DNA from: Okamejei kenojei
Lineage: Eukaryota
Direction: 5' to 3'
Length of the DNA stretch: 64,000 nt
NCBI GenBank assembly: GCA_035221665.1
Contig: CM069141.1
Span: forward strand, 48,112,001-48,176,000
Part shown: piece after piece, positions 1-64,000 of the stretch
Layout of the letters: each line of letters opens with the position of its first letter
How positions within the stretch are numbered: the stretch's first letter is position 1
Notes under the pieces: model-generated
Seen by the model: the letters and a program-made list of their open reading frames with translations, nothing else
The model's database searches: none
What the model was told of the DNA's origin: nothing
Made by a program: the position numbers and the translations under genes

Positions 1-1143
1 CCACCGCTCACATCTTCGAAAAATATCCGTGCAGATATTTCAGATGTAAATGATAACGCACCGAGATTTACGCAGGCTGCATACACGGCAAATGTCATGG
101 AGAATAACGTTATTGGGGATTCCATATTCTCCCTCACAGCCTATGATCCAGACGCGAGACAAAACGCCAGATTAAACTTTACTATCCTGAATTCAGTCGT
201 GGCCTCATATGTCTCCATTAACTCACAAAATGGTGTCATATTTGCTCAGAAATCATTTGACTACGAACAATTGAAAAACTTCCAAATCCATGTATTGGTG
301 CGAGATTCTGGAGTCCCACCGCTGTCCAGTAACGTTACTGTGGACGTTGTTATCCTCGATCAGAACGATAACGCGCCAGTGATCGTTAATCCTTTGCCCG
401 AACATGGGTCAACTGTAATGGAGACAATATCGAGGTTTGCAGAACCTGGATACCTAGTTGCCAAGGTATCCGCTATTGACGCCGACTCCGGTCAGAATGC
501 CCGTCTGAGTTATCATGTTTTTCAGGCCACCCACCGTAATTTATTTACTATTTCAGAGGATACTGGGGAAGTTTGGACCATACGTGGCATTGAGACAAAG
601 GATGCATCGAAACAAAGGCTGGTTATTGTTGTAAAAGATAATGGAATCCCATCGCTTTCAGCCACAATGACCATTGTACTATCTGTGAAAGGAAGCGATA
701 CGATATCCAGTGCCACCAGTCTATCTAAAAATCACGTTTTCTCTCCAGATTTGAACCTTTCTTTGGTCATAGCTTTAGGAACGACATCTATCATTTTCCT
801 CGTTATTTTAATTATCCTGACTGTCAACGTTTATAAAAACAGAAATGGCGTAGGACGTCAATATGGTTCTCTGAACGTCTGCTGCTTTTTGGAGTCAAGG
901 CGTTCTCTGAATGACATTCAGAATGCTAGCAGAAGCCTTCAGATACCACCGAACTACGTTGAGGTGTTCGGAGGTGATCCGCTTTCTCAGAGTTACCGTT
1001 ACGAGTCCTGTTCAACGTTGCAGTCTGCAAAGAGAGATTTAGGGACCACGCAAACGCGTGGGCTATCTACAGCAATGGATTACATCCAGAAAAAATCAGG
1101 ACTGATAAGTTCTGAAAACGCCAACTGCCGTGTGAATAATGAG
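1..1143 (+). CDS. Clustered protocadherin variable exon V1 (5'-truncated by window; end of EC4, EC5-EC6, TM, variable cytoplasmic domain)
   Basis: Frame open from base 1 (PPLTSSKNIRADISDVNDNAP). Cadherin motifs FDYE, DQNDNAP, DADSGQNA; TM LSLVIALGTTSIIFLVILIIL; PPNYVEVFGGDPLSQ; donor GAG|GTGAGT at 1143/1144. Confidence 0.95.
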
Positions 1144-1975
1144 GTGAGTTATTTCACAGAAAGAAAAACAATTGGGATGTGAGCTCTGGCCACTGCAACT
1201 TCATTAAATGTTGTGCCGGGGTGGAGGTGGGTAGTCACAAATTCGATCTATGATCAAACGGTAAAGGTACTTTCCCTTAACTTATTGATGTAAGCTCAAG
1301 GGATTTGACGATTGATATCTAGGGACAATGGTGTATTCAAGATTGATGATTATTAAGTGGTGCTGTCAATGCTGTGCTGTTGTTTTTTTAGAATGAGACA
1401 GTGAGACATTGGAAATACCTCTGAAGAAATATCAGTGATTCATCAGTTTAGTCGATGGCAGATTACATGAATATCTAAAGTACTCTTTGTAATGGTAATT
1501 ATTCTGGTAACATATTTCCGGAGAGTATTTTACTTTTTGAAAGTTGCTGGTGTCACTTGTCGAGGCAAATGTATGGTATTTCTCGGAAGTTTTGATTACC
1601 TCCTTCTTATGTAGTGTCCCCAAAGCCTAGGGAAACGTGCTTTTGGTCTGCAGTCGCAGCAAAAGTATGTATGTGACCGGACAAAAATATTTGTGCTAAA
1701 TAAGTGTCATGTACCCAAAAAATATGTAGCCAATTCAGCAGTTTCCAATATATGGTGAAACCATGTTAGTGGGATGTGAATTCATTAGTGGGAGCATGGT
1801 AATTCGAATTTCACGTTACCTTAATTGGTACATGTCACAATAAACTGACCGTGAAACCTTGAAACCTTGACATAAATAGAGTAGAAGTTGTCGTATCTGG
1901 TGCTAGGGATAGCTGATACCCACCAGTTTTAATTATTAATGAAGTGCCATTTCAACGCATCACTATTGTCTGGGA

Positions 1976-4909
1976 CACTCCACCGCCCCCCAGCAGCCCG
2001 CAGCCGTCGCCTCACCTGCAGACTGGACTCTGCAGTGGGCCTGAAGCCTCCACGTTGCTAACTCCTCCCCCCACTCTATCTTTAACGGCACTGGGTCCTA
2101 GTGCCCATCTCCCCAGCCCCAGTAACCTTAGTGGCTATTCCACTGGGTCTTCCCCCATCCCACCCCTACCATGTAACCCCTGCTCTTTCCCCACCCACAC
2201 CACAGCCCCATAACCCCCCACCACCCCCCTGACCACCCCTCCACCCCCCCCCCCCCCCCCACCACCACACAATGCTCCATCCTCAGTTCACTCACCTGCC
2301 TTTCTCCGGCCACAACCCCCATACTTGCTGCGTGTTCACCATCCCCCCGGACCTCCCCCTCTCCGACACCGAACGGTCTGTCCTCAGCAGAGGTCTTACC
2401 TTTGTCCCCCTCCGTCCCCACCTCAATGAGTTCCGCGCCCACCACGACTTGGAGCTCTTCTACCGTCGCCTCCGCCTCACAGCGTTCTTCCACGGGAAGA
2501 AGTCCTCGCCCCCCCACTGATGATCCCTTTTCCTGTCTCCCACGTACCCCCTCCACTTGGACCCCCCCCCCGTAGCCTTCCGGCTCTAGAACTATTTATC
2601 CAGAACTGCCGTCAGGACATCAACCGCCTCGACTTCTCCACTCCCCTGTCTCACTCCAATCTCTCCAGCCCCGAACGTACTGCCATCGACTCACTCCGTA
2701 ACAACCCAGACTGGGTTATCAAACCCGCCGACCAGGGAGGAGCCGTGGTAGTCTGGCGTGTCGATCTCTACAAAGCAGAGGCCACGCGCCAACTCTCGGA
2801 CACCTCCTCCTACTTACCCCTGGACCATGACCCCACTGACGAACACCAGGCCACCATCTCGAGCACCATAACTGACTTCATCAGCTCTGGCTGCCTACCC
2901 CCCTGAGCCTCCGACCTCATCGTTTCCCAGTCCCACACGGCCCGATGTTACCTTCTCCCCAAAATCCACAAACCCGACTGCCCTGGCAGACCCATTGTCT
3001 CTGCCTGTTCGTGCCCCACCGAACAAATTTCTACATACCTTGACGCCATCCTATCCCCCTTTGTTAACTCCCTCCCCACCTATGTTCAAGACACCTCAGA
3101 CACTCTCCGTCGGCTCCGTGCATTCCATTCTCCAGGCCCCCATCCTCTCATCTTTACCATGGACGTCCAGTCACTCTACCCATCCATCCCTCACCAGTAC
3201 GGTCTCAAAGCCCTCCGGTTCTTCCTCGACCAGAGGAGCAACCCACACCAGTCCACTAACACCCTCCTCCGCCTAGCGGAGTTGGTCCTTACCCTCAATA
3301 ACTTCTCTTTTGATTCCTCCCATTTCCTCCAAAGACAAGGCGTAGCTATGGGCACACGCATGGGCCCCAGCTACGCTTGCCTCTTTGTTGGGTACGTCGA
3401 ACAATCCTTGTTCAGGGCATACCAGGGCCCCATCCCTGACCTCTACCTCCGTTACATCGACGACTGCTTTGGTGTCACCTCCTGCACCCACACACAACTG
3501 ACTGACTTCATTCATTTCACCACCAACTTCCATCCGGCACTCAAATACACTTGGACCATTTCCGACACTTCCCTACCATTCCTTGACCTCACCATCTCTA
3601 TTGCAGGTGATACACTCCTGACCGACATCCACTACAAACCACCTGACTCCCACAGCTACCTGGACTACTCTTCCTCCCACCCTGCTTCCTGTAAGGACTC
3701 CATCCCCTATTCCCAATTCCTCCGTCTACGCCGCATCTGCTCCCAGGATGAGGTGTTCCACACCAGGTCATCACAAATGGCCTCATTCTTCAGAGAACGG
3801 GGATTCCCCTCCCCCACTATTGATGAGGCTCGCACCAGGGTCTCCTCCATACCCCGCAACACTGCCCTCTCCCCCCATTCCCCCACTCGCAAACAGGGCA
3901 GGGTCCCCCTGGTCCTCGTCTTTCACCCCACCAGCCGGCAAATACAACACATAGTCCTCCGCCAGTTTCGCCACCTCCAACGTGACCCCTCCATCCGCCA
4001 CATCTTCCCATCTCCCTCCCCCCCCCCCCCCCCCTGTCTGCCTTCCGCAAAGACCGCTCCCTCCTCAACTCCGTTGTCAATTCTTCCCTCCCCTCCCGCT
4101 CTACCCCTTCCCTGGGCACTTTCCCTTGCAACTGCAAGAAATGCAACACTTGTCCCTTCACCTCCCACCTCCACTCCTTTCAGGGACCCAAGCAGTCCTT
4201 CCAGGTCCGACAGAGGTTCACCTGCACCTCCTCCAACCTCATCTACTGCATCCGCTGCTCCAGATGCCAGATGATCTATATCGGTGAGACCAAGCGGAGG
4301 CTTGGCTATCGTTTCGCCGAACACCTCCGCTCGGTCCGTAAAAACCAACCCGACCTCCCGGTGGCTCAGCACTTCAACTCCCCCCCCCCCCCCCCCCCCC
4401 CCCATTCCGTATCCGACCTCTCGGTCCTGGGCCTCCTCCACGGCCACAATGAGCAACACCGCAAGTTGGAGGAACAGCACCTCATATTCCGCTTGGGGAG
4501 TCGGCATCCTTTGGGCTTGAACATTGAATTTTCTCAATTCTGTTAACCCTTGCTGTCTCCTCTCCCTCCCCACCTCTCCCTTAGCCATCGGCCCTGGCAT
4601 TCCGCCTATCTCTATCTCCCTCCCCCACCCTAGTCGCACTAGCTTCTCATTTTCACACCACAAACAGCTTACAATGGCTTGTTCCCTTTATCATCGATAC
4701 TTTTTTGCATATCTTTCATTCATTGTTCTTTATCTCTCCACATCACCGTCTATATCTCTCGTTTCCCTGATCCCTGACCAGTCTGAAGAAGGGTCTCGAC
4801 CCGAAACGTCGCCTATCTCCTTCGCTCCTTAGATGCTGCTGCACCCGCTGAGTTTCTCCAGCTTTTTGTGTAACCCTCCATTCTCCAGCATCTGCAGTTC
4901 CTTCTTTAA
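1976..4909 (+). mobile_element. Penelope-like retroelement (Neptune-type: RT, Cys-rich linker, GIY-YIG endonuclease), with frameshifts and a stop
   Basis: ORF 3159-4274 has RT motifs GVAMGT, LRYIDD, LPFLD. Linker CNCKKCNTC at ~4127-4153. IYCIRCSRC-IYIGETKRRL..RFAEH (GIY-YIG) at ~4240-4330. 3' pseudo-LTR; 15-bp direct repeat CACTATTGTCTGGGA at 1961-1975 and 4910-4924. Confidence 0.92.
4781..4812 (+). ncRNA. Minimal type I hammerhead ribozyme-like core in the Penelope pseudo-LTR
   Basis: CTGAAGA (4783-4789), stem II GGGT-CTCG-ACCC, GAAA (4803-4806), CGTC. Loopless palindromic stem III (ACGT) is typical of PLE hammerheads. Only ~2 bp of stem I are visible. Confidence 0.65.
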
Positions 4910-6301
4910 CACTATTGTCTGGGATCTGGCTTTGATGAGGTAATTTGGTCGTTATGGGTTTCTGTTGTACATGAATCTATGACCCTATGACTTATTCCAT
5001 ACGGGTACAGACTGCTTCGTTATCCAAGGAATATTGATACTAATCAATGTCCTATGGCAATCAGCAAACTTTCCCCTATGTAGCATTGTATTTGAATTTA
5101 ACAGGTGCCTTCTGCATGTGTTTAGCAGGTGAGGCGGGACCCAAACAGAGTTCCTATAAATTAGTGCATTGACGCCATGATTTTAGAATCAGCAGTTTTC
5201 AACCATCTGTCGTACTCTTCATCGTTTCTTGGATGCAAGTGTTTGATACAAGACCAATGATTCATCCTTCCCTAATTTCACTTGAAATAGTGCTATTCAG
5301 ACGCCTTCGTGGATCAGTGCAGTCCCTATCCTGATGGCTCTCCCGTAAAGAATTCCAATACCAACAATTAATATCAGCGAGGTAGTGGTAATATATAATT
5401 AATAGTCTAAGTCCAATATTTAGTAGATATAAAACCAGAAACTGGTAAAGTGCCTGAGAAAATATTGTTTTTCAATTAGTACAACTTATAGTTAGATCCG
5501 GAGCATTGCCTGTAGATTTAATATAATATCAGAACTTGAATGAGATTTTAACCGTGGACACGATAGCAAATACATTGTTTATATTTTACCCAAAGATAGC
5601 CGCGTTGAAAGTTTTAACTATACTTAGTGTGCTTGCGTGCCACCTTTAACATATGAAAGCTATAGCACTATTGTCAAAATATGTTACTCTACTATTTATT
5701 GAAGCCACCAGACAATATAACAATAATATTTCAGCAATTAAGGTACTGTTGACGGGTTTGTTTGAAACTGACCAACAAGGGGAATATTCATTTCGGGGAA
5801 TCTTCGGTTATATGTTTTGAAGACACAGAAGAATGCGGGTGCTACAAACCGATAAACACAAACTATCTGCCGGTTGAACTCAGCTGGTCGAGCAGCACCT
5901 GTTGAGGGAGGGGGAGGGGTGGGGGGGGGGGGGGGGGGGGGGGGGGGGGAGTGGGAATGTCGACGGTTCAGGTAGAAATCTTACATCAGGTATTTTTGGT
6001 CGATTCAAAGACAGAATGACAATATTGCCAGATCGCAACGATTGTAAAGACACGATGAAAGATGCATGAAAGCAAGCAAGCAAGATTCGCAGCAAGTTGA
6101 GTTACGTTCTGTCTACGGACCACGTTCCTGAAATAATAAGTTTCCATATTTCATCTTTAGGATATTCACTGTATTGCAGCTCATGAAAATTCGGTTCTGG
6201 TGGGAAATTTCCACAGTAGGTAAGAACACCCACAATGCTAAAAGCAATTTCAATTACGCAACAATAAATGTAACAAGTCTGCGCCAAGTTAAGCAGTTCT
6301 T

Positions 6302-6450
6302 GCTTTAAGAAATGAGCTGAATTGTAATTGGTCGGATATGACTGCTGCATTGTCCACCAATCAGGAGGCCGGAGGCGACTGGTGATCTGCACAGCCCCTT
6401 ACAATACCCAGCGGCCATCGCGTCCGATCAGACGCCGTGAACACTGGATA
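6302..6450 (+). promoter_or_regulatory. Conserved promoter module of V2
   Basis: GCTTTAAG 6302, ATTGG 6327, CCAATCAG 6357, GATC 6384 followed by ACAGCCCC; CCAAT is 288 nt before the ATG. Confidence 0.8.
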
Positions 6451-6644
6451 GGCAGCAGCTCCGGACGGTTTCTGTTCGATTCATTTCGAACCGGATACAA
6501 CATCAGAACGATTAAATGAAAACATTGGAACAATTCGCAAAGGAGGTACAAACATTGTCTGCGTCGTATTTGTCTCATTTAAATCAAATCGCTGGCGAAA
6601 GGTGTTGGCTCGGGTTGAAACCATTGGAATGATTTCTACTGGAA

Positions 6645-9092
6645 ATGAGAGATAATATATATTGGCTGCTCAAATACCGACTATTTTGCTGCTTTTTCTG
6701 CCCCTGGGACCTTGTTTCTGGGCAGATTCGATATTCGATTCCCGAGGAATTGCAACTGGGTGCCTTTGTTGGAAATATCGCAATTGATTTGGGGTTAGAT
6801 TTAAAGCAACTCTCGGCTCGCAGTTTGCGGGTGGCGCCAGGCCTGAGGAAGCGAAATGTTGACTTAAATTTAGCAAAAGGGGTTTTATTTGTGAATGAGA
6901 GAATCGACAGAGAGCAGCTTTGCGGGCCGAGCATCGATTGCATTTTACCCCTGAACGTCGTGCTTGAAAATCCCCTCAGTCTTCACCAGGTGGAAGTGGA
7001 GATACTCGATGTAAATGACAATGCACCCAGTTTCCCCAAAAGTCAGATACGTCTTGAAATCTCAGAGAATATGGCACCGGGAGCGCGGTTCCCCCTCGAG
7101 GCCGCTCAAGATCCGGACATTGGGACGAACTCCTTGCAGACTTATCAGCTCCTTCCCAATGAGTATTTCATTCTTGATGTACAAGAACGTGCTAGGATAG
7201 GGGATTTACCGGTGTTAGTGCTGCAGCGGGCCCTGGATAGAGAAACGGCATCGACCCATGAATTAACAGTGCTTGCTGAAGACGGTGGAGTCCCTCTAAG
7301 ATCGGGTATGGTTCAGGTAACTGTCAGAGTGAAGGACGCGAACGACAATCCCCCTGTTTTCTCACAAGCGGTGTACAGTGTCAGTATGGTGGAATCGGCT
7401 CCCACAGGAAGTCTGATTATTAAGTTAAACGCCACTGATTTGGACGATGGCCCTAATGGTAAGATAACATATTCCTTCAGCGGCCATAACACTGCTGACG
7501 TTCGTGAATTAGTTGCCGTGAATTCTCAATCTGGTGAAATCAGACTGAAAGGGCATTTGGACTTTGAACAAAGCAAAACCTTTGTGATTAATATGGAAGC
7601 AAGCGATCATGGTTCTCCTTCAATGTCTCAACACTGTGATGTGTTGGTGGATGTTGTCGATGTGAATGACAATGCCCCTGAAGTGTCATTGACATCCATG
7701 TCCAGTGCAGTGGCTGAAAATGTTCCAATCGGAACCATTGTAGCCCTTCTCAGCGCAGAAGATAAGGATTCTGGACAGAACGGACAAGTAAAATGTCAAA
7801 TTCCGAATAAAGCCGCATTTAAGCTGGAAACATCAGTGAGGAATAATTGGAAACTGCTTGTACAACATGGGCTGGATCGTGAAACTATCCCCAGGTATGA
7901 CATCGTTGTGACATGCATGGATGCAGGGGAACCACCACTCACAACCAAGAAAAATATCCGTGTCGATGTTTCTGATGTAAATGATAACGCACCGAGATTT
8001 ACGCAAGCTGCATACACGGCAAATGTCATGGAAAATAACGTTATTGGTGATTCCATATTCGCCCTCACGGCCGACGATCCAGACACGGGACAAAACTCCC
8101 GATTAAACTTTACTATCCTGAATTCAGTCGTGGCCTCATATGTCTCAATTGACTCACAAAATGGTGTCATTTTTGCTCAGAAATCATTTGACTACGAACA
8201 ATTGAAAAACTTCCAGATCCATGTATTGGTGCGAGATTCTGGAGTCCCACCGCTCTCCAGTAACGTTACTGTGGACGTTGTTATCCTCGATCAGAACGAT
8301 AACGCTCCAGTGATCGTGAATCCTTTGCCCGAACTTGGATCAAATGTAATGGAGACAATATCCAGGTTTGCAGAACCAGGATACCTACTTGCCAAGGTAT
8401 CCGCAACTGACCACGACTCCGGTCAGAATGCCCGTCTGACTTATCATGTTTTTCAGGCCACCCACCGTAATCTTTTTACTATTTCAGAGGATACTGGGGA
8501 AATTTGGACCATCCGTGGCATTGAGACAAAGGATGCACCTGAACAAAGGCTGGTGATTGTTGTAAAAGATAATGGAATCCCGTCACTTTCAGCCACAGTG
8601 ACCATTGTTTTATCTGTGAAAGGAGGCGAAACGATATCCAGTGCCACCAATCTTTCTAAAGATCACGTCTTCGCTCCAGATTTGAACCTTTCCTTGGTCA
8701 TAGCTTTAGGAACGACGTCTACAATTTTCCTCGTGATTTTAATTATCCTGGCTGTCAAGGTTTATAAAAACAGAAATGGCGTGGAACGTCAATATGGTTC
8801 ACTGAACGTCTGCTGCTGTTTGGAGTCAATGAGTTCTCTGAATGGGATTCAAAATGCCAGCAGAAGTCTTCAAATACCACCGAACTACGTTGAGGTATTC
8901 GGAGGTGATCCGCTTTCGCAGAGTTACCGTTATGAGTCTTGTTCAACGTTGCAGTTTGCGAAGAGAGATTTAAGGACCACTCAAACGTCCGGGCTATCTA
9001 CAGCAATGGATTATAACCAGAAAAAAACGATTGGCAAAGAGAGCCCAGGAATGATAAGTTCTGAAAACTCAATCTGCCGTGCGACTAACGAT
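6645..9092 (+). CDS. Clustered protocadherin variable exon V2 (intact, 816 codons to donor)
   Basis: Signal peptide, QIRYSIPEE, EC1 C-x5-C, six EC repeats, TM, PPNYVEVFGGDPLSQ; donor GAT|GTGAGT at 9092/9093. Confidence 0.96.
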
Positions 9093-10217
9093 GTGAGTTA
9101 TTTCAACGAAAGATAAATAATTGGGTTGTAAACTCTGGCCATTGCAACTTCATTACCAGTTGTGCCGTGGTGGGGGGGGGGGGGGGGGGGGGGGTCATAT
9201 ATTCCATCTATGATCGAATGGTAAGAATACGTTTAGCTTAACTGATTAGTGTGGGTTCAAGGGATTTGACTTGGTTGATATCAAGGGACAATGGTGTGTT
9301 GAAGATGATGACATGACGGGAATATGTGGTGCTGTCAATGCTCTGCCGCTGTTATTTTTTTAGAATAAGAAAATGAGACATTGGAAATTCTTCTGAAGAA
9401 ACATCAGCGATTTATGGCAGTGTGGTCTATGACAGACTACATTAATATCTAAAGTACTCTTTGTAAAGGTAATTATTCTGTAAACATTTTTCTGGGGAGT
9501 ATTTTACTTTCTGAGATTTTTTGTCACCTGTCGAGGCAAATAGATGGTATTGCACGGTAGTCCGGATTAGCTCCATCTTAGTTGTGGAGAGCCTGTGTAG
9601 TGTCCCCAAAGCCCAAAGAAACACGCATGTAGTTTGCAGTCGCAACCAAAGTATGTATGTGGTCAGTCAAAAATGTTTGTGCTAAACAGGAGACATAAAT
9701 AAATAATGCAACGTGTTTTTTCGTTGTTATTTGCTTATGCACTTACATTTCTTGGTTGGGCATTTTTCGTTGAGATTCTGAGGAAGCATCAGTGGGATAT
9801 CCACTGCGTTCTGTGGAGGTCTGAATTAAATTTGAAGGCATTTTATTCACGGATAATCAAGTTGAAAGCTTGACCATGGCTAATGTTGAGCATACCACAT
9901 GTTGTTGCAGTTATATATCCAGGCATTTGTAAAATTTCTGAATCAAAATATTGCTTGGCAAATTCCAGGTGGCAGAAAAGCAGGGATCCTTATCGTCGCT
10001 CAAAGCACCATGACTGATGCCCTGTCAAGTCCAGAAAAAGATATGTAGAAAATTTAGCAGTTTCCAACATACGGTGAAACCATGTTGTTGGGATGTGAAT
10101 TTAGTAATGGAAGTATGACATAATTAGAGTAGAAGTTGGACTATCTGTTGCCAGGAATAGCTCTTTTCTACCAATTTTCATTATGTGCTATCTCAACGCA
10201 TCACCATTGTCTGGGAT

Positions 10218-10373
10218 GTAGACACAAAATGCTGGAGTAACTCAGCGGGACAGGCAGCATCTCTGGAGAGAAGGAATGTGTGGCGTCTCGGGTCGAAAAC
10301 CATCTTCAGACTGATTTACTCCAGCAATATGTGTCTACCTTCGATTTAACCCAGCATCCGAAGTTATTTCCTG
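10218..10373. mobile_element. Short non-autonomous Penelope pseudo-LTR derivative with internal inversion
   Basis: TAGACACAAAATGCTGGAGTAA ... TTACTCCAGCAATATGTGTCTA inverted arms; flanked by CACCATTGTCTGGGAT (10202-10217) and CACTATTGTCTGTGAT (10374-10389). Confidence 0.8.
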
Positions 10374-11357
10374 CACTATTGTCTGTGATCTGGCTTAGGT
10401 GGGGCACCTTGTCATTAAGGGCTTCTGTACTGCACGAATCTTTGACCCTGTTACTTATTCCATATGTGTACGGCTCGTTCTTCATCTAAGGAATATTGAT
10501 ACTAATCAATACCATATGGAATCAGCAAACTTTCCCCAATTTAACATTGGACTTGCATTTAACAGGTGTCTTCTCAATGTATTTAGCAGGTGTGGCGCGA
10601 CCCAAACTGAGTTCCTATGATTTACTGCAGTGAAGCCATGATTTTAGAATCAGCAGTTTTCAACCATCTCTTACCCTTTTTCCTATCTTGGATGCAAGTG
10701 TTTTATGCAACACCAATGTATTGTCCATTCCTAATCCCCTTGAAATAGTGCTGTTCAGACCCCTTCATGAACCAGTGTAGTCCTTGTGCTGATGTCTCAC
10801 CTTGTAAGACTGTTGGTAAGGAATTCCAATAGCAACAATTAGTAACAGCGAGGGTTGGTAATATATAATTACTAGTCCAAGTTCAACATTTAGAAGATAT
10901 GAAACCAGAAAATGTAAACGTTGAGAAACATTTGTTTTCCAATGAGTACAACTTCGATCCTGAGCATTGCCTGTAGATTTAATATAATATCCGAACTAGA
11001 AGGAGATTTTAACCGTAGACACGGTAGCAAATACATGGTTTACATTTTAACCAAAGACATCCACGTTGAAAGTTTAACTTTCGAAAGAGTTCTTGCGTGC
11101 TTCCCTTAAAATATGAAAAACGAATGTACTATTGTTAATATATAAGTTACTCTGCTATTTATTGAAGCCACCAGACAATATAAAAAGAACATTGCAGATA
11201 TGGCGGGTTTGTTTGAAACTGACCAACAAATAGGATATTCATTTCGGTGAATCTTTGGTTTTAAGTTTTGAATACGCAGAAGACTACGGGTGCTAGGAAC
11301 CGAAACAACAAACTATCTGCTGGTTGAACTCAGCGGATCGTGCAGCACCTGTTGAGT

Positions 11358-11403
<46 letters not shown>

Positions 11404-11742
11404 CGAGGGTTGGAATGTCGACGGTTCAGGTCGGAACCATGTATCAGCTGTTTTTTGTTCTATTCAAAGCCAGAATTACGGCATTTTGTCACTATTGACA
11501 TTTCGCCACGATTGTAAAGGCACGATGGGGTTACGCGAAATTAGATTCGCAGCAAGTTGAGTTCATTTCTTTCTTCTGCTCACATTCCTAAAATCATATG
11601 TTTCCATATTTCATCTTTAAGGTTCCATTTAATTGCAGTTCATGAATATTCGGTTTTGGGGGTAACCAAGAGCATCCAAAATGCTAAAAGCAACTTCAAT
11701 TGCGCAGCGATAAATGTATCGAAGCCAAATTAAGCAGTTCTT

Positions 11743-11890
11743 GCTTTAAGAAATGAGCTGAATTGTAATTGGTCGGATATGACTGCTACATTATCCACCA
11801 ATCAGGAGGTCGGAGGCGACTGGTGATCTGCACAGCCCCTTACAATACCCAGCCGCCATCGCGTCCGATCAGACGCCGTGAACACTGGAT
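11743..11890 (+). promoter_or_regulatory. Conserved promoter module of V3
   Basis: GCTTTAAG 11743, ATTGG 11768, CCAATCAG 11798, GATC 11825; nearly identical to the V2 module. Confidence 0.8.
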
Positions 11891-12085
11891 AGGCAGCAGC
11901 TCCGGACGGTTTCTGTTCGATTCATTTCGAACTGGATACAACATCCGAACGATTAAATGAAAACATTGAAACAATTCGCAAAGGAGGTAGAGACATTGTC
12001 TGCGTCGTATTTGTCTCATTTAAATCAAATCGCTGTCGAAAGGTATTGTCCAGGATTGAAGCCACTCGAATGATTTCTACTGGAA

Positions 12086-14535
12086 ATGAGAGATAATATA
12101 TATTGGCTGCTCAAATACCGACTATTCTGCTGCTTTTTCTGCTCCTGGGACCTTGTTTCTGGGCAGATTCGATATTCGGTACCAGAGGAATTGCAACTGG
12201 GTGCCTTTGTTGGGAATATCGCAATTGATTTGGGGTTAGATTTAAAGGAGCTCTCGGCTCGCAGAACACGAGTGGCGCCCAGCCCGAGGAAGCGGTATGT
12301 TGACGTAAATTTGCAGAATGGGGTTTTATTTGTGAATGAAAGAATCGACAGGGAGTTGTTTTGCGGGCCGAGCATAGAATGCATTTTACCCTTGAACGTA
12401 GTGCTTGAAAATCCCCTCGGTCTTCACCAGGTGGAAGTGGAGATACTCGATGTAAATGACAACGCTCCCAGTTTCCCCAAAAACCAGATCCGGCTTGAAA
12501 TCTCAGAGAATATGGCACCGGGAGCGCGATTCCCCCTCGAGGCCGCTCACGATCCGGACATTGGGACGAACTCCTTGCAGGCTTACCAACTCCTTCCTAA
12601 TGAGTATTTTACTCTTGATGTACAGGAACGTGTTAGGGTAGGAATTACACCGGTGTTAGTGCTGCAGAGGGCCCTGGACAGAGAAACGACATCGACCCAT
12701 GACATAACGGTGCTTGCTGAAGACGGCGGTGTCCCGATAAGATCGGGTACGGTACAGGTAACCATCAGAGTAAAGGACGCGAACGACAATCCCCCAGTCT
12801 TCTCGCAAGCGGTTTATAGTGTCAGTATGGTGGAATCGGCTCGCATAGGAAATCTGATTATTAAGGTAAACGCCACCGACTTGGACGATGGCCCTAATGG
12901 AGAGATAACATATTCCCTCACCAACCATAACTCTGCTGACGTTCGTGAATTAGTTGGCGTGAATTCGAAAACTGGTGAAATCAGGCTGAAAGGACATTTG
13001 GACTTTGAACAAAGCAAAACCTTTGTGATTAATATAGAAGCAAGCGATCATGGTTCTCCTTCAATGTCTCAACACTGTGATGTGTTGGTAGATGTTATCG
13101 ATGTGAATGACAATGCCCCTGAATTGTCATTAACATCTATGTCCAGTGCCGTTGCAGAAAATGCCCCAATCGGAACAATTGTCGCCCTTCTCAGCGTAGA
13201 AGATAAAGATTCTGGACAAAGCGGGCAAGTACAATGTCAAATTCCAAGTAAACTACCCTTTCAGCTGGAATCATCCGTGAAGAATAATTGGAAACTCCTT
13301 ATACAACACGGACTGGATCGAGAAACGAACTCGGGGTATGACATCACTGTGACATGCGCGGATGCAGGGGACCCACCACTCACTTCTCAGAAAGTTATCC
13401 GTGTAGATGTTTCTGATGTAAATGATAACGCACCGAAGTTTACGCAGGCTGCATACACGGCAAATGTCATGGAGAATAACGTTATTGGGGATTCCATATT
13501 CGCCCTCACTGCCTATGATCTAGACACGGGACTGAACGCCCGACTAAACTTTACAATCCTGAATTCAGTCGTGGCCTCATATGTCTCAATTGACTCACAA
13601 AATGGTGTCATTTTTGCTCAGAAATCATTTGACTACGAACAATTGAAAAAGTTTCCAGATCCATGTATTGGTGCGGGATTCTGGAGTCGCACCGCTCTCC
13701 AGTAACGTTACAGTGGACGTTGTTATCCTCGATCAGAATGATAATGCTCCAGTGATCGTGAATCCTTTGCCCGAACATGGGTCAACTGTAATTGAGACAA
13801 TATCCAGGTTTGCAGAGCCAGGATACCTAGTTGCCAAGGTATCCGCTGCTGACGCCGACTCCGGTCAGAATGCCCGTCTGACTTATCATGTTTTTCAGGC
13901 CACACACCATCATCTTTTTACTATTTCAGAGGACACAGGGGAAATTTGGACCATCCGTGGTATTGAGACAAAGGATGCATCGAATCAAAGGCTGGTGATT
14001 GTTGTAAACGATAATGGAATCCCATCGCTTTCAGCCACAGTGACCATTGTACTATTTATGGAAGGAAGCGACACGATATCCAGTGCCACCAGTCTTTCAA
14101 AAGATCACGTGTTCTCTCCAGATATGAACCTTTCCTTGGTCATAGCGTTAGGGACAACATCTATAATTTTCCTCTTGATTTTAATTATCCTTGCCATTAT
14201 GGTTTATAAAAATAGAAATGGTGTAGTACGCCATTACAGTTCTCTGAACGTCTGCTGCTGTTTAGAATCAAGGAGTTCTCTGAATGGGATACAAACGGCC
14301 AGCAAAAGCCTTCACTTACCACCAAACTACGTTGAGGTATTCGGAGGTGATCCGCTTTCTCAGAGTTACCGTTACGATTCTTGTTCAACGTTGCAGTCTG
14401 CGACGAGAGATTTAAGGACCCCTCAGACCTGTGGCCTATCTACAACAATGGGATATGTCCAGAAAACCCCTATTGGAAAGGAGAACCCAGGAATGATAAG
14501 TTCTGAAAACTCCAACTTTCGTGTGAAATAACGAG
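12086..14535 (+). CDS. Clustered protocadherin variable exon V3, two apparent +1 frameshifts (pseudogene or assembly error)
   Basis: ORFs 12086-13705 and 13668-14531 together give a full paralog. Extra base at ~13652 (AAAAAGTTTCCAG vs AAAAACTTCCAG in V2) and at ~14527 (GTGAAATAACGAG vs GTGAATAATGAG in V1). Donor GAG|GTGAGT at 14535/14536. Confidence 0.85.
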
Positions 14536-15499
14536 GTGAGTAAGTTCAAAAGAAACATAATCGGGCTGGGAAATGGGCCAAATGCATTTATTTGGACGAA
14601 ATTAATATCTAGGTCATAAATGATTTCTTCATACTGATCTCCAACAATATTTTAATATGCCAGGTATTGTACGTGAAATATGCAGTGTCTATGATTATGT
14701 GTAACGCTACTGCATTGCTACAACAGGTGTACCAAGTGTCAACGAAGTCCAGATTATTCACTTCCGATTTTCTAGCCCAATTTAAGTTCATTTAAATGCT
14801 CAGTACGTGTTAATATTGGCCCACGATTTCTACAAATTTCGTTTTACCTATCTTTAGAGAAACTACGAACAAGCTTGTTCTGAATATATTTATCCTCGGC
14901 TGATTAGACCGCCTCGTAATTGAAATCCAAAGATAAACGTGGATGCTGGAAAGTTGAAATGTAAAAAAACAATTGAATATACTGGAAACACAACATTATC
15001 TGTGAAGTGAGAAACAAGGGTCCACGTTTCTTGTGGATTACCTTAAATCAGCACTCGGTGAACATTTACATTTTGTTTTTTCCCCATCGGTGCTGCAGGA
15101 CCTGAAGAGTATTTCCTTATTGTTTACTTTCCCATTTCACGTCGCCCTGTACCGTTAAGCTTCAAGCGAGTTGCAGGAGATGTGATCTTAGATGAGCTTA
15201 GCATTTAATAGTTAATAATATATAATTTGGGGGATTTGAAGAAATATCCTAAATAAATAGTAGTTAAGAGCTGGTGAACTGATTCCATTCTTCTGCGGAA
15301 GAAAATTCTCCCCAGTTTGGAGAGAACATATGTTGGGGGTAGTAGTCCATTCCATGAATGCATACAGTATATTGCTCAAATCTTATGTTACCTAGATGAT
15401 GTAGTGATTTTAATCGAATCTGGCAAGGTGTTCATTTCCTGTGAATAAATGCATTTAAAAAATAAATTTGTCTATTGACAAGAAAAAAGACAAATGTTA

Positions 15500-15765
15500 A
15501 TTTGGTCATTTGATATGAACACTTTAAAATGTTAGACATAGAGTGGATAGACCGATTGAACCCTTTGCCAAGGCTGGAACTGCCAAAGGATAGAGGGCAT
15601 CGCTTTGTGGTGAGAAGCGAAAAGTTTAAAGGAGATGTGAGGGGCGAGTTTTTTTTTTTGCACAGGGGGTAGTGTGTGCCAGCGTTCAGCCAGGAGTGGT
15701 GGTGGAGGCAGTTGCGATTGTGATTTTTAAAAGGCTTTTTGATAGGACTGTTCCTATGCTGTATC
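15500..15765 (+). mobile_element. Degenerate CR1-type LINE 3' fragment
   Basis: AGAGGGCATCGCTTTGTGGTGAGA...AAGTTTAAAGGAGATGTGAGGGG...TTTTTGCACAG, similar to the other CR1 3' ends in this window. Confidence 0.55.
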
Positions 15766-16579
15766 TTTTTGTAAAACACCGCTGATTCTTGACTATTATC
15801 TATGTTCAAATCTGTCCATTGCACAATGATGTTCTAGCTTTAGGAGACAACACCAAAATGATTTCACAATGTTTATATCATAGGAAACAGTCACAAAGCA
15901 AATATACTGACCAGAAGGTGAAATATTTAGTACGAGTATATGTGAATTGTCCAATGTTAGGTGGAAGCTGAAAAGCCGTTTTTGTCTTTTTATGTAAAGG
16001 AGATACCATTGTGATATAATTGTGGGGTGGAGCACTGCTGACGGGCAGTTTATGTAAACGAGATCCCATTATGACGTCATAGCTGCTAACTGCCACTGCA
16101 ACGTCAAATGATTTTCCTCAAATTGGATTTTGTAAAGTTGAAAATGTGAATAAATTGTAAAATACAGAATACTGTCAATCTGAACAAAACTTGATGCAAT
16201 ACCTCACAGGACACTGGTGAGTAAGGTGCTAAAAGAATTGGACAAACAAAAAATCAAAGTAACGCTAACACATATTCGTGTACCGCCCGCATTCATGGCA
16301 TACCATTCAGACGTCATGAAGCTCACACACACACAGACACAAACAGACTGACTCACAAACAAACAAGATGAGAGTTTTAGTAATATATACAAGACCAAGT
16401 GGGACCCGTTGGGTCCACGTCACACGGGGGGGGGGTGCTTGTCCCCAACACAATATTCCACCACTCATCCCTTCCTGGTTCCACAAGGCAACCCATTCCC
16501 CAAGGGAATATTGCACCACTCACCCGTTTTCCCAACGGGAGGCCTGGGTCCACCAACACAACCCATTCCACATGGCAAT

Positions 16580-16614
16580 ACTCTCTCTCTCTCTCTCTCT
16601 CACTCTCTCTCTCT

Positions 16615-16640
<26 letters not shown>
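16580..16640. repeat. (CT)n microsatellite
   Basis: Interrupted CT dinucleotide run. Confidence 0.9.
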
Positions 16641-16649
<9 letters not shown>

Positions 16650-17140
16650 CCTTGTCTGTATCTATTTCTATGTCTCTTGGCCTAGCCCCTCTCCCGACAA
16701 CCTGGTCTGCGATATGCCACTGTGACGCAATCGCTGCAACTCGCCCTTCCCTCCGCCACAGTGGTCAGTGAGATGCCATTGTGACGTATACCTGCAACTG
16801 TCAGAAACCTCCCAAGGCACAGTAATAGTTATTCTGACAATTTGGCTTTTTGAAACGTTTAAATATCAATAACGTGAAATATAACATTAAATCTAAAGGA
16901 AACTTGACAGGAATGACCACGGGACAAAGGTGATGCAAAAATGTATGCACTACCATGTACCGTTTTGGCGTAGGTCACCCATTTATTCAAAAAATCTTAC
17001 GTTTTTAAGTTTAAAAATGAAAAAATTCTTGTAAAACGTAACATCAAGTGAAGAAACTTGATAGAACAACCACGGGAAACAGCGAAGAATTTGCAAAAAT
17101 TTTCGTGCTATTGTGTACCGTTTTGGCGTAGTTCCTTGAT

Positions 17141-17141
17141 C

Positions 17142-17222
<81 letters not shown>
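17141..17222. repeat. (CAGA)n microsatellite within the Helitron-like unit
   Basis: About 20 perfect CAGA units. Confidence 0.95.
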
Positions 17223-17226
<4 letters not shown>

Positions 17227-17667
17227 GAGACTTTTAATAGTATATAGATATTAGACCAAGTGGGACCCGGTGGGTCCCTATCACACCAGAGGGCTGGCCC
17301 AGAAACTCAGTATTCCACCACTCACCCATAGCCTCCAATTGCGCAAGCGTGGTAGGGGGATTCTGGTGGAGGGGCAGGGGGGTTTGGTGGAGGGGGGTAT
17401 TTGGGGGGGGGGGGTGGAGGGTGGGATGGGGGACGACGGTGGTGGTGGGAGGGGCTGTGGGGGTGCGGGGGAAGGGTGCTGTGGGGACGGACGGTGGGGG
17501 CGTGGGAATCTTCAAAACCTTCATTATTTTTGTAATATTTCACCGATCGGATCAAAACCTATTTGACTTGCAGCAGATGAGAATGGTGAGTACGTTGGCC
17601 AAATATCATAACGCTATGCGGGATCATTTTGGCGCAAGTTTAATTACAACGCAGACAGGAAGTGTTC

Positions 17668-17839
17668 NNNNNNNNNNNNNNNNNNNNNNNNNNNNNNNNN
17701 NNNNNNNNNNNNNNNNNNNNNNNNNNNNNNNNNNNNNNNNNNNNNNNNNNNNNNNNNNNNNNNNNNNNNNNNNNNNNNNNNNNNNNNNNNNNNNNNNNNN
17801 NNNNNNNNNNNNNNNNNNNNNNNNNNNNNNNNNNNNNNN
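17668..17839. other. Assembly gap
   Basis: Run of 172 N. Confidence 1.
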
Positions 17840-17844
17840 ACAGT

Positions 17845-18230
17845 CAGGAACTTTTTCCCCGGGGCAGAAATGTAAAAGACGAGGTGGGGGGGGGGGGGGG
17901 CACAGCTTTAAGTTCAGAGGGTGAAAGATTGAGGGAGAGATGCGGGGTATTTTTCTTACAGAGGGTGGTGATTGGCTGGGACGTGCTACCAGGAGGTTTT
18001 CCTGTAGGCAGACGCAATAATGGTGTTTAAAGGTCTTTTGGATAGTTTAGTTTAGTTTATTGTCACGTATACCGAGGTACAGCGGAAAACATCTGAATAC
18101 GCTGGGAATGGGGCGGGATATGTATTATGTGTAGGCAGTTGTGATTAGTCTAGCTTGGCATTCTGCTCGGCACAGACATTGTGGGTCACGGGCCTGTTTC
18201 CGTGTTGTATTTTTCTATGTTCTATGTTCA
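17845..18230 (+). mobile_element. Degenerate CR1-type LINE 3' end
   Basis: GGGCACAGCTTTAAG...TTCTTACAGAGGGTGGTG...GGGCCTGTTTCCGTGTTGTAT ending in TTCTATG repeats. Confidence 0.55.
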
Positions 18231-18968
18231 AAAGTATAAGCAATTATACTGACCATTTTATATTTATTTCTTTGCCACTTCTGGAACTCTGAAACCCAAC
18301 GGTAAGTGCATGCTAGTTTAAAAGCATCACATTCTCCACAATCAAGGAAGATTACCAATGTCAGTGATTAGTGTTTATTGCAGGGGGAATTGAGGTTTGT
18401 TTTATTTTCTTCAGCAGATTTATGTAACAGCCATTTGCATTTTCGAAGAGATGGAATGCTGTAATGACAATAGTGCCTATTAGTTAATTAATCGTTACTG
18501 AACGAAGGGCTCTAATTTGTGCCTGGAAATATATGAATCAGCAGCAAATACATTGTGGACACAAGAAACTGCTTGTGCCTACAATACTATTTATTAGATA
18601 CTATTTTACAAAAAGAGACACAGAGTGTTTGAGTCCCTCAGCGGGTCAAGCAACAACTCTGGAGATAGGTGATGTCAACGGTACTTAATGTCACGTGCAC
18701 CGAGCTATAGTGAAATTCATTTCATTTTTGTATACTGTTCAGTACATGTTTCACTATAGATAAGTACATAGATATATCTTAGATAAGCACATCAGATAGA
18801 GTACAAGTGTATAGTAGTCGAATAATTACATTAAAATGTTAATTGTGAATCAGTTCAAGTATATTTTTACAACAGGTCGAGAAGCAGAATATGGAAATAA
18901 ATATTTTAAATGAATTTAAACTGTGCAACAATAAATACAATAATTTTGTGCTGATTTGGGACAACACG

Positions 18969-19120
18969 GCTTTAAGAAACGATGTGCACGGGGATTTGCT
19001 GAATATCAATGCGCCCGTATTCACCAATCAGAAGCCAGGTTGGGCTTGGTGATCCGGACAGCCCTCGACATTGCCCACCCACTCTTACGTGAGATCAGAA
19101 GCGGTGAAGAATTGAATGGC
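18969..19120 (+). promoter_or_regulatory. Conserved promoter module of V4
   Basis: GCTTTAAG 18969, ATTTG (variant) 18994, CCAATCAG 19024, GATC 19051 followed by ACAGCCC. Confidence 0.78.
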
Positions 19121-19318
19121 GAACAGCTCGCAGAATTTCTGCGAAAATCCACTGGTAACTATGAACAAAATTAAAAGATGAACATGAAATGATCCGTGCG
19201 ATTTATGGTACGGCTGAAGTGTGGAACATCACGGTTTAAATGCATAAGAAATCCAAATAAAGAGACCATTAATGTTGGCATCACGAACTGAAAGACAGTG
19301 GAATGATTTACACTGGAA

Positions 19319-21772
19319 ATGAGGTACAAAGTATATTGGCTGCTAAAATGTCGATTGCTCTGCTACGTCTTCTCTTCATGGGGTATGGTTTCGGGGACGA
19401 TTCGCTATTCGATTCCTGAGGAGCTGCAACTGGGCGCCTTTGTTGGGAACCTCGCACTCGATTTGGGTTTAGATATAAATCAGCTATCGACACGAGGTTC
19501 CCGCATCGTGGCCGGTTCTAAAAAAATATATATGGACATCAATTTGGACAATGGAATTCTCTTTGTGAAGAAAAAAATCGACAGAGAACAGCTATGTGAG
19601 TCAAGTCTCTTTTGTTTATTATCCTTCGATGTTCTGTTGGAAAATCCGCTGAAATTGTACCCGATTTCAGTGGACATTCTCGATGTAAATGACAACGCTC
19701 CTATTTTCCCGGAAAACCAAATCAGCCTTGAAATTTTAGAGCTGGCTGCACTGGGAACCCGTTTCCTCCTCGAGTCTGCCGATGATGCCGATGTTGGAAC
19801 CAACTCCTTACAAACGTACAAGCTCCAGCCGAACGAATATTTCTTCCTCGATGTGCAGACGCGCAGTGGAAGTGAAATGTTACCAGTATTGGTGTTACAA
19901 AGGTCCTTGGACAGAGAAAAACAACCCGTCCACAAATTGGTCTTGGTAGCAGAAGATGGCGGTGTTCCTTTAAGATCGGGTACCGTTCAGGTTACTATAA
20001 CAGTGAATGATGCAAACGATAACGTGCCTATTTTTCCTCAGTCGGTATACAGGGTCAGCCAGCTAGAGTCTGCACCAAAAGGAACGCTTATTATCAAATT
20101 AAACGCCACTGACCTGGACGATGGCCCCAACGGGGAGATAATGTACTCCTTCAGCAGTCATAATTCAGCAAGAGTACGTAAACTTTTTGATGTTAATTCC
20201 AAAAATGGTGAAATTAGACTGAAAGGGAATTTGGATTACGAGGAAAGTAGCACAGTTCAGATGAACATACAAGCAATTGATATGGGTTTAAACGCAATGG
20301 CTGGGTATTGTGATGTGTTACTAGGCATTATTGATGTCAATGATAACGCACCTGACGTGACGCTCACGTCTCCGTCGAGTAAGGTTTTGGAAGATGCCCC
20401 TAATGGGACTGCAGTGGTATTGTTCAATGTAGAAGACAAGGACTCGGCCCAAAATGGACAAGTTCAATGCCAAATTTCAAACACTCTGCCCTTTCGACTA
20501 GAATCGACTCTGGGGAATTATTACGAGCTCTATATTGATCAGCCGTTGGATCGCGAGAATACCTCTAACTATGATGTGACTATAACATGCACGGATTCAG
20601 GGATCCCTCCTCTCTCATCCAAGGCAACGGTTCGTGTAGAGGTTACAGATGTAAATGACAACGCACCACGATTTTTGCACCCCTCGTATACAGCAAACGT
20701 CATGGAAAATAACGTTATTGGTGCTTCTATATTACGTTTGAATGCCATCGATCCAGACGCAGGACACAATGCCCGATTGAAATTTTATTTTCTGGAGTCC
20801 ACGCTTCAGGACACACAAGTGTCGTCTTATGTATCGATTAACTCAACGAGTGGAGTCATATTCGCCGAGAGATCATTTGACTACGAACAGTTGAAACACT
20901 TCCGCGTCCAGGTTCAGGTGCAGGATTGTGGAGTCCCACCGCTCACCAGTAACGTTGCAGTGGACGTTGTTATCCTCGATCAGAATGATAACGCCCCAGT
21001 CATCGTGAGTCCTTTGCCGGAATATGGGTCAACAGTCATGGAGACAATTCCCAGATTTGCCGAACCTGGATACCTTGTGGTCAAGTTATCAGCTATAGAT
21101 GCTGACAATGGTCAAAATGCCCTTCTCGTTTTCCAAATTTATCAGGCTACCCATCACGACCTTTTTACTATTTCGCCAGAGACTGGCGAAATTTGGACTA
21201 CCCGACGAATCATGAGCAGGGATGCTTCCAAGCAAAGACTGGTGATTGTGGTAAAAGATAGCGGCAGTCCTCCTCTTTCAGCTTCTGTGACGATAATGTT
21301 GACTGTAGCAGGCAGTCACAGTCAAACATTCTCCAGTATCAACAGTGTTACTAAAAATACCGGATTCACTTTGGATCTGAGCTTTTCCTTGGTCATAATC
21401 TTAGGAATAACATCCAGCGTGTTATTTGTTATTTTAGTAATACTCGGATTTATTGTTCATAGAAACAGACAAGGATTGGGAGGGCAGCGCTGTTCCCTGG
21501 GCGTTTGTTGTTGTTTTGGAGCAGGGGCATCTCTGAATGGAATTCAAAAGGCCAGTAGAAGCCTTCAGATCCCTCCTAATTATGTAGAGGTATTTGGGGG
21601 CGATCCACTTTCTCAACGATTTCGATACGAATCGTGCTCAACGTTGCAATCGACGAATGCCAAAGCGTGCGGGCAACCTGCAGACAATCATTATGTCCAG
21701 AGAGAGTTTTTCAGGAAAGGCAAGTCTGAAAAGGGGAAGTTGAACAATTGCAGCAGCACTGTAAACAACGAG
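19319..21772 (+). CDS. Clustered protocadherin variable exon V4 (intact, 818 codons to donor)
   Basis: Full signal/6EC/TM/cytoplasmic ORF; donor GAG|GTGAGA at 21772/21773. Confidence 0.96.
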
Positions 21773-22515
21773 GTGAGACGTTGCTTTAAAAAAAAAAGTA
21801 GATGTATTCATTGATTTAATGTTGCCGTATTGGAGAATGGTTGGACTGGAGTCACACCTTCGGGTTTATCTTTTAATGTTTATCGTCAGTTAGTTTTCTA
21901 AGCATTGCTGTCTCTATGTTTTAAACCAGTATGTGGCATTGCCCACACACAACGATACTTTGTTCACTCTCTCTGAATCTTGACAATTATCTTCACTAAA
22001 AATCTGCAAATATAGTGTTGTTAAGCCTACTCAATAACGAAATAGATAGATTATCTGTGTACAGCAGAAATTGAAATCATGTGTGCATCGAGGAAAGGTC
22101 CAACGATGAGATCTGTTATGATCAATTATGACGCAGGCTCCATCCGTTTCATGGAGGACTTCAGTTATGATATTCGATGCCGAAAACACCCGTGTTCCCT
22201 AAGATATTATCAAATCCTAAACACCGCGTGGTTTAATGGTGTTTAATACTGAAAATGTATTTGAGCATATTAAGTGTCTGCATGCAATAGGTAGACTTCA
22301 ATGTCGTGTGTACTTACACTTTCACTACAACGAGAAAAATAAAATCATAGCATGTATATCTCCAGACATTTATAAAATGTTCCGTATGGTTTTTGAGTTA
22401 AGTGTATTGTCACGTGTACAGAGGAACAGTGAAAAGCTTGTGTTGCCTGCGAACCATTTAACGGAAAAAACAGTGCACAATTACAATCGAGCCATCCAGT
22501 GTATAGATAGAGGAT

Positions 22516-22666
22516 GGGGGGTACACAAAAAGCTGGAGAAACTCAGCGGGTGCAGCAGCATCTAAGGAGCGAAGGAGATAGGCGACGTTTCTGCTGCACC
22601 CGCTGAGTTTCTCCAGCTTTTTGTGTACCCTCGATTCTCCAGCATCTGCAGTTCCTTCTTTAAAAC
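22516..22666. mobile_element. Young foldback Penelope pseudo-LTR derivative with 14-bp TSD
   Basis: Arms GGGTACACAAAAAGCTGGAGAAACTCAGCGGGTGCAGCAG and its reverse complement; near-identical to 4805-4909. TSD TATAGATAGAGGAT at 22502-22515 and 22667-22680. Confidence 0.88.
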
Positions 22667-22726
22667 TATAGATAGAGGATAACGGGAATAACGTGAATAA
22701 CGTTTAGTGCAAGATAAAGTGCAATA

Positions 22727-25700
22727 GTAGACCATAGGTGCAGGAGTAGGCCATTCGGCCCTTCGAGCCAGCACCGCCATTCAATGTGACCATGGCTGAT
22801 CATCAGGACTCCGTTTTTGCCTTCTCACCATATCCCCATGACTGCGCAATCTTTAAGAGCTCTATCTAACTCTCTCTTGAAAGCATCCAGAGAATTGGCC
22901 CCCACTGCTTTCTGAGGCAGAGAATTCCACAAATTCACACCTCTGGGTAAAAAGGTTTTTCCTTATCTCCGTTCTAAATCACCTTCCCCTTATTCTTAAA
23001 CTGTGGCCCCTGGTTCTGGACTCCCCAACATCGGGAACATGTTTCCTGCCTCTAGCGTGTCAAATCCCTTAATAATCCTTTATGTTTCAATAATATCCCC
23101 TCTAAATTCCAGACTATACATGCCCAGCCGCTGCATTCTATCAACATATGACAGCCCACCATCCTGGAAATTAACCTTGTGTACTCCCTCAATAGCAAGA
23201 ATGTTCTTCCACAAATTTGGTAATTAAAACTGTACACAATACTCCAGGTGTGTTCTCACTCGGACCCTGCACAACTGCAGAAGGACCACTTTACTCCTAT
23301 ACTCAACTCCTCTTGTTATGAAGGCCAACATGCCATTAGCTGCCTGCTGTACCTGCATGCATACTTTCAGTCAGTAATGAACAAGGACCCCCAGATCTCT
23401 TTGCACTTCCCCTTTTCCCAACTGGACACCATTCAGATAATAATCTGCCTTCCTGTTTTGGCCACCAAAGTGGATAACCTCACATTTATCCACATTAAAC
23501 TGCAGCTGCCATGAATCCACCCACTCACCCAACCTGTCCAAGTCACCCTGCATCCTCATAGCATCCTTCCCACAGTTCACACTGCCACCCAGCTTTGTGT
23601 CATCAGCAAATTGGCTGAAGTTACTTTGAATCCCTTAACCTAAATCATTTATGTATATTGTAAATAGCTGCGGTCCCAGCACCGAGCCTTGCAGTACCCC
23701 ACTAGTCACTACCTGCCATTATGAAAGAAACATGTTAATCCCTACTCTTTGTTTCCAGTCTGCCAACCAATTTTCTATCCATGTCAGCACCCTACCCCAA
23801 ATCGATATGCTCTAATTTTGCCCACTAATCTCCTATGTGGGACGTTATCAAATGCTTTCTGAAAGTCCAGGTACACTACATCCACTGTCTCTCCCTTGTC
23901 CATTTTCCTAGTCACATCCTCAAAAAATTCCAGAAGATTAGTCAAGCATGATTTGCCCTTTGCAAATCCATGCTGACTCGGACGGATCCAGTTTCTGCTT
24001 TCCAAATGTGCCGCTATTTCATCTTTTATAATTGACTCCAGCATCTTCCCCGCCACTGAAGTCAGGCTAACGGTCTATAATTCCCTGTTTTCTCTCTCCC
24101 GCCTTTCTTAGAAACTGGGAAAACATTAGCTCCCCTCCAACCCACAGGAACTAATCCCAATCTATAGAACATTGGAAAATGCGTCCACGATATCTAGAGC
24201 CACTCCCTAAAGTAGCCTGGGATGCAGACCATCAGGCCCTCTAGATTTATCAGCCTTCAGTCAACCCATCACAATTTCCTGCCTAATGTGAATTTCCTTC
24301 AATTCCTCCATCACACCCAGATCCTCTGGCCACTAGCCCAACAGGGAAATTGTTCGTGTCTTCCTTAGTGAAGATGGATCTAAAGCACCTGTTCACGTTG
24401 CCTGCCATTTCCTTATTCCCTGTAATAAATTCAACCGTTTCAGTCTTCAAGAGTCCAACTTTGGTCTTACCTATTTTTTTCCTCTTCACACACCTAAATA
24501 AGCTTTTACTATCCTTCTTTATATTCTTGGCTGGCTTACCTTCGTATCCCATCTTTTCTCCCCGTATTGCCTCTGGTTATCTTCTGTTGCTCTTACAAAG
24601 TTACCCAGTCCTCTGGCTTCCCGCTCATCTTTGCTATGTTTTACTTCTCTTTCATTTTTATACTGTTCTTGACTTCCTTTGTCAGCCACGATCGCCCCTT
24701 ACTCCCCTTGGAATATTTGGAATGGACTGATCCTGCACCTTCTGTATTATTCCCAGAAATACCTGCCATTGTTGTTCCACTGTCATCCCTGTTAGGGTAT
24801 CGTTCCAGTCAATTTGACCAGCTTCCCCCTCATGGCTGCACAGTCCCATTTTCTTCAACTGTAATACTGACACTTCCGAATTTTCCCGTGTCCCTCTCAA
24901 ATTGTAGATTAAAACTTATCATTATGGTCCTCGAGTCCCCACATCAAATCCGGTTCATTACACAATACTAAATCCAAAATTCCTTTCTCCCTGGTTGGCT
25001 CCAGTACAAGTTGCTGTAAGAATCCATCACAGAAGTACTCCACAAACTCCCTTTCTTGGGGCCCAACACCAACCTGATTTTCCCAGTCTACCTGCATGTT
25101 GAAATTTCCCATAACAACTGTAGCATTGCCTTTGCGACATGACAATTTTAACTCTTTATTCAACTTGTACCCGATATGCAGGCTACTGTTTGGGGGCCTG
25201 GAGATAACGCCCATTAGGGTATTTTTACCCTAACAAAATTCTCAGTTGTATCCATACTGACTCTACATCTCCTGATTCTATGTCACCCCACGCAAGGGAC
25301 TGGATTGCATTCCTTACCAACAGAGCTACCCCACCCCTTCTGCCCACCCGTCTGCTTTTCAATAGGACATATACCCTTGAATATTCCATTCCCAGCTCTG
25401 ATCCTCTTGCAGCCATGTCTCTGTAATTCCCACAACATCATACTTGCCAATTTCTAAGCGAGTCTCAAGCTCATCCACTTTAATTCTTATTCTTCGTGCA
25501 TTCATATATAATACATTTAATCCACTTCTCCCCTCACCCTGCGCATTGATTCCTATTTAACTTGGCCTTACTCTCCTATCCCTTCCCGAGCTTTCTGCCC
25601 CGTTAATTCAGGTGTCTTTCTTAACTTTTCATATATTCTCTTTCCCTTTAACCCCATCCTTATATCTCCAGTCGCCTCCCCCCACTATTTAGTTTTAACC

Positions 25701-26640
25701 CGTGCATGTAGCAGTGGCAAACCTGCCTGCCAGAATGCTGATCACCCTCCTGTTAAGGTGCAACCCGTCCTTTTTGTACGTTACCTTTCTCCAAAACAGA
25801 TCCCAGTGGTCTAAGAATGCAAATCCCTGCGTCCCGCACCAGGTCATCAGCCACACATTCAGATCCTCTGTTTCTTCACTCACCAGCACGAAGACCTGGA
25901 AGCAAATCGGAGATAACCACCCAGGAGGCCCTGCTTTTCAGTCTTCTTCCGAGTTCTCGGATGTCACGCTGCAGAATGTCGTTCCTCTTCCTCTCGACAT
26001 CATTTGTGCCGACATGCACTACCACTTCCCTTCACCCTTGACGATGCTTTGCAATCGGTCCGTGACGTCCTGGATCCTGGCACCAGGGAGGCAACACACC
26101 ATCCTTGACTCCCACCTGTTGCCACAGAAACCCCTGTCTGCACCTCTCACGATGGAGTCCCCGACTACCATGGCTCTGTCTGACCTCCGTCTCTTCGGTT
26201 TTGCCTCAGCGTCACATTTTGCCTGGAATTCCTGTCCCACGCACATAATGGCAGTGTCTTCTGTCCCGGCAGCTTCCAAGAGGGCGAACCTGTTTTCAAG
26301 AGGTAAATCCTCCGGGATCTCCTGTACTCCAAGCTTCCTTCCCTTCCCCATCGTCACCCACCTGCTCTCTTCGGGTTTCTTCGGTGTAACGATCTCGCTG
26401 TAGGTCCAGTCTAGGAAACTCTCGTTTTCCCGGATGATCCTGAGGTCATCAAGTTGCTTCTCCAGTTCTCAACACGGTCCTTCAGGAGCAGAACTTGGAC
26501 ACACTTTCCACAGTTTTAGCAGCCAGAGGCACCATCAGTGTTGCTGACCTCCCACATCCTGCAAGCCTCACACTGAATCAGCTTACCCGTCATATGCTCT
26601 CGCTGCTTCTGGCTGCTCCTTCTCTCCTACCTTCACGGTA
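22727..26640 (-). mobile_element. Near full-length degenerate CR1-clade LINE (ORF1 zinc-finger + SGNH esterase; ORF2 APE + RT)
   Basis: Minus strand: MTGKLIQCEACRMWE from 26593; VVGDSIVRG...CLPGARIQDV; VVMGNFN...LDLVL; QHGF..GKSCLTNLLEFFE..VYLDFQKAFD; W.LQFNVDKCEVIHFG; CR1-type 3' UTR at ~22730-22800. Confidence 0.92.
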
Positions 26641-28169
26641 AAAATGTCCGATGATGCCCGAAAATGTCCGATGAAAGATAGTCCAATGAGGCACATGGTA
26701 GCAGGGGACTGCTCTCTAGTTGTTGGTAGGGTGGTTTAGTTGCGAAATATTGGAATGACACATAGGATAGTAAATCAGATTACCTAACAACTGAACATGA
26801 CGTAGTTTACATTTTGGGGGTTATTTCCGGATACGGACAAGTGTTCTCCCCTAATGTTAATCAAAAAGGTTAAATTGAGATATTTACGGTTGTAACATTC
26901 TGTTGCATACTGTCAGCGACTGCTCTGCTTGAAATCAAACATTGAGTGGTATTTTGAGCGATATTTTGAAGGTTTGTCAATTTAAATAAAAATGTATAAT
27001 GTAGTGTAGCACATAAATAAACCCTTTGGCCCAACTCTTCCAATGCTCTAAACTAATCTAATTTGCCCGTGTTTGGCCCAGATCCCTCAAAACTGTTCCT
27101 ATACATTTATCCGATGTATTGATCCAATGTATTTTAAATGTTATTATAGGACCTGCCTCAACCAACTCCCCCGGCAACTCGTTCTATATACCCACCTCAA
27201 TTGAATCTTCAGCAATCATTGCTGACTGATTCAGCTCTGATAGAAAGACTTATAGAAAGAATGTCATTGATAAAGCAGCTGAAGATGGTTGGGCTCTAGA
27301 CACTGCCCCGAGGAACTTCTTCAGTGATGACCTGGGGCAGGGATCATTAACGCCAACAACACAACCACCCTTTCAACTTCTGAGTGCAAATGTGGACTTT
27401 CACGTTTCCGTTGTATCTCCCCCCTTCTCATGTGAATAATAATGGTTCATTATTCAACGTCACCCACTCCTTCTCTCCAGAGATGCTGCCTGTTCAGCTG
27501 AGTTACTCCAATATTTTGTGTCTATCTTCCATTTAAACCAGCATCTGCAGTTCTTTCCTACACAATAATGTTTGATTGTTCATTTTTGCGTCAGATATTT
27601 GCATCGCACTTACATCAGTTGTTTACACGTGACACACACAACATACACGCGCGAAGACAGAGACAAAATGTTGGAGTAACTGAGCAGGTCAAGCAGTAAC
27701 TCTGCAGAAAATGAGTAGATTAAGTTTTGGGTCCAGACCTTTCTTCAGTATGTACTCTAACTCGTGTTGTCCCTTCCGCCCAAGGTCCATTTAGTTTTTT
27801 TTTGTTTGTTTTATATCGGTCACTAGTCTCCCAATTCCTAGCACACTCTGTTCTCAAAGTCATTCCGTAATTAAATCATAAGAACTTGCCTCTGTTGTCG
27901 AGAATACAATAAAACTATAGTGGTGCTATTCATCAAGTTTAATTAAATAATGTGTTCAGATATATCAATAAAACATAGGAATGCGTATGATATATTTAGT
28001 TAAGTATGCGCATATTGTACAAGTGGGAAATATTACTATATATTTTCACTTTACAACATTCAACCTGGAATAAATTGGCAATTAATATTTCATATTTAAG
28101 AGGGTAAATATTTTTAGCTGCTCAGTTGTAAATGTTAATTTTAACTGCATGATCCGAGAAAACAGCGCT

Positions 28170-28320
28170 GCTTTAAGAAATGCCCATGGCAGAGATTGGT
28201 CGAACTTGAGGGATTCCGTTTGCCAATCAGAAGCTGTGATGTGACTGGAGATCTGGACTGCCCCCTTTCCTCCTCATCCACCATCACAGACATTCATACA
28301 GTGTGAATCTGAATGGCGGA
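28170..28320 (+). promoter_or_regulatory. Conserved promoter module of V5
   Basis: GCTTTAAG 28170, ATTGG 28195, CCAATCAG 28223, GATC 28250 followed by GACTGCCCCC, CCACCAT 28278. Confidence 0.8.
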
Positions 28321-28516
28321 CTGCGAAATGTTTCCTTGGTTCATTCGGCTACCAGGGAGTTTCGGAAAAAGAAGGTTTGTCGGACTCGCACGGCCCATTC
28401 TCTTATGTCTTTCAGCACCTCTTCATCAAGAAAATTATATATCAAGAACTTAATTTTCAGGACTGAAAGAGCGGCGCCGCAATGCGCTGAAGCAATTGGA
28501 ATGCTTTGTGCCGGCT

Positions 28517-30976
28517 ATGGGATATTATCGAGTATTTTGGAGGTTAAACTGGCAACTGTTCTATTGTGTTGTTTTCGACTGGGTTGCGGCTTCTGGACAG
28601 ATTCGCTATTCGATCCCTGAAGAGCTCCAACTCGGCGCCTTTGTTGGAAATATTGCAGACGATCTGGGGCTACGTACAAAGGAGCTCACGGCTCGCAATT
28701 TTCAGATTGTGCCCGGTTCCCGGAAACAGTATTTGGAGGTAAATTTAGACAATGGAATTATGTTTGTTAAACAAAGAATCGACAGGGAACAGCTGTGTGG
28801 AACAAGCCTAACATGCACATTTTCTTTGGAGGCTGTAGTAGAAAATCCCCTGACCGTGTATCGCATTGAAGTGGAGATTCAGGACGTAAACGACAATGTT
28901 CCCACTTTCCCGAACAGCCAGATACGCCTTAAAATTTCAGAGAATGCAGCGCCGGGAATGCGCTTTCCCTTGGAGGGGGCACGGGACTCGGACGTTGGAA
29001 CAAATTCCTTGCAGACCTACCAGCTGACTGCCAACGAATATTTCGCATTAGACATTGACTCACGCGGTGGGGACCGCAAGTTTCCAGTGCTAGTGCTGGA
29101 TCGATCTTTGGATAGAGAAAAGCAAGCGGCATACAAGTTGGGACTGCTAGCCAAAGACGGAGGGGTCCCTGCTAAGACGGGCATTGCTGAGATAATAATT
29201 ACAGTGCAGGACGAAAACGACAATGCACCTGGCTTTCCAAACTCCGTTTACAGAGTTAGTATCCTAGAAAATGTGCCCAAAGGAACACTGGTTATCAAAT
29301 TAAACGCCACGGATTTAGATTATGGTTCCAATGGCGACATATTGTACTCGGTCAGCAGTCAATCGTCTGTTAGAGTCCGTGAATCGTTTTATGTGGATTC
29401 CAAAACGGGGGAAATCAGAGTCAAGGGAAATCTGGACTATGAGGAAGAAAGTATATTTGAGATTAATATACAGGCACTGGACCAGGGTATTAATCCAAGT
29501 GCGGGATACTGTCACGTCGTGGTTAACATTATAGATGTCAATGACAACGCCCCTGAGGTGAAGTTAACCTCTTTGTTCAGCCCAGTCCGCGAGGACTCAC
29601 CACCCGGGACCGTTGTGGCTTTGATCGGTGTATCGGACGCTGACTCTGGAGATAATGGGCAGGTAGATTGTGAAATCGCAGCGAGACTGCCTTTCACGTT
29701 GGATTCGTCCCTGAGAAATTATTACAGGTTACTTACACATCAGCAGCTGGACCGAGAAAATACCTCTCGATATGACATTCCTATTATGTGCAGTGATTCT
29801 GGCTCTACCCCCCTCGTCTCCAGGAAAACCATTACAGTGGAAGTTTCGGATATAAATGACAATCCGCCGCATTTTACGCAGTCTACCTACACGGCTTACG
29901 TGATGGAGAATAACGTTATTGGGGCACCAATCATCACAGTCATGGCTGTTGATGCAGATTTGAGTCAGAACTCCCAATTATTTTACTCTGTTCTGGAAAG
30001 CCAAGCACTGGGCGAGTCTGCGTCCACTTATGTCAGGGTCAATCCTCAAAACGGCGACATATTTGCTCAGAGAACTTTCGACTACGAGCAACTGAAAAAC
30101 TTCCAGATCCAAGTCCAGGCCGAGGATTCTGGGGAGCCGCCACACACTGCCACCACATTCGTGGATGTAGTTATCCTTGACCAGAATGATAACGCTCCGG
30201 TGATCGTGCATCCAGACACAGAATACGGTTCAACAGCGACGGAGACAATATCCCGCTCTGCAGACACAGGCTACCTGGTCACCAGGATTACAGCCACTGA
30301 TGCTGACTCGGGTCAGAATGCACGACTCTCCTACCAGATTCTCCAGTCGACTCACCTGGGACTTTTCACTATCTCCCCCGATACAGGAGAAATCTGGACA
30401 ATCCGCAGCTTCGCAAGAAAAGATGCAAACAAGCAAACGCTGATTGTTGTTGTGAACGATAATGGGACCCCAACACTCTCTGCCACTATGACCCTCGTCT
30501 TGTCGGTGGCAGAAGACAACACAGAAATTCTTTCTCGTGTCAACAACTTAACTGAAGATGCTGGCGATATAAGCTTTTACTTGGTTATAGCTTTAGGCAT
30601 CATCTCTTCCACTTTCTTACTTATTTTGATTGGCCTTGCTATCACAGTGTACAAAAACAGAAATGGATTTGGGGGAGATACGTGTTCCCTGGATACATGC
30701 TGTTGCTTTTCAACGAGATCCTCGCTGAATAACTTCCAAAAGGGAAGGAGAAATATTCAGATACCGCCGAATTATGTGGAAGTTTTTGGAGGCGATCCTC
30801 TTTCTCAACGGTACCGCTACGGAACCTGTTCCACTTCCACTTCCAGCAAAGGAGATTTTTTGTACTCCAACGGGTGCAGTTCGTCTACCGCCAGGAATGA
30901 TGGCAGGGGCGAAATTGTGTGCAATAATGAACAGTCACAGTCATCGCATTCTAACAATTATAGCAACATTGGTGAG
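28517..30976 (+). CDS. Clustered protocadherin variable exon V5 (intact, 820 codons to donor)
   Basis: ATG at 28517 aligns with paralog starts (the ORF track begins at an upstream TTG). Six EC repeats, TM, PPNYVEV; donor GAG|GTGAGG at 30976/30977. Confidence 0.96.
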
Positions 30977-31744
30977 GTGAGGCGCTCGTAGCGTAATTGT
31001 ACTGGTCAACAAATATGCGTTGAAAATTACTTATGAGTGAGTTGGATTTCTAAACAAATATGCTTGTTAAATTAACTTCACCTGCTTGCTATTGCAATTA
31101 ATTGTTCGCATAATTGTGGGTTGTGGGTGACACCAGTTCGTTTCGCATGTAAGGTAATACTTCATTGCTATATGACAGATTGCAGAAGTTCAGCTATCGG
31201 TTAGACTCGAACTTACTGTCAGGTGCATTATTCATCTAGATTGAGCTGATGTATTAGCAAATGATTTTTAGCTATGATTAGTTTCGATTCCCTTTGGTAA
31301 CGATGCGGTGTCATCAAATCACGGGCACGGAAACGTGTTCCATGTTCTCATACTCACGTGATCCAAAAGGACGATTGCGATAGATCGTTGTATAACTTGA
31401 GGTGTGAAAAAGGGCTGTAATTTCGTATGGAGATGAACAAGTAGTTGACACAGTGGACTGAAGCAGACAAATATAGGGCGAATGTCATCCTTATTTGTCA
31501 TCAACATGTATGCTGATATCGATGTTAAGATAACAACATCAGAGCAGGCGACGTAATAAGAATATTCGGTTACTCCTACATGCCCCACCATTCAACAAGA
31601 TTGGTGTTCATTTTTCTCAGGGATAATTAAACGCACAAGTTTTGCATCCCTTAATTCCATTAAAACGAAAATATAATAATCTGCGAGTTTAATAAGGGAT
31701 ATTTAGATTCTAAAGTCTTTGATAGGAAGTGTATTTATGCCTTT

Positions 31745-32900
31745 ATTGATATTAGATGATGATTGTCTTGTACCGAGATACAATGAAAAACGGTGTTGAT
31801 GTGCTGTTCTGTCATATCATACTGCATAGGACTGCAATCACGCCATGCACGTATAGTAGGTAGTGCAAAGAGAAAATATAAGGGTGCCGAAAATAGCGTT
31901 AGAGCAATATAACATTAGTTACAAGGAAAGTGCAGACGTTTAAAACCTGCCAGGGCCCCAATGAGATAGGTTGGGAGATCGGAATTACTGTCCTGGCTCA
32001 TGGTAGGACCGCTGAGTAGTCTGATAACGACGGGAAAGAAACTGTTCCTGGATCTGATAGTGTGAGCTTTCTAGCTTCTGTACCTTCTGCATTGCGGGAG
32101 AAGGGAGAAGAAGGAATGTCCCGAGAATAAATGGTCATTCATTTTGTTGGCTGCTTTCCCGAGGCAGTGTGAAATATAGATGCAGTCGACATTATAGCTC
32201 AGTCATTTGATGACTGAGCTACATCCATTGCCCTTTGCAATCTCTTGCAGTCTTGGGCAGAACTGTTGCTCTACTAATTAGCGAGACAGGCCAATAGAAT
32301 GTGTTTTTTTATAGTGCATTTGTACAAATTGCTTACAGTCATTGGAGACATGCCAACTTTCTGAGGAAATAGAGGTGTTCGTGTGTTTTCTTGGACTTAG
32401 CTTAAATGTGGTTGGTCCAGGACAGATTGCTGGTGATATTTATGGCGAGGAACTTTGTGCTATCGACCATCTCCATTTGGGCAGCATTTGTGCTAACTGG
32501 GCCATGATCATTAACTAATTTCTTCAAGACAATACTAGTTCCTTCATGCTGCTCAAATTGAGGGAGAGATTGTTTACTTGAAACAAGGTTACCAAGCCCT
32601 CTATCTTCTTCCTGTACTCCGTCTAATCATTGTTCCAGATCCGACCCATTATGATGGTGTCAAGAGAAAACCTGTAATTGGATTTAGAGCACAATGTGGC
32701 CGTATAGTAGTTAATGTATAGGGTGTGGGATAAGGGGCTGTGAACATATCATTGCGCGACCCTCTATTGAACATTATAGTGCAGGATGATTTATCACCCG
32801 TCCTCACTGATTGGGGTCAAAGGGTCAGGAAGTCGAGGATCCATTGGCAGAGGGAGGAACTGACTCATAGATCCAGGCCTTTGGAAATGAGTTTGGTTCC
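31745..32900 (-). mobile_element. Degenerate 5'-truncated LINE, probably Rex1/Babar-like
   Basis: Minus strand shows decayed PQG..LSP and FADDTT-like RT motifs (~32640-32760). The 3' UTR resembles 22400-22725 and 45600-45875. Confidence 0.55.
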
Positions 32901-33749
32901 CATTAGAGCGAGATTATAATGGATATTAAAAATGAATTTGAAAGCAAGGATCTATACATTTAACATTACTTATGGAAATGAAATATATCATCGATAGCAA
33001 AGTTCCGTAAGAACATAATAACTGAATAAACAGATTATCAGTAAATGTTTAACTGTTCAAATGCCAAAAGGATGATAAGGTCTTCAGAATTAGTGAAGAA
33101 AACAACGCAGATGTTGTTTGAGAACGACCTTATTTGACAATTGAAATAAAAACATGAATACGTTCAACATCCATTTTCTCTTGGGACAATCGTGTGTGTG
33201 TTTCAACTATTCTCACGCCAGGCATAACCAACTCTCTTTATAATAGATCAATATCTGGAGGAGAGTTGTTTACGCATCGAATTATTTTGATATATGTAGG
33301 TTAGCTAAATGAAGGCTGGATGACGTTTCTGTAATGATATTTGCGTATATTACGTAACTTGGAATCAAGTTGGACAATGGGAAAGACAAGAGGGAAATAC
33401 TAATTAACCACCTCAATCTAAGAAGGGCTCATCTGCAATGAGCAGAATCAATGTCTGCATTTCTATGACATTCGCAATCCGTGAACCCAGGTTGCATCAG
33501 TAGATCTTTTAAGCTTGGGTAATTCTACTGGAGTGTAATACAAGCCATTCCAAGACACGGATATTGCCTCGTTCTTTAAGCCCAATGTAGATTCCGACCC
33601 AGCATCTAAATGCTAAAGCAAGCATTTCGTCCAGATATGGTCAGAATTGCTTGGTTCCAGTGAGATCATGCATGACGAACGATATTTTATTTAAATCCGC
33701 CTCACGACATCCAAAATGTATTGCATTAGCCTTGCAGACAAAATGCAGC

Positions 33750-33956
33750 AACGCAGAACTGCAGACGCTAGTTTATACCAAAGATAGCCAAAATATTGCT
33801 GAAGTAACTCAGCTGGTCGGGCAGAATCTCTGGAGAAAAGGCGTGGGTGACGTTTCGGGTCAGGAGAAGGGTCCGGACCCGAAACGTCACTCATTATTTT
33901 TCTCCAGAGATGCTGCCTGACCCGCTGGGTTACTTCAACACTTTGTGTCTATCTTT
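33750..33956. mobile_element. Foldback Penelope pseudo-LTR derivative
   Basis: Inverted arms around GGTGACGTTTCGGGTC / GGGTCCGGACCCGAAACGTCAC. Confidence 0.75.
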
Positions 33957-34158
33957 GGATTATCAAGGGACGTGATTCAAAACATAAAGTGGAGTTGAAT
34001 ATTTTCCTCTCAGTGCGTTTTCAGACTATACAAAGTATCCATATTTAAAGATTCACAGGGAAATGAAAGTAACCAAACCATTCAAAGTTAAGGACCATTT
34101 ATTTATTTTGATTGTACAATAATACATGTATGCAGCGTCGCTTTAACAGGACAACACA

Positions 34159-34300
34159 GCTTTAAGAAGCGAACATTGTTCTGATTGGTGCGCCGCCAAC
34201 AACCAATCAGCAGCTACTGTGTGACTGGAGATCTTGACTGCCCCCTTTTCCCTCCCACCATCACATACGAACAAGGAACAATGTAAATTGGACAGCGAGG
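34159..34300 (+). promoter_or_regulatory. Conserved promoter module of V6
   Basis: GCTTTAAG 34159, ATTGG 34184, CCAATCAG 34203, GATC 34230 followed by GACTGCCCCC, CCACCAT 34255. Confidence 0.8.
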
Positions 34301-34522
34301 CGTCTTGAGTTGCGGCAGTTTCCGCGGGTCCTTCTATTCCGGAATTTTACCACAAACTGGAAGGTCTGGTCAAACAATCGAGGCCATTTACTGAAAGGAA
34401 ACATATTCTTCTGCGAGAAAGCCTTTTCTTCTGAAGGTATACATATTATTTGTAATCACAGTGGGACAAAAACCGAAAGGCACCGTATCGCACGGAAGCC
34501 ATTGGAATGTTTAACACCGGCG

Positions 34523-36990
34523 ATGAGATGTTATAACCTATTTTGTTGCTTAAAATGGGAACTGTTGTATTACATGTTTATCGGCCTGGGAGATAATTTT
34601 CGCAGAGATTCATTACTCGATTCCTGAAGAATTACAAAGTGGCGCCGTTATTGGGAACATCGCGGACGATTTAGAGTTGGATGCTGAACAGCTCGCAGCT
34701 CGTAATTTTCGTTTGGTTTCAGGTCCAAAAAAGCGGTATTTGGAAGTAAATTTAAACAATGGGATTTTGTCTGTGAAGGAGAGGATTGACAGAGAAGAGC
34801 TGTGTGGCGCAAGCCTCACTTGCGTTCTGTCTTTGGAGGCCGTGCTTGAAAATCCTCTCAGTCTGTACCAAATCGAAGTGGACATTGTGGATATTAACGA
34901 CAACTCTCCCAGTTTTCCAAAAATCCAATTCCGCCTTGAAATCTCTGAGAATACTGCGCCGGGAGCGCGATTCATTCTCGACGCCGCTCACGATCTAGAT
35001 ATTGGAACTAACTCTGTTCAAACTTACCAACTCGTTACAAATGAGTACTTTGCATTAAATGTTGACTATGGAATCGCAGATTTGAAATTACCAGTTTTAG
35101 TGTTGGAAGAGCCTTTAGACAGGGAAAAGCATTCGACCCACAGATTACTGCTCTTAGCCAAAGATGGCGGAGTCCCAGAAAGGACAGGCTCCGCCCAAAT
35201 TAACGTCGTGGTAGAAGATGCCAACGATAATGCGCCGGTGTTCTCTCGGTCGGTTTACAAAGTCAATTTGTGGGAAAATGCGACAAAAGGGGCATTGGTA
35301 CTTCAAGTAAATGCCACTGATTTGGATGATGGCCCCAATGGAGAGATTGTGTACACTTTAAGTACCCATACCTCTGCCAGCGTCCGTGAGATTTTTAGCG
35401 TGGATTCTCGAACTGGTGAAGTAAAACTTAATGCCAATTTAGATTACGAAGAAAATAATGCTTTTGATATTATTATTCAAGCAAAGGATAAGGGATCTAA
35501 CGCCATCCTGGTGTACACTCATATTTTGCTGAATGTTTTAGATGTAAACGACAACGCGCCTGAGATAAGCTTGACTTCTTTGTCGAGCCCTGTTTCAGAG
35601 GATTCGTTACCTGGAACAGTGATAGCTCTCATAAGTGCGTCTGACAGAGATTCTGGCAAGAATGGGCAACTCCAGTGCCAAGTTGAAAACGAAGTGCCTT
35701 TCGCACTCGATTCATCGTCCAAGAAGCACTTAAAACTACTCACCCAGCAACCTCTAGATCGCGAATCCGCCTCCACACACAACGTAATAATCAGCTGTAG
35801 AGATGAAGGCAGTCCGCCTCTCGCCACGAACAAAAGCATCCGAATTGAGGTGTCGGACAGGAACGACAACGCACCCCAATTCTCGCAACCTTCCTTCACA
35901 GCCTACGTGACGGAGAATAGTAATATTGATGCCTCGATATTCTCAGTGATGGCTTTTGATCCAGACGAAGGTGAAAATGCTCGGCTGGCGTACAACATTC
36001 TGGACAGTTGGGTACAAGCTCAGTCGGTACATAATTATGTTTATATTAAAGCAGAGACTGGTGCAATATATTCCTACATATCATTTGACTATGAAAAGTT
36101 AAAACACTTTCAGATCCGTGTTCAGGCACATGACAATGGAGTCCCACAACTCTACCAGCAATGTCTCCGTAGATGTTATCATCCTTGACCAGAATGATAA
36201 CGCCCCGGTGATCGTTCATCCAATAATCGAGCATGGGCAACCTGCCACAGAGGCTGTATCCCGTTTTGCGGAAGCAGGCTATCCGGTGACCAAAGTTATG
36301 GCTACAGATGCTGACTCTGGTCCAAACGCTCGCCTCTGCTATCGGATCCTCCAAGCTACAGACATGGGACTATTTACTATTGCTGAGGAGACGGGGGAAA
36401 TATGGACAACCCGTGCTGTTACAACGACAGATGCTACCAAGCAAAGGCTGGTGGTCCAAGTCAACGACAACGGGATACCAGCTCTTTCAACTTCGATAAG
36501 TATAATCTTGTCATTCATAGATGACGAGGGATCACTAATGTCCGACAGGAACAGCATGTTGGAAAGGCCCAAATCTGATTCTGTTACCAGCTTCTACTTG
36601 GTCATTTCACTAGGAATAATTTCGACTATTTTTCTGGTAATTTTAATTATTCTAGCTGTTAAAGTTCACAATGGCAGAGATGCCTTTGAGTACCATGGCT
36701 GTCTTCTGGGCCCATGTGGTTGCTTCGGGTCAAGACATCCCCGCAACGGAATCCAGAAAGCCAGTCGCAACCTACGCATTCCTCCCAATTACGTTGAGGT
36801 ATTTGGGGGAGACCCGCTATCACAGAGTTACCGCTATGAAACTTGTTCCATGGCACGTTCAACAAAGGGAAACCTTTTGTTCCCCAACACCTGCAGTTCA
36901 TCAAATGGAAATGCCAAAACCATCGGTGAAGTTATTGCAAAGGGAGGAACCGTGTTGTTCAGTAATTGTGAGAATTATGTTCATTCTGAG
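34523..36990 (+). CDS. Clustered protocadherin variable exon V6, two apparent +1 frameshifts (pseudogene or assembly error)
   Basis: ATG 34523 (MRCYNLFCCLKWELL). Extra base at ~34578 (ATGTTTATCG) precedes AWEIIFAEIHYSIPEE; extra base at ~36153 (CTCTACCAGCAAT). Donor GAG|GTGAGA at 36990/36991. Confidence 0.85.
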
Positions 36991-37204
36991 GTGAGAACGC
37001 CTGTTTGGTAGGAAAAGTCGGCGTTAACTCGCATTAAGTTGGCATCAGGAAGATATGATTTCACTGTTTTTTTTTGTGCATATGATCCGGCACTGATCGG
37101 ATCACAAGGGTAGTATCCAACCACTAGTTTACGTTTAACTAATTGCTATTGCCATAATTTTATTCTGTAGAATTAAAACATAAAGTGGATCACACAATAA
37201 TATA

Positions 37205-37420
37205 ATAAGGAACTGCAGATGCTGGTTTATTCCAAGTATAGATACAAGATGCTGGAGTAACTCAACGGGTCAGGCAGCATCTCTGGAGAAAAAGGATAGA
37301 TGATATTTTGGGCCGAGATATGTCTGAAGAAGGGTCCCAACCCGAAACTCAAGACAACTGAAGTCTAGAGTACGGTCCCGACCCAAAGCGCCACATATCC
37401 GTGTTATCCAGAGACGCTAC
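37205..37420. mobile_element. Penelope pseudo-LTR derivative
   Basis: GGAACTGCAGATGCTGG...GCTGGAGTAACTCAACGGGTCAGGCAGCATCTCTGGAG, then CTGAAGAAGGGTCCCAACCCGAAAC. Confidence 0.75.
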
Positions 37421-38276
37421 CGAAGCCATGCAGGGGCGTGGCAAAGTTTATTACCGAAATTATTTTTGATTTAGATTTCTAATCACGAATTGACAGAGTA
37501 GGTTTGGCACAGAAATAGGTCCTCCTGTCCATTATTTTGGTATGATAGCAAAAGACCTAGCCAGGTCATTCATGCCTTACAATAGTTAATCTATTGCCTT
37601 GCAGTTAAGGTTATTGAAGAAAATACTCAGGCACATTTTAAATATATTGAGGTGCTTTTGACACTAACAATGAACTAACTGTACCTGCCAACCCAATCAT
37701 GAAAAAAAATCAAAATATATCTTTCAATCTTTCTACTAATTGCCTGCAATCTATTTCCGTTGGTTCCACAGTCGTCTGTCGATAAAATGGTAATTAATCC
37801 CATGGGTTATGGTGTTCAATATTCTTGTCATTGGTCCTTTCAGAGTGTACAACCTCTTGTGTGGGACACCATCGTCGTTGCAAACGCTGGTTTCAACCTG
37901 ATGGACTACATTCTGAGGTTATCCATGCACTCCTGCCTGAAAATATGCCAATTCATTTAAAAACGTTTTTCACATTTAGTCATCCGAAATTCACACAGTG
38001 TACCATTGCCAATTTTATTCTGTGGTCATATTCAAGTTTTTTAACCTCATTAACTGTTAACTCTCGAAAATGACAAGTAAGCTTACTTTTGGTGATTTAT
38101 TCAGTGAAGTAGAACATCTGGCCATTATCAAATTATAGAGCAGCTAAGTGTCAAACCACTTTAGAATTTAACATCGTTTAAGGAATACAAAAATAATGAA
38201 AGAAAATAGTAGTTAGATTTTATATCGTACTGCCTTAAATATAGTTACTTGCGCCAAACTTTAGAAATGCAGTCCA

Positions 38277-38430
38277 GCTTTAAGAAATGTGGAGTGCAGA
38301 GATAGGTTGAAGTTAAGTCAGCCTTTTCCACCAATGAGAGGCTGTTATGTGCCCGGAGATCCTTGCTGCCCAACCCTCCCCTTCCGCCATTATATCCGTC
38401 TGGATACCGTGTAACATGGATAGAGCTGTG
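38277..38430 (+). promoter_or_regulatory. Conserved promoter module of V7
   Basis: GCTTTAAG 38277, ATAGG (variant) 38302, CCAATGAG 38331, GATC 38358 followed by CTGCCC, CCGCCAT 38384. Confidence 0.78.
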
Positions 38431-38646
38431 CTTGCTTACGTTCGGTTCCTTACATTCATCTACTGGCGAAATTATAAGAAATAAGAAGGTTTGTCAGAAA
38501 TTGTTACGCAGAATTTTTTAACAGCGGCTGTATTTTTTTTTCTCGTGCAATTCAGTGAAAATGGAATAACTAATCACTCTTTTTAGCTGGAATTGTTCAA
38601 CGTCGCCGCGTTGTTCTCAAAACATTTGAAATGCTTTGTTCTGGAA

Positions 38647-41082
38647 ATGGAATTTTATAAACGATATTGGCTATTGAAATGGCAACTTTTTTACTGTATT
38701 TTCCCTTCCTGGCAAATTATTTCTGGACAGATACGTTATACGATTCCTGAAGAATCGAATGCCGGAGCTTTTGTTGGAAATATCGCAGAGGACCTGGGTT
38801 TGGATATAAAAGATCTCTCGGCTCGCGGCTTTCAAATTGTGCCTGGACCTAGCAAGGAGTATATAGACGTAAATTTAGATACTGGTGTTTTGTTTGTGAA
38901 GGAAAAGATGGACAGAGAACAGTTGTGTGAGCAGAATCGTGTTTGCGCATTCTATATGGAGGCAGTGATTGAAAATCCTCTGAATGTATACCATTTCCAA
39001 GTGGACATTTTGGATGTAAATGACAATGCGCCGAGATTTCCCGAGACCCAGTTCAATTTGGATATATCGGAGCTGGCTGCTCCGGGTACGCGCTTCGCCC
39101 TGGAGCGCGCAGACGACCCGGACGTTGGCACCAATTCGGTACAAAGCTACCGGCTGGTAGACAACGGCTATTTCTCCCTCGACGTGGAAACGTTGGGCGG
39201 CGACGGAAAGATACCGGTTTTAGTCTTGGAAAGACCGCTGGACAGAGAAAAGGACAGCACGCACAGGTTGGTGTTGATAGCGAAAGACGGAGGGATTCCT
39301 GAGCGATCTGGAACTGCCGAAATACTGATCCGTGTAGAGGATGCCAACGACAACGCGCCTGTTTTCTCCCAGCCCATCTATAGGGTCAGTTTGCCAGAGA
39401 ATGCACCATTAGGTATATTGGTGATAAAATTAGATGCCTCAGATTTGGATGTTGGTCTGAATGGGCAGATAGTATATTCGTTCGGCAGTCATACTTCGAA
39501 TCGAGTTCGGGAACTTTTTGTGCTGGATTCGAATAGTGGCGAAATCAGAGTTAAGACCACTTTGGATTACGAGAAAAATAGTGTTTTTGAGATTAATGTT
39601 CAAGCGAAAGATAAGGGTACTAACGCCACCCCCGTGTACTGCCACGTGGTCGTCAATATCGTTGATGTGAATGACAACGCTCCTGTGATAACGCTGACAT
39701 CTTTATTCAGTCCTGTCGGGGAAGACGCTCTACCGGGGACTGTTGTGGCTTTGATCAGTTCCACAGACAAGGATTCGGCTGAAAACGGGCACGTGGATTG
39801 CGAAATCCCAAATGACCTTCCCTTTAAACTGGATTCGTCCTTAAATAACTATTATAGACTAGTTACCCGGGAAACGCTGGATCGTGAACGTGTGTCATCT
39901 TACAATGTAACTGTGGTGTGTGGCGACGCCGGGAATCCTCCGCTAACATCGAACAAAACGGTCCTGGTGGAAGTCTCCGATATAAACGACCATCCGCCTC
40001 AATTCACACAGCCTGTGTATACAGCTTACGTGATGGAGAATAATGTAATCGGTGCGTCAATATTCACGGTGACAGCTTTGGATCAAGATCTAAATAGGAA
40101 CGCCCATCTGTCCTACTTTATTTTGGAGACTCAGATACAGGGCATGTCAATATCCACATACGTCTCCATTAACTCTCACAGTGGGGTCATATTTTCGCAG
40201 AGGAGTTTCGACTACGAACACCTCAAAGGATTTCAGGTCCAGGTTCAGGCGCGGGACTCTGGGATCCCATCACTTTCTGGCACCGCCTCAGTGGATGTGA
40301 TGATATTGGACCAGAATGACAATGCTCCGGTGATCGTGCATCCGTTACCCGAATTCGGTTCCACCGTGTTAGAGACGATATCCCGGCACGCAGAACCAGG
40401 CTACCTGGTCGCCAAAGTTTCGGCTACAGACGGTGACACTGGCCAAAATTCTCGCCTTTCCTACCAGATCTGTCAAGCTACAGATGCCGGTCTCTTCACC
40501 ATTTCACCGGACACAGGAGAAATCTGGACAATACGCAATATTAGGAAGAATGACGCCGCCAAGCAAAGGTTGGTCATCTGTGTTAATGATGACGGATCAC
40601 CGCCTCTTACAGCCACTGTGGCAATCGTCTTGTCTTTAGTTGGAAATGATAGACAAATGCTCTCAGATGTGAATAATTTGTCTGAGGGTGCCGGCTTTGC
40701 TTCTGGCACCAGCTTTTATCTTGTAATAACTTTAGGGATCACATCATCCGTTTTTCTATTGATATTGATTATCCTCGCCATTAAGGTCCATAGAAACTCT
40801 TACCTTGGCGCATGTGGTTGTTTTACAGCAAGAAACCCATTGCACAGAGCCAACAGAAGCCTTCAGATACCACCAAACTATGTTGAGGTATTTGGAGGTG
40901 ATCCTCTTTCGCAGGGTTTCCGCTATGATTCATGCTCAAGTTCACATTCTGTAAAGAGGGATGTCAGGTTGTCCAACGGTGGATCTACGCGTAAGAATTA
41001 CGCTCCTGGTGGCATTTTGGGAAATGGCGATACATTGCAAACCCTCAATTCAGCACAGTACAGGAACACTCTAAATAACGAG
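38647..41082 (+). CDS. Clustered protocadherin variable exon V7 (intact, 812 codons to donor)
   Basis: ATG 38647 (MEFYKRYWLLKWQL), six EC repeats, TM, PPNYVEV; donor GAG|GTGAGG at 41082/41083. Confidence 0.96.
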
Positions 41083-41689
41083 GTGAGGTTGCTATTCGAT
41101 GGCGAAAAAAACACCTCATGGGTTTCAATTGGATGTACAAATGATTACTGAAAATGCGTAATCCCGGACATTGTATTTTGGGAATATCTAAGAATCAGTC
41201 ATATCAGTGTCCATTGTGATCTGAGTTTCCAATCGCTATTTCTGGACCTGCTCCTTTGTTAATCAGGCATTTGCCTTTTCGTGCGTTTATATTGACTTAA
41301 CATTTCGTTTCATTTGGTAGCTAGGAAAAATATTGCCATTGAGAACGTATGGATTAAGTAATTTCACACGACAGCCCTAAATATATATTATCAACTACAC
41401 TTTGGTGGTAGAAAACCACGAACTAATGATCACATTGGATAAAGGGTCTGGATGTTTAACGGAACTCAATTCCATGGTTCTGATATCATGAGTTTTAGCA
41501 TTTAATTGTTTTTTCCACGGAGACTTTGTGATATAATATGCTTTATTTTCCAAGGGAAATAACTCGTCAGCAGTCAACTTGTGTTATAAAATCATGGATT
41601 AAATGTGAATTAAGCATAAGAGTTTACTAAAATATGTGTAGCTGATTTGTTTTGAAATAGGCACAAAACCATATGCGACAAGCTTTGCA

Positions 41690-41910
41690 GATACAAAGAA
41701 CTGCAGATGCTAGTATACACAAAAGGACACAGAGTGCTGGAGTAACTCAGCGGGTCAGCAGCTTCTCTGAGGAACATGGATAGGTGACATTTTCCATCGG
41801 GACCCTTTAGAAGAAGGGACCCAAGCCGAAACGTCAGCTGTCCATGTTTTCCAGACAGGCTGCCTGGCCCGCCAGGCTGCCTAGGTTTCTCCAGCACTTT
41901 GTGTATTTTT
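41690..41910. mobile_element. Foldback Penelope pseudo-LTR derivative
   Basis: GAACTGCAGATGCT...GTGCTGGAGTAACTCAGCGGGTCAG...CCGAAACGTC...CTCCAGCACTTTGTGT. Confidence 0.75.
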
Positions 41911-42195
41911 GTACCAAGTAGTGAATCGTTCATAATCGCATAAAGGTGTTTCTTTAAAAAAATAAAAATTGAAGTATATGTAGAGATAGCATTGTCTGGT
42001 TTGTTTTGAGAGCACGAAAAACAAATCTTATCACTATATTTCGGTGACAATAATAAACCTATATTTAAAGCTGCTGACTTAGCAAATCCACCAAAAGTAA
42101 GCAGGGCAAAGGAAATCAAATCAATGCGGGAAATGGTGTAAGAAATGTACATTGTACATTGATAAAATATTACAGTGATAAACAGGGACATTCCA

Positions 42196-42345
42196 GCTTT
42201 AAGAAATGTCCTGGGTGGTGATTGGTTGAACGTCAGTTCACCAATCAGAAGCTGCAATGTATCTGGTGATCTTGACTGCCCCCTTCCCTCCCAGCCACCA
42301 TTACGTATGATCAGATACAATGTAAAACTCCGCATCGCGAGCTGC
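42196..42345 (+). promoter_or_regulatory. Conserved promoter module of V8
   Basis: GCTTTAAG 42196, ATTGG 42221, CCAATCAG 42241, GATC 42268 followed by GACTGCCCCC, CCACCAT 42295. Confidence 0.8.
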
Positions 42346-42552
42346 GTAGCGCTGGAACGGGTTCTGAATTCGAAAGCATTGGATATTTTAATTGAAATGA
42401 GAAGGTTCGAACACAATCTTAATAACCTTTGAAAAAAATACAGGTATTTTTGGGCAACATTGCCTCTTTTATCTTTAAAACTGGCATTCATTCCAGAGAA
42501 AAACGGTGAATGGCGTGTCGCGCTGAAGTAATTGCAATGCGTTGTAAAGGAG

Positions 42553-44997
42553 ATGGGATATTTTAAAATATGTTGGCCGTTGAAATGGTCACTTTTTTAC
42601 TATGTATTATCACCCTGGGTTCTGGTTTCGGGGCAGATTCGCTATTCAATGCCTGAAGAACTGCAAATGGGTGCCTTTGTTGGAAATATCGCCGACGATT
42701 TGGATTTAGACGTGAAAGAGCTGGCTGCCCGCAGTTTTCGGATTGTGTCTAGTCCCAGGAAGCAGTATCTGGATGTAAATTTGGACAATGGAATTCTTTA
42801 CGTGAAGGGGGAAATTGACAGGGAGCAGCTCTGCGGGTCGAACCCCGTGTGCACATTGTTCTTAGAGGCCGTGATTGAAAATCCGTTGACGGTGTATCAT
42901 TTTCAAGTCGAGATTCTGGATGTAAATGACAACGCCCCCCGTTTCCCCCATACCCAATTCCGCCTGGAAATCTCGGAGGTTGTGGCGCAAGGGGCGCGTT
43001 TTGCCCTCGAGTCGGCACAGGACCCAGATGTCGGAAGCAACTCCGTTCAGACGTACCAGTTGGGCGATAACGAGTATTTCATCATAGATATTCAGTCACG
43101 CCGTGGAGATGGCAAGTTGCCGGTATTAGTGTTACAAAGGCAACTGGACAGGGAGAAACAAACGAGTCACAAGTTAGTCCTGATTGCCAAGGACGGAGGC
43201 ATCCCACAAAAATCTGGGACGGCTCAGATAATTGTCATAGTGCAGGATGCGAACGACAATGCGCCGGTGTTCCAGCAATCGGAATACAGGACGAGGCTGC
43301 GGGAAAACACTCCCAGGGGAACCCTGGTAATCAAACTCAACGCTACTGATTTGGACGACGGTGCCAATGGAGAGATTGTGTACTCATTCAGCAGTTATGC
43401 CTCCAGCAGAGTCCGTGAAATGTTCAGCGTGGATTCTAGAACCGGGGAAATCAGGGTTAAGGGCAACTTGGACGCCGAGGAAAACCACGTTTTTGAGATC
43501 AACTTACAAGCTACGGATAGGGGATCTTATGCAACTCCTGTACACTGTGAAGTGTTGGTGGATGTTATTGACACCAATGACAACGCCCCCGAAGTGATAT
43601 TGACTTCTGTATTCAGTCCTGTCAGCGAGGACGCCTTGCCTGGCACAGTAGTCGCCCTCTTTAACGTGGATGACAAAGACTCGGGAGATAATGGACAGGT
43701 ACATTGCCAAATTTTAAGTGGTTCTACTTTCAAACTAGATTCCTCTTTGTCGAACTATTACAGATTACTGACCGAGCTGCGGCTGGATCGCGAAAATGTC
43801 TCAAAGTATGATGTTACAATTGTATGCACAGATAGAGGAGACCCACCACTCGCGTCCAAGAAATCGATCCGGGTGGAAATTTCCGACGTAAATGATAATG
43901 CCCCACGTTTTGCACACCCTTCATACACCGCCTACGTAACCGAGAACAACGCTATTGGGTCTTCTATCTTCTCAGTGACAGCTTTTGATCCCGATGTAAA
44001 CCAGAACTCTCAATTGACTTACTCGATCGTGGAAACATGGGATCAGGACTTGCCAGTATCCGCTTACGTGCTTATTAATTCGGAAACTGGCGTCGTATAT
44101 GCTCAGAAAACTTTTGACTACGAACAAATGAAAGGTTTCCAGCTCGATATACAAGCACAGGACTCTGGAACTCTACCGCTGAGCAGCAACGTTTCTGTGG
44201 ATGTCATTATCCTCGATCAAAATGACAATGCTCCAGTCATCACCCATCCACTGCCAGAGTACGGATCTACGGCTGTAGAGACTGTGTCGAGGTTCGCGGA
44301 ACCTGGTTACCTGGTCGCCAAGGTGTCCGCAACCGACGCAGACTCCGGCCAGAACGCTCGCCTCACTTATCAGATTTTAAAAGCTACAGACACTGGCCTT
44401 TTTACCATTTCGGCAGACACGGGGGATATATGGACAATCCGCGGCGTCCTGGACAAAGATCAGAGGAAGCAACGTTTGGTCGTTGCTGTAAAAGACAACG
44501 GAGAGCCGGCACTCTCAGCTATTTTAACGATCATGATCTCCCTGGAACAAAGTCAATCAGAACTGTTGTCCGAGGTAGACAGTTTATCGGATGAAGCAGT
44601 TTGGGCTCCGGTCACGAGCTTTTACTTGGTCATAGCCTTGGGATTAATTTCTGTCATCTTTCTAGCAATTTTGATTATCCTCGCTATTAAAGTTCACAAA
44701 AACAGACGTGGCTTTGATGATCGTAACTCCTGTTGTTTTGTGACAAGAGGTCGAAAGGCGAATAGGAGCCTTCAGATACCCCCAAACTACGTTGAAGTAT
44801 TTGGGGGTGACCCACTTTCTCAAAGTTACCGCTACGGTACCTGTTCAACTTCAAACTCTATCAAGCGAGACTCCATGTTCCGCCGCACTTGTAGCTCACC
44901 TACTGTCAGGAATAACGTCAATGCATACCCAGTCAGGAAGGAAGAGATACCACCAGTAACAAACCCTGCAATCTGTAGAGGCATTATCAATAGTGAG
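42553..44997 (+). CDS. Clustered protocadherin variable exon V8 (intact, 815 codons to donor)
   Basis: ATG 42553 (MGYFKICWPLKW), six EC repeats, TM, PPNYVEV; donor GAG|GTGAGA at 44997/44998. Confidence 0.96.
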
Positions 44998-45599
44998 GTG
45001 AGAAATCTGTCTAAACCTGGGGGGGGGGGACAACACTTTGATTCGGATACACGTCAAGATATCAACTGGTGGGAAAGAGAACATAAAGATTCGTATATAT
45101 TCCACCCCATCTCTAGACCAAGCTCAAAGTCTTCATTGCCGTTTCATCTATGGTTCACATTATATTTACTGCTGTAGTTATTTTACTGTATGGGGTCATT
45201 GTAAACACTATGTGCATTGTTTATAATGACATTCGCGATTATAGTAAAAATATCGACTTTTTATGGCAATATACGTGATAGATCACCTTTCGGTTTTCTA
45301 ACAGAAAAAAAGTCTGCATAAATGCAATCAGAAACTGTTGGAAAGTCTTAGCAATATAGACAGCATGTGTAGAAACAGAATTAATGTTTCAGATCTGACG
45401 AGTCTTTAAAAGTCAAGTCTGGGTTCTCTCTCATCAGAAGCTTCCTGACCTGCTGATTCCAATATTTTGTGTTTTATTTAAGATTTTCAACATCTGCAGA
45501 TGCATTAATTTTCAAAATATCTCCAGGATGAAACTTGACATATGGACTTTCATATGTGTTATTAAACGAGTTGACGTTATTATTCCACTTATGGGTAAA

Positions 45600-45875
45600 C
45601 AGTTTAGTTTATTGTCACTTGTACTGAGATACAGTGAAAAGCGTTTTAATTGTGTACTGGATAGTCACATTTACAATCAAGCCGCCCACAGTGTATAGAT
45701 ACATGATAGAGGGAATAACGTTTAATGCAAGTTAAAGTCCAGAAACGTCAAATTAAAGATAGTAAAATAGTCTCTAATGAGGTAGATGGTAGGTCAGGGC
45801 CGCATTCTAGTTGTTGATATGACGTTTCAGTCACCTGATAACAACTGGGAAGAAACTGCTCCTGAATCTGGAGAA
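45600..45875 (-). mobile_element. LINE 3' UTR fragment (same family as 22400-22725 and 31745-32100)
   Basis: TTTAGTTTATTGTCACTTGTACTGAGATACAGTGAAAAG...GGGAAGAAACTGCTCCTGAATCTGG. Confidence 0.55.
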
Positions 45876-45887
45876 AGTACGCAGATT

Positions 45888-46445
45888 ATAGAAACATAGA
45901 AACATTGAAAATAGGTGCAGGAATCGGCCATTCGGCCCCTCCAACCTGCACCGCCATTCAATATGATCATGGCTGATGATCTAACTCAGTATCCTGTAGC
46001 TGCCTTCTCTCCAGACCCCCTGATCCCTTTAGCCACAAGGGCCACATCTAACTCCATCTTAAATATGGCCAATGAACTGGCCTCAACTACCTTCTGTGGC
46101 AGAGAATTCCACAGATTCACCACTCTGTGTGAAAAATGATTTCCTCATCTCGGTCCTAAACGACTTCCCCCTTATCCTTAAACTGTGACCCCTTGTTCTG
46201 GACTTCCCCAACATCGGGGTCAATCTTCCTGCATCTAGCCTGTCCAACCCCTTAATAATGTTATGAATCTCTATAAGATCCCCCCTCAATCTTCTAATAT
46301 CCAGCGAGTACAAGCCGAGTCTATCCAGTCTTTCTTCATATGGAAGTCCTGATATCCCAGGAATCAGTCTGGTGAACCTTCTCTGTACTCCCTCTATGGC
46401 AAGAATGTCTTTCCTTAGATTAGGAGACCAAAACTGTACGCAATA
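45888..46445 (-). mobile_element. 5'-truncated CR1 LINE
   Basis: Minus ORF YSL..RRLRGDLIE...TRGHSLRI; 3' UTR similar to 22730-23250; TAGAAACA tail repeats. Confidence 0.85.
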
Positions 46446-46597
46446 TGCAGATTATTTTGACAGGTTATGTTTTATGCTTTAAAAAAATGTTTGTCAGAAG
46501 GAATGTGTTTAACATTTTGAAATGAACGGTGGAAAATATTTTTTAAGTGTGCAACCAGAAATGCTGCTTTTACGCAGACGTTTTCTGGGCCGTTCTT

Positions 46598-46740
46598 GCT
46601 TTAAGCAGTGCATCGGACGGCCATTGGTTGAATGCGAGCAGGGACGCGTTCACCAATCAGAAGCCCCAATTTTGCTGGAGATCTCTCCCTATCCACCATC
46701 ACGTAAGATCAGCCACAGTGTAAAATGGCCAGCGAGCTGC
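46598..46740 (+). promoter_or_regulatory. Promoter module of V9 (lacks the ACTGCCCCC box)
   Basis: GCTTTAAG 46598, ATTGG 46623, CCAATCAG 46653, GATC 46680, CCACCAT 46693. Confidence 0.78.
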
Positions 46741-46947
46741 GGAAAGCTGTATCTGGTTCCGAGCATGCATTTTTGGATGATTTTAGAAATAGGAACATCT
46801 GCATTAGTTAATGTGTGGATTGTCAAACTGCACAGGTATTTTTTTTACAAATTATAGCTGTAAAATTATGTAGAAAGACGTTTATTAAGACGGTTTCACG
46901 AACGGAGCAGGGCTGCGCTGAGGCATTTGAAATGTTTTTCGCTGGAA

Positions 46948-49423
46948 ATGGGACATTGTAGAATATATTGGTTGGGAAAATGGCATCTGCTGTACTATCT
47001 GTTCTCCTTCTGGCCTCTGGTTTCGGGACAAATTCGTTATTCCATTCCCGAAGAACTGCAGCTTGGTTCCTTTGTTGGTAATATCGCAGAGGATTTGGGT
47101 TTAGATGCGAGAGAGCTATCGGCTAGAAAATTTCGCATCGTGCCCGGGATCGGCAAAACATATTTGGACGTGAATTTAGACAATGGGATTTTGTTTGTGA
47201 AGGAACGTATCGACAGGGAGCAGCTTTGTGGATCGAGCCTTACTTGCCTTTTACCCATGGAAGCCGTGGTGCAAAATCCTTTAAATGTCTATCGGGTCGA
47301 AGTGGAGGTTTTAGACATAAATGACAATGCTCCCCGTTTTCCAAAGAATCAGTTCCATCTTGAAATCTCTGAATTTGCGTCGCCGGGTGCCCGCTTCCCC
47401 CTCGAGTGCGCGCACGATTCAGACGTGGGAAGCAACTCCCTACAAAGCTATCGCCTGGTTGGAAATCCGTACTTCGCGCTCGACATTGAGACCCGCAGTG
47501 GGGATGAGAAGCTGCCGGTGTTAACGCTGGAGAGGGCATTGGACAGAGAGAAAGAACCAACTCACAAGTTACAACTAATTGCAAAAGACGGTGGGATCCC
47601 TCCAAAATCAACCACTGCTGAAATACTAATCGCAGTACAGGATGTGAACGACAACTCTCCGGTGTTCTCGCAGTCGGTGTATAGGGTCAGCCTACATGAA
47701 AACGTGCCCAAAGGAACACTAGTAATAAAGCTTAATGCCACTGACTTGGACGATGGTTCTAATGGGGAGGTAGAATATTCCTTTACCAGCCACACCTCCG
47801 CCTCGGTACGTGAACTGTTTGATCTACATTCCAAAACGGGGGAAATCACAGTGAAGGGAAATTTGGACAATGAGTTAGACCGTGCCTTCGAAATCAACGT
47901 CCAGGCAACAGATAAGGGCTCTGCCCCACTACCTGTGTACTGCCGTGTTCACGTGGATATTACAGACGAGAACGACAACTCTCCCGAGGTGACGGTAACT
48001 TCTTTATTCAGCCCAGTTAGCGAAGACTCACCTCCGGGGACCGTGATAGCGCTTGATTAGCACTACAGATAAAGACTCTGGGAAAAACGGAGAGATTGAT
48101 TGTCAAATTTCAAACGGCCTTCCCTTTAAGCTGGAATCGCCCTTAACAAACTATTACAAACTGTTAACCGTGGGCCAATTGGATCGCGAAAGTATCCCCA
48201 AGTACGATGTCACTGTACTTTGCACTGATTCAGGATCGCCCCCACTTACTTCCAAGAAGCTCATGCAGGTAGAGATCTCGGATGTAAATGACAACGCGCC
48301 TCGTTTCAGCCAATCTTCATATACAGCTTATGTGATGGAGAACAACGCCATAGGAGCCTCGATCATAACAGTGACTGCTTCAGATCGTGATATGAACCAG
48401 AATGGCAAACTATCTTATTCCATTCCCGGAGACCAGATCCACGGTGTGTCGGTAGCCAGCTACGTGTACATTAACTCAGAGAATGGAATGGTATTTTCGC
48501 AAATAAGTTTTGATTATGAGGAGCTCAAAAGCTTCCAGTTCCAGGTTCAAGCACGGGATAGCGGAGTCCCGTCACTCACGGGCAATGTTTCCGTGGAGGT
48601 TGTTATTCTTGACCAGAACGACAATGCCCCGGTTATTGTCCACCCATTGCCTGAACGTGGATCAACAGTCATGGAGACCATGTCTCGCTCTGCAGAACCA
48701 GGTTATTTGGTTACCAAAGTGTCGGCCATGGATGCTGACTCGGGTCAGAATGCTCGCCTCTCCTACCAGATCGGCCAAGCCACTGATCCGGGACTGTTCA
48801 CCATTTCACCTGACACGGGCGAGGTGTGGATTATCCGTGGATTGGTACAGAAAGATGCGACCAAGCAAAAGCTAATCATTGTGGTGAAAGACAACGGAAC
48901 ACCGTCGCTATCAGCTTCCATGACCATCAGTTTATCGGTGATGGATGGGGATGCCCAGCTACTGTCTGATGTCTCTGGTTTTCTCGACGATGCTGCTTTC
49001 AAGTCCGCGTTGAGTTTCTACTTGGTGATATTTCTGGGGGCAATTTCATCAATTTTTCTGCTGATTTTAATCGTCCTCGCCGTGAAGGTCCATAAAAACA
49101 GGAGTGGCTTTGGTGTTTACAGTTGTTACGGGGACGTCTGCTGCTGTTATAGACCAAGACGTTCTTTCAATGGGATTCAGAAAGCCAGCAGAAACATTCA
49201 GATACCTCCAAACTATGTGGAGGTGTTCGGAGGCGACCCGCTTTCTCAAAGTTTTCGCTATGGAACTAATTCGACTTTAGGTTGCACTAAGAGAGACTCA
49301 CGGTTTCCCGACACGTGTAGTTCATCCGCAATGGCATATAAAGGAGGGGGTGGGCCTAATGAGAAATACGATTACCTGCACTCGCAAGCTCCTGCAAATG
49401 ATAGAAACACTGTAAATGCTGAG
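46948..49423 (+). CDS. Clustered protocadherin variable exon V9, one apparent +1 frameshift (pseudogene or assembly error)
   Basis: ORFs 46927-48060 and 48053-49468 join at ~48051 (ATAGCGCTTGATTAGC vs GTGGCTTTGATCAGT in V7). Donor GAG|GTGAGG at 49423/49424. Confidence 0.87.
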
Positions 49424-49794
49424 GTGAGGTGTTCCTTAAGAAGGGAAATAGCTACCTCACCAGTCTGATCTAGTTGCGATTATTTGCAATTGAACATATT
49501 GTTGACGCTTTCTGTTTGGTGATATGAAGTTAAGTGTGATAACTCAAAATCATAACCACAAAGTACTTTGTTTTTACTTTTGTGTCTTTAAGCAATCTAG
49601 CTATTCTGTTGTGATTCTATTTGAATGAGATAAGGGTAATTGGTGATAAAACGCGGTCGTTAGCGACGGAAGTGTCACCAAATTTTAAAGCACGCATAAT
49701 TTACTATGATTCAGGGAACAGTACAGGAAACAAGTTAAAGTAATCAAAATGAAATCTATTGCATATGTGCAATAATTTCATCAACCCACTTTTG

Positions 49795-50320
49795 TAGAAA
49801 CAAAGAATTGCAGATACAGGTAAATATAAAAACGCCAGAAAGTGCTGGAGTGACTCGGCAGGTCAGGTAGCATCAATTGAGTACATGCATAGCTGATGTT
49901 CCGGGTCCAGACCGTTCTTCGGACACTGTAGGAAGGAAATACAGATTGTAATTTGCACCGAAGATGGACACACAGTCCTGGAGTAACCAAGTGGGTCAGG
50001 CAGCATCTCTCGAGAAAGGGATTAGGTGACGTTTCTGGTCGAACCCCTTCTTCAGACTAAGACTCAGGGGAAAGGGAAATTAGAGGTATTAAAAGGTTCC
50101 GAACTAATCAGAGCTGGTACAGATGACCAAGGAAAGGTGGAGCCCACAATAGTCCTGGGTTCTTCAGACTGTTCTTTTTTCTGTATTTTCTAATGTGATT
50201 TTGAAAGAATATGCAGCGTATAAAATGTTGGAGTAAATCAGCGGATCAGGCAGATCCTGAGTTCCGCCTGTACTTTGTATTTTGCTCATGATTCCAGCAT
50301 CTGCAGGCCATTGTATCTCT
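49795..50320. mobile_element. Cluster of Penelope pseudo-LTR derivatives (tandem, mostly minus orientation)
   Basis: Repeated CTGGAGTAA...GGTCAGGCAGCATC...GACGTTTC...CTTCTTCAGAC units. Confidence 0.7.
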
Positions 50321-50700
50321 ACCCTGCGTATAAAGCTGTGCCGACTCTAAATCGAACCCTGTTAATGTTGTCGCAGCCGTATTTTATAATTATATTAGCT
50401 GTTGATCTTTTTTCTTGGCAATATCACAGTTCTGTGGTAAATAGAAGCATCAAAAACATCTTAAATAAGAAGTCACGTGAATGTAACACACTTGGCAGAA
50501 TATTGAAACAATTCAATGGGAAGAACTAGCTGAGCATCGTTTGTCATGGGAACGTGCACTTATTTTATAGGCAATGCATAAAATGTATGGGAACTATTGA
50601 AATCCTTTTAAGCGTGGCATTTAAATCTCCAAACCAACAGATTCAAATGTAGGCTGTGCAACTTTAAATATTGGGATTCCACCGTTGAATTGGTGCCTCT

Positions 50701-50870
50701 GCTTTAAGAGACGAAGTCTCTTGTGATTGGTTGTTGGCGAATGTAGCTGTATTTACCAATCAGAAGCTGAACTGTGAATCGAGATCCCGACAGCCCCTTT
50801 TGCCTGCCCTATCCCTTATCCGCCATCTCTTCTGACCGGATACAAAATGAATTTGGATTGGGAGCTGCCT
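50701..50870 (+). promoter_or_regulatory. Conserved promoter module of V10
   Basis: GCTTTAAG 50701, ATTGG 50726, CCAATCAG 50756, GATC 50783 followed by ACAGCCCC, CCGCCAT 50820. Confidence 0.8.
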
Positions 50871-51067
50871 AATATTGCGCCGGGATCGTGATTTTTTGGA
50901 AGATTTGACTGAAAAGGAAATATTTCAAAAATATATCAAAACTGCAGGTATTTTCTTATCAAGGAGCTGCTTATTTTGCATTTTAAAAGATGATAACCAC
51001 TTTATTCCAATGAATATCCGAGCAGCGCCGCGCCGTGCTGGAGCAACCGGAATGCTTTGTGCTTGAA

Positions 51068-53526
51068 ATGGGATTATATCAAACATATTGGTTATTAAAA
51101 TGGCAACTGTTGTCTTTAGTGCTCCCCTGGAATTTTGTTTCTGGACAGATGCGGTATTCGATTCCCGAGGAATTGCCGCTGGGAGCCTTCGTTGGGAATA
51201 TCGCTGCTGATTTGGGTTTAGACGTCGAACAGCTCCCGGCACGGAATTTTCGCATTGTGCCCAGTCCCAGAAAACAGTATTTCTCTCTGAAATTAGACAA
51301 AGGGGCTTTAGTGGTCAACCAGAAAATTGACAGAGAACAAGTCTGCGGTACGATGCCCGGTTGTGCCTTGACTTTCGAGACGGTGATCGATGACCCTCTG
51401 AACGTGTATCACATCGAGGTGGAGATTGTGGACATCAACGACAACGCTCCACTGTTCCCAAAGAATGAATTCCGCTTGGAAATATCGGAGTTGGCGGCGC
51501 CTGGTGTCCGCTTCCCATTAGAGTCCGCGTACGACCCGGACGTAGGCACCAACTCGCTCCAGACTTACCGATTGGCGAGGAATCAATATTTCGAACTGGA
51601 CATACAGTCTCGCAGTGGGGACAGCAAACTCCCGATTCTGGTAATGGAACGGGCTCCCGACAGGGAGCACCAGACTACTCTACAGTTGTTGCTGACGGCT
51701 ATTGACGGAGGCATTCCTGAACGATCTGGCACGGCGCAGATTATTATCCGCATTCTGGATGCCAACGACAACATGCCTACGTTTAGCCAGGCGGTTTACA
51801 GAGTCCGCTTGTTGGAAAATGTGCCCGTAGGAACGCCGGTGATCAAAGTCAACGCTACTGATCTGGACGAAGGCTCCAACGGAGAGATACGTTATTCCTT
51901 TGGTAGCCACGCTTCTGCCCAAGCGCGGGAACTTTTCAGCGTGGACCCTAAAACAGGAGAAATCCGAGTGAAGGGACCTCTGGATTTCGAAGCAGGAGCA
52001 GAGGTGGAGATTAGCGTACAAGCTGAAGATCAGGGTTCTTTTTCTGTGCCTGTGCATTGCGATGTGCTTGTTGAAGTTGTGGATGTGAATGACAACGCGC
52101 CGGAGGTAACAGTTACCTCTCTGTCCAGTTCAGTGGCAGAAGATGCCCCGCCCGGGACAGTGGTGGCCTTAATCAGTGTGACCGATGCAGATATGGGAGA
52201 GAACGGCGAAACACGCTGCCAGATTCCAAACAACCTGCCTTTCAAATTAGATTCGTCGTTCAGGAACTACTATCGACTGCTCACCAAAGATGTGCTCGAC
52301 CGAGAAGCGGTTTCTCAATATGGTATCACCGTTACGTGTAGCGATGCAGGCTTACCGGTTCTAACCACTAACAAAACCATCCAGCTAAAGATCTCCGATG
52401 TAAATGACAACCCTCCGCGTTTCTCGCAGACGGTTTACACCGCCTATGTGACAGAAAATAACATCATCGGTAGTTCTGTCTATTCGGTGCCAGCATCTGA
52501 TGCAGATGTGAATCTGAATTCCAAACTCTCTTACTCTATTCTTAAGACCCAGGCCGGCGGTACCCCTGTGTTCGGTTACGTCTCTATAAACTCAGACAGC
52601 GGCGTGATATCTGCTGAGCGTTCTTTTGACTACGAGGATTTGAAGAAGTTTCAGATCGAGATCCAAGCAACAGACGCCGGCGAGCTACCTCTGAGTACCA
52701 ATGTCTCAATTAACGTGGTCATCTTGGATCAGAATGACAACGCTCCGGCCATCGTATCCCCGAGACCAGAGTACGGTTCGACAGCAGTCGAGACGTTATC
52801 CAGATCAGCAGAGCCGGGTTATCTGGTGGTCAAGATATCCGCCGTGGACGCTGATTCGGGGCAAAATGCCAGACTTACTTATCACCTGGGGCAGGTGACC
52901 GACCGCGGTCTTTTTACCATCGCGCCTGATACGGGAGAGATCTGGACAATCCGTCGTGTAGTGAATGCAGATGCAACTAAACAAAGCTTGATGGTAGTGG
53001 TAAAGGATAATGGAGTCCCACCACTTAAGGCCACAATGAATATCATCTTAACACTTGAGGGGAGCGACACAGAAACGCTCTCTGAATTGAGTGGCCTCAG
53101 TGAAGATCTCGGGTTCCCTTCAGACATAAGCCTTTACTTGGTTATAGCTTTGGGGACAATCTCGTCTATTTTCCTGGTGATTTTAGTTATCCTAGCCGTT
53201 AAGGTCCACCGAAGCAGGAACGTATTTAACCGCCGCAGATACGACCTGGACACATGTTGTTGCCTGGGTTCCACACATTCTCTTAATGGAATACAAAAAG
53301 CCAGTGTAAACCTTCAGATCCCCCCGAATTATGTTGAAGTGTTTGGCCGTGATCCACTCTCCCAGAATTGTTGTTACGAGGTATGTTCCTCATCGGATAA
53401 CAAATAAAGGGGGCGACATATTTCCCAAGATACAAAGTTCAACTGCAAGGGCAAGCGCGCCCCCAGTGGCAAAAGTTAACTCAAACTTCAAATGATGTAA
53501 ATGGTAGAACTACTGTATCCAAGGAG
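51068..53526 (+). CDS. Clustered protocadherin variable exon V10 (last before the constant region); frame disrupted in the distal cytoplasmic tail
   Basis: ATG 51068; ORF intact through ECs, TM and PPNYVEV, then TAA at 53405-53407. The paralog-type donor GAG|GTGAGG at 53526/53527 lies in another frame (RTTVSKE), implying a net +2 shift near GATAACAAATAAAG (~53396-53409). Confidence 0.88.
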
Positions 53527-54419
53527 GTGAGGCACACTGTGCAATAACACACTCGAGAACTAGTAATTTGATCTGTGCAAGTCCTTTGATCCTCTCATTG
53601 TCAGCAGTATTGTAGCAGAAATGCTGTGCGTAGCACGATTAAAACAATTAGCTCGAGAGAATTTCTTCCTTGCTGCCTTGTGGGCAGATTCACCAGTGAA
53701 ACGTGTTGCTGTAATGTTTAAGTTGACAAAATGTAAACATAATGAATCTTCATTTACAAAGGGTGTTTTGCACCTTACATAAATGAGGCAGTCTACAGAT
53801 TTTACCCCCAGAAATTAGATTGAGCTGATGGCATGATGCAAGATAGTGACTGAAACTGAAGCACATGTAAAGAACAATGTTAATACCAATTTGTGTTGAG
53901 TTTTATGTGTATCAGGTTTGAGAGTATTAAGGGTGTGTGGAAGGATAGTTTGTTCATTCCACCCAAAGCCAGTTAATCATACCATCCTTGAGTTAGTTAT
54001 TTTTCAGTTTAATTTAAATAGTAAGGCTATTAGAATTACAAATAAAGCCAAAGATTGTTGTTTATCTATATAAAAAGTGCATTAGGCAACCAAGACATAG
54101 TATACCCAGATTTTAAGAAATAGCTGATCGATTGATTCCTAGTACAAACTAGTTTCATGCAATAATAAGAGAGTTGGGTTGAAGGGAGTTATGAAGCTAC
54201 AGCAGGTAGAATACATACTGTATATGAACCATGAGAGTGAGCATTGCATGCAATTTTGCTCTTATTATAATGTATGCACTTACATATTGATGTCAAAGCC
54301 TACGTTATAACTATTGTGCCATAAGTTAACTGTTTCGAGTTATTGTTTGGCCCTAAATTGTGCTAAGGTAAATTTGGATGAATATGGGATTGTCTTCAAA
54401 CAAATATACTACAGCAGTG

Positions 54420-54975
54420 CTAAGCCAGAATATTTTTATTTGCCTTGGTACAAAAGTAACTTGGAGTATTGTGTGCAGATCTTGATGCTACATGATAGGA
54501 TGGATGTGCCTGTGCTGGAAAGAGTCCAGAGGCATTTACCAGGTTATATACCTGGATTAGAGGACTTTAGTCATGGAGTTGTGGATAAGAAGGCCTTATT
54601 TCCCCTGGAATAAAGGAGGCTGAGGGGAACCTGATGGAGGTATATATAATTAAAAGAAGCATAGATGTGGTAGACTGCCAGAATCTTTTTTTCCAAAAAC
54701 AATATGGCAAAAGAAAGGATTTTAAAAATAATCTGGGGAAACAACTTTTATAGAGAGACTGGTTGATACTGGATTTCAAATGTCCTGCCAGAGGAGGTGA
54801 TGGAATCAGAAATAATTACTATGTTTAAGAGACATTCAGACAGACACGTGAAAATACAAGGGACAAAAAGATACTGAACTAATGAGCCAATGTGCTTTGT
54901 GTAAATGGCCAAGGTGATTAGCATGGATATGGTGGGCCAAAGGGTATGTTTCCATGTTGTATGATTCTATGACAC
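54420..54975 (+). mobile_element. Degenerate CR1 LINE 3' fragment
   Basis: LEYCVQ...LERVQR, RRLRG-like coding remnants, and a TATGATTCTATGA tail. Confidence 0.7.
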
Positions 54976-56049
54976 TCTAACTTCAAGGCGCTTAGAAAAT
55001 ATGGCAGCTTGGAGTTGGCTGGTGACCTCTAACTTTACTGAGGAATTCGCCTAGCCGACTCATTTGGACAATATAGGCTTGTTTCTGAATAAAAAGGATA
55101 GAAAGCCATGCAGCAGCATGAAATCTCTATTTGTTCCAGTAATCAACCTTGAAATCCCCTGGGAAGTACAAACAGAAAAAGGTGTCTTGGATGTAAGTGA
55201 TAAAGTATCAGAGTCTTTCAGAAGATGAAGTACATTTGAAATGGCTGAACATGCTAGTCTGTCACATCAGGTGCACACTTCTCTGAAGAATGGTCCAAGT
55301 GGATAATTGAACACCATCCTAACAGCAAAAAGAATAAAATGTGATTCTATCCCTCTTGTAATTTGAACTGATCTTTCAGAAAGCAGCCACTAAATGGACA
55401 ACAAAACCATTTGCTACAGAGTATCAAATGAAAAAAATATGAATTACTCATCCCAATAGTGTTACCAGCCTTCTGAAAAACACTGAATGCGAATGGAACT
55501 TACAAAATTTAAGTATTTTTTATATTACTTCAACATGCTCAGGAATAATGTAAGCTTTCCTATGCTTCAATACTTTTTTGCCAAATACATACAGCTCTAC
55601 CCCTTTTGAATTAGAGAGTGGGAGTCATTTTACATATTCCTACTGCCCCACAAGTCGTGCTAGAAATGCATACCCAATCTTCTGTTTATTTAGATTTATA
55701 CATTTGAAATGATTGTGTGGTATAAAGAATTGGTATATTCAAAGTGTGATTGCAGTGTATATGAACAGGGAAACCACGCCATTTCAGGATGTTTCACTCT
55801 ACCTCTTTTTCGCAATTTACAGATGTAGTTTTGCCATCAGAAGATACTGTTTGGTGGAGCATTGATTTATTCTATTTTGTTATCTGTTGCAAAACAAAGC
55901 TGCATAACTAGTTAATTAATTTTTTTTTCGGACACATTTAATCAGGTTAGAACATGATATTAAAATAGCATGAGTGAATCAATTTGACAGGCAATATGTA
56001 GCTGCTAACCAGAAATGTCTTTGCCATAAATTGCAAGAAATGCTTGGCC

Positions 56050-56270
56050 TGTCTGAAGACTCTTGGATTTACAATTTATTTTACCAAAGCCAATTAACCT
56101 GCATACCTGTACGTCTTTGGGATGTGGGAGGAAACTGTAGCACCTGGAGGAAACCCACGTAGTCACAGCGAGAACATACAAACTCTGTACAGACAGCACC
56201 AGTAGTCAGTATCGAACCTGAGTCTCTGGCGCTGTAAGGCAACAGCTATACTGCTGCACCACTGTGCCAT
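56050..56270 (-). mobile_element. tRNA-derived SINE (HE1/V-SINE-like)
   Basis: Minus strand GGCACAGTGGTGCAGCAGTA (A box) ... GGTTCGATAC (B box) ... TTTCCTCCCACATCCCAAAGAC core. Confidence 0.75.
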
Positions 56271-58179
56271 CCTGAAGGCTGAGAATTTTTGTTCATTCTA
56301 TCATAGGTGACCTTACAAACTGGCTTTTCTCAGTTATTCAGAGTGGCACTGGTTTTATACTGAAAGCCATGTCACAATGTCAATATTATACACATTTTTG
56401 CTGATTTAAATATATTGGATATCTTTTATGCTGGTTAAAGTAAGAATATTTATTCTAGAGTCCCAAATTTAAAACAATTACCTATTCTGAGAATTCAGAG
56501 GACCTCAGGTTTTACGTGTGGTTCTGCAGCATTTTATTTGAGCTAGTTTATTAATCTACAATTAGTGCTTGCTTCGACACAAACCAACCTAAGATAACCT
56601 TTAGATTTAAGAGAGGAATACATTTCCTGTTAGTTAAAAATCAATAATGAAACATTAAAAAAATAACATCACTTTCCAGATCAATTGTTGGTGAAAATGC
56701 TATTACTACAAACCCAAGAGTATGTGAGTGTTATCCCTAAAGAACCACATTACATATTCTATGAACCACAAGGTGCTGGAGGATCTTAGAGGGCCATGCA
56801 ACGTTTGTGGAGGGAGTGGACAGGTAACATTTTGGGTTGGGACCCATCTTCAGACTCCAGTCTGAAAGAGGGACCCGACACAAAACATGGCCTGTTAATT
56901 CCCTCCAGACACGCTGATGTGCCCGGGACCTTGTGTTTTCCCCAAGTTTCCAGATTAGACAGTCTCTTGCGTACTATAAACCACATTTGTTAGCACAAAA
57001 GCAAACGTGCAATGCAGAGCAGGAGTCACATTTGAATCTTGCTCACTAGTGCAATGAATGAAAGGAGAATCTCCCATGCAAATTTTGAGTGTTCACTAAG
57101 CAGGTTTTTATCAGCAGTTAATTTAGAAGCACATTTTAAAAGCATCCAGCCAAATTGGTATTGGATCCTTTATTGTGGCAATATAAGAATAGGCAATGTC
57201 ATTGATAATATCCTACCATTAATTAATAGCATCAGAAAGATGGCATTTTATTTTGTATTTTCACAATATTATCAACAGGATTTCTTTGTTTGGACGACAC
57301 ATTTCAACCATTGGCTTTGTTTATTTCAGAGATCAATAAGATCTATATGACGTGTCAAAAATCATTGAATTGAATTTTGCTTTGTCATATCAGCAAGGTC
57401 AATGGGAAATAGGAAAATATATAGTTAGAATTGTGAAATAATTTCTAAGCGTGAATTAATGACTCCACATTTCTGAGCAGTGAATTAAATTCTCAATTGA
57501 AAAAAAATCAAATTAGAGCTGCTAGATTGTTTCACAATATCTTAGTAAGTAATTGTATTTATTTTACTTTGAACACTGATGCTTCTCTGCAGAATGATGT
57601 CATATATTTATACTGTTTAGTCTATGAAGTGAATGGGTTCTCTGTGCTGTAGTGGGTAATTGTATTGAATAATTCAATGATTTTGCAGCTAAATCCTTAG
57701 GTTTGAGCTTGATGATTTAAAACAACTTTGAGGTTACATTCTGTGAGAATGCTTTTAATAAAGTACCAAAGTGCGTAAGCAAACATCATATCTCAAATTT
57801 TATGGGTGATGATTAATGCTTGAAAATTGCACCATATAATTTAAGAACAGTTTTAGCATACTTAAAATGGTCTTGGCATTACAGTTTGATCTTTTATAAT
57901 AAAAAAAAATGTCCGGCACAATCTCAAGACATTGTCCACTTTGCATTACATAGATCAGCTATTCTGTACAAGAATATATGGAATATGGGAAGCAGGTCTA
58001 AGTCTTGTCTATCATTCAATGCAATCATGCAGAATTAATGTTCCAAATTTCCTTCAACTTTAATCAGTAGCAGTATTTTCTAAATTTATTTTTAAACTCC
58101 TGCATATGTTTTGATTATATTCTCTCTACCCTATTAGTTTCTTATAACTTTAATCAAATACCCAATAACTTGCTAACAG

Positions 58180-58450
58180 GGGAAGTCCAGTGACACAGCT
58201 GGTAGAGCCGTTGCCTCACAGTGCTAAAATTTGATACTGCCACCAAGTGCTGTCTATGGAGCATGCACGTTCTCGCTACGACCACATGGGTGTCCTTCAG
58301 GTCCTCCAGTTTCCTCCCACATTCCCAAGACATGCAGGTTTGTAGGTTAATTGACCTCTGTAAAATTGCCCCTTGTGTGCAAGGATTGGATGCAACAGTG
58401 GGAACATAGAACTAGGGTGACCGGGTCAGCCTGTTTGCATTCTGTATCTT
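58180..58450 (+). mobile_element. tRNA-derived SINE (HE1/V-SINE-like)
   Basis: AGTGACACAGCTGGTAGAGC...TCCAGTTTCCTCCCACATTCCCAAGACATGCAGG. Confidence 0.7.
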
Positions 58451-60564
58451 TCAGTCAATTTCAATCCATTTCAAGTGTTATCCAGGGAATAGATTCTTTC
58501 TTAATGATTATTTTCTTTTTAATTGAACTCCCAGAAGTTCAAGCATCATTCTGAAAGATTTACATTATTCTCCCTTAAACAATAATTTATCCTTCCAAAG
58601 ATGTGATGCTAGGAAACTGCACATATTACTGCAGGTGTGGCCTTACTTATGCTTGGTATAAGCAGGAACATAACCATATTTATCTTAATAGTAGAATCAT
58701 AGGTCTGCAGATGCTGGTTTTATACAAAAGATAGACAAAAACTGCTGGAGTAACTCAGCTGGTAAGGCAGCATCTATGGAGAAAAAGGATGGGTGATGTT
58801 TCGGGTCGGGGATGGTGAAGTATCCTGACCCAAAATGGTTATCTTGTGTCTATCTTTACCATAATACTAGTATTCCAGATATCAAGACCTTAGTTTCCTT
58901 TGTCTTTTAATAATTTTGTATTTTTATAATTTTCAGTAGTTCTGCATACTTTTAGATTTCTGAACATTGATACCTTACAGACTTTTCCCTTAATGCATTA
59001 ACTGCACTGGGATATGTTGTTGTTACACTAAAGCCTGATGGAGACTAGATCATTAAGCAGCAACTAAAGCTGTAGATTTTACAACTGGAATACAAATCTG
59101 AATCAGACTGAAGAAGTGGCCTGACCCCAAATGTCGTCTATCCACATTCTTGAAAGATGCTGCCTGACCACTGAGTTACACCAACACTCTCTGTCCTTTT
59201 GTATAAACCTGTATCTGCAATTTCTTGATTCTAAAATCTCAGTGCATATCAAAAGAATTAGTTCCTCTCTCTTTAAATGCATTAGGCTGAAGGTGGGAAA
59301 GCAAATGTCAATTAGCTGCTGATCACTTCCCCTCTTACCCTGTAAGCTATTGATTTTTAATTATTACCCTGCAGTTCCCTTTAACTGGGTATGAATAGTA
59401 CCAGTTCAACTGACTGCTCTCCAAATCTTTAATTTGTTCGCCAACAATCTACAAAATCTTTACAGAAATTAGCTTTGGTTTTAAGTGCTTCTAATGAAGT
59501 GTAGCATAAATTAGGAAAATATATCCTCTGCCTTAATTGCTGTATCCCATTAAAAAAATCACATTTAACTCCCATCAATAGCCTATGTTTCCCTTCACTC
59601 TTTTTACACTTTTTGTTTCATAAGCAAGAATGACAAATGAATACAAGAATTCTGCTATAAAATAATTCTCAACTACGTTATTTATTATTATTGTCATTAT
59701 GATCCATTTAGTTGTGGAAGCAGCTTTTGGTCAATGTATATCTCACCCACCTCTTTAGGCAGTGAACCCAACTGCCTAAATGTTTCTCTGAAAGAAGTAA
59801 GGCTTTTCAAAAAGCATCTGGTTATAACTGGAAACATAAAACATGTGAATAACTGATCTGGTTCTGTTTTTATTGTCCTGTAAAACAAAAATGTGCACAA
59901 AGGCCTGTTTCCAAACTGCATAACTCTACGACTCTAACACAACTTGATACACATGTTATTTACAACAGAATTTTGCTCTAAAATAATCATCATCCCCCTC
60001 AAATCCATTAAGTAGATAGCCTATCCAATATTAAAGCTTTGTACTTAAAGAATTATTAAAATATGGCATACAAGCATGAAGTGAATATACTAAATTTCTA
60101 GAACACATGAATAGTACCACTGCAGTATGTGATGTTACATTGCACGACAGTATCACATAAGGCAGGGAACAAGGCCATTCGGCCCACCAAATACATGCCT
60201 GCTCACTGCAGAAAGAATCTAGCTAATCCACTTCCCTTAGCCTTCGCTGCTAAACTTGTAAATCCTTTCCATTAAAGGACTGATTCAGCTGTCTTCTGAA
60301 TGCTTTGCTTGAGTCCTGCTCCTCCTCCAGAAAAGCATTTGCACATCCACTCATTACCTCAAATATTCTCTCCAAACAATTCAATTTTTTATCAATCATA
60401 TTCATTCAATGTCATCTGGTTCTTGCGCCTTTTGCCAATTAGAGCATTTATTTCCTCTATCTACTCTATTGATGCCTTCCATAATTTAAAATGTTTTTGT
60501 TCGATCTCCCCTTTAGCTCTGTTGCAGGCAGAACACCCTTCACGTCCCCAGCTCATCCACTTGA

Positions 60565-60975
60565 CACTAGATACAAAATGCTGGACTAACTCCGCAGGTC
60601 AGGAGAAAATGAGTAGGGGATGTTTCGGGTCGTGACCATTCTTCAGACTGATTATTGGGGGGAGGAACTGGAAGCAAGAAAAGACCAGGACAAACCACGT
60701 CTGGCAACAGATGACATCAGGCAGGGAGGTTCTCTGATAGGCTGATGGTTGGCTAGGTGCGGTGCGAGCCCAAGAGAGAGACATTACGAACTGTGGTACC
60801 AGTTAACCAACTTTTAACGAGGAAGGCCTTTATCTGACCTTTAATGGAGACCCCCCTACAATCAGTCTGAAGATGTTTCCTGACCTGAAATATCACCTAT
60901 CCTTACCTGCAGAGTTACTACAGGACTTTGTGTCTACTTTTGGTATACACTAGCATCTGCAGTTTTATTTCAGCC
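60565..60975. mobile_element. Penelope pseudo-LTR derivative with inverted ends
   Basis: GATGTTTCGGGTCGTGACCATTCTTCAGACTGATT ... AATCAGTCTGAAGATG...CCTGAAA...AGCATCTGCAGTT. Confidence 0.65.
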
Positions 60976-61552
60976 ACTTAGTGAAGTTTGTTGTCCTTGG
61001 AATGATTCTCAGAGGCAGAGGAATGACTGCTTCTGACAGGTAAAGAAAAAATATAAAACAGATTTGGTAAAGGAGATCCATGCAGCCGCTTTTCAAGGAG
61101 TATGAAAAGTTTGACAGAGGCAGAAACAAGGAACTGAAGATGCTAGTTTATTTTTAAAAAGGGAGCAAAGTGCTGGAGTAAATCAGCAGGTCAGGCAGCA
61201 TCTCTGAACATGCATAGGTCAAATATTTGAGGCGAGAAATATTGATGATTGACCTAGACATGTCGTGCTGGGTAAAAAATCTTGAGAAACATATCTGCTT
61301 ATGAAAGGCAGTCATTGCCAAGAAATGGTTAGCCAAATGACATTGTCTTTTTTGCTTCTTTATTTATTTCAAAAGGTATATTTTCAGAATTTATTTTTGG
61401 TTAATCATCCATGAACTATTACAAGAAAGAATAATAATTCTTGGATTCACATTCTGCGAAGATTTTTCAATGCAGTCAAATTGACAGGTATATTAAAGTT
61501 AAAGTTAAAATGAACTATTATGAACTTTAACCGGTGCCTTCTTTTTTTGCAG

Positions 61553-61611
61553 GTGAAACAACCAAACGCTGACTGGCATTTCTCACACGCTAACAGAGCA
61601 GAACTAAACAG
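61553..61611 (+). CDS. Protocadherin cluster constant exon 1 (59 nt; VKQPNADWHFSHANRAELN-)
   Basis: Acceptor CCTTCTTTTTTTGCAG| with branch-like TTTAAC ~24 nt upstream; donor CAG|GTATCA. Phase-0 start matches all variable donors. The 59-nt size and PNxDW motif match first constant exons of Pcdh-alpha (PRQPNPDW) and Pcdh-gamma (QAPPNTDW). Confidence 0.93.
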
Positions 61612-61944
61612 GTATCATTCATTATTTTATTTGTTTTGGTGTTGTAAGCCTTGTGCAAACCTTTTGAGGAACTCAGGGGGGAAGGAAACGGGCAGACAAC
61701 ATTTCGGTTCAGGGACTTATCTCAAACCTGAAACGCTCCTGGCCAATTTCCTTCCACAGATGCTGCCTGACCCACGAGTTCCTCCAGCAGTTTGTTTATT
61801 CCTCAACTTTACAACATCTGCAGTCTCTTGTTTATCCAGCCGCCTGTGTTCCTTTCCAAATTTCATGCTTGTTATTATTGCCGGAGACTTATAACGATAA
61901 TGGCCCTATTAAATATTCCATGATGTCGTGTTTGAGGTTTTTAG

Positions 61945-62250
61945 TTTTTTTAGTCTGGAGAAACAGCGTGGAAACAGGCCCATTAGCCCACCACGTCCAC
62001 ACCGGCCAGCAATCGCCGTACTTTAGCACTATCCTACACACTAGGGACAATTTACAATCTATTACCAAAGCCAATTAACCTACAAACCTGTATGTCTTTT
62101 GAATATGGGAGGAAACCGGACCGCCCAGGGACAACCCATGCAGTCACGGGGAGAAAGTACAAACTCTGTACTAACAGCACCTGTAGTCAGGATCTAACTC
62201 ATGTCTCTGGCACTGTGAGGCAGCAACCCTACCACTGCGCCACCGTGCCG
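61945..62250 (-). mobile_element. tRNA-derived SINE (HE1/V-SINE-like) with CR1-like tail
   Basis: Minus strand GGCACGGTGGCGCAGTGGTAG...; same family as 56050-56270. Confidence 0.8.
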
Positions 62251-62672
62251 CATAGTATTTAATTAAACTCTTGCTGATCTCTTCAAATTTCAGCTGCATT
62301 CATAAAATATGAAGCCAGCTTATGCTCCCTCTGACATCAGTCAGCAATTTATTTAATTCATCTGCAGGATGCGTTCATTGCAGGAAAGGTAAGCATGATT
62401 CACACATTGCTAATTACTCTTGAGTTAATTGCTTGGCAGGCGATTTCTAAGGACAATTAAAGTCAAAAGCATTGCTGTGCATCTGGAAACAATTACAGGG
62501 CAGCCTCATTAAGGATAACAGATTTCCTTCTGCGAAAATTATTGATGAACTACCTGCATTTTAAGGAAGATTCAGATGTTTAAGGGATATCATCACCCAT
62601 GCTAATTTGTATTACAGTGACTACTAAATGAACTAAATTTAAATCACTAAGGTACAACATTGAGTTAAATTA

Positions 62673-63452
62673 TAGATGCTCCCTGACTTGCCTGAAGGTT
62701 ATGTCCTGTGGACCCTTGCGTAAGTTGGATGTTACATGTCAAAAATGGAAGTCCTACTGCACATACATAAATTTGACATGGAGATCGCGTGGGAGCTCCG
62801 ACGCGGAGACCATGCGAGCTCCAACGCAGAGATCAGAGGACAGCTCGGACACGGAGACAATGGGGAAGCTCTGACTCGGAGACCACATGGGTTTCAGTGG
62901 GTTTAAAGAATGCTTTACGTAATGCTTGTACAAGAATGATTCCAGGAATGAGTGGGTTAGCATGATGAGCATTTGAAAGCACTGGGCCTCTACTCACTGG
63001 AGCTTCGAATGTTGAGGGGGGACCTCATTGAAACTTACAGAATAATGAAAGGCATAGATAGAGTGGATGTGGAAAGGATGTTTCCACTGGTGGGGGAGTC
63101 TAGGACCAGAGGTCATGGCCTCAAAATTAAAGGGTGCTCATTTTGAAAAGAGGTGAGGAGGAACCTCTTTAGTCAGAGAGTAGTATATCTGTGGAACTCA
63201 TTGACACAGAGGGCTGTGAAGGCCAAATCAGTGGATATTTATAAGGCAGACATTAACAATTTCTTGATTAGAATGGGTGTCAAGGATTATGGGGAGAAGG
63301 CACGAAAATGGGATAAGGAGGCAGAGATCAGCCATGATTGAATGGCGGAATGCACTCGATGGGCCGAATGGACTAATTCTACTCCTATAACTTGTGAACT
63401 TGTAAGTGCAAGTTTACGTAAATCGCTTATTCCATAAGTCGGGGAGTATCTA
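62673..63452. mobile_element. Tigger/pogo-like non-autonomous DNA element with a nested CR1 3' fragment (~62931-63404, + strand)
   Basis: TIRs TAGATGCTCCCTGACTT / AAGTCGGGGAGTATCTA flanked by TA. Internal GLYSLE.RMLRGDLIETY CR1 remnant. Confidence 0.65.
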
Positions 63453-63919
63453 TAATTTCATTTGTTTGTCAATGGCCTGTGGATTTATTGTCAAGTAACT
63501 AGTGCGGCCTGCAAAATGGGCCTGTATGTCTTTTGAATGTGGGAGGAAACCGGAGCACCCGGGGACAACCCATGCAGTCACGGGGAGAAAGTAACAAACT
63601 CTGTACTGACATGTCAGTTTAGTTGAGAAGGAATAATCTCACTTTAGTTATCAGCCTATTATCTGAAATATTAAGTACTGAAATGACGTACAAGGGAAGA
63701 TATGTTGTCTGTTTTTAAAAGATACGAGTAGTAAAGAGCACTGATATATTGCACATCAATTCTGAAGGATTTGACATATCTTAGTGGGAGATAAAAACTA
63801 TTAGGAAAGGAGAGAGCTCGCACATATAAAGAACTTGTTAAATGATTGAGAAGTTAAAGAGGATGTGTCAGAAACACCACACTGAAAATGTGAGGCTGCT
63901 GCACATTTGTAGAACAGCA

Positions 63920-64000
63920 GAGTGGCACATCTGTTAGAGCCGCTGCCTCATAGTGCCAGAGACCAGGTTTTATCCTGACCGGGTGCTGTCTGTGTGGAGT
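63920..64000 (+). mobile_element. 5' start of a HE1/V-SINE-like SINE (cut by window end)
   Basis: AGTGGCACATCTGTTAGAGCCGCTGCCTCA...CCAGGTTTTATCC. Confidence 0.6.

Follow-up and report, generated by a model that had tools for sequence, protein, structure and literature searches.

Protocadherins (Pcdh) are neuronal self-recognition genes, and in mammals CTCF picks which one is switched on; the Pcdh diversity of single neurons relies on CTCF sites at alternate promoters. In mammalian clustered Pcdh promoters the CTCF site corresponds to the CGCT box of the CSE. Clustered Pcdh promoters without a CSE are already known, namely those of mouse ac2, b1, gc4 and gc5 and of Xenopus g2 15-36. The CTCF site is absent in ac2, gc4 and gc5, while gc3 has one, and the alpha CSEs of zebrafish and Xenopus have no CGCT box. 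The Xenopus genes which group with gc4/gc5 have no CSE and carry another 13-bp motif. CCAAT-based promoters are a further point of reference, as NF-Y is described in excerpts of PMC6624317 and PMC11269187 as acting at promoters in activation, nucleosome exclusion and start-site placement. Together with PMC7793273, these sources locate NF-Y at a median of 94 bp upstream of start sites, report that it maintains a nucleosome-depleted region and attribute to it helical and partner-distance preferences.

The skate Pcdh-nu locus

The window, a stretch of 64,000 nucleotides from the skate Okamejei kenojei, is the 3' end of a Pcdh-nu (gamma-like) subcluster. Its variable exons splice to nu constant exon 1 (VKQPNADW...), the feature that defines Pcdh-nu membership; this first constant exon is 59 nucleotides long and located at 61553..61611 of the plus strand (VKQPNADWHFSHANRAELN). 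By constant exon and tree it is the same subcluster as the Pcdh-nu subcluster of the elephant shark (Yu et al. 2008). The tree of EC1-3 covers seven of the nine window genes (V3 and V6 excluded) without mammalian C-types and without an outgroup, and unites them with the C. milii nu proteins in one 11-row clade with an SH-aLRT of 95. V5, V7, V8, V9 and V10 each pair with their own white-shark isoform with starred support, and the copies are therefore old. At the sequence level, the nu proteins appear most similar to C-type Pcdhs, since among solved clustered-Pcdh ectodomains of the same length ac2 and gc3 outrank the other EC1-3 chains and gc4 comes first among EC1-4 chains in 3/3 queries; this is a similarity ranking in which the non-clustered PCDH10 outscores the C-types, and in the tree nu forms its own clade.

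The exons, all on the plus strand, are numbered V2 to V10 after an earlier note on this DNA, with V1 denoting the 3' part of a variable exon at 1..1143 whose donor lies at 1141 (GAG/GTGAG) and whose promoter is beyond the window. The earlier note counted nine complete genes, which does not apply to three of them as they are frameshifted in this sequence: V3 (12086..14535) carries a single frameshift near 13650, V9 (46948..49423) a single one near 48053 although its Amblyraja orthologue is full length, and V6 (34523..36990), which has a long branch and is possibly a pseudogene, is frameshifted near 34583 and again near 36153. Intact are V2 (6645..9116; 823 aa to the first stop, donor pattern unmatched), V4 (19319..21772), V5 (28517..30976; clustering with Amblyraja, Rhinoraja and Carcharodon isoforms), V7 (38647..41082; 93% identity to an Amblyraja radiata isoform) and V8 (42553..44997; 97% to a Leucoraja erinacea isoform over EC1-3). 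The last variable exon, V10 (51068..53380), is likewise intact and uses an early splice donor to give ..QNCCYE/VKQPN, like its Pristis orthologue.

The four-box promoter module

One copy of a module composed of GCTTTAAG (box 1), ATTGG (box 2), CCAAT (box 3) and GATC (box 4) lies upstream of each of the nine variable exons that start in the window, and the full pattern occurs nine times on the plus strand and not once on the minus strand. The modules, all on the plus strand, are located at 6302..6387 in V2 (box 1 at 6302, ATTGG at 6327, CCAAT at 6357, GATC at 6384), 11743..11828 in its recent twin V3, 18969..19054 in V4, 28170..28253 in V5, 34159..34233 in V6, 38277..38361 in V7, 42196..42271 in V8, 46598..46683 in V9 and 50701..50786 in V10. 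In simulation (60 windows, third-order Markov) the full pattern never occurs (mean 0), and the means for its first and second halves are 0 and 0.017. A profile HMM of the module recovers the same nine only, the next match having an E of 0.29, and no orphan or decayed copies were found in the window; a tenth GCTTTAAG at 17905 directly follows an N gap and has no module. Comparison with Rfam gave 0 matches, and in the three of nine modules that were inspected for inverted and direct repeats there are none in common except the two CCAAT boxes.

The distances within each half of the module had been described correctly, with GCTTTAAG and ATTGG 25 nucleotides apart in 9/9 promoters (box 2 reads ATTTG in V4 and ATAGG in V7), CCAAT and GATC 27 nucleotides apart in 9/9, and every coordinate given for them accurate. 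The rigidity ascribed to the whole does not hold, as only two of the three intervals are fixed and ATTGG and CCAAT are separated by 19-30 nucleotides (30, 30, 30, 28, 19, 29, 20, 30 and 30 from V2 to V10). Similarly, the position of 290-320 nucleotides before the ATG suits CCAAT (288-316, and 320 in V6 with its ATG at 34523) and not GCTTTAAG, which lies at 343-370. The boxes also extend beyond the limits first drawn, to GCTTTAAGAAAYG, CCAATCAGAAGC and TGGWGATC, and there are extra conserved boxes both upstream and downstream; judged by its sequence, the four-box unit is a portion of a homologous promoter that is longer. After the CCAAT/GATC part come pyrimidine/GC-rich boxes and a CCRCCAT box; the CTGCCCC box 3' of GATC is deleted in V9. 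In V2 the further boxes span 6412..6460 of the plus strand (CCRCCAT, GATCAG, GTGWAMA and TGGAYAGCGAGCTGC), likely the start-site zone given the usual position of NF-Y, and the CCRCCAT box is YY1-like. All nine leaders contain an out-of-frame upstream ATG, at 6629..6631 (-16) of the plus strand in V2.

The two CCAAT boxes of the module face away from each other. To the 3' of each there is a candidate partner box whose position does not vary, CTTAAAGC for the minus-strand CCAAT (+22..+29) and GGWGATC for the plus-strand one (+24..+30). Box 3 matches the extended NF-Y consensus YRRCCAATSR with 0-1 mismatch in 9/9 promoters. The CCAAT core of box 2, read on the minus strand, is intact in 7/9 and broken in V4 and V7, both of which have intact ORFs, so that twin NF-Y binding would not be obligatory. 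The partner boxes match none of the motifs with which they were compared. For boxes 1 and 4, MHC class II X-Y, ERSE, DPE, CHR, BCL6 and TCF elements were rejected by eye, on their consensuses, as having the wrong sequence or distance.

Readings of the module

The reading favoured here, to which we give a probability of roughly 55%, is that of an inherited NF-Y-type twin-CCAAT proximal promoter of C-type-like genes which would set activity and start site and would have no part in promoter choice. It is favoured because the module is found in 9/9 promoters and nowhere else, its boxes are nearly invariant while the spacer cores have diverged, the copies are old, the NF-Y consensus fits, no CTCF match is common to the promoters and the proteins resemble C-types, several of which have no CSE. 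The module would form the 5' portion of proximal promoters that are paralogous to one another, having been tandem-duplicated along with each nu variable exon, and selection may have maintained it from a time before sharks and rays diverged. NF-Y would always occupy box 3 and in most cases box 2, keep the region nucleosome-free, cooperate in a fixed geometry with two partner factors and place the start site about 60-110 nucleotides downstream of box 3. Binding and start-site placement of this kind would imply that the module confers promoter competence and level and does no selecting among promoters. The absence of a CSE would be a state like that of C-type genes and probably ancestral. It predicts that nu isoforms are broadly co-expressed or used in a manner graded by cell type, and stochastic choice, if any, would arise from methylation or enhancer contacts outside the boxes. 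A far bolder extension, which we consider unlikely, is that the nu array of cartilaginous fish has no CTCF sites and relies on an NF-Y module of mirror symmetry and two stereo-positioned partner factors, that clustered-Pcdh promoters were ancestrally of this design and tetrapods have retained it at C-type genes only, that choice by CTCF and cohesin came later, and that shark and ray neurons co-express nu isoforms or choose among them by an undescribed route.

A doubtful alternative is that choice depends on CTCF as in mammals, by way of degenerate sites in the promoters or eCBS-like sites in the exons about 650-900 nucleotides downstream of the module, and that the CCAAT module is basal only. 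The earlier note had seen no CGCT/CTCF-type CSE, and this is upheld to the extent that the nine promoters have no common CTCF core under a CTCF matrix run in sharp and softened, anchored and unanchored form without a positive control on real CSEs, which are degenerate. Only 1/9 promoters has a match of at least 8 bits, in reverse orientation, and none is common to them; the mean best score is 0.96 bits against 2.32 in shuffles, the best anchored median is -6.8 bits, and a forward match of that strength is present in none of the nine. A CGCT box at a common position about 200 nucleotides 5' of the ATG was not found, the single one being at -203 in V8; within 500 nucleotides CGCT is present on the plus strand in 6/9 promoters, but its most common position (-32, in the leader) is shared by only 3/9, and a relaxed CSE-like pattern fits 0/9. 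For comparison with the alpha-type eCBS, a forward site about 700 bp downstream, the exons have nine weak matches of at least 8 bits at +335..+627 in 5/9 of them where synonymous resampling expects 2.65 (P 0.003 for a post hoc window), yet over the whole exon P is 0.06, or 0.23 without the twin V3, the strands are mixed and V5-V8 have none. A AGGGGGCAGTC half-site 3' of GATC in V5, V6 and V8 (4.9-7.8 bits, softened matrix) also speaks for CTCF, but it is reverse-oriented and deleted in V9. What lends the alternative weight from outside the window is the CGCT element stated for the elephant shark cluster in an excerpt of PMC2926608, for which Yu et al. 2008 (PMC2268768) is cited, and the CTCF orientation bias and loop extrusion described for skate in an excerpt of PMC10115646. 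A search of the window for the NRSE, using patterns from PMC2926608, found neither a canonical TTCAGNACCANGGACAG site, with as many as 2 mismatches allowed, nor a non-canonical one; the GATCAG...TGGAYAG pair, considered as spaced REST half-sites, has a loose likeness only and failed the published pattern.

The spacers had been called diverged, which is true of their cores, whose identity of 0.35 (10 nucleotides) and 0.42 (8 nucleotides) is at the level of four-fold synonymous sites (0.39), and not of the whole 17-nucleotide spacers (0.46 and 0.54); the boxes are nearly invariant across the nine promoters. The fixity of the 25- and 27-nucleotide spacings is suggestive, at a nominal P of 0.01-0.05 and of 0.14 after look-elsewhere. 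It seems rather improbable that the boxes are functional and the rigidity a matter of shared ancestry only, with box 1, which we take to resemble a TATA element, acting independently, possibly for a divergent upstream transcript. The free spacer cores sum to just 18 nucleotides, for which the P of no indel is 0.08-0.20, and box 1 is perfect in V4 and V7 despite their broken box 2; however, the adjacent intervals of 22-40 free nucleotides each underwent at least 4-5 length changes in 8 lineages, by minimum-event counts that understate the rate, and the TATA fit requires two mismatches on either strand. The proposal of the earlier note that an NF-Y-centred complex governs promoter choice is reasonable, on sequence, in naming NF-Y as the likely binder, whereas a role of the module in choice is unsupported, as the boxes hardly differ among the nine promoters, and thus hold no gene-specific information, and as the left CCAAT is broken in 2/9. 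We regard it as very unlikely that an enhanceosome, centred on NF-Y and including two partner factors, replaces CTCF as a stochastic choice device. The invariant partner boxes at mirror positions and the two fixed spacings would suit such a device, as would the two different deletions of 10-11 nucleotides between the CCAAT boxes of V6 and V8, which would preserve helical phase, and the promoter CpG observed/expected of 0.72-1.17 against 0.70 in the window makes methylation gating possible. However, the core boxes have no CpG to methylate, V6 may be a pseudogene, stochastic choice of nu isoforms is itself hypothetical, and because gaps of 9-12 nucleotides make up 8/41 gap runs in the alignment, finding 2 of 4 in the middle spacer is unremarkable; helical phasing of this spacer reached no significance.

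Comparison with known promoters

The CCAAT design and the lack of a clear CTCF site hint, at the level of sequence, at a different regulation of the nu group. If a gamma-like array of sharks and rays indeed has no CTCF sites, this would date the origin of the CTCF-based mechanism and raise the question of whether a large isoform array works without it; should CTCF prove to bind, the module is a CCAAT promoter of the ordinary kind. The nine natural variants, among them two with a broken CCAAT box and two with a deletion of one helical turn, may provide a tractable handle on CSE-less promoters such as that of gc4, the isoform described in an excerpt of PMC6957209 as crucial for neuronal survival. 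No description of CCAAT modules in chondrichthyan Pcdh promoters was found in the literature searched, which did not extend to Yu 2008, Noonan 2004 and Wu 2005, and the excerpts on CSE-less Pcdh promoters describe no multi-box CCAAT module, unlike what is seen in nu.

Like nu, mammalian clustered Pcdh genes have one promoter per variable exon with a common motif about 200-350 nucleotides 5' of the ATG, and the nu module shares with them a fixed spacing of sub-elements, SSE-CSE spacing being critical in mammals according to an excerpt of PMC3333863. The boxes themselves differ, as those of nu are CCAAT-based with no common CGCT box or CTCF core. The genes of Xenopus pcdh-g2 15-36, like those of the nu array, lie in one uninterrupted tandem block and have a motif of their own. 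Among NF-Y promoters, the best-described partners, USF, TALE and AP-1, are placed 10-12 bp 5' of CCAAT, whereas the nu partner boxes lie 22-30 nucleotides away on the 3' side. Twin-CCAAT NF-Y promoters resemble nu in having two CCAAT boxes, a GC/CT-rich tract, a downstream YY1-like box and fixed partner distances.

The skate nu subcluster

Ten protocadherin variable exons, the partial V1 and V2-V10, stand in tandem on the + strand of the window, together with a single constant exon of 59 nt (61553-61611, + strand) whose translation VKQPNADWHFSHANRAELN agrees with the nu tail VKQPNADWRHSQAHRVEVN. V7 shares 93% identity with an Amblyraja radiata isoform and 62-64% with Callorhinchus nu8, nu9, nu13, nu15 and nu17, and in a tree that took seven window genes (V3 and V6 excluded) these share a clade of 11 rows (SH-aLRT 95) with proteins of C. 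milii, of which three bear the name nu. The window represents the 3' end of a skate Pcdh-nu, gamma-like, subcluster; bony vertebrates are described as lacking an orthologue of the nu subcluster (PMC2764143). In chondrichthyan nu isoforms an identical first constant exon is followed by either of two C-termini, a ..HALRQIND-type (P0002, P0047, P0025) or a ..FITFGKKKK-type (P0083, P0109, P0018), which suggests alternative constant-exon splicing.

Frameshifts are present in this sequence near 13650 (V3), 34583 and 36153 (two in V6) and 48053 (V9). The one in V9 is possibly an assembly error, since the Amblyraja orthologue is full length, and V6, which forms a long branch in the tree, may be a pseudogene. 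V10, the last variable exon, appears short because of an early donor (53378-53386) giving a shorter variable cytoplasmic segment, likewise found in the Pristis and Carcharodon orthologues. The V1-V2 interval holds a retroelement-like ORF (3159-4274) that matches reverse transcriptase weakly, at a level below cut-off (Pfam RVT_1, E 0.00076). Between V3 and V4 lies a 172-nt N gap (17668-17839), which could hide more exons, followed by repeat-like DNA with a tenth GCTTTAAG.

The conserved promoter and its spacing

The earlier note had described a rigid four-box unit upstream of V2-V10, consisting of box 1, box 2 (ATTGG), box 3 (CCAAT) and box 4 (GATC), and every box coordinate it claimed is correct. 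The full pattern occurs nine times on the + strand of the window and never on the - strand, is absent from 60 simulated Markov windows, and a profile HMM found no tenth copy. Because the middle spacing from box 2 to box 3 varies (30, 30, 30, 28, 19, 29, 20, 30 and 30 nt in V2-V10), what remains of the rigid unit is two rigid half-modules, box 1 to box 2 (25 nt) and box 3 to box 4 (27 nt). The homologous promoter extends beyond the boxes, and other blocks in it are conserved both upstream (TGYRCAAC) and downstream (CTGCCCC, CCRCCAT, GATCAG, GTGTAAA and TGGAYAGCGAGCTGC). All nine leaders also carry an out-of-frame ATG at exactly -16 from the main ATG (6629, 12070, 19303, 28501, 34507, 38631, 42537, 46932 and 51052), which opens a frame of 4-39 codons overlapping the main start and is possibly a conserved translational brake. 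No earlier description of the module was found in the literature searched, outside which lies the primary elephant shark paper (Yu et al. 2008).

Since the promoters are paralogues, recurrence of the module taken alone proves only common descent. V5, V7, V8, V9 and V10 each pair with their own white-shark isoform with starred support in a tree using 25 of 120 retrieved proteins, which places the variable-exon duplications before the shark-ray split, roughly 270-300 Myr ago. Box 1 does not vary and boxes 2-4 have identities of 0.90-0.97, while the spacer cores stand at 0.35 and 0.42 compared with 0.39 at four-fold synonymous sites (eight genes, V6 excluded); the boxes are clearly under constraint. 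Rigidity of the spacing is suggestive. Over eight lineages (V2 dropped as the twin of V3) and hand-curated interval lengths, both 17-nt spacers would stay free of indels with a probability of 0.009-0.046 (0.02 by event scattering) and the 18 nt of free core with one of 0.08-0.20, and the chance of any two among seven intervals remaining unchanged is 0.14; as these values use minimum-event rates, the true P is probably smaller. Between the CCAAT boxes V6 lacks 11 nt and V8 lacks 10 nt in different places, deletions which would preserve helical phase; this has no significance, because 8 of the 41 alignment gap runs are 9-12 nt long and V6 is a possible pseudogene.

NF-Y, CTCF and the role of the promoters

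Box 3 matches the extended NF-Y consensus YRRCCAATSR with 0-1 mismatch in all nine promoters. In box 2 the CCAAT is inverted; seven of the nine copies are intact, and the two broken ones belong to V4 and V7, whose ORFs are intact. Partner boxes mirror one another in position, each 3' of its CCAAT, with CTTAAAGC at +22..+29 and GGWGATC at +24..+30, and no factor match was named for either. We propose, with a probability of about 0.55, that the module belongs to an inherited proximal promoter, built on twin CCAAT boxes and driven by NF-Y, whose state is C-type-like and without a CSE (the CSE being the CTCF-binding element of mammalian clustered Pcdh promoters). Such a promoter would make each nu gene competent, set its level and place its start site, and promoter choice would lie outside its role. 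The earlier note had suggested that an NF-Y-centred complex may serve promoter choice itself, which we regard as improbable. Only slightly less doubtful is the reading that the spacing is due to ancestry and that box 1, which loosely resembles a TATA box, is an independent TATA-like element; the higher of the indel probabilities speak for it. The median NF-Y site is 94 bp upstream of a start site, which NF-Y holds nucleosome-free (PMC6624317). NF-Y also shows helical positional preferences (PMC11269187) and keeps set distances to many of its partners, 10-12 bp 5' of CCAAT for the best described (PMC7793273).

Hidden or exonic CTCF, unlikely in our judgement, is nevertheless the strongest of the alternatives, and the lack of a visible CTCF-type CSE remarked on in the earlier note is supported, within the limits of the matrix used. 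With an MA0139.1-like matrix, run without a positive control, one of nine promoters (V7, -196, reverse, 9.8 bits) reaches the threshold of 8, a value applied to skate in PMC10115646 on a score scale that may differ, and an anchored scan of the nine gives a best median of -6.8 bits. Best scores average 0.96 in promoters versus 2.32 in dinucleotide shuffles; softening the matrix brings these to 5.94 and 5.38, and 13 of 60 shuffle sets then score as high as the promoters. CGCT occurs on the + strand of six of nine promoters, at a common position (-32) in three, and a window scan found no NRSE. Three results make the absence less than clean. In V5, V6 and V8, GATC is followed by a reverse AGGGGGCAGTC half-site; a CGCT element in the elephant shark cluster is attributed to Yu et al. 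2008 in PMC2926608; and nine matches of at least 8 bits, the window's strongest, lie at +335..+627 in five of nine exons (6980, 7086, 12421, 12527, 12658, 19946, 47392, 51492 and 51654), on mixed strands and with none in V5-V8. Synonymous resampling predicts 2.65 of these (post hoc P 0.003, rising to 0.06 when the whole exon is counted and to 0.23 without V3), and their location is roughly similar to that of alpha-type exonic CTCF sites.

CSE-less relatives

For EC1-3 queries from V2, V7 and V10 (3/3), ac2 and gc3 score above other EC1-3 chains, gc4 scores above other clustered EC1-4 chains and non-clustered PCDH10 scores above all three, a ranking of similarity and not of phylogeny. Mouse ac2, b1, gc4 and gc5 are without a CTCF site according to PMC7811963 and PMC7087399. 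In PMC4978886, zebrafish and Xenopus alpha CSEs are without a CGCT box, and Xenopus g2 15-36 group with gc4/gc5, being without a CSE and carrying a different 13-bp motif. Given these precedents, a missing CSE in the nu promoters need not surprise.

Follow-up and report, generated by a model that had tools for sequence, protein, structure and literature searches.

A protocadherin clade with an out-of-frame upstream ATG

The nine protocadherin genes V2 to V10 in the 64,000-nt stretch of Okamejei kenojei DNA analyzed here (the window), which represents the 3' end of the skate protocadherin cluster, belong to a row of 20 adjacent paralogs that all carry an out-of-frame upstream ATG (uATG) shortly ahead of the start codon, located at -16 in 19 of them and at -17 in the remaining one (L009). 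The contig gave 77 EC1 hits, these 20 genes included; among the 52 other called cluster genes, just one has an ATG at -16 or -17, and the feature is therefore clade-wide and not cluster-wide. Because the ATG is constrained, probably lies within the mRNA and is not explained by a conserved N-terminal extension, we consider an overlapping upstream open reading frame (uORF) that would damp the translation of these Pcdh-nu-like genes as the best reading, with a probability of about 0.6. An earlier note on this DNA had proposed such a damper for the whole cluster; a damper is still the favored reading, but its reach had to be narrowed to the 20 adjacent genes.

The observations of the same note on the window were confirmed throughout: ATG triplets were present at both members of all nine coordinate pairs, the uORFs had the lengths given in Table 1, and a purine was found at -3 of the uATG in eight of the nine genes, with V3 as the exception. 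The +4 position of the uATG was never a G in the window genes (0/9), and the wider set of 20 paralogs showed a similar context (-3 purine in 18/20, +4 other than G in 19/20). The uORF overlaps the main ATG in 19 of the 20 paralogs, including L009, where the stop codon overlaps the ATG itself, and abuts it in V10. Its peptide and length vary (4–56 codons); apart from the initial Met, the only recurring residues are Gly-Asn near the main start, which are frequent.

Four of the nine window genes have broken main reading frames in this assembly (those starting at 12086, 34523, 46948 and 51068). The V3 frame breaks after 539 aa, V6 has breaks at about 34583 and 36154 that occur in this assembly only, and the V9 break at about 48053 was absent in all four runs compared. 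All three breaks that could be checked against contigs from other organisms were absent there.

Table 1. Positions of the uORFs, inferred leaders and further features in the window.
Feature	Position	Strand	Remarks
V2 uORF	6629..6655	+	8 codons + TAA; overlaps main ATG 6645
V3 uORF	12070..12096	+	8 codons + TAA; C at -3; main ATG 12086
V4 uORF	19303..19419	+	38 codons; main ATG 19319
V5 inferred 5' leader	28285..28516	+	contigs begin at 28285 (organism B), 28293 (C) and 28347 (A)
V5 uORF	28501..28620	+	39 codons; main ATG 28517
V6 uORF	34507..34536	+	9 codons; main ATG 34523
V7 uORF	38631..38660	+	9 codons; main ATG 38647
V8 promoter-like block	42197..42300	+	common to paralogs, about -370 to -235; candidate CTTTAAG, inverted and direct CCAAT, GATC and CCATC motifs
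V8 inferred 5' leader	42310..42552	+	RNA-like contigs begin at 42328 (A), 42310 (B) and 42320 (C)
V8 uORF	42537..42566	+	9 codons; main ATG 42553
V9 inferred 5' leader	46726..46947	+	organism C contig 46726–49427 plus 21 unmatched letters
V9 uORF	46932..46961	+	9 codons; main ATG 46948
V10 uORF	51052..51066	+	4 codons + TGA; stops 1 nt ahead of main ATG 51068
First constant exon	61553..61611	+	59 nt, VKQPNADW..., AG acceptor and GT donor

Relation to the Pcdh-nu subcluster

The 20 genes with the uATG resemble the chondrichthyan Pcdh-nu subcluster. They share with the Pcdh nu genes of Callorhinchus milii (nu12, ABV59359.1; nu15, B0YN99) the type of signal peptide, the EC1 domain (63–66% identity with an N-terminal query), a matching first constant exon and the arrangement of tandem variable exons spliced to common constant exons. 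The constant exon of the window is 52% identical to that of C. milii protocadherin nu12 over 29 aa and 73% to that of a skate relative. In an EC1 tree calculated with L004 left out, nu12 fell inside a 21-row group together with 18 of the 19 genes entered (support 82/92, group drawn open), with L010 placed outside. According to PMC2764143, bony vertebrates lack an ortholog of the nu subcluster.

Conservation of the uATG

Across 12 deep lineages, the ATG was present in 12/12 compared to a mean flank identity of 57%, and the next-best triplet within -40 to -3 was common to only 8/12. The three ATG columns of the 20-paralog alignment required 1, 1 and 0 parsimony changes, both on the branch of L009, which lacks the -16 ATG and has the out-of-frame -17 ATG instead (a single case), compared to mean values of 4.84 changes per column for the leader and 3.5 for the block from -30 to -1. 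In simulations of neutral evolution, the ATG persisted in 19 or more of the 20 tips in 0 of 30000 runs at the leader rate; the frequency rose to 0.0008 when the rate of the nearest flanks was used and to about 0.01 when gamma-distributed rates were allowed. These values are to be read with the caveat that the triplet was selected post hoc. Among 221 leader triplets examined, one other was as conserved, located at -229 close to the inferred start site.

Since all 20 genes are paralogs, selection is not required to account for the fixed position as such, and an ancestral ATG may have arisen at -16 by chance and been preserved by slow evolution or gene conversion. The post hoc choice of the triplet and the recent origin of 7–10 of the 20 genes, which appear as recent duplicates in the tree, agree with such neutral inheritance. 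It nevertheless appears improbable to us, since the flanks of the deep lineages are down to 57% identity, the simulated retention stays at or below about 0.01, and gene conversion would homogenize the flanks as well. Little gene conversion has been reported for elephant shark Pcdh genes (PMC2764143), which likewise counts against it. As an internal control, a similar ATG at -10 in a different clade of this cluster proved labile and was found at only 6 of 29 homologous places. From these sequence comparisons, we conclude that the uATG is under constraint beyond chance or shared descent.

The 30-nt block around the uATG is partly conserved as well (A at -27 in 19/20, T at -11 in 19/20, and G at -3 in 20/20), and a larger motif could therefore be the target of selection, which is an observation against the damper. 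The ATG may be central to a DNA or RNA element in the block from -29 to -1 that is kept for binding and not for initiation, either as a transcription factor site past the start site or as a site for an RNA-binding protein. The block changes less than the rest of the leader, is nearly gap-free and recognizable in sharks and sawfish, and its fixed spacing fits a bound factor. However, the candidate motifs at -16 were all less frequent than the bare ATG (20/20), namely GGAATG in 11/20 (5/12 deep lineages), ATTGG in 10/20, AATG in 16/20 and ATGG in 0/20, and L009 retains the ATG in a shifted register. We take GGAATG to be TEAD-like and ATGG to be YY1-like; TEAD-, NF-Y- and YY1-like motifs all gave a poorer fit than the ATG alone. 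In addition, inspection by eye of 12 predicted structures revealed no common fold, and a common hairpin was discarded on the same basis. Overall, we rate a binding element as possible, but with a clearly minor share of the probability.

Probable position of the uATG in the transcript

The RNA-like contigs of three organisms have their 5' ends about 220–240 nt upstream of the main ATG, cross the uATG and appear spliced. The uATG was bridged by single contigs from the three organisms (X1 for V8, X6 for V9 and X5 for V5), which end at the splice donor with 21 unmatched letters. On this basis, the uATG likely lies inside an mRNA leader of about 220–240 nt; none of the runs is recorded as RNA, two of them are marked as probably DNA, and the contigs do not give the share of transcripts starting above the uATG. 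A DNA-like run extending upstream of the RNA-like contig starts of V8 provides a weak hint for a start site, and an organism A contig of V9 starts further upstream, at 46563. Among the differences listed between organism A and the window, none affects the uATG of V5, V8 or V9. An obligatory leader intron was ruled out, as the contigs traverse the leader unspliced.

Upstream of the V8 leader, a promoter-like block was recognized (Table 1); the factors that we assign to its motifs are putative. The conserved sequence element (CSE) of clustered Pcdh promoters (a CGCT box and CTCF site, PMC7811963) resembles the uATG in representing a motif at a similar distance from the start codon in many paralogs, but it is a promoter DNA element, whereas the uATG is placed about 220 nt downstream of the inferred transcript start. 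In the nine window genes, the promoter position of CGCT was not constant.

Coding potential and further upstream ATGs

The main-frame translation of the uATG block is similar in skate, sawfish and sharks, and many paralogs contain an in-frame CTG or TTG at -30, as would be expected if translation began near -30 with a cryptic N-terminal extension (L-E-C-F-V-L-E-M), or if the uORF frameshifted into the main frame. In the window, however, the main-frame bases at the uATG read TGC or TGT in six genes and TGA in the first three. This in-frame TGA at -15 occurs in 12 of the 20 paralogs, V8 contains a TAA at -24, and 59 database proteins matching the nu-type pattern (three of them teleost false positives) start at the conserved Met. 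We therefore agree with the earlier note that no conserved extension lies behind the uATG, and regard either form of this explanation as most improbable. The alternation of Cys and TGA at -15 was also considered as selenocysteine, which was ruled out because no conserved in-frame start is present upstream.

Gene models of catshark, sawshark and sawfish give an indirect indication of the -16 ATG in other species. In five of the seven informative models, codons -6/-5 encode E/K/Q-C, which is what A|TG would give, with the reservation that GAA and GAG are indistinguishable and only stop-free frames are readable, while the other two do not fit an ATG. Ortholog DNA was also sought in metagenomes, where the one contig recovered was a teleost-like Pcdh sequence that was not a nu gene and lacked an ATG at -16.

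The 20 leaders contain 56 further, non-conserved uATGs (0–8 per gene, mean 2.8), five of which overlap the main start; they blur what the conserved -16 uATG adds. ATGs other than the uATG were mildly depleted in the leaders of the 20 genes (53 observed vs. 85 ± 7 in shuffles) and in the 12 deep lineages (37 vs. 51.5, z -2.8, rank 4 of 64 triplets); the corresponding counts further upstream were 98 vs. 100 and 55 vs. 62.

The earlier suggestion of a translational switch would correspond to regulation of the ATF4 type, with short upstream uORFs and delayed reinitiation that allow the overlapping uORF to be bypassed under stress. According to PMC5972666, the uORF1/uORF2 system of ATF4 also has an inhibitory uORF lying out of frame over the main start, and further uATGs are present upstream in most skate leaders, one of which recurs near -125 to -146 in a recent subgroup. 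However, none of the upstream uORFs keeps its position or length throughout the clade, V6 has none within -235 to -20, and the 16-nt gap between the two ATGs appears too short for much gain by delayed reinitiation, as inferred from the same paper. Unlike ATF4, the skate leaders lack a conserved 3-codon uORF1, combine a very short spacing with uORFs of 4–56 codons and give no sign of stress control. The switch was thus not upheld, and we consider regulation of this type as very unlikely. The proposal of V10 as a reinitiation variant is likewise doubtful, since its uORF stops directly ahead of the main ATG and canonical reinitiation requires a spacer, as indicated in PMC5972666; for V10, reinitiation by a DENR-MCT-1 type route would be possible.

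Proposed mode of action

If the overlapping uORF acts as a damper, a fraction of the scanning ribosomes would be intercepted by the uAUG 16–17 nt ahead of the real start, which would keep the protocadherin yield down at a constant level. With a purine at -3 but no G at +4, it would represent a start of medium strength according to known scanning rules. Ribosomes initiating there would be lost to the main frame, whereas the others would scan past it or prevail in the competition at close range, so that the start codon alone would matter and not the uORF peptide. Because uORF translation would end early, long before the variable-to-constant exon junction, susceptibility of the mRNA to NMD is also predicted. 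The element would have been inherited from the ancestral gene of the clade and retained through the duplications.

Overlapping uORFs (oORFs) and proximal out-of-frame uAUGs of eukaryotic mRNAs, such as those in a yeast uATG library (PMC9743702), are similar in having an AUG shortly ahead of the main AUG, a uORF running over the main start and a peptide that is not conserved, and repression is predicted for them via competition and leaky scanning, with NMD as a possible addition. In the same study, out-of-frame uATGs at -30 to -3 reduced reporter output and triggered NMD in yeast, and the inhibition became weaker the nearer the uAUG was to the main AUG. Unlike oORFs at large, one uAUG recurs here at one spacing in a tandem array of 20 paralogs that have separate promoters, and its function is predicted. 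We regard the mechanism as an established one in a new setting.

A simple damper would work without a distance of exactly 16 nt, yet the spacing is nearly fixed. More speculatively, and in our view rather unlikely, the paired AUGs may form a module with a selected 16-nt spacing that keeps both codons within the reach of one scanning ribosome; start-codon stringency (the eIF1/eIF5 balance) and NMD would then work together as one post-transcriptional dial that sets the dose of all isoforms in the array, kept since the shark/ray split.

Implications for protocadherin expression

To our knowledge, the control of clustered protocadherins has been studied almost wholly as promoter choice (CTCF/CSE, NRSE), and reports of a conserved uATG or uORF in protocadherin leaders were not found in the main texts of the open-licence papers searched. 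The post-transcriptional dial, if true, would represent a control layer not described for clustered protocadherins. An overlapping uORF as such is an ordinary mechanism, and the subcluster is confined to cartilaginous fish. The finding provides grounds to examine mammalian and teleost Pcdh leaders for a similar uATG. The retention of an out-of-frame start in all 20 members of the array points to a common translational or NMD step setting the receptor dose, and for these neuronal cell-recognition proteins, the uATG is likely a built-in brake on the amount made.

Locus and Leader Features

The nine ORFs of the window (V2 to V10) are variable exons of clustered protocadherins. Searching the skate's own genome for the EC1 domain resulted in 80 matches, 77 of which lie on one contig and span ~1.7 Mb, with the window representing the 3' end of this run. 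The nearest named proteins are from skates (93–99% over the N-terminal queries), followed by those of rays and sharks, as expected for a skate-like batoid. A match from Callorhinchus clusters with protocadherin nu12; nu15 was matched as well. In an EC1 tree, from which ten broken or off-register loci including L004 were left out, nu12 and 18 of the 19 genes analysed formed a modestly supported group, from which only the upstream gene L010 was absent. According to PMC2764143, the nu subcluster is restricted to cartilaginous fish. A further protocadherin with a clustered-type EC1 and an open frame of 867 aa (L069, G000:C1:39430067) is located on a different contig, away from the cluster.

Each gene is preceded by a conserved promoter-like block at about -370 to -235 from the main ATG (e.g., window 42197–42300), which contains an invariant CTTTA, inverted and direct CCAAT motifs ~20–30 nt apart and GATC, and is closed by CCATC. 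No constant CGCT box was present in this block in the nine window genes. The leaders of 14 of 20 paralogs (8 of 12 deeply diverged lineages) additionally contain AG/GTA, resembling a 5' splice donor, which the assembled contigs cross without splicing; it may serve as a U1 site near the promoter or as a minor donor joined to the constant exons. In a recent subgroup, a main-frame uORF of 38 codons starts at -129 (window 6516 and 11957) and ends with a TGA overlapping the ATG at -16, a start-stop overlap found in only 3 of the 20 genes.

Coordinates of the constant exon, donor-like sites and contig 5' ends
Feature	Gene	Position	Remark
Constant exon		window 61553–61611	59 nt; matches nu12 constant region
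AG/GTA donor-like sites	window genes and paralogs	window 42440, 46835, 50947, 6545	~-88 to -122 from main ATG
Contig 5' ends	V8	-243, -233, -225	
Contig 5' ends	V5	-232, -224, -170	
Contig 5' ends	V9	-222, -385	
Contig 5' end	V6	-241	
Contig 5' ends	V7 and V10	-83	shorter pieces

Extent of the Upstream ATG

On reading the sequence, all nine window pairs consist of two ATGs with 13 intervening bases, which places the upstream codon (uATG) out of frame at -16. The lengths of the uORFs in these genes, the purine at -3 of the uATG in eight of nine and the split between TGA and TGC/TGT in the main frame, all claimed in the earlier note, were borne out on re-reading. We also retrieved all 68 other EC1 matches of the contig and the three from elsewhere. 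The uATG is common to the window genes and the 11 genes directly upstream (L001–L011), lying at -16 in 19 of these 20 paralogs and at -17, also out of frame, in L009. For 52 of the remaining 57 cluster loci, a main ATG was called automatically (a few calls, L042, L017 and L018, being doubtful); 11 of them carry an out-of-frame ATG at most 30 nt before the start, but only one at -16/-17. The five loci adjoining the 20 genes on the upstream side (L012–L016) lack such a uATG wherever a start was called. The element had been proposed to be cluster-wide, yet it marks one clade and not the whole cluster. L017 and L018, two neighbouring loci that belong to a different group, both have an out-of-frame ATG ~25 nt ahead of the start as called, and the signal that follows is unusually short (17 aa). 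Either the start was called wrongly or this is a second uATG under conservation.

Conservation and Selection

Because a fixed position alone follows from paralogy, we measured conservation. On the 20-gene tree, parsimony required 1, 1 and 0 changes in the three ATG columns, and L009's branch accounts for both of them. The corresponding means per column were 4.84 for the leader, 5.32 for third codon positions and 3.5 for the block from -30 to -1. Of the 221 triplets examined in the leader, a single further one was equally constant. The ATG is present in all 12 deep lineages, while mean pairwise identity over the remainder of the block is 57% and the next best triplet reaches 8 of 12. In neutral simulations, the ATG persisted in 19 or more of the 20 tips in 0 of 30000 runs at the leader rate and with a frequency of 0.0008 at the nearest-flank rate, rising up to ~0.01 in a roughly calibrated variant with gamma rate variation. 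Other leader ATGs are somewhat depleted (53 observed vs. 85 expected in all 20 genes; 37 vs. 51.5 in the deep lineages, z -2.8), and this depletion is much weaker further upstream. An out-of-frame ATG at -10 in the epsilon-like clade, which served as a control, is labile (6 of 29 homologous places: L063, L062, L061, L055, L054 and L039) and shows the behaviour of an unselected uATG. We conclude that the uATG of the 20 genes is a real, selected element.

In this genome, the main ORF is cut short in 8 of the 20 genes, and one-base frameshifts break many variable exons (window 34583, 36154 and 48053, also near 13670 and 53400). The breaks at 34583 and 36154 are absent from other organisms' contigs in both covering runs, and that at 48053/48054 in all four. 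These three breaks are therefore assembly errors or very recent lesions, which makes pseudogene calls in this genome unreliable, and they leave the case for conservation intact.

Among distant relatives, a loose nu-type pattern beginning at the conserved Met was found in 59 of 191 fetched proteins (three of the 59 being false positives from teleosts). This supports the start assigned to the main ORF. Seven gene models include six or more residues of the leader; two others were too short and two not nu-type, and these were set aside. Five of the seven (one catshark, two sawshark, two sawfish) have E, K or Q followed by C at codons -6/-5, the same residues as in the skate genes, where these codons hold A/TG; the two fused models do not fit. 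The shark and sawfish models would thus indirectly fit the same ATG, with only open frames visible and GAA and GAG indistinguishable. The split of sharks and rays dates back roughly 250–300 million years.

Probable Transcripts Containing the Upstream ATG

None of the sequencing runs is catalogued as RNA, and X1 and X2 are marked 'probably DNA'. X1, X2, X5, X6 and X7 were nevertheless treated as RNA by inference, because their contigs stop at variable-exon donors (30980, 36994, 45001 and 49427), mostly with 21–22 unmatched letters at the end, and their depth is close to zero in intergenic bins free of repeats. Unlike these, X19 and X22 continue past the donors. Most contig 5' ends sit 6–32 nt past the common CCATC motif, and one V10 contig reaches 736 nt upstream. 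In organisms A, B and C, one single contig each covers the stretch from about -225 across the uATG to the donor. It is therefore unlikely that transcripts start only downstream of the uATG, an outcome that the earlier note had listed among those refuting its reading; the contigs give no start-site shares. The V6 contig of organism A carries 21 unmatched letters ahead of its 5' end (window 34282), where no AG acceptor is present; they could represent adapter, an upstream exon or divergence.

Possible Function

The uORF peptide is not conserved, and 5 of the 20 genes have lost the uORF's stop, indicating that it is the start codon that has been retained. Its context is medium, with a purine at -3 in 18 of 20 genes and, in L009 alone, a G at +4. 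Out-of-frame uATGs placed at -30 to -3 in a yeast library reduced output and triggered NMD, with a smaller effect nearer to the main AUG (PMC9743702). The uATG would capture scanning ribosomes by competition with the main AUG, which the remaining ones would reach by leaky scanning, and NMD may add to the repression. We assign a probability of about 60% to such a constant damper. Against it, the leaders carry other uATGs (mean 2.8), and the surrounding block is conserved as well, so that the uATG may instead be part of a motif for a bound factor; we consider this unlikely. TEAD-, NF-Y- and YY1-like strings fit worse than the bare ATG. The switch suggested earlier is improbable, since an ATF4-type mechanism has a conserved uORF1 that is absent from the skate leaders, and the spacing of the uATG is inadequate for delayed reinitiation (cf. 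PMC5972666). V10, raised in the earlier note as a possible re-initiation variant, is more simply another inhibitory form, its uORF terminating 1 nt short of the main ATG.

Protocadherin control has been described at the promoter level, via CSE/CTCF and NRSE (PMC7811963, PMC2926608), and the terms 'uORF' and 'untranslated' do not occur in PMC7811963. In titles and abstract openings of the open-licence literature, we came across no mention of an upstream AUG in the leader of a protocadherin gene. The uATG is apparently a previously unreported case of a known kind of element, and it is confined to a single clade within a chondrichthyan subcluster.
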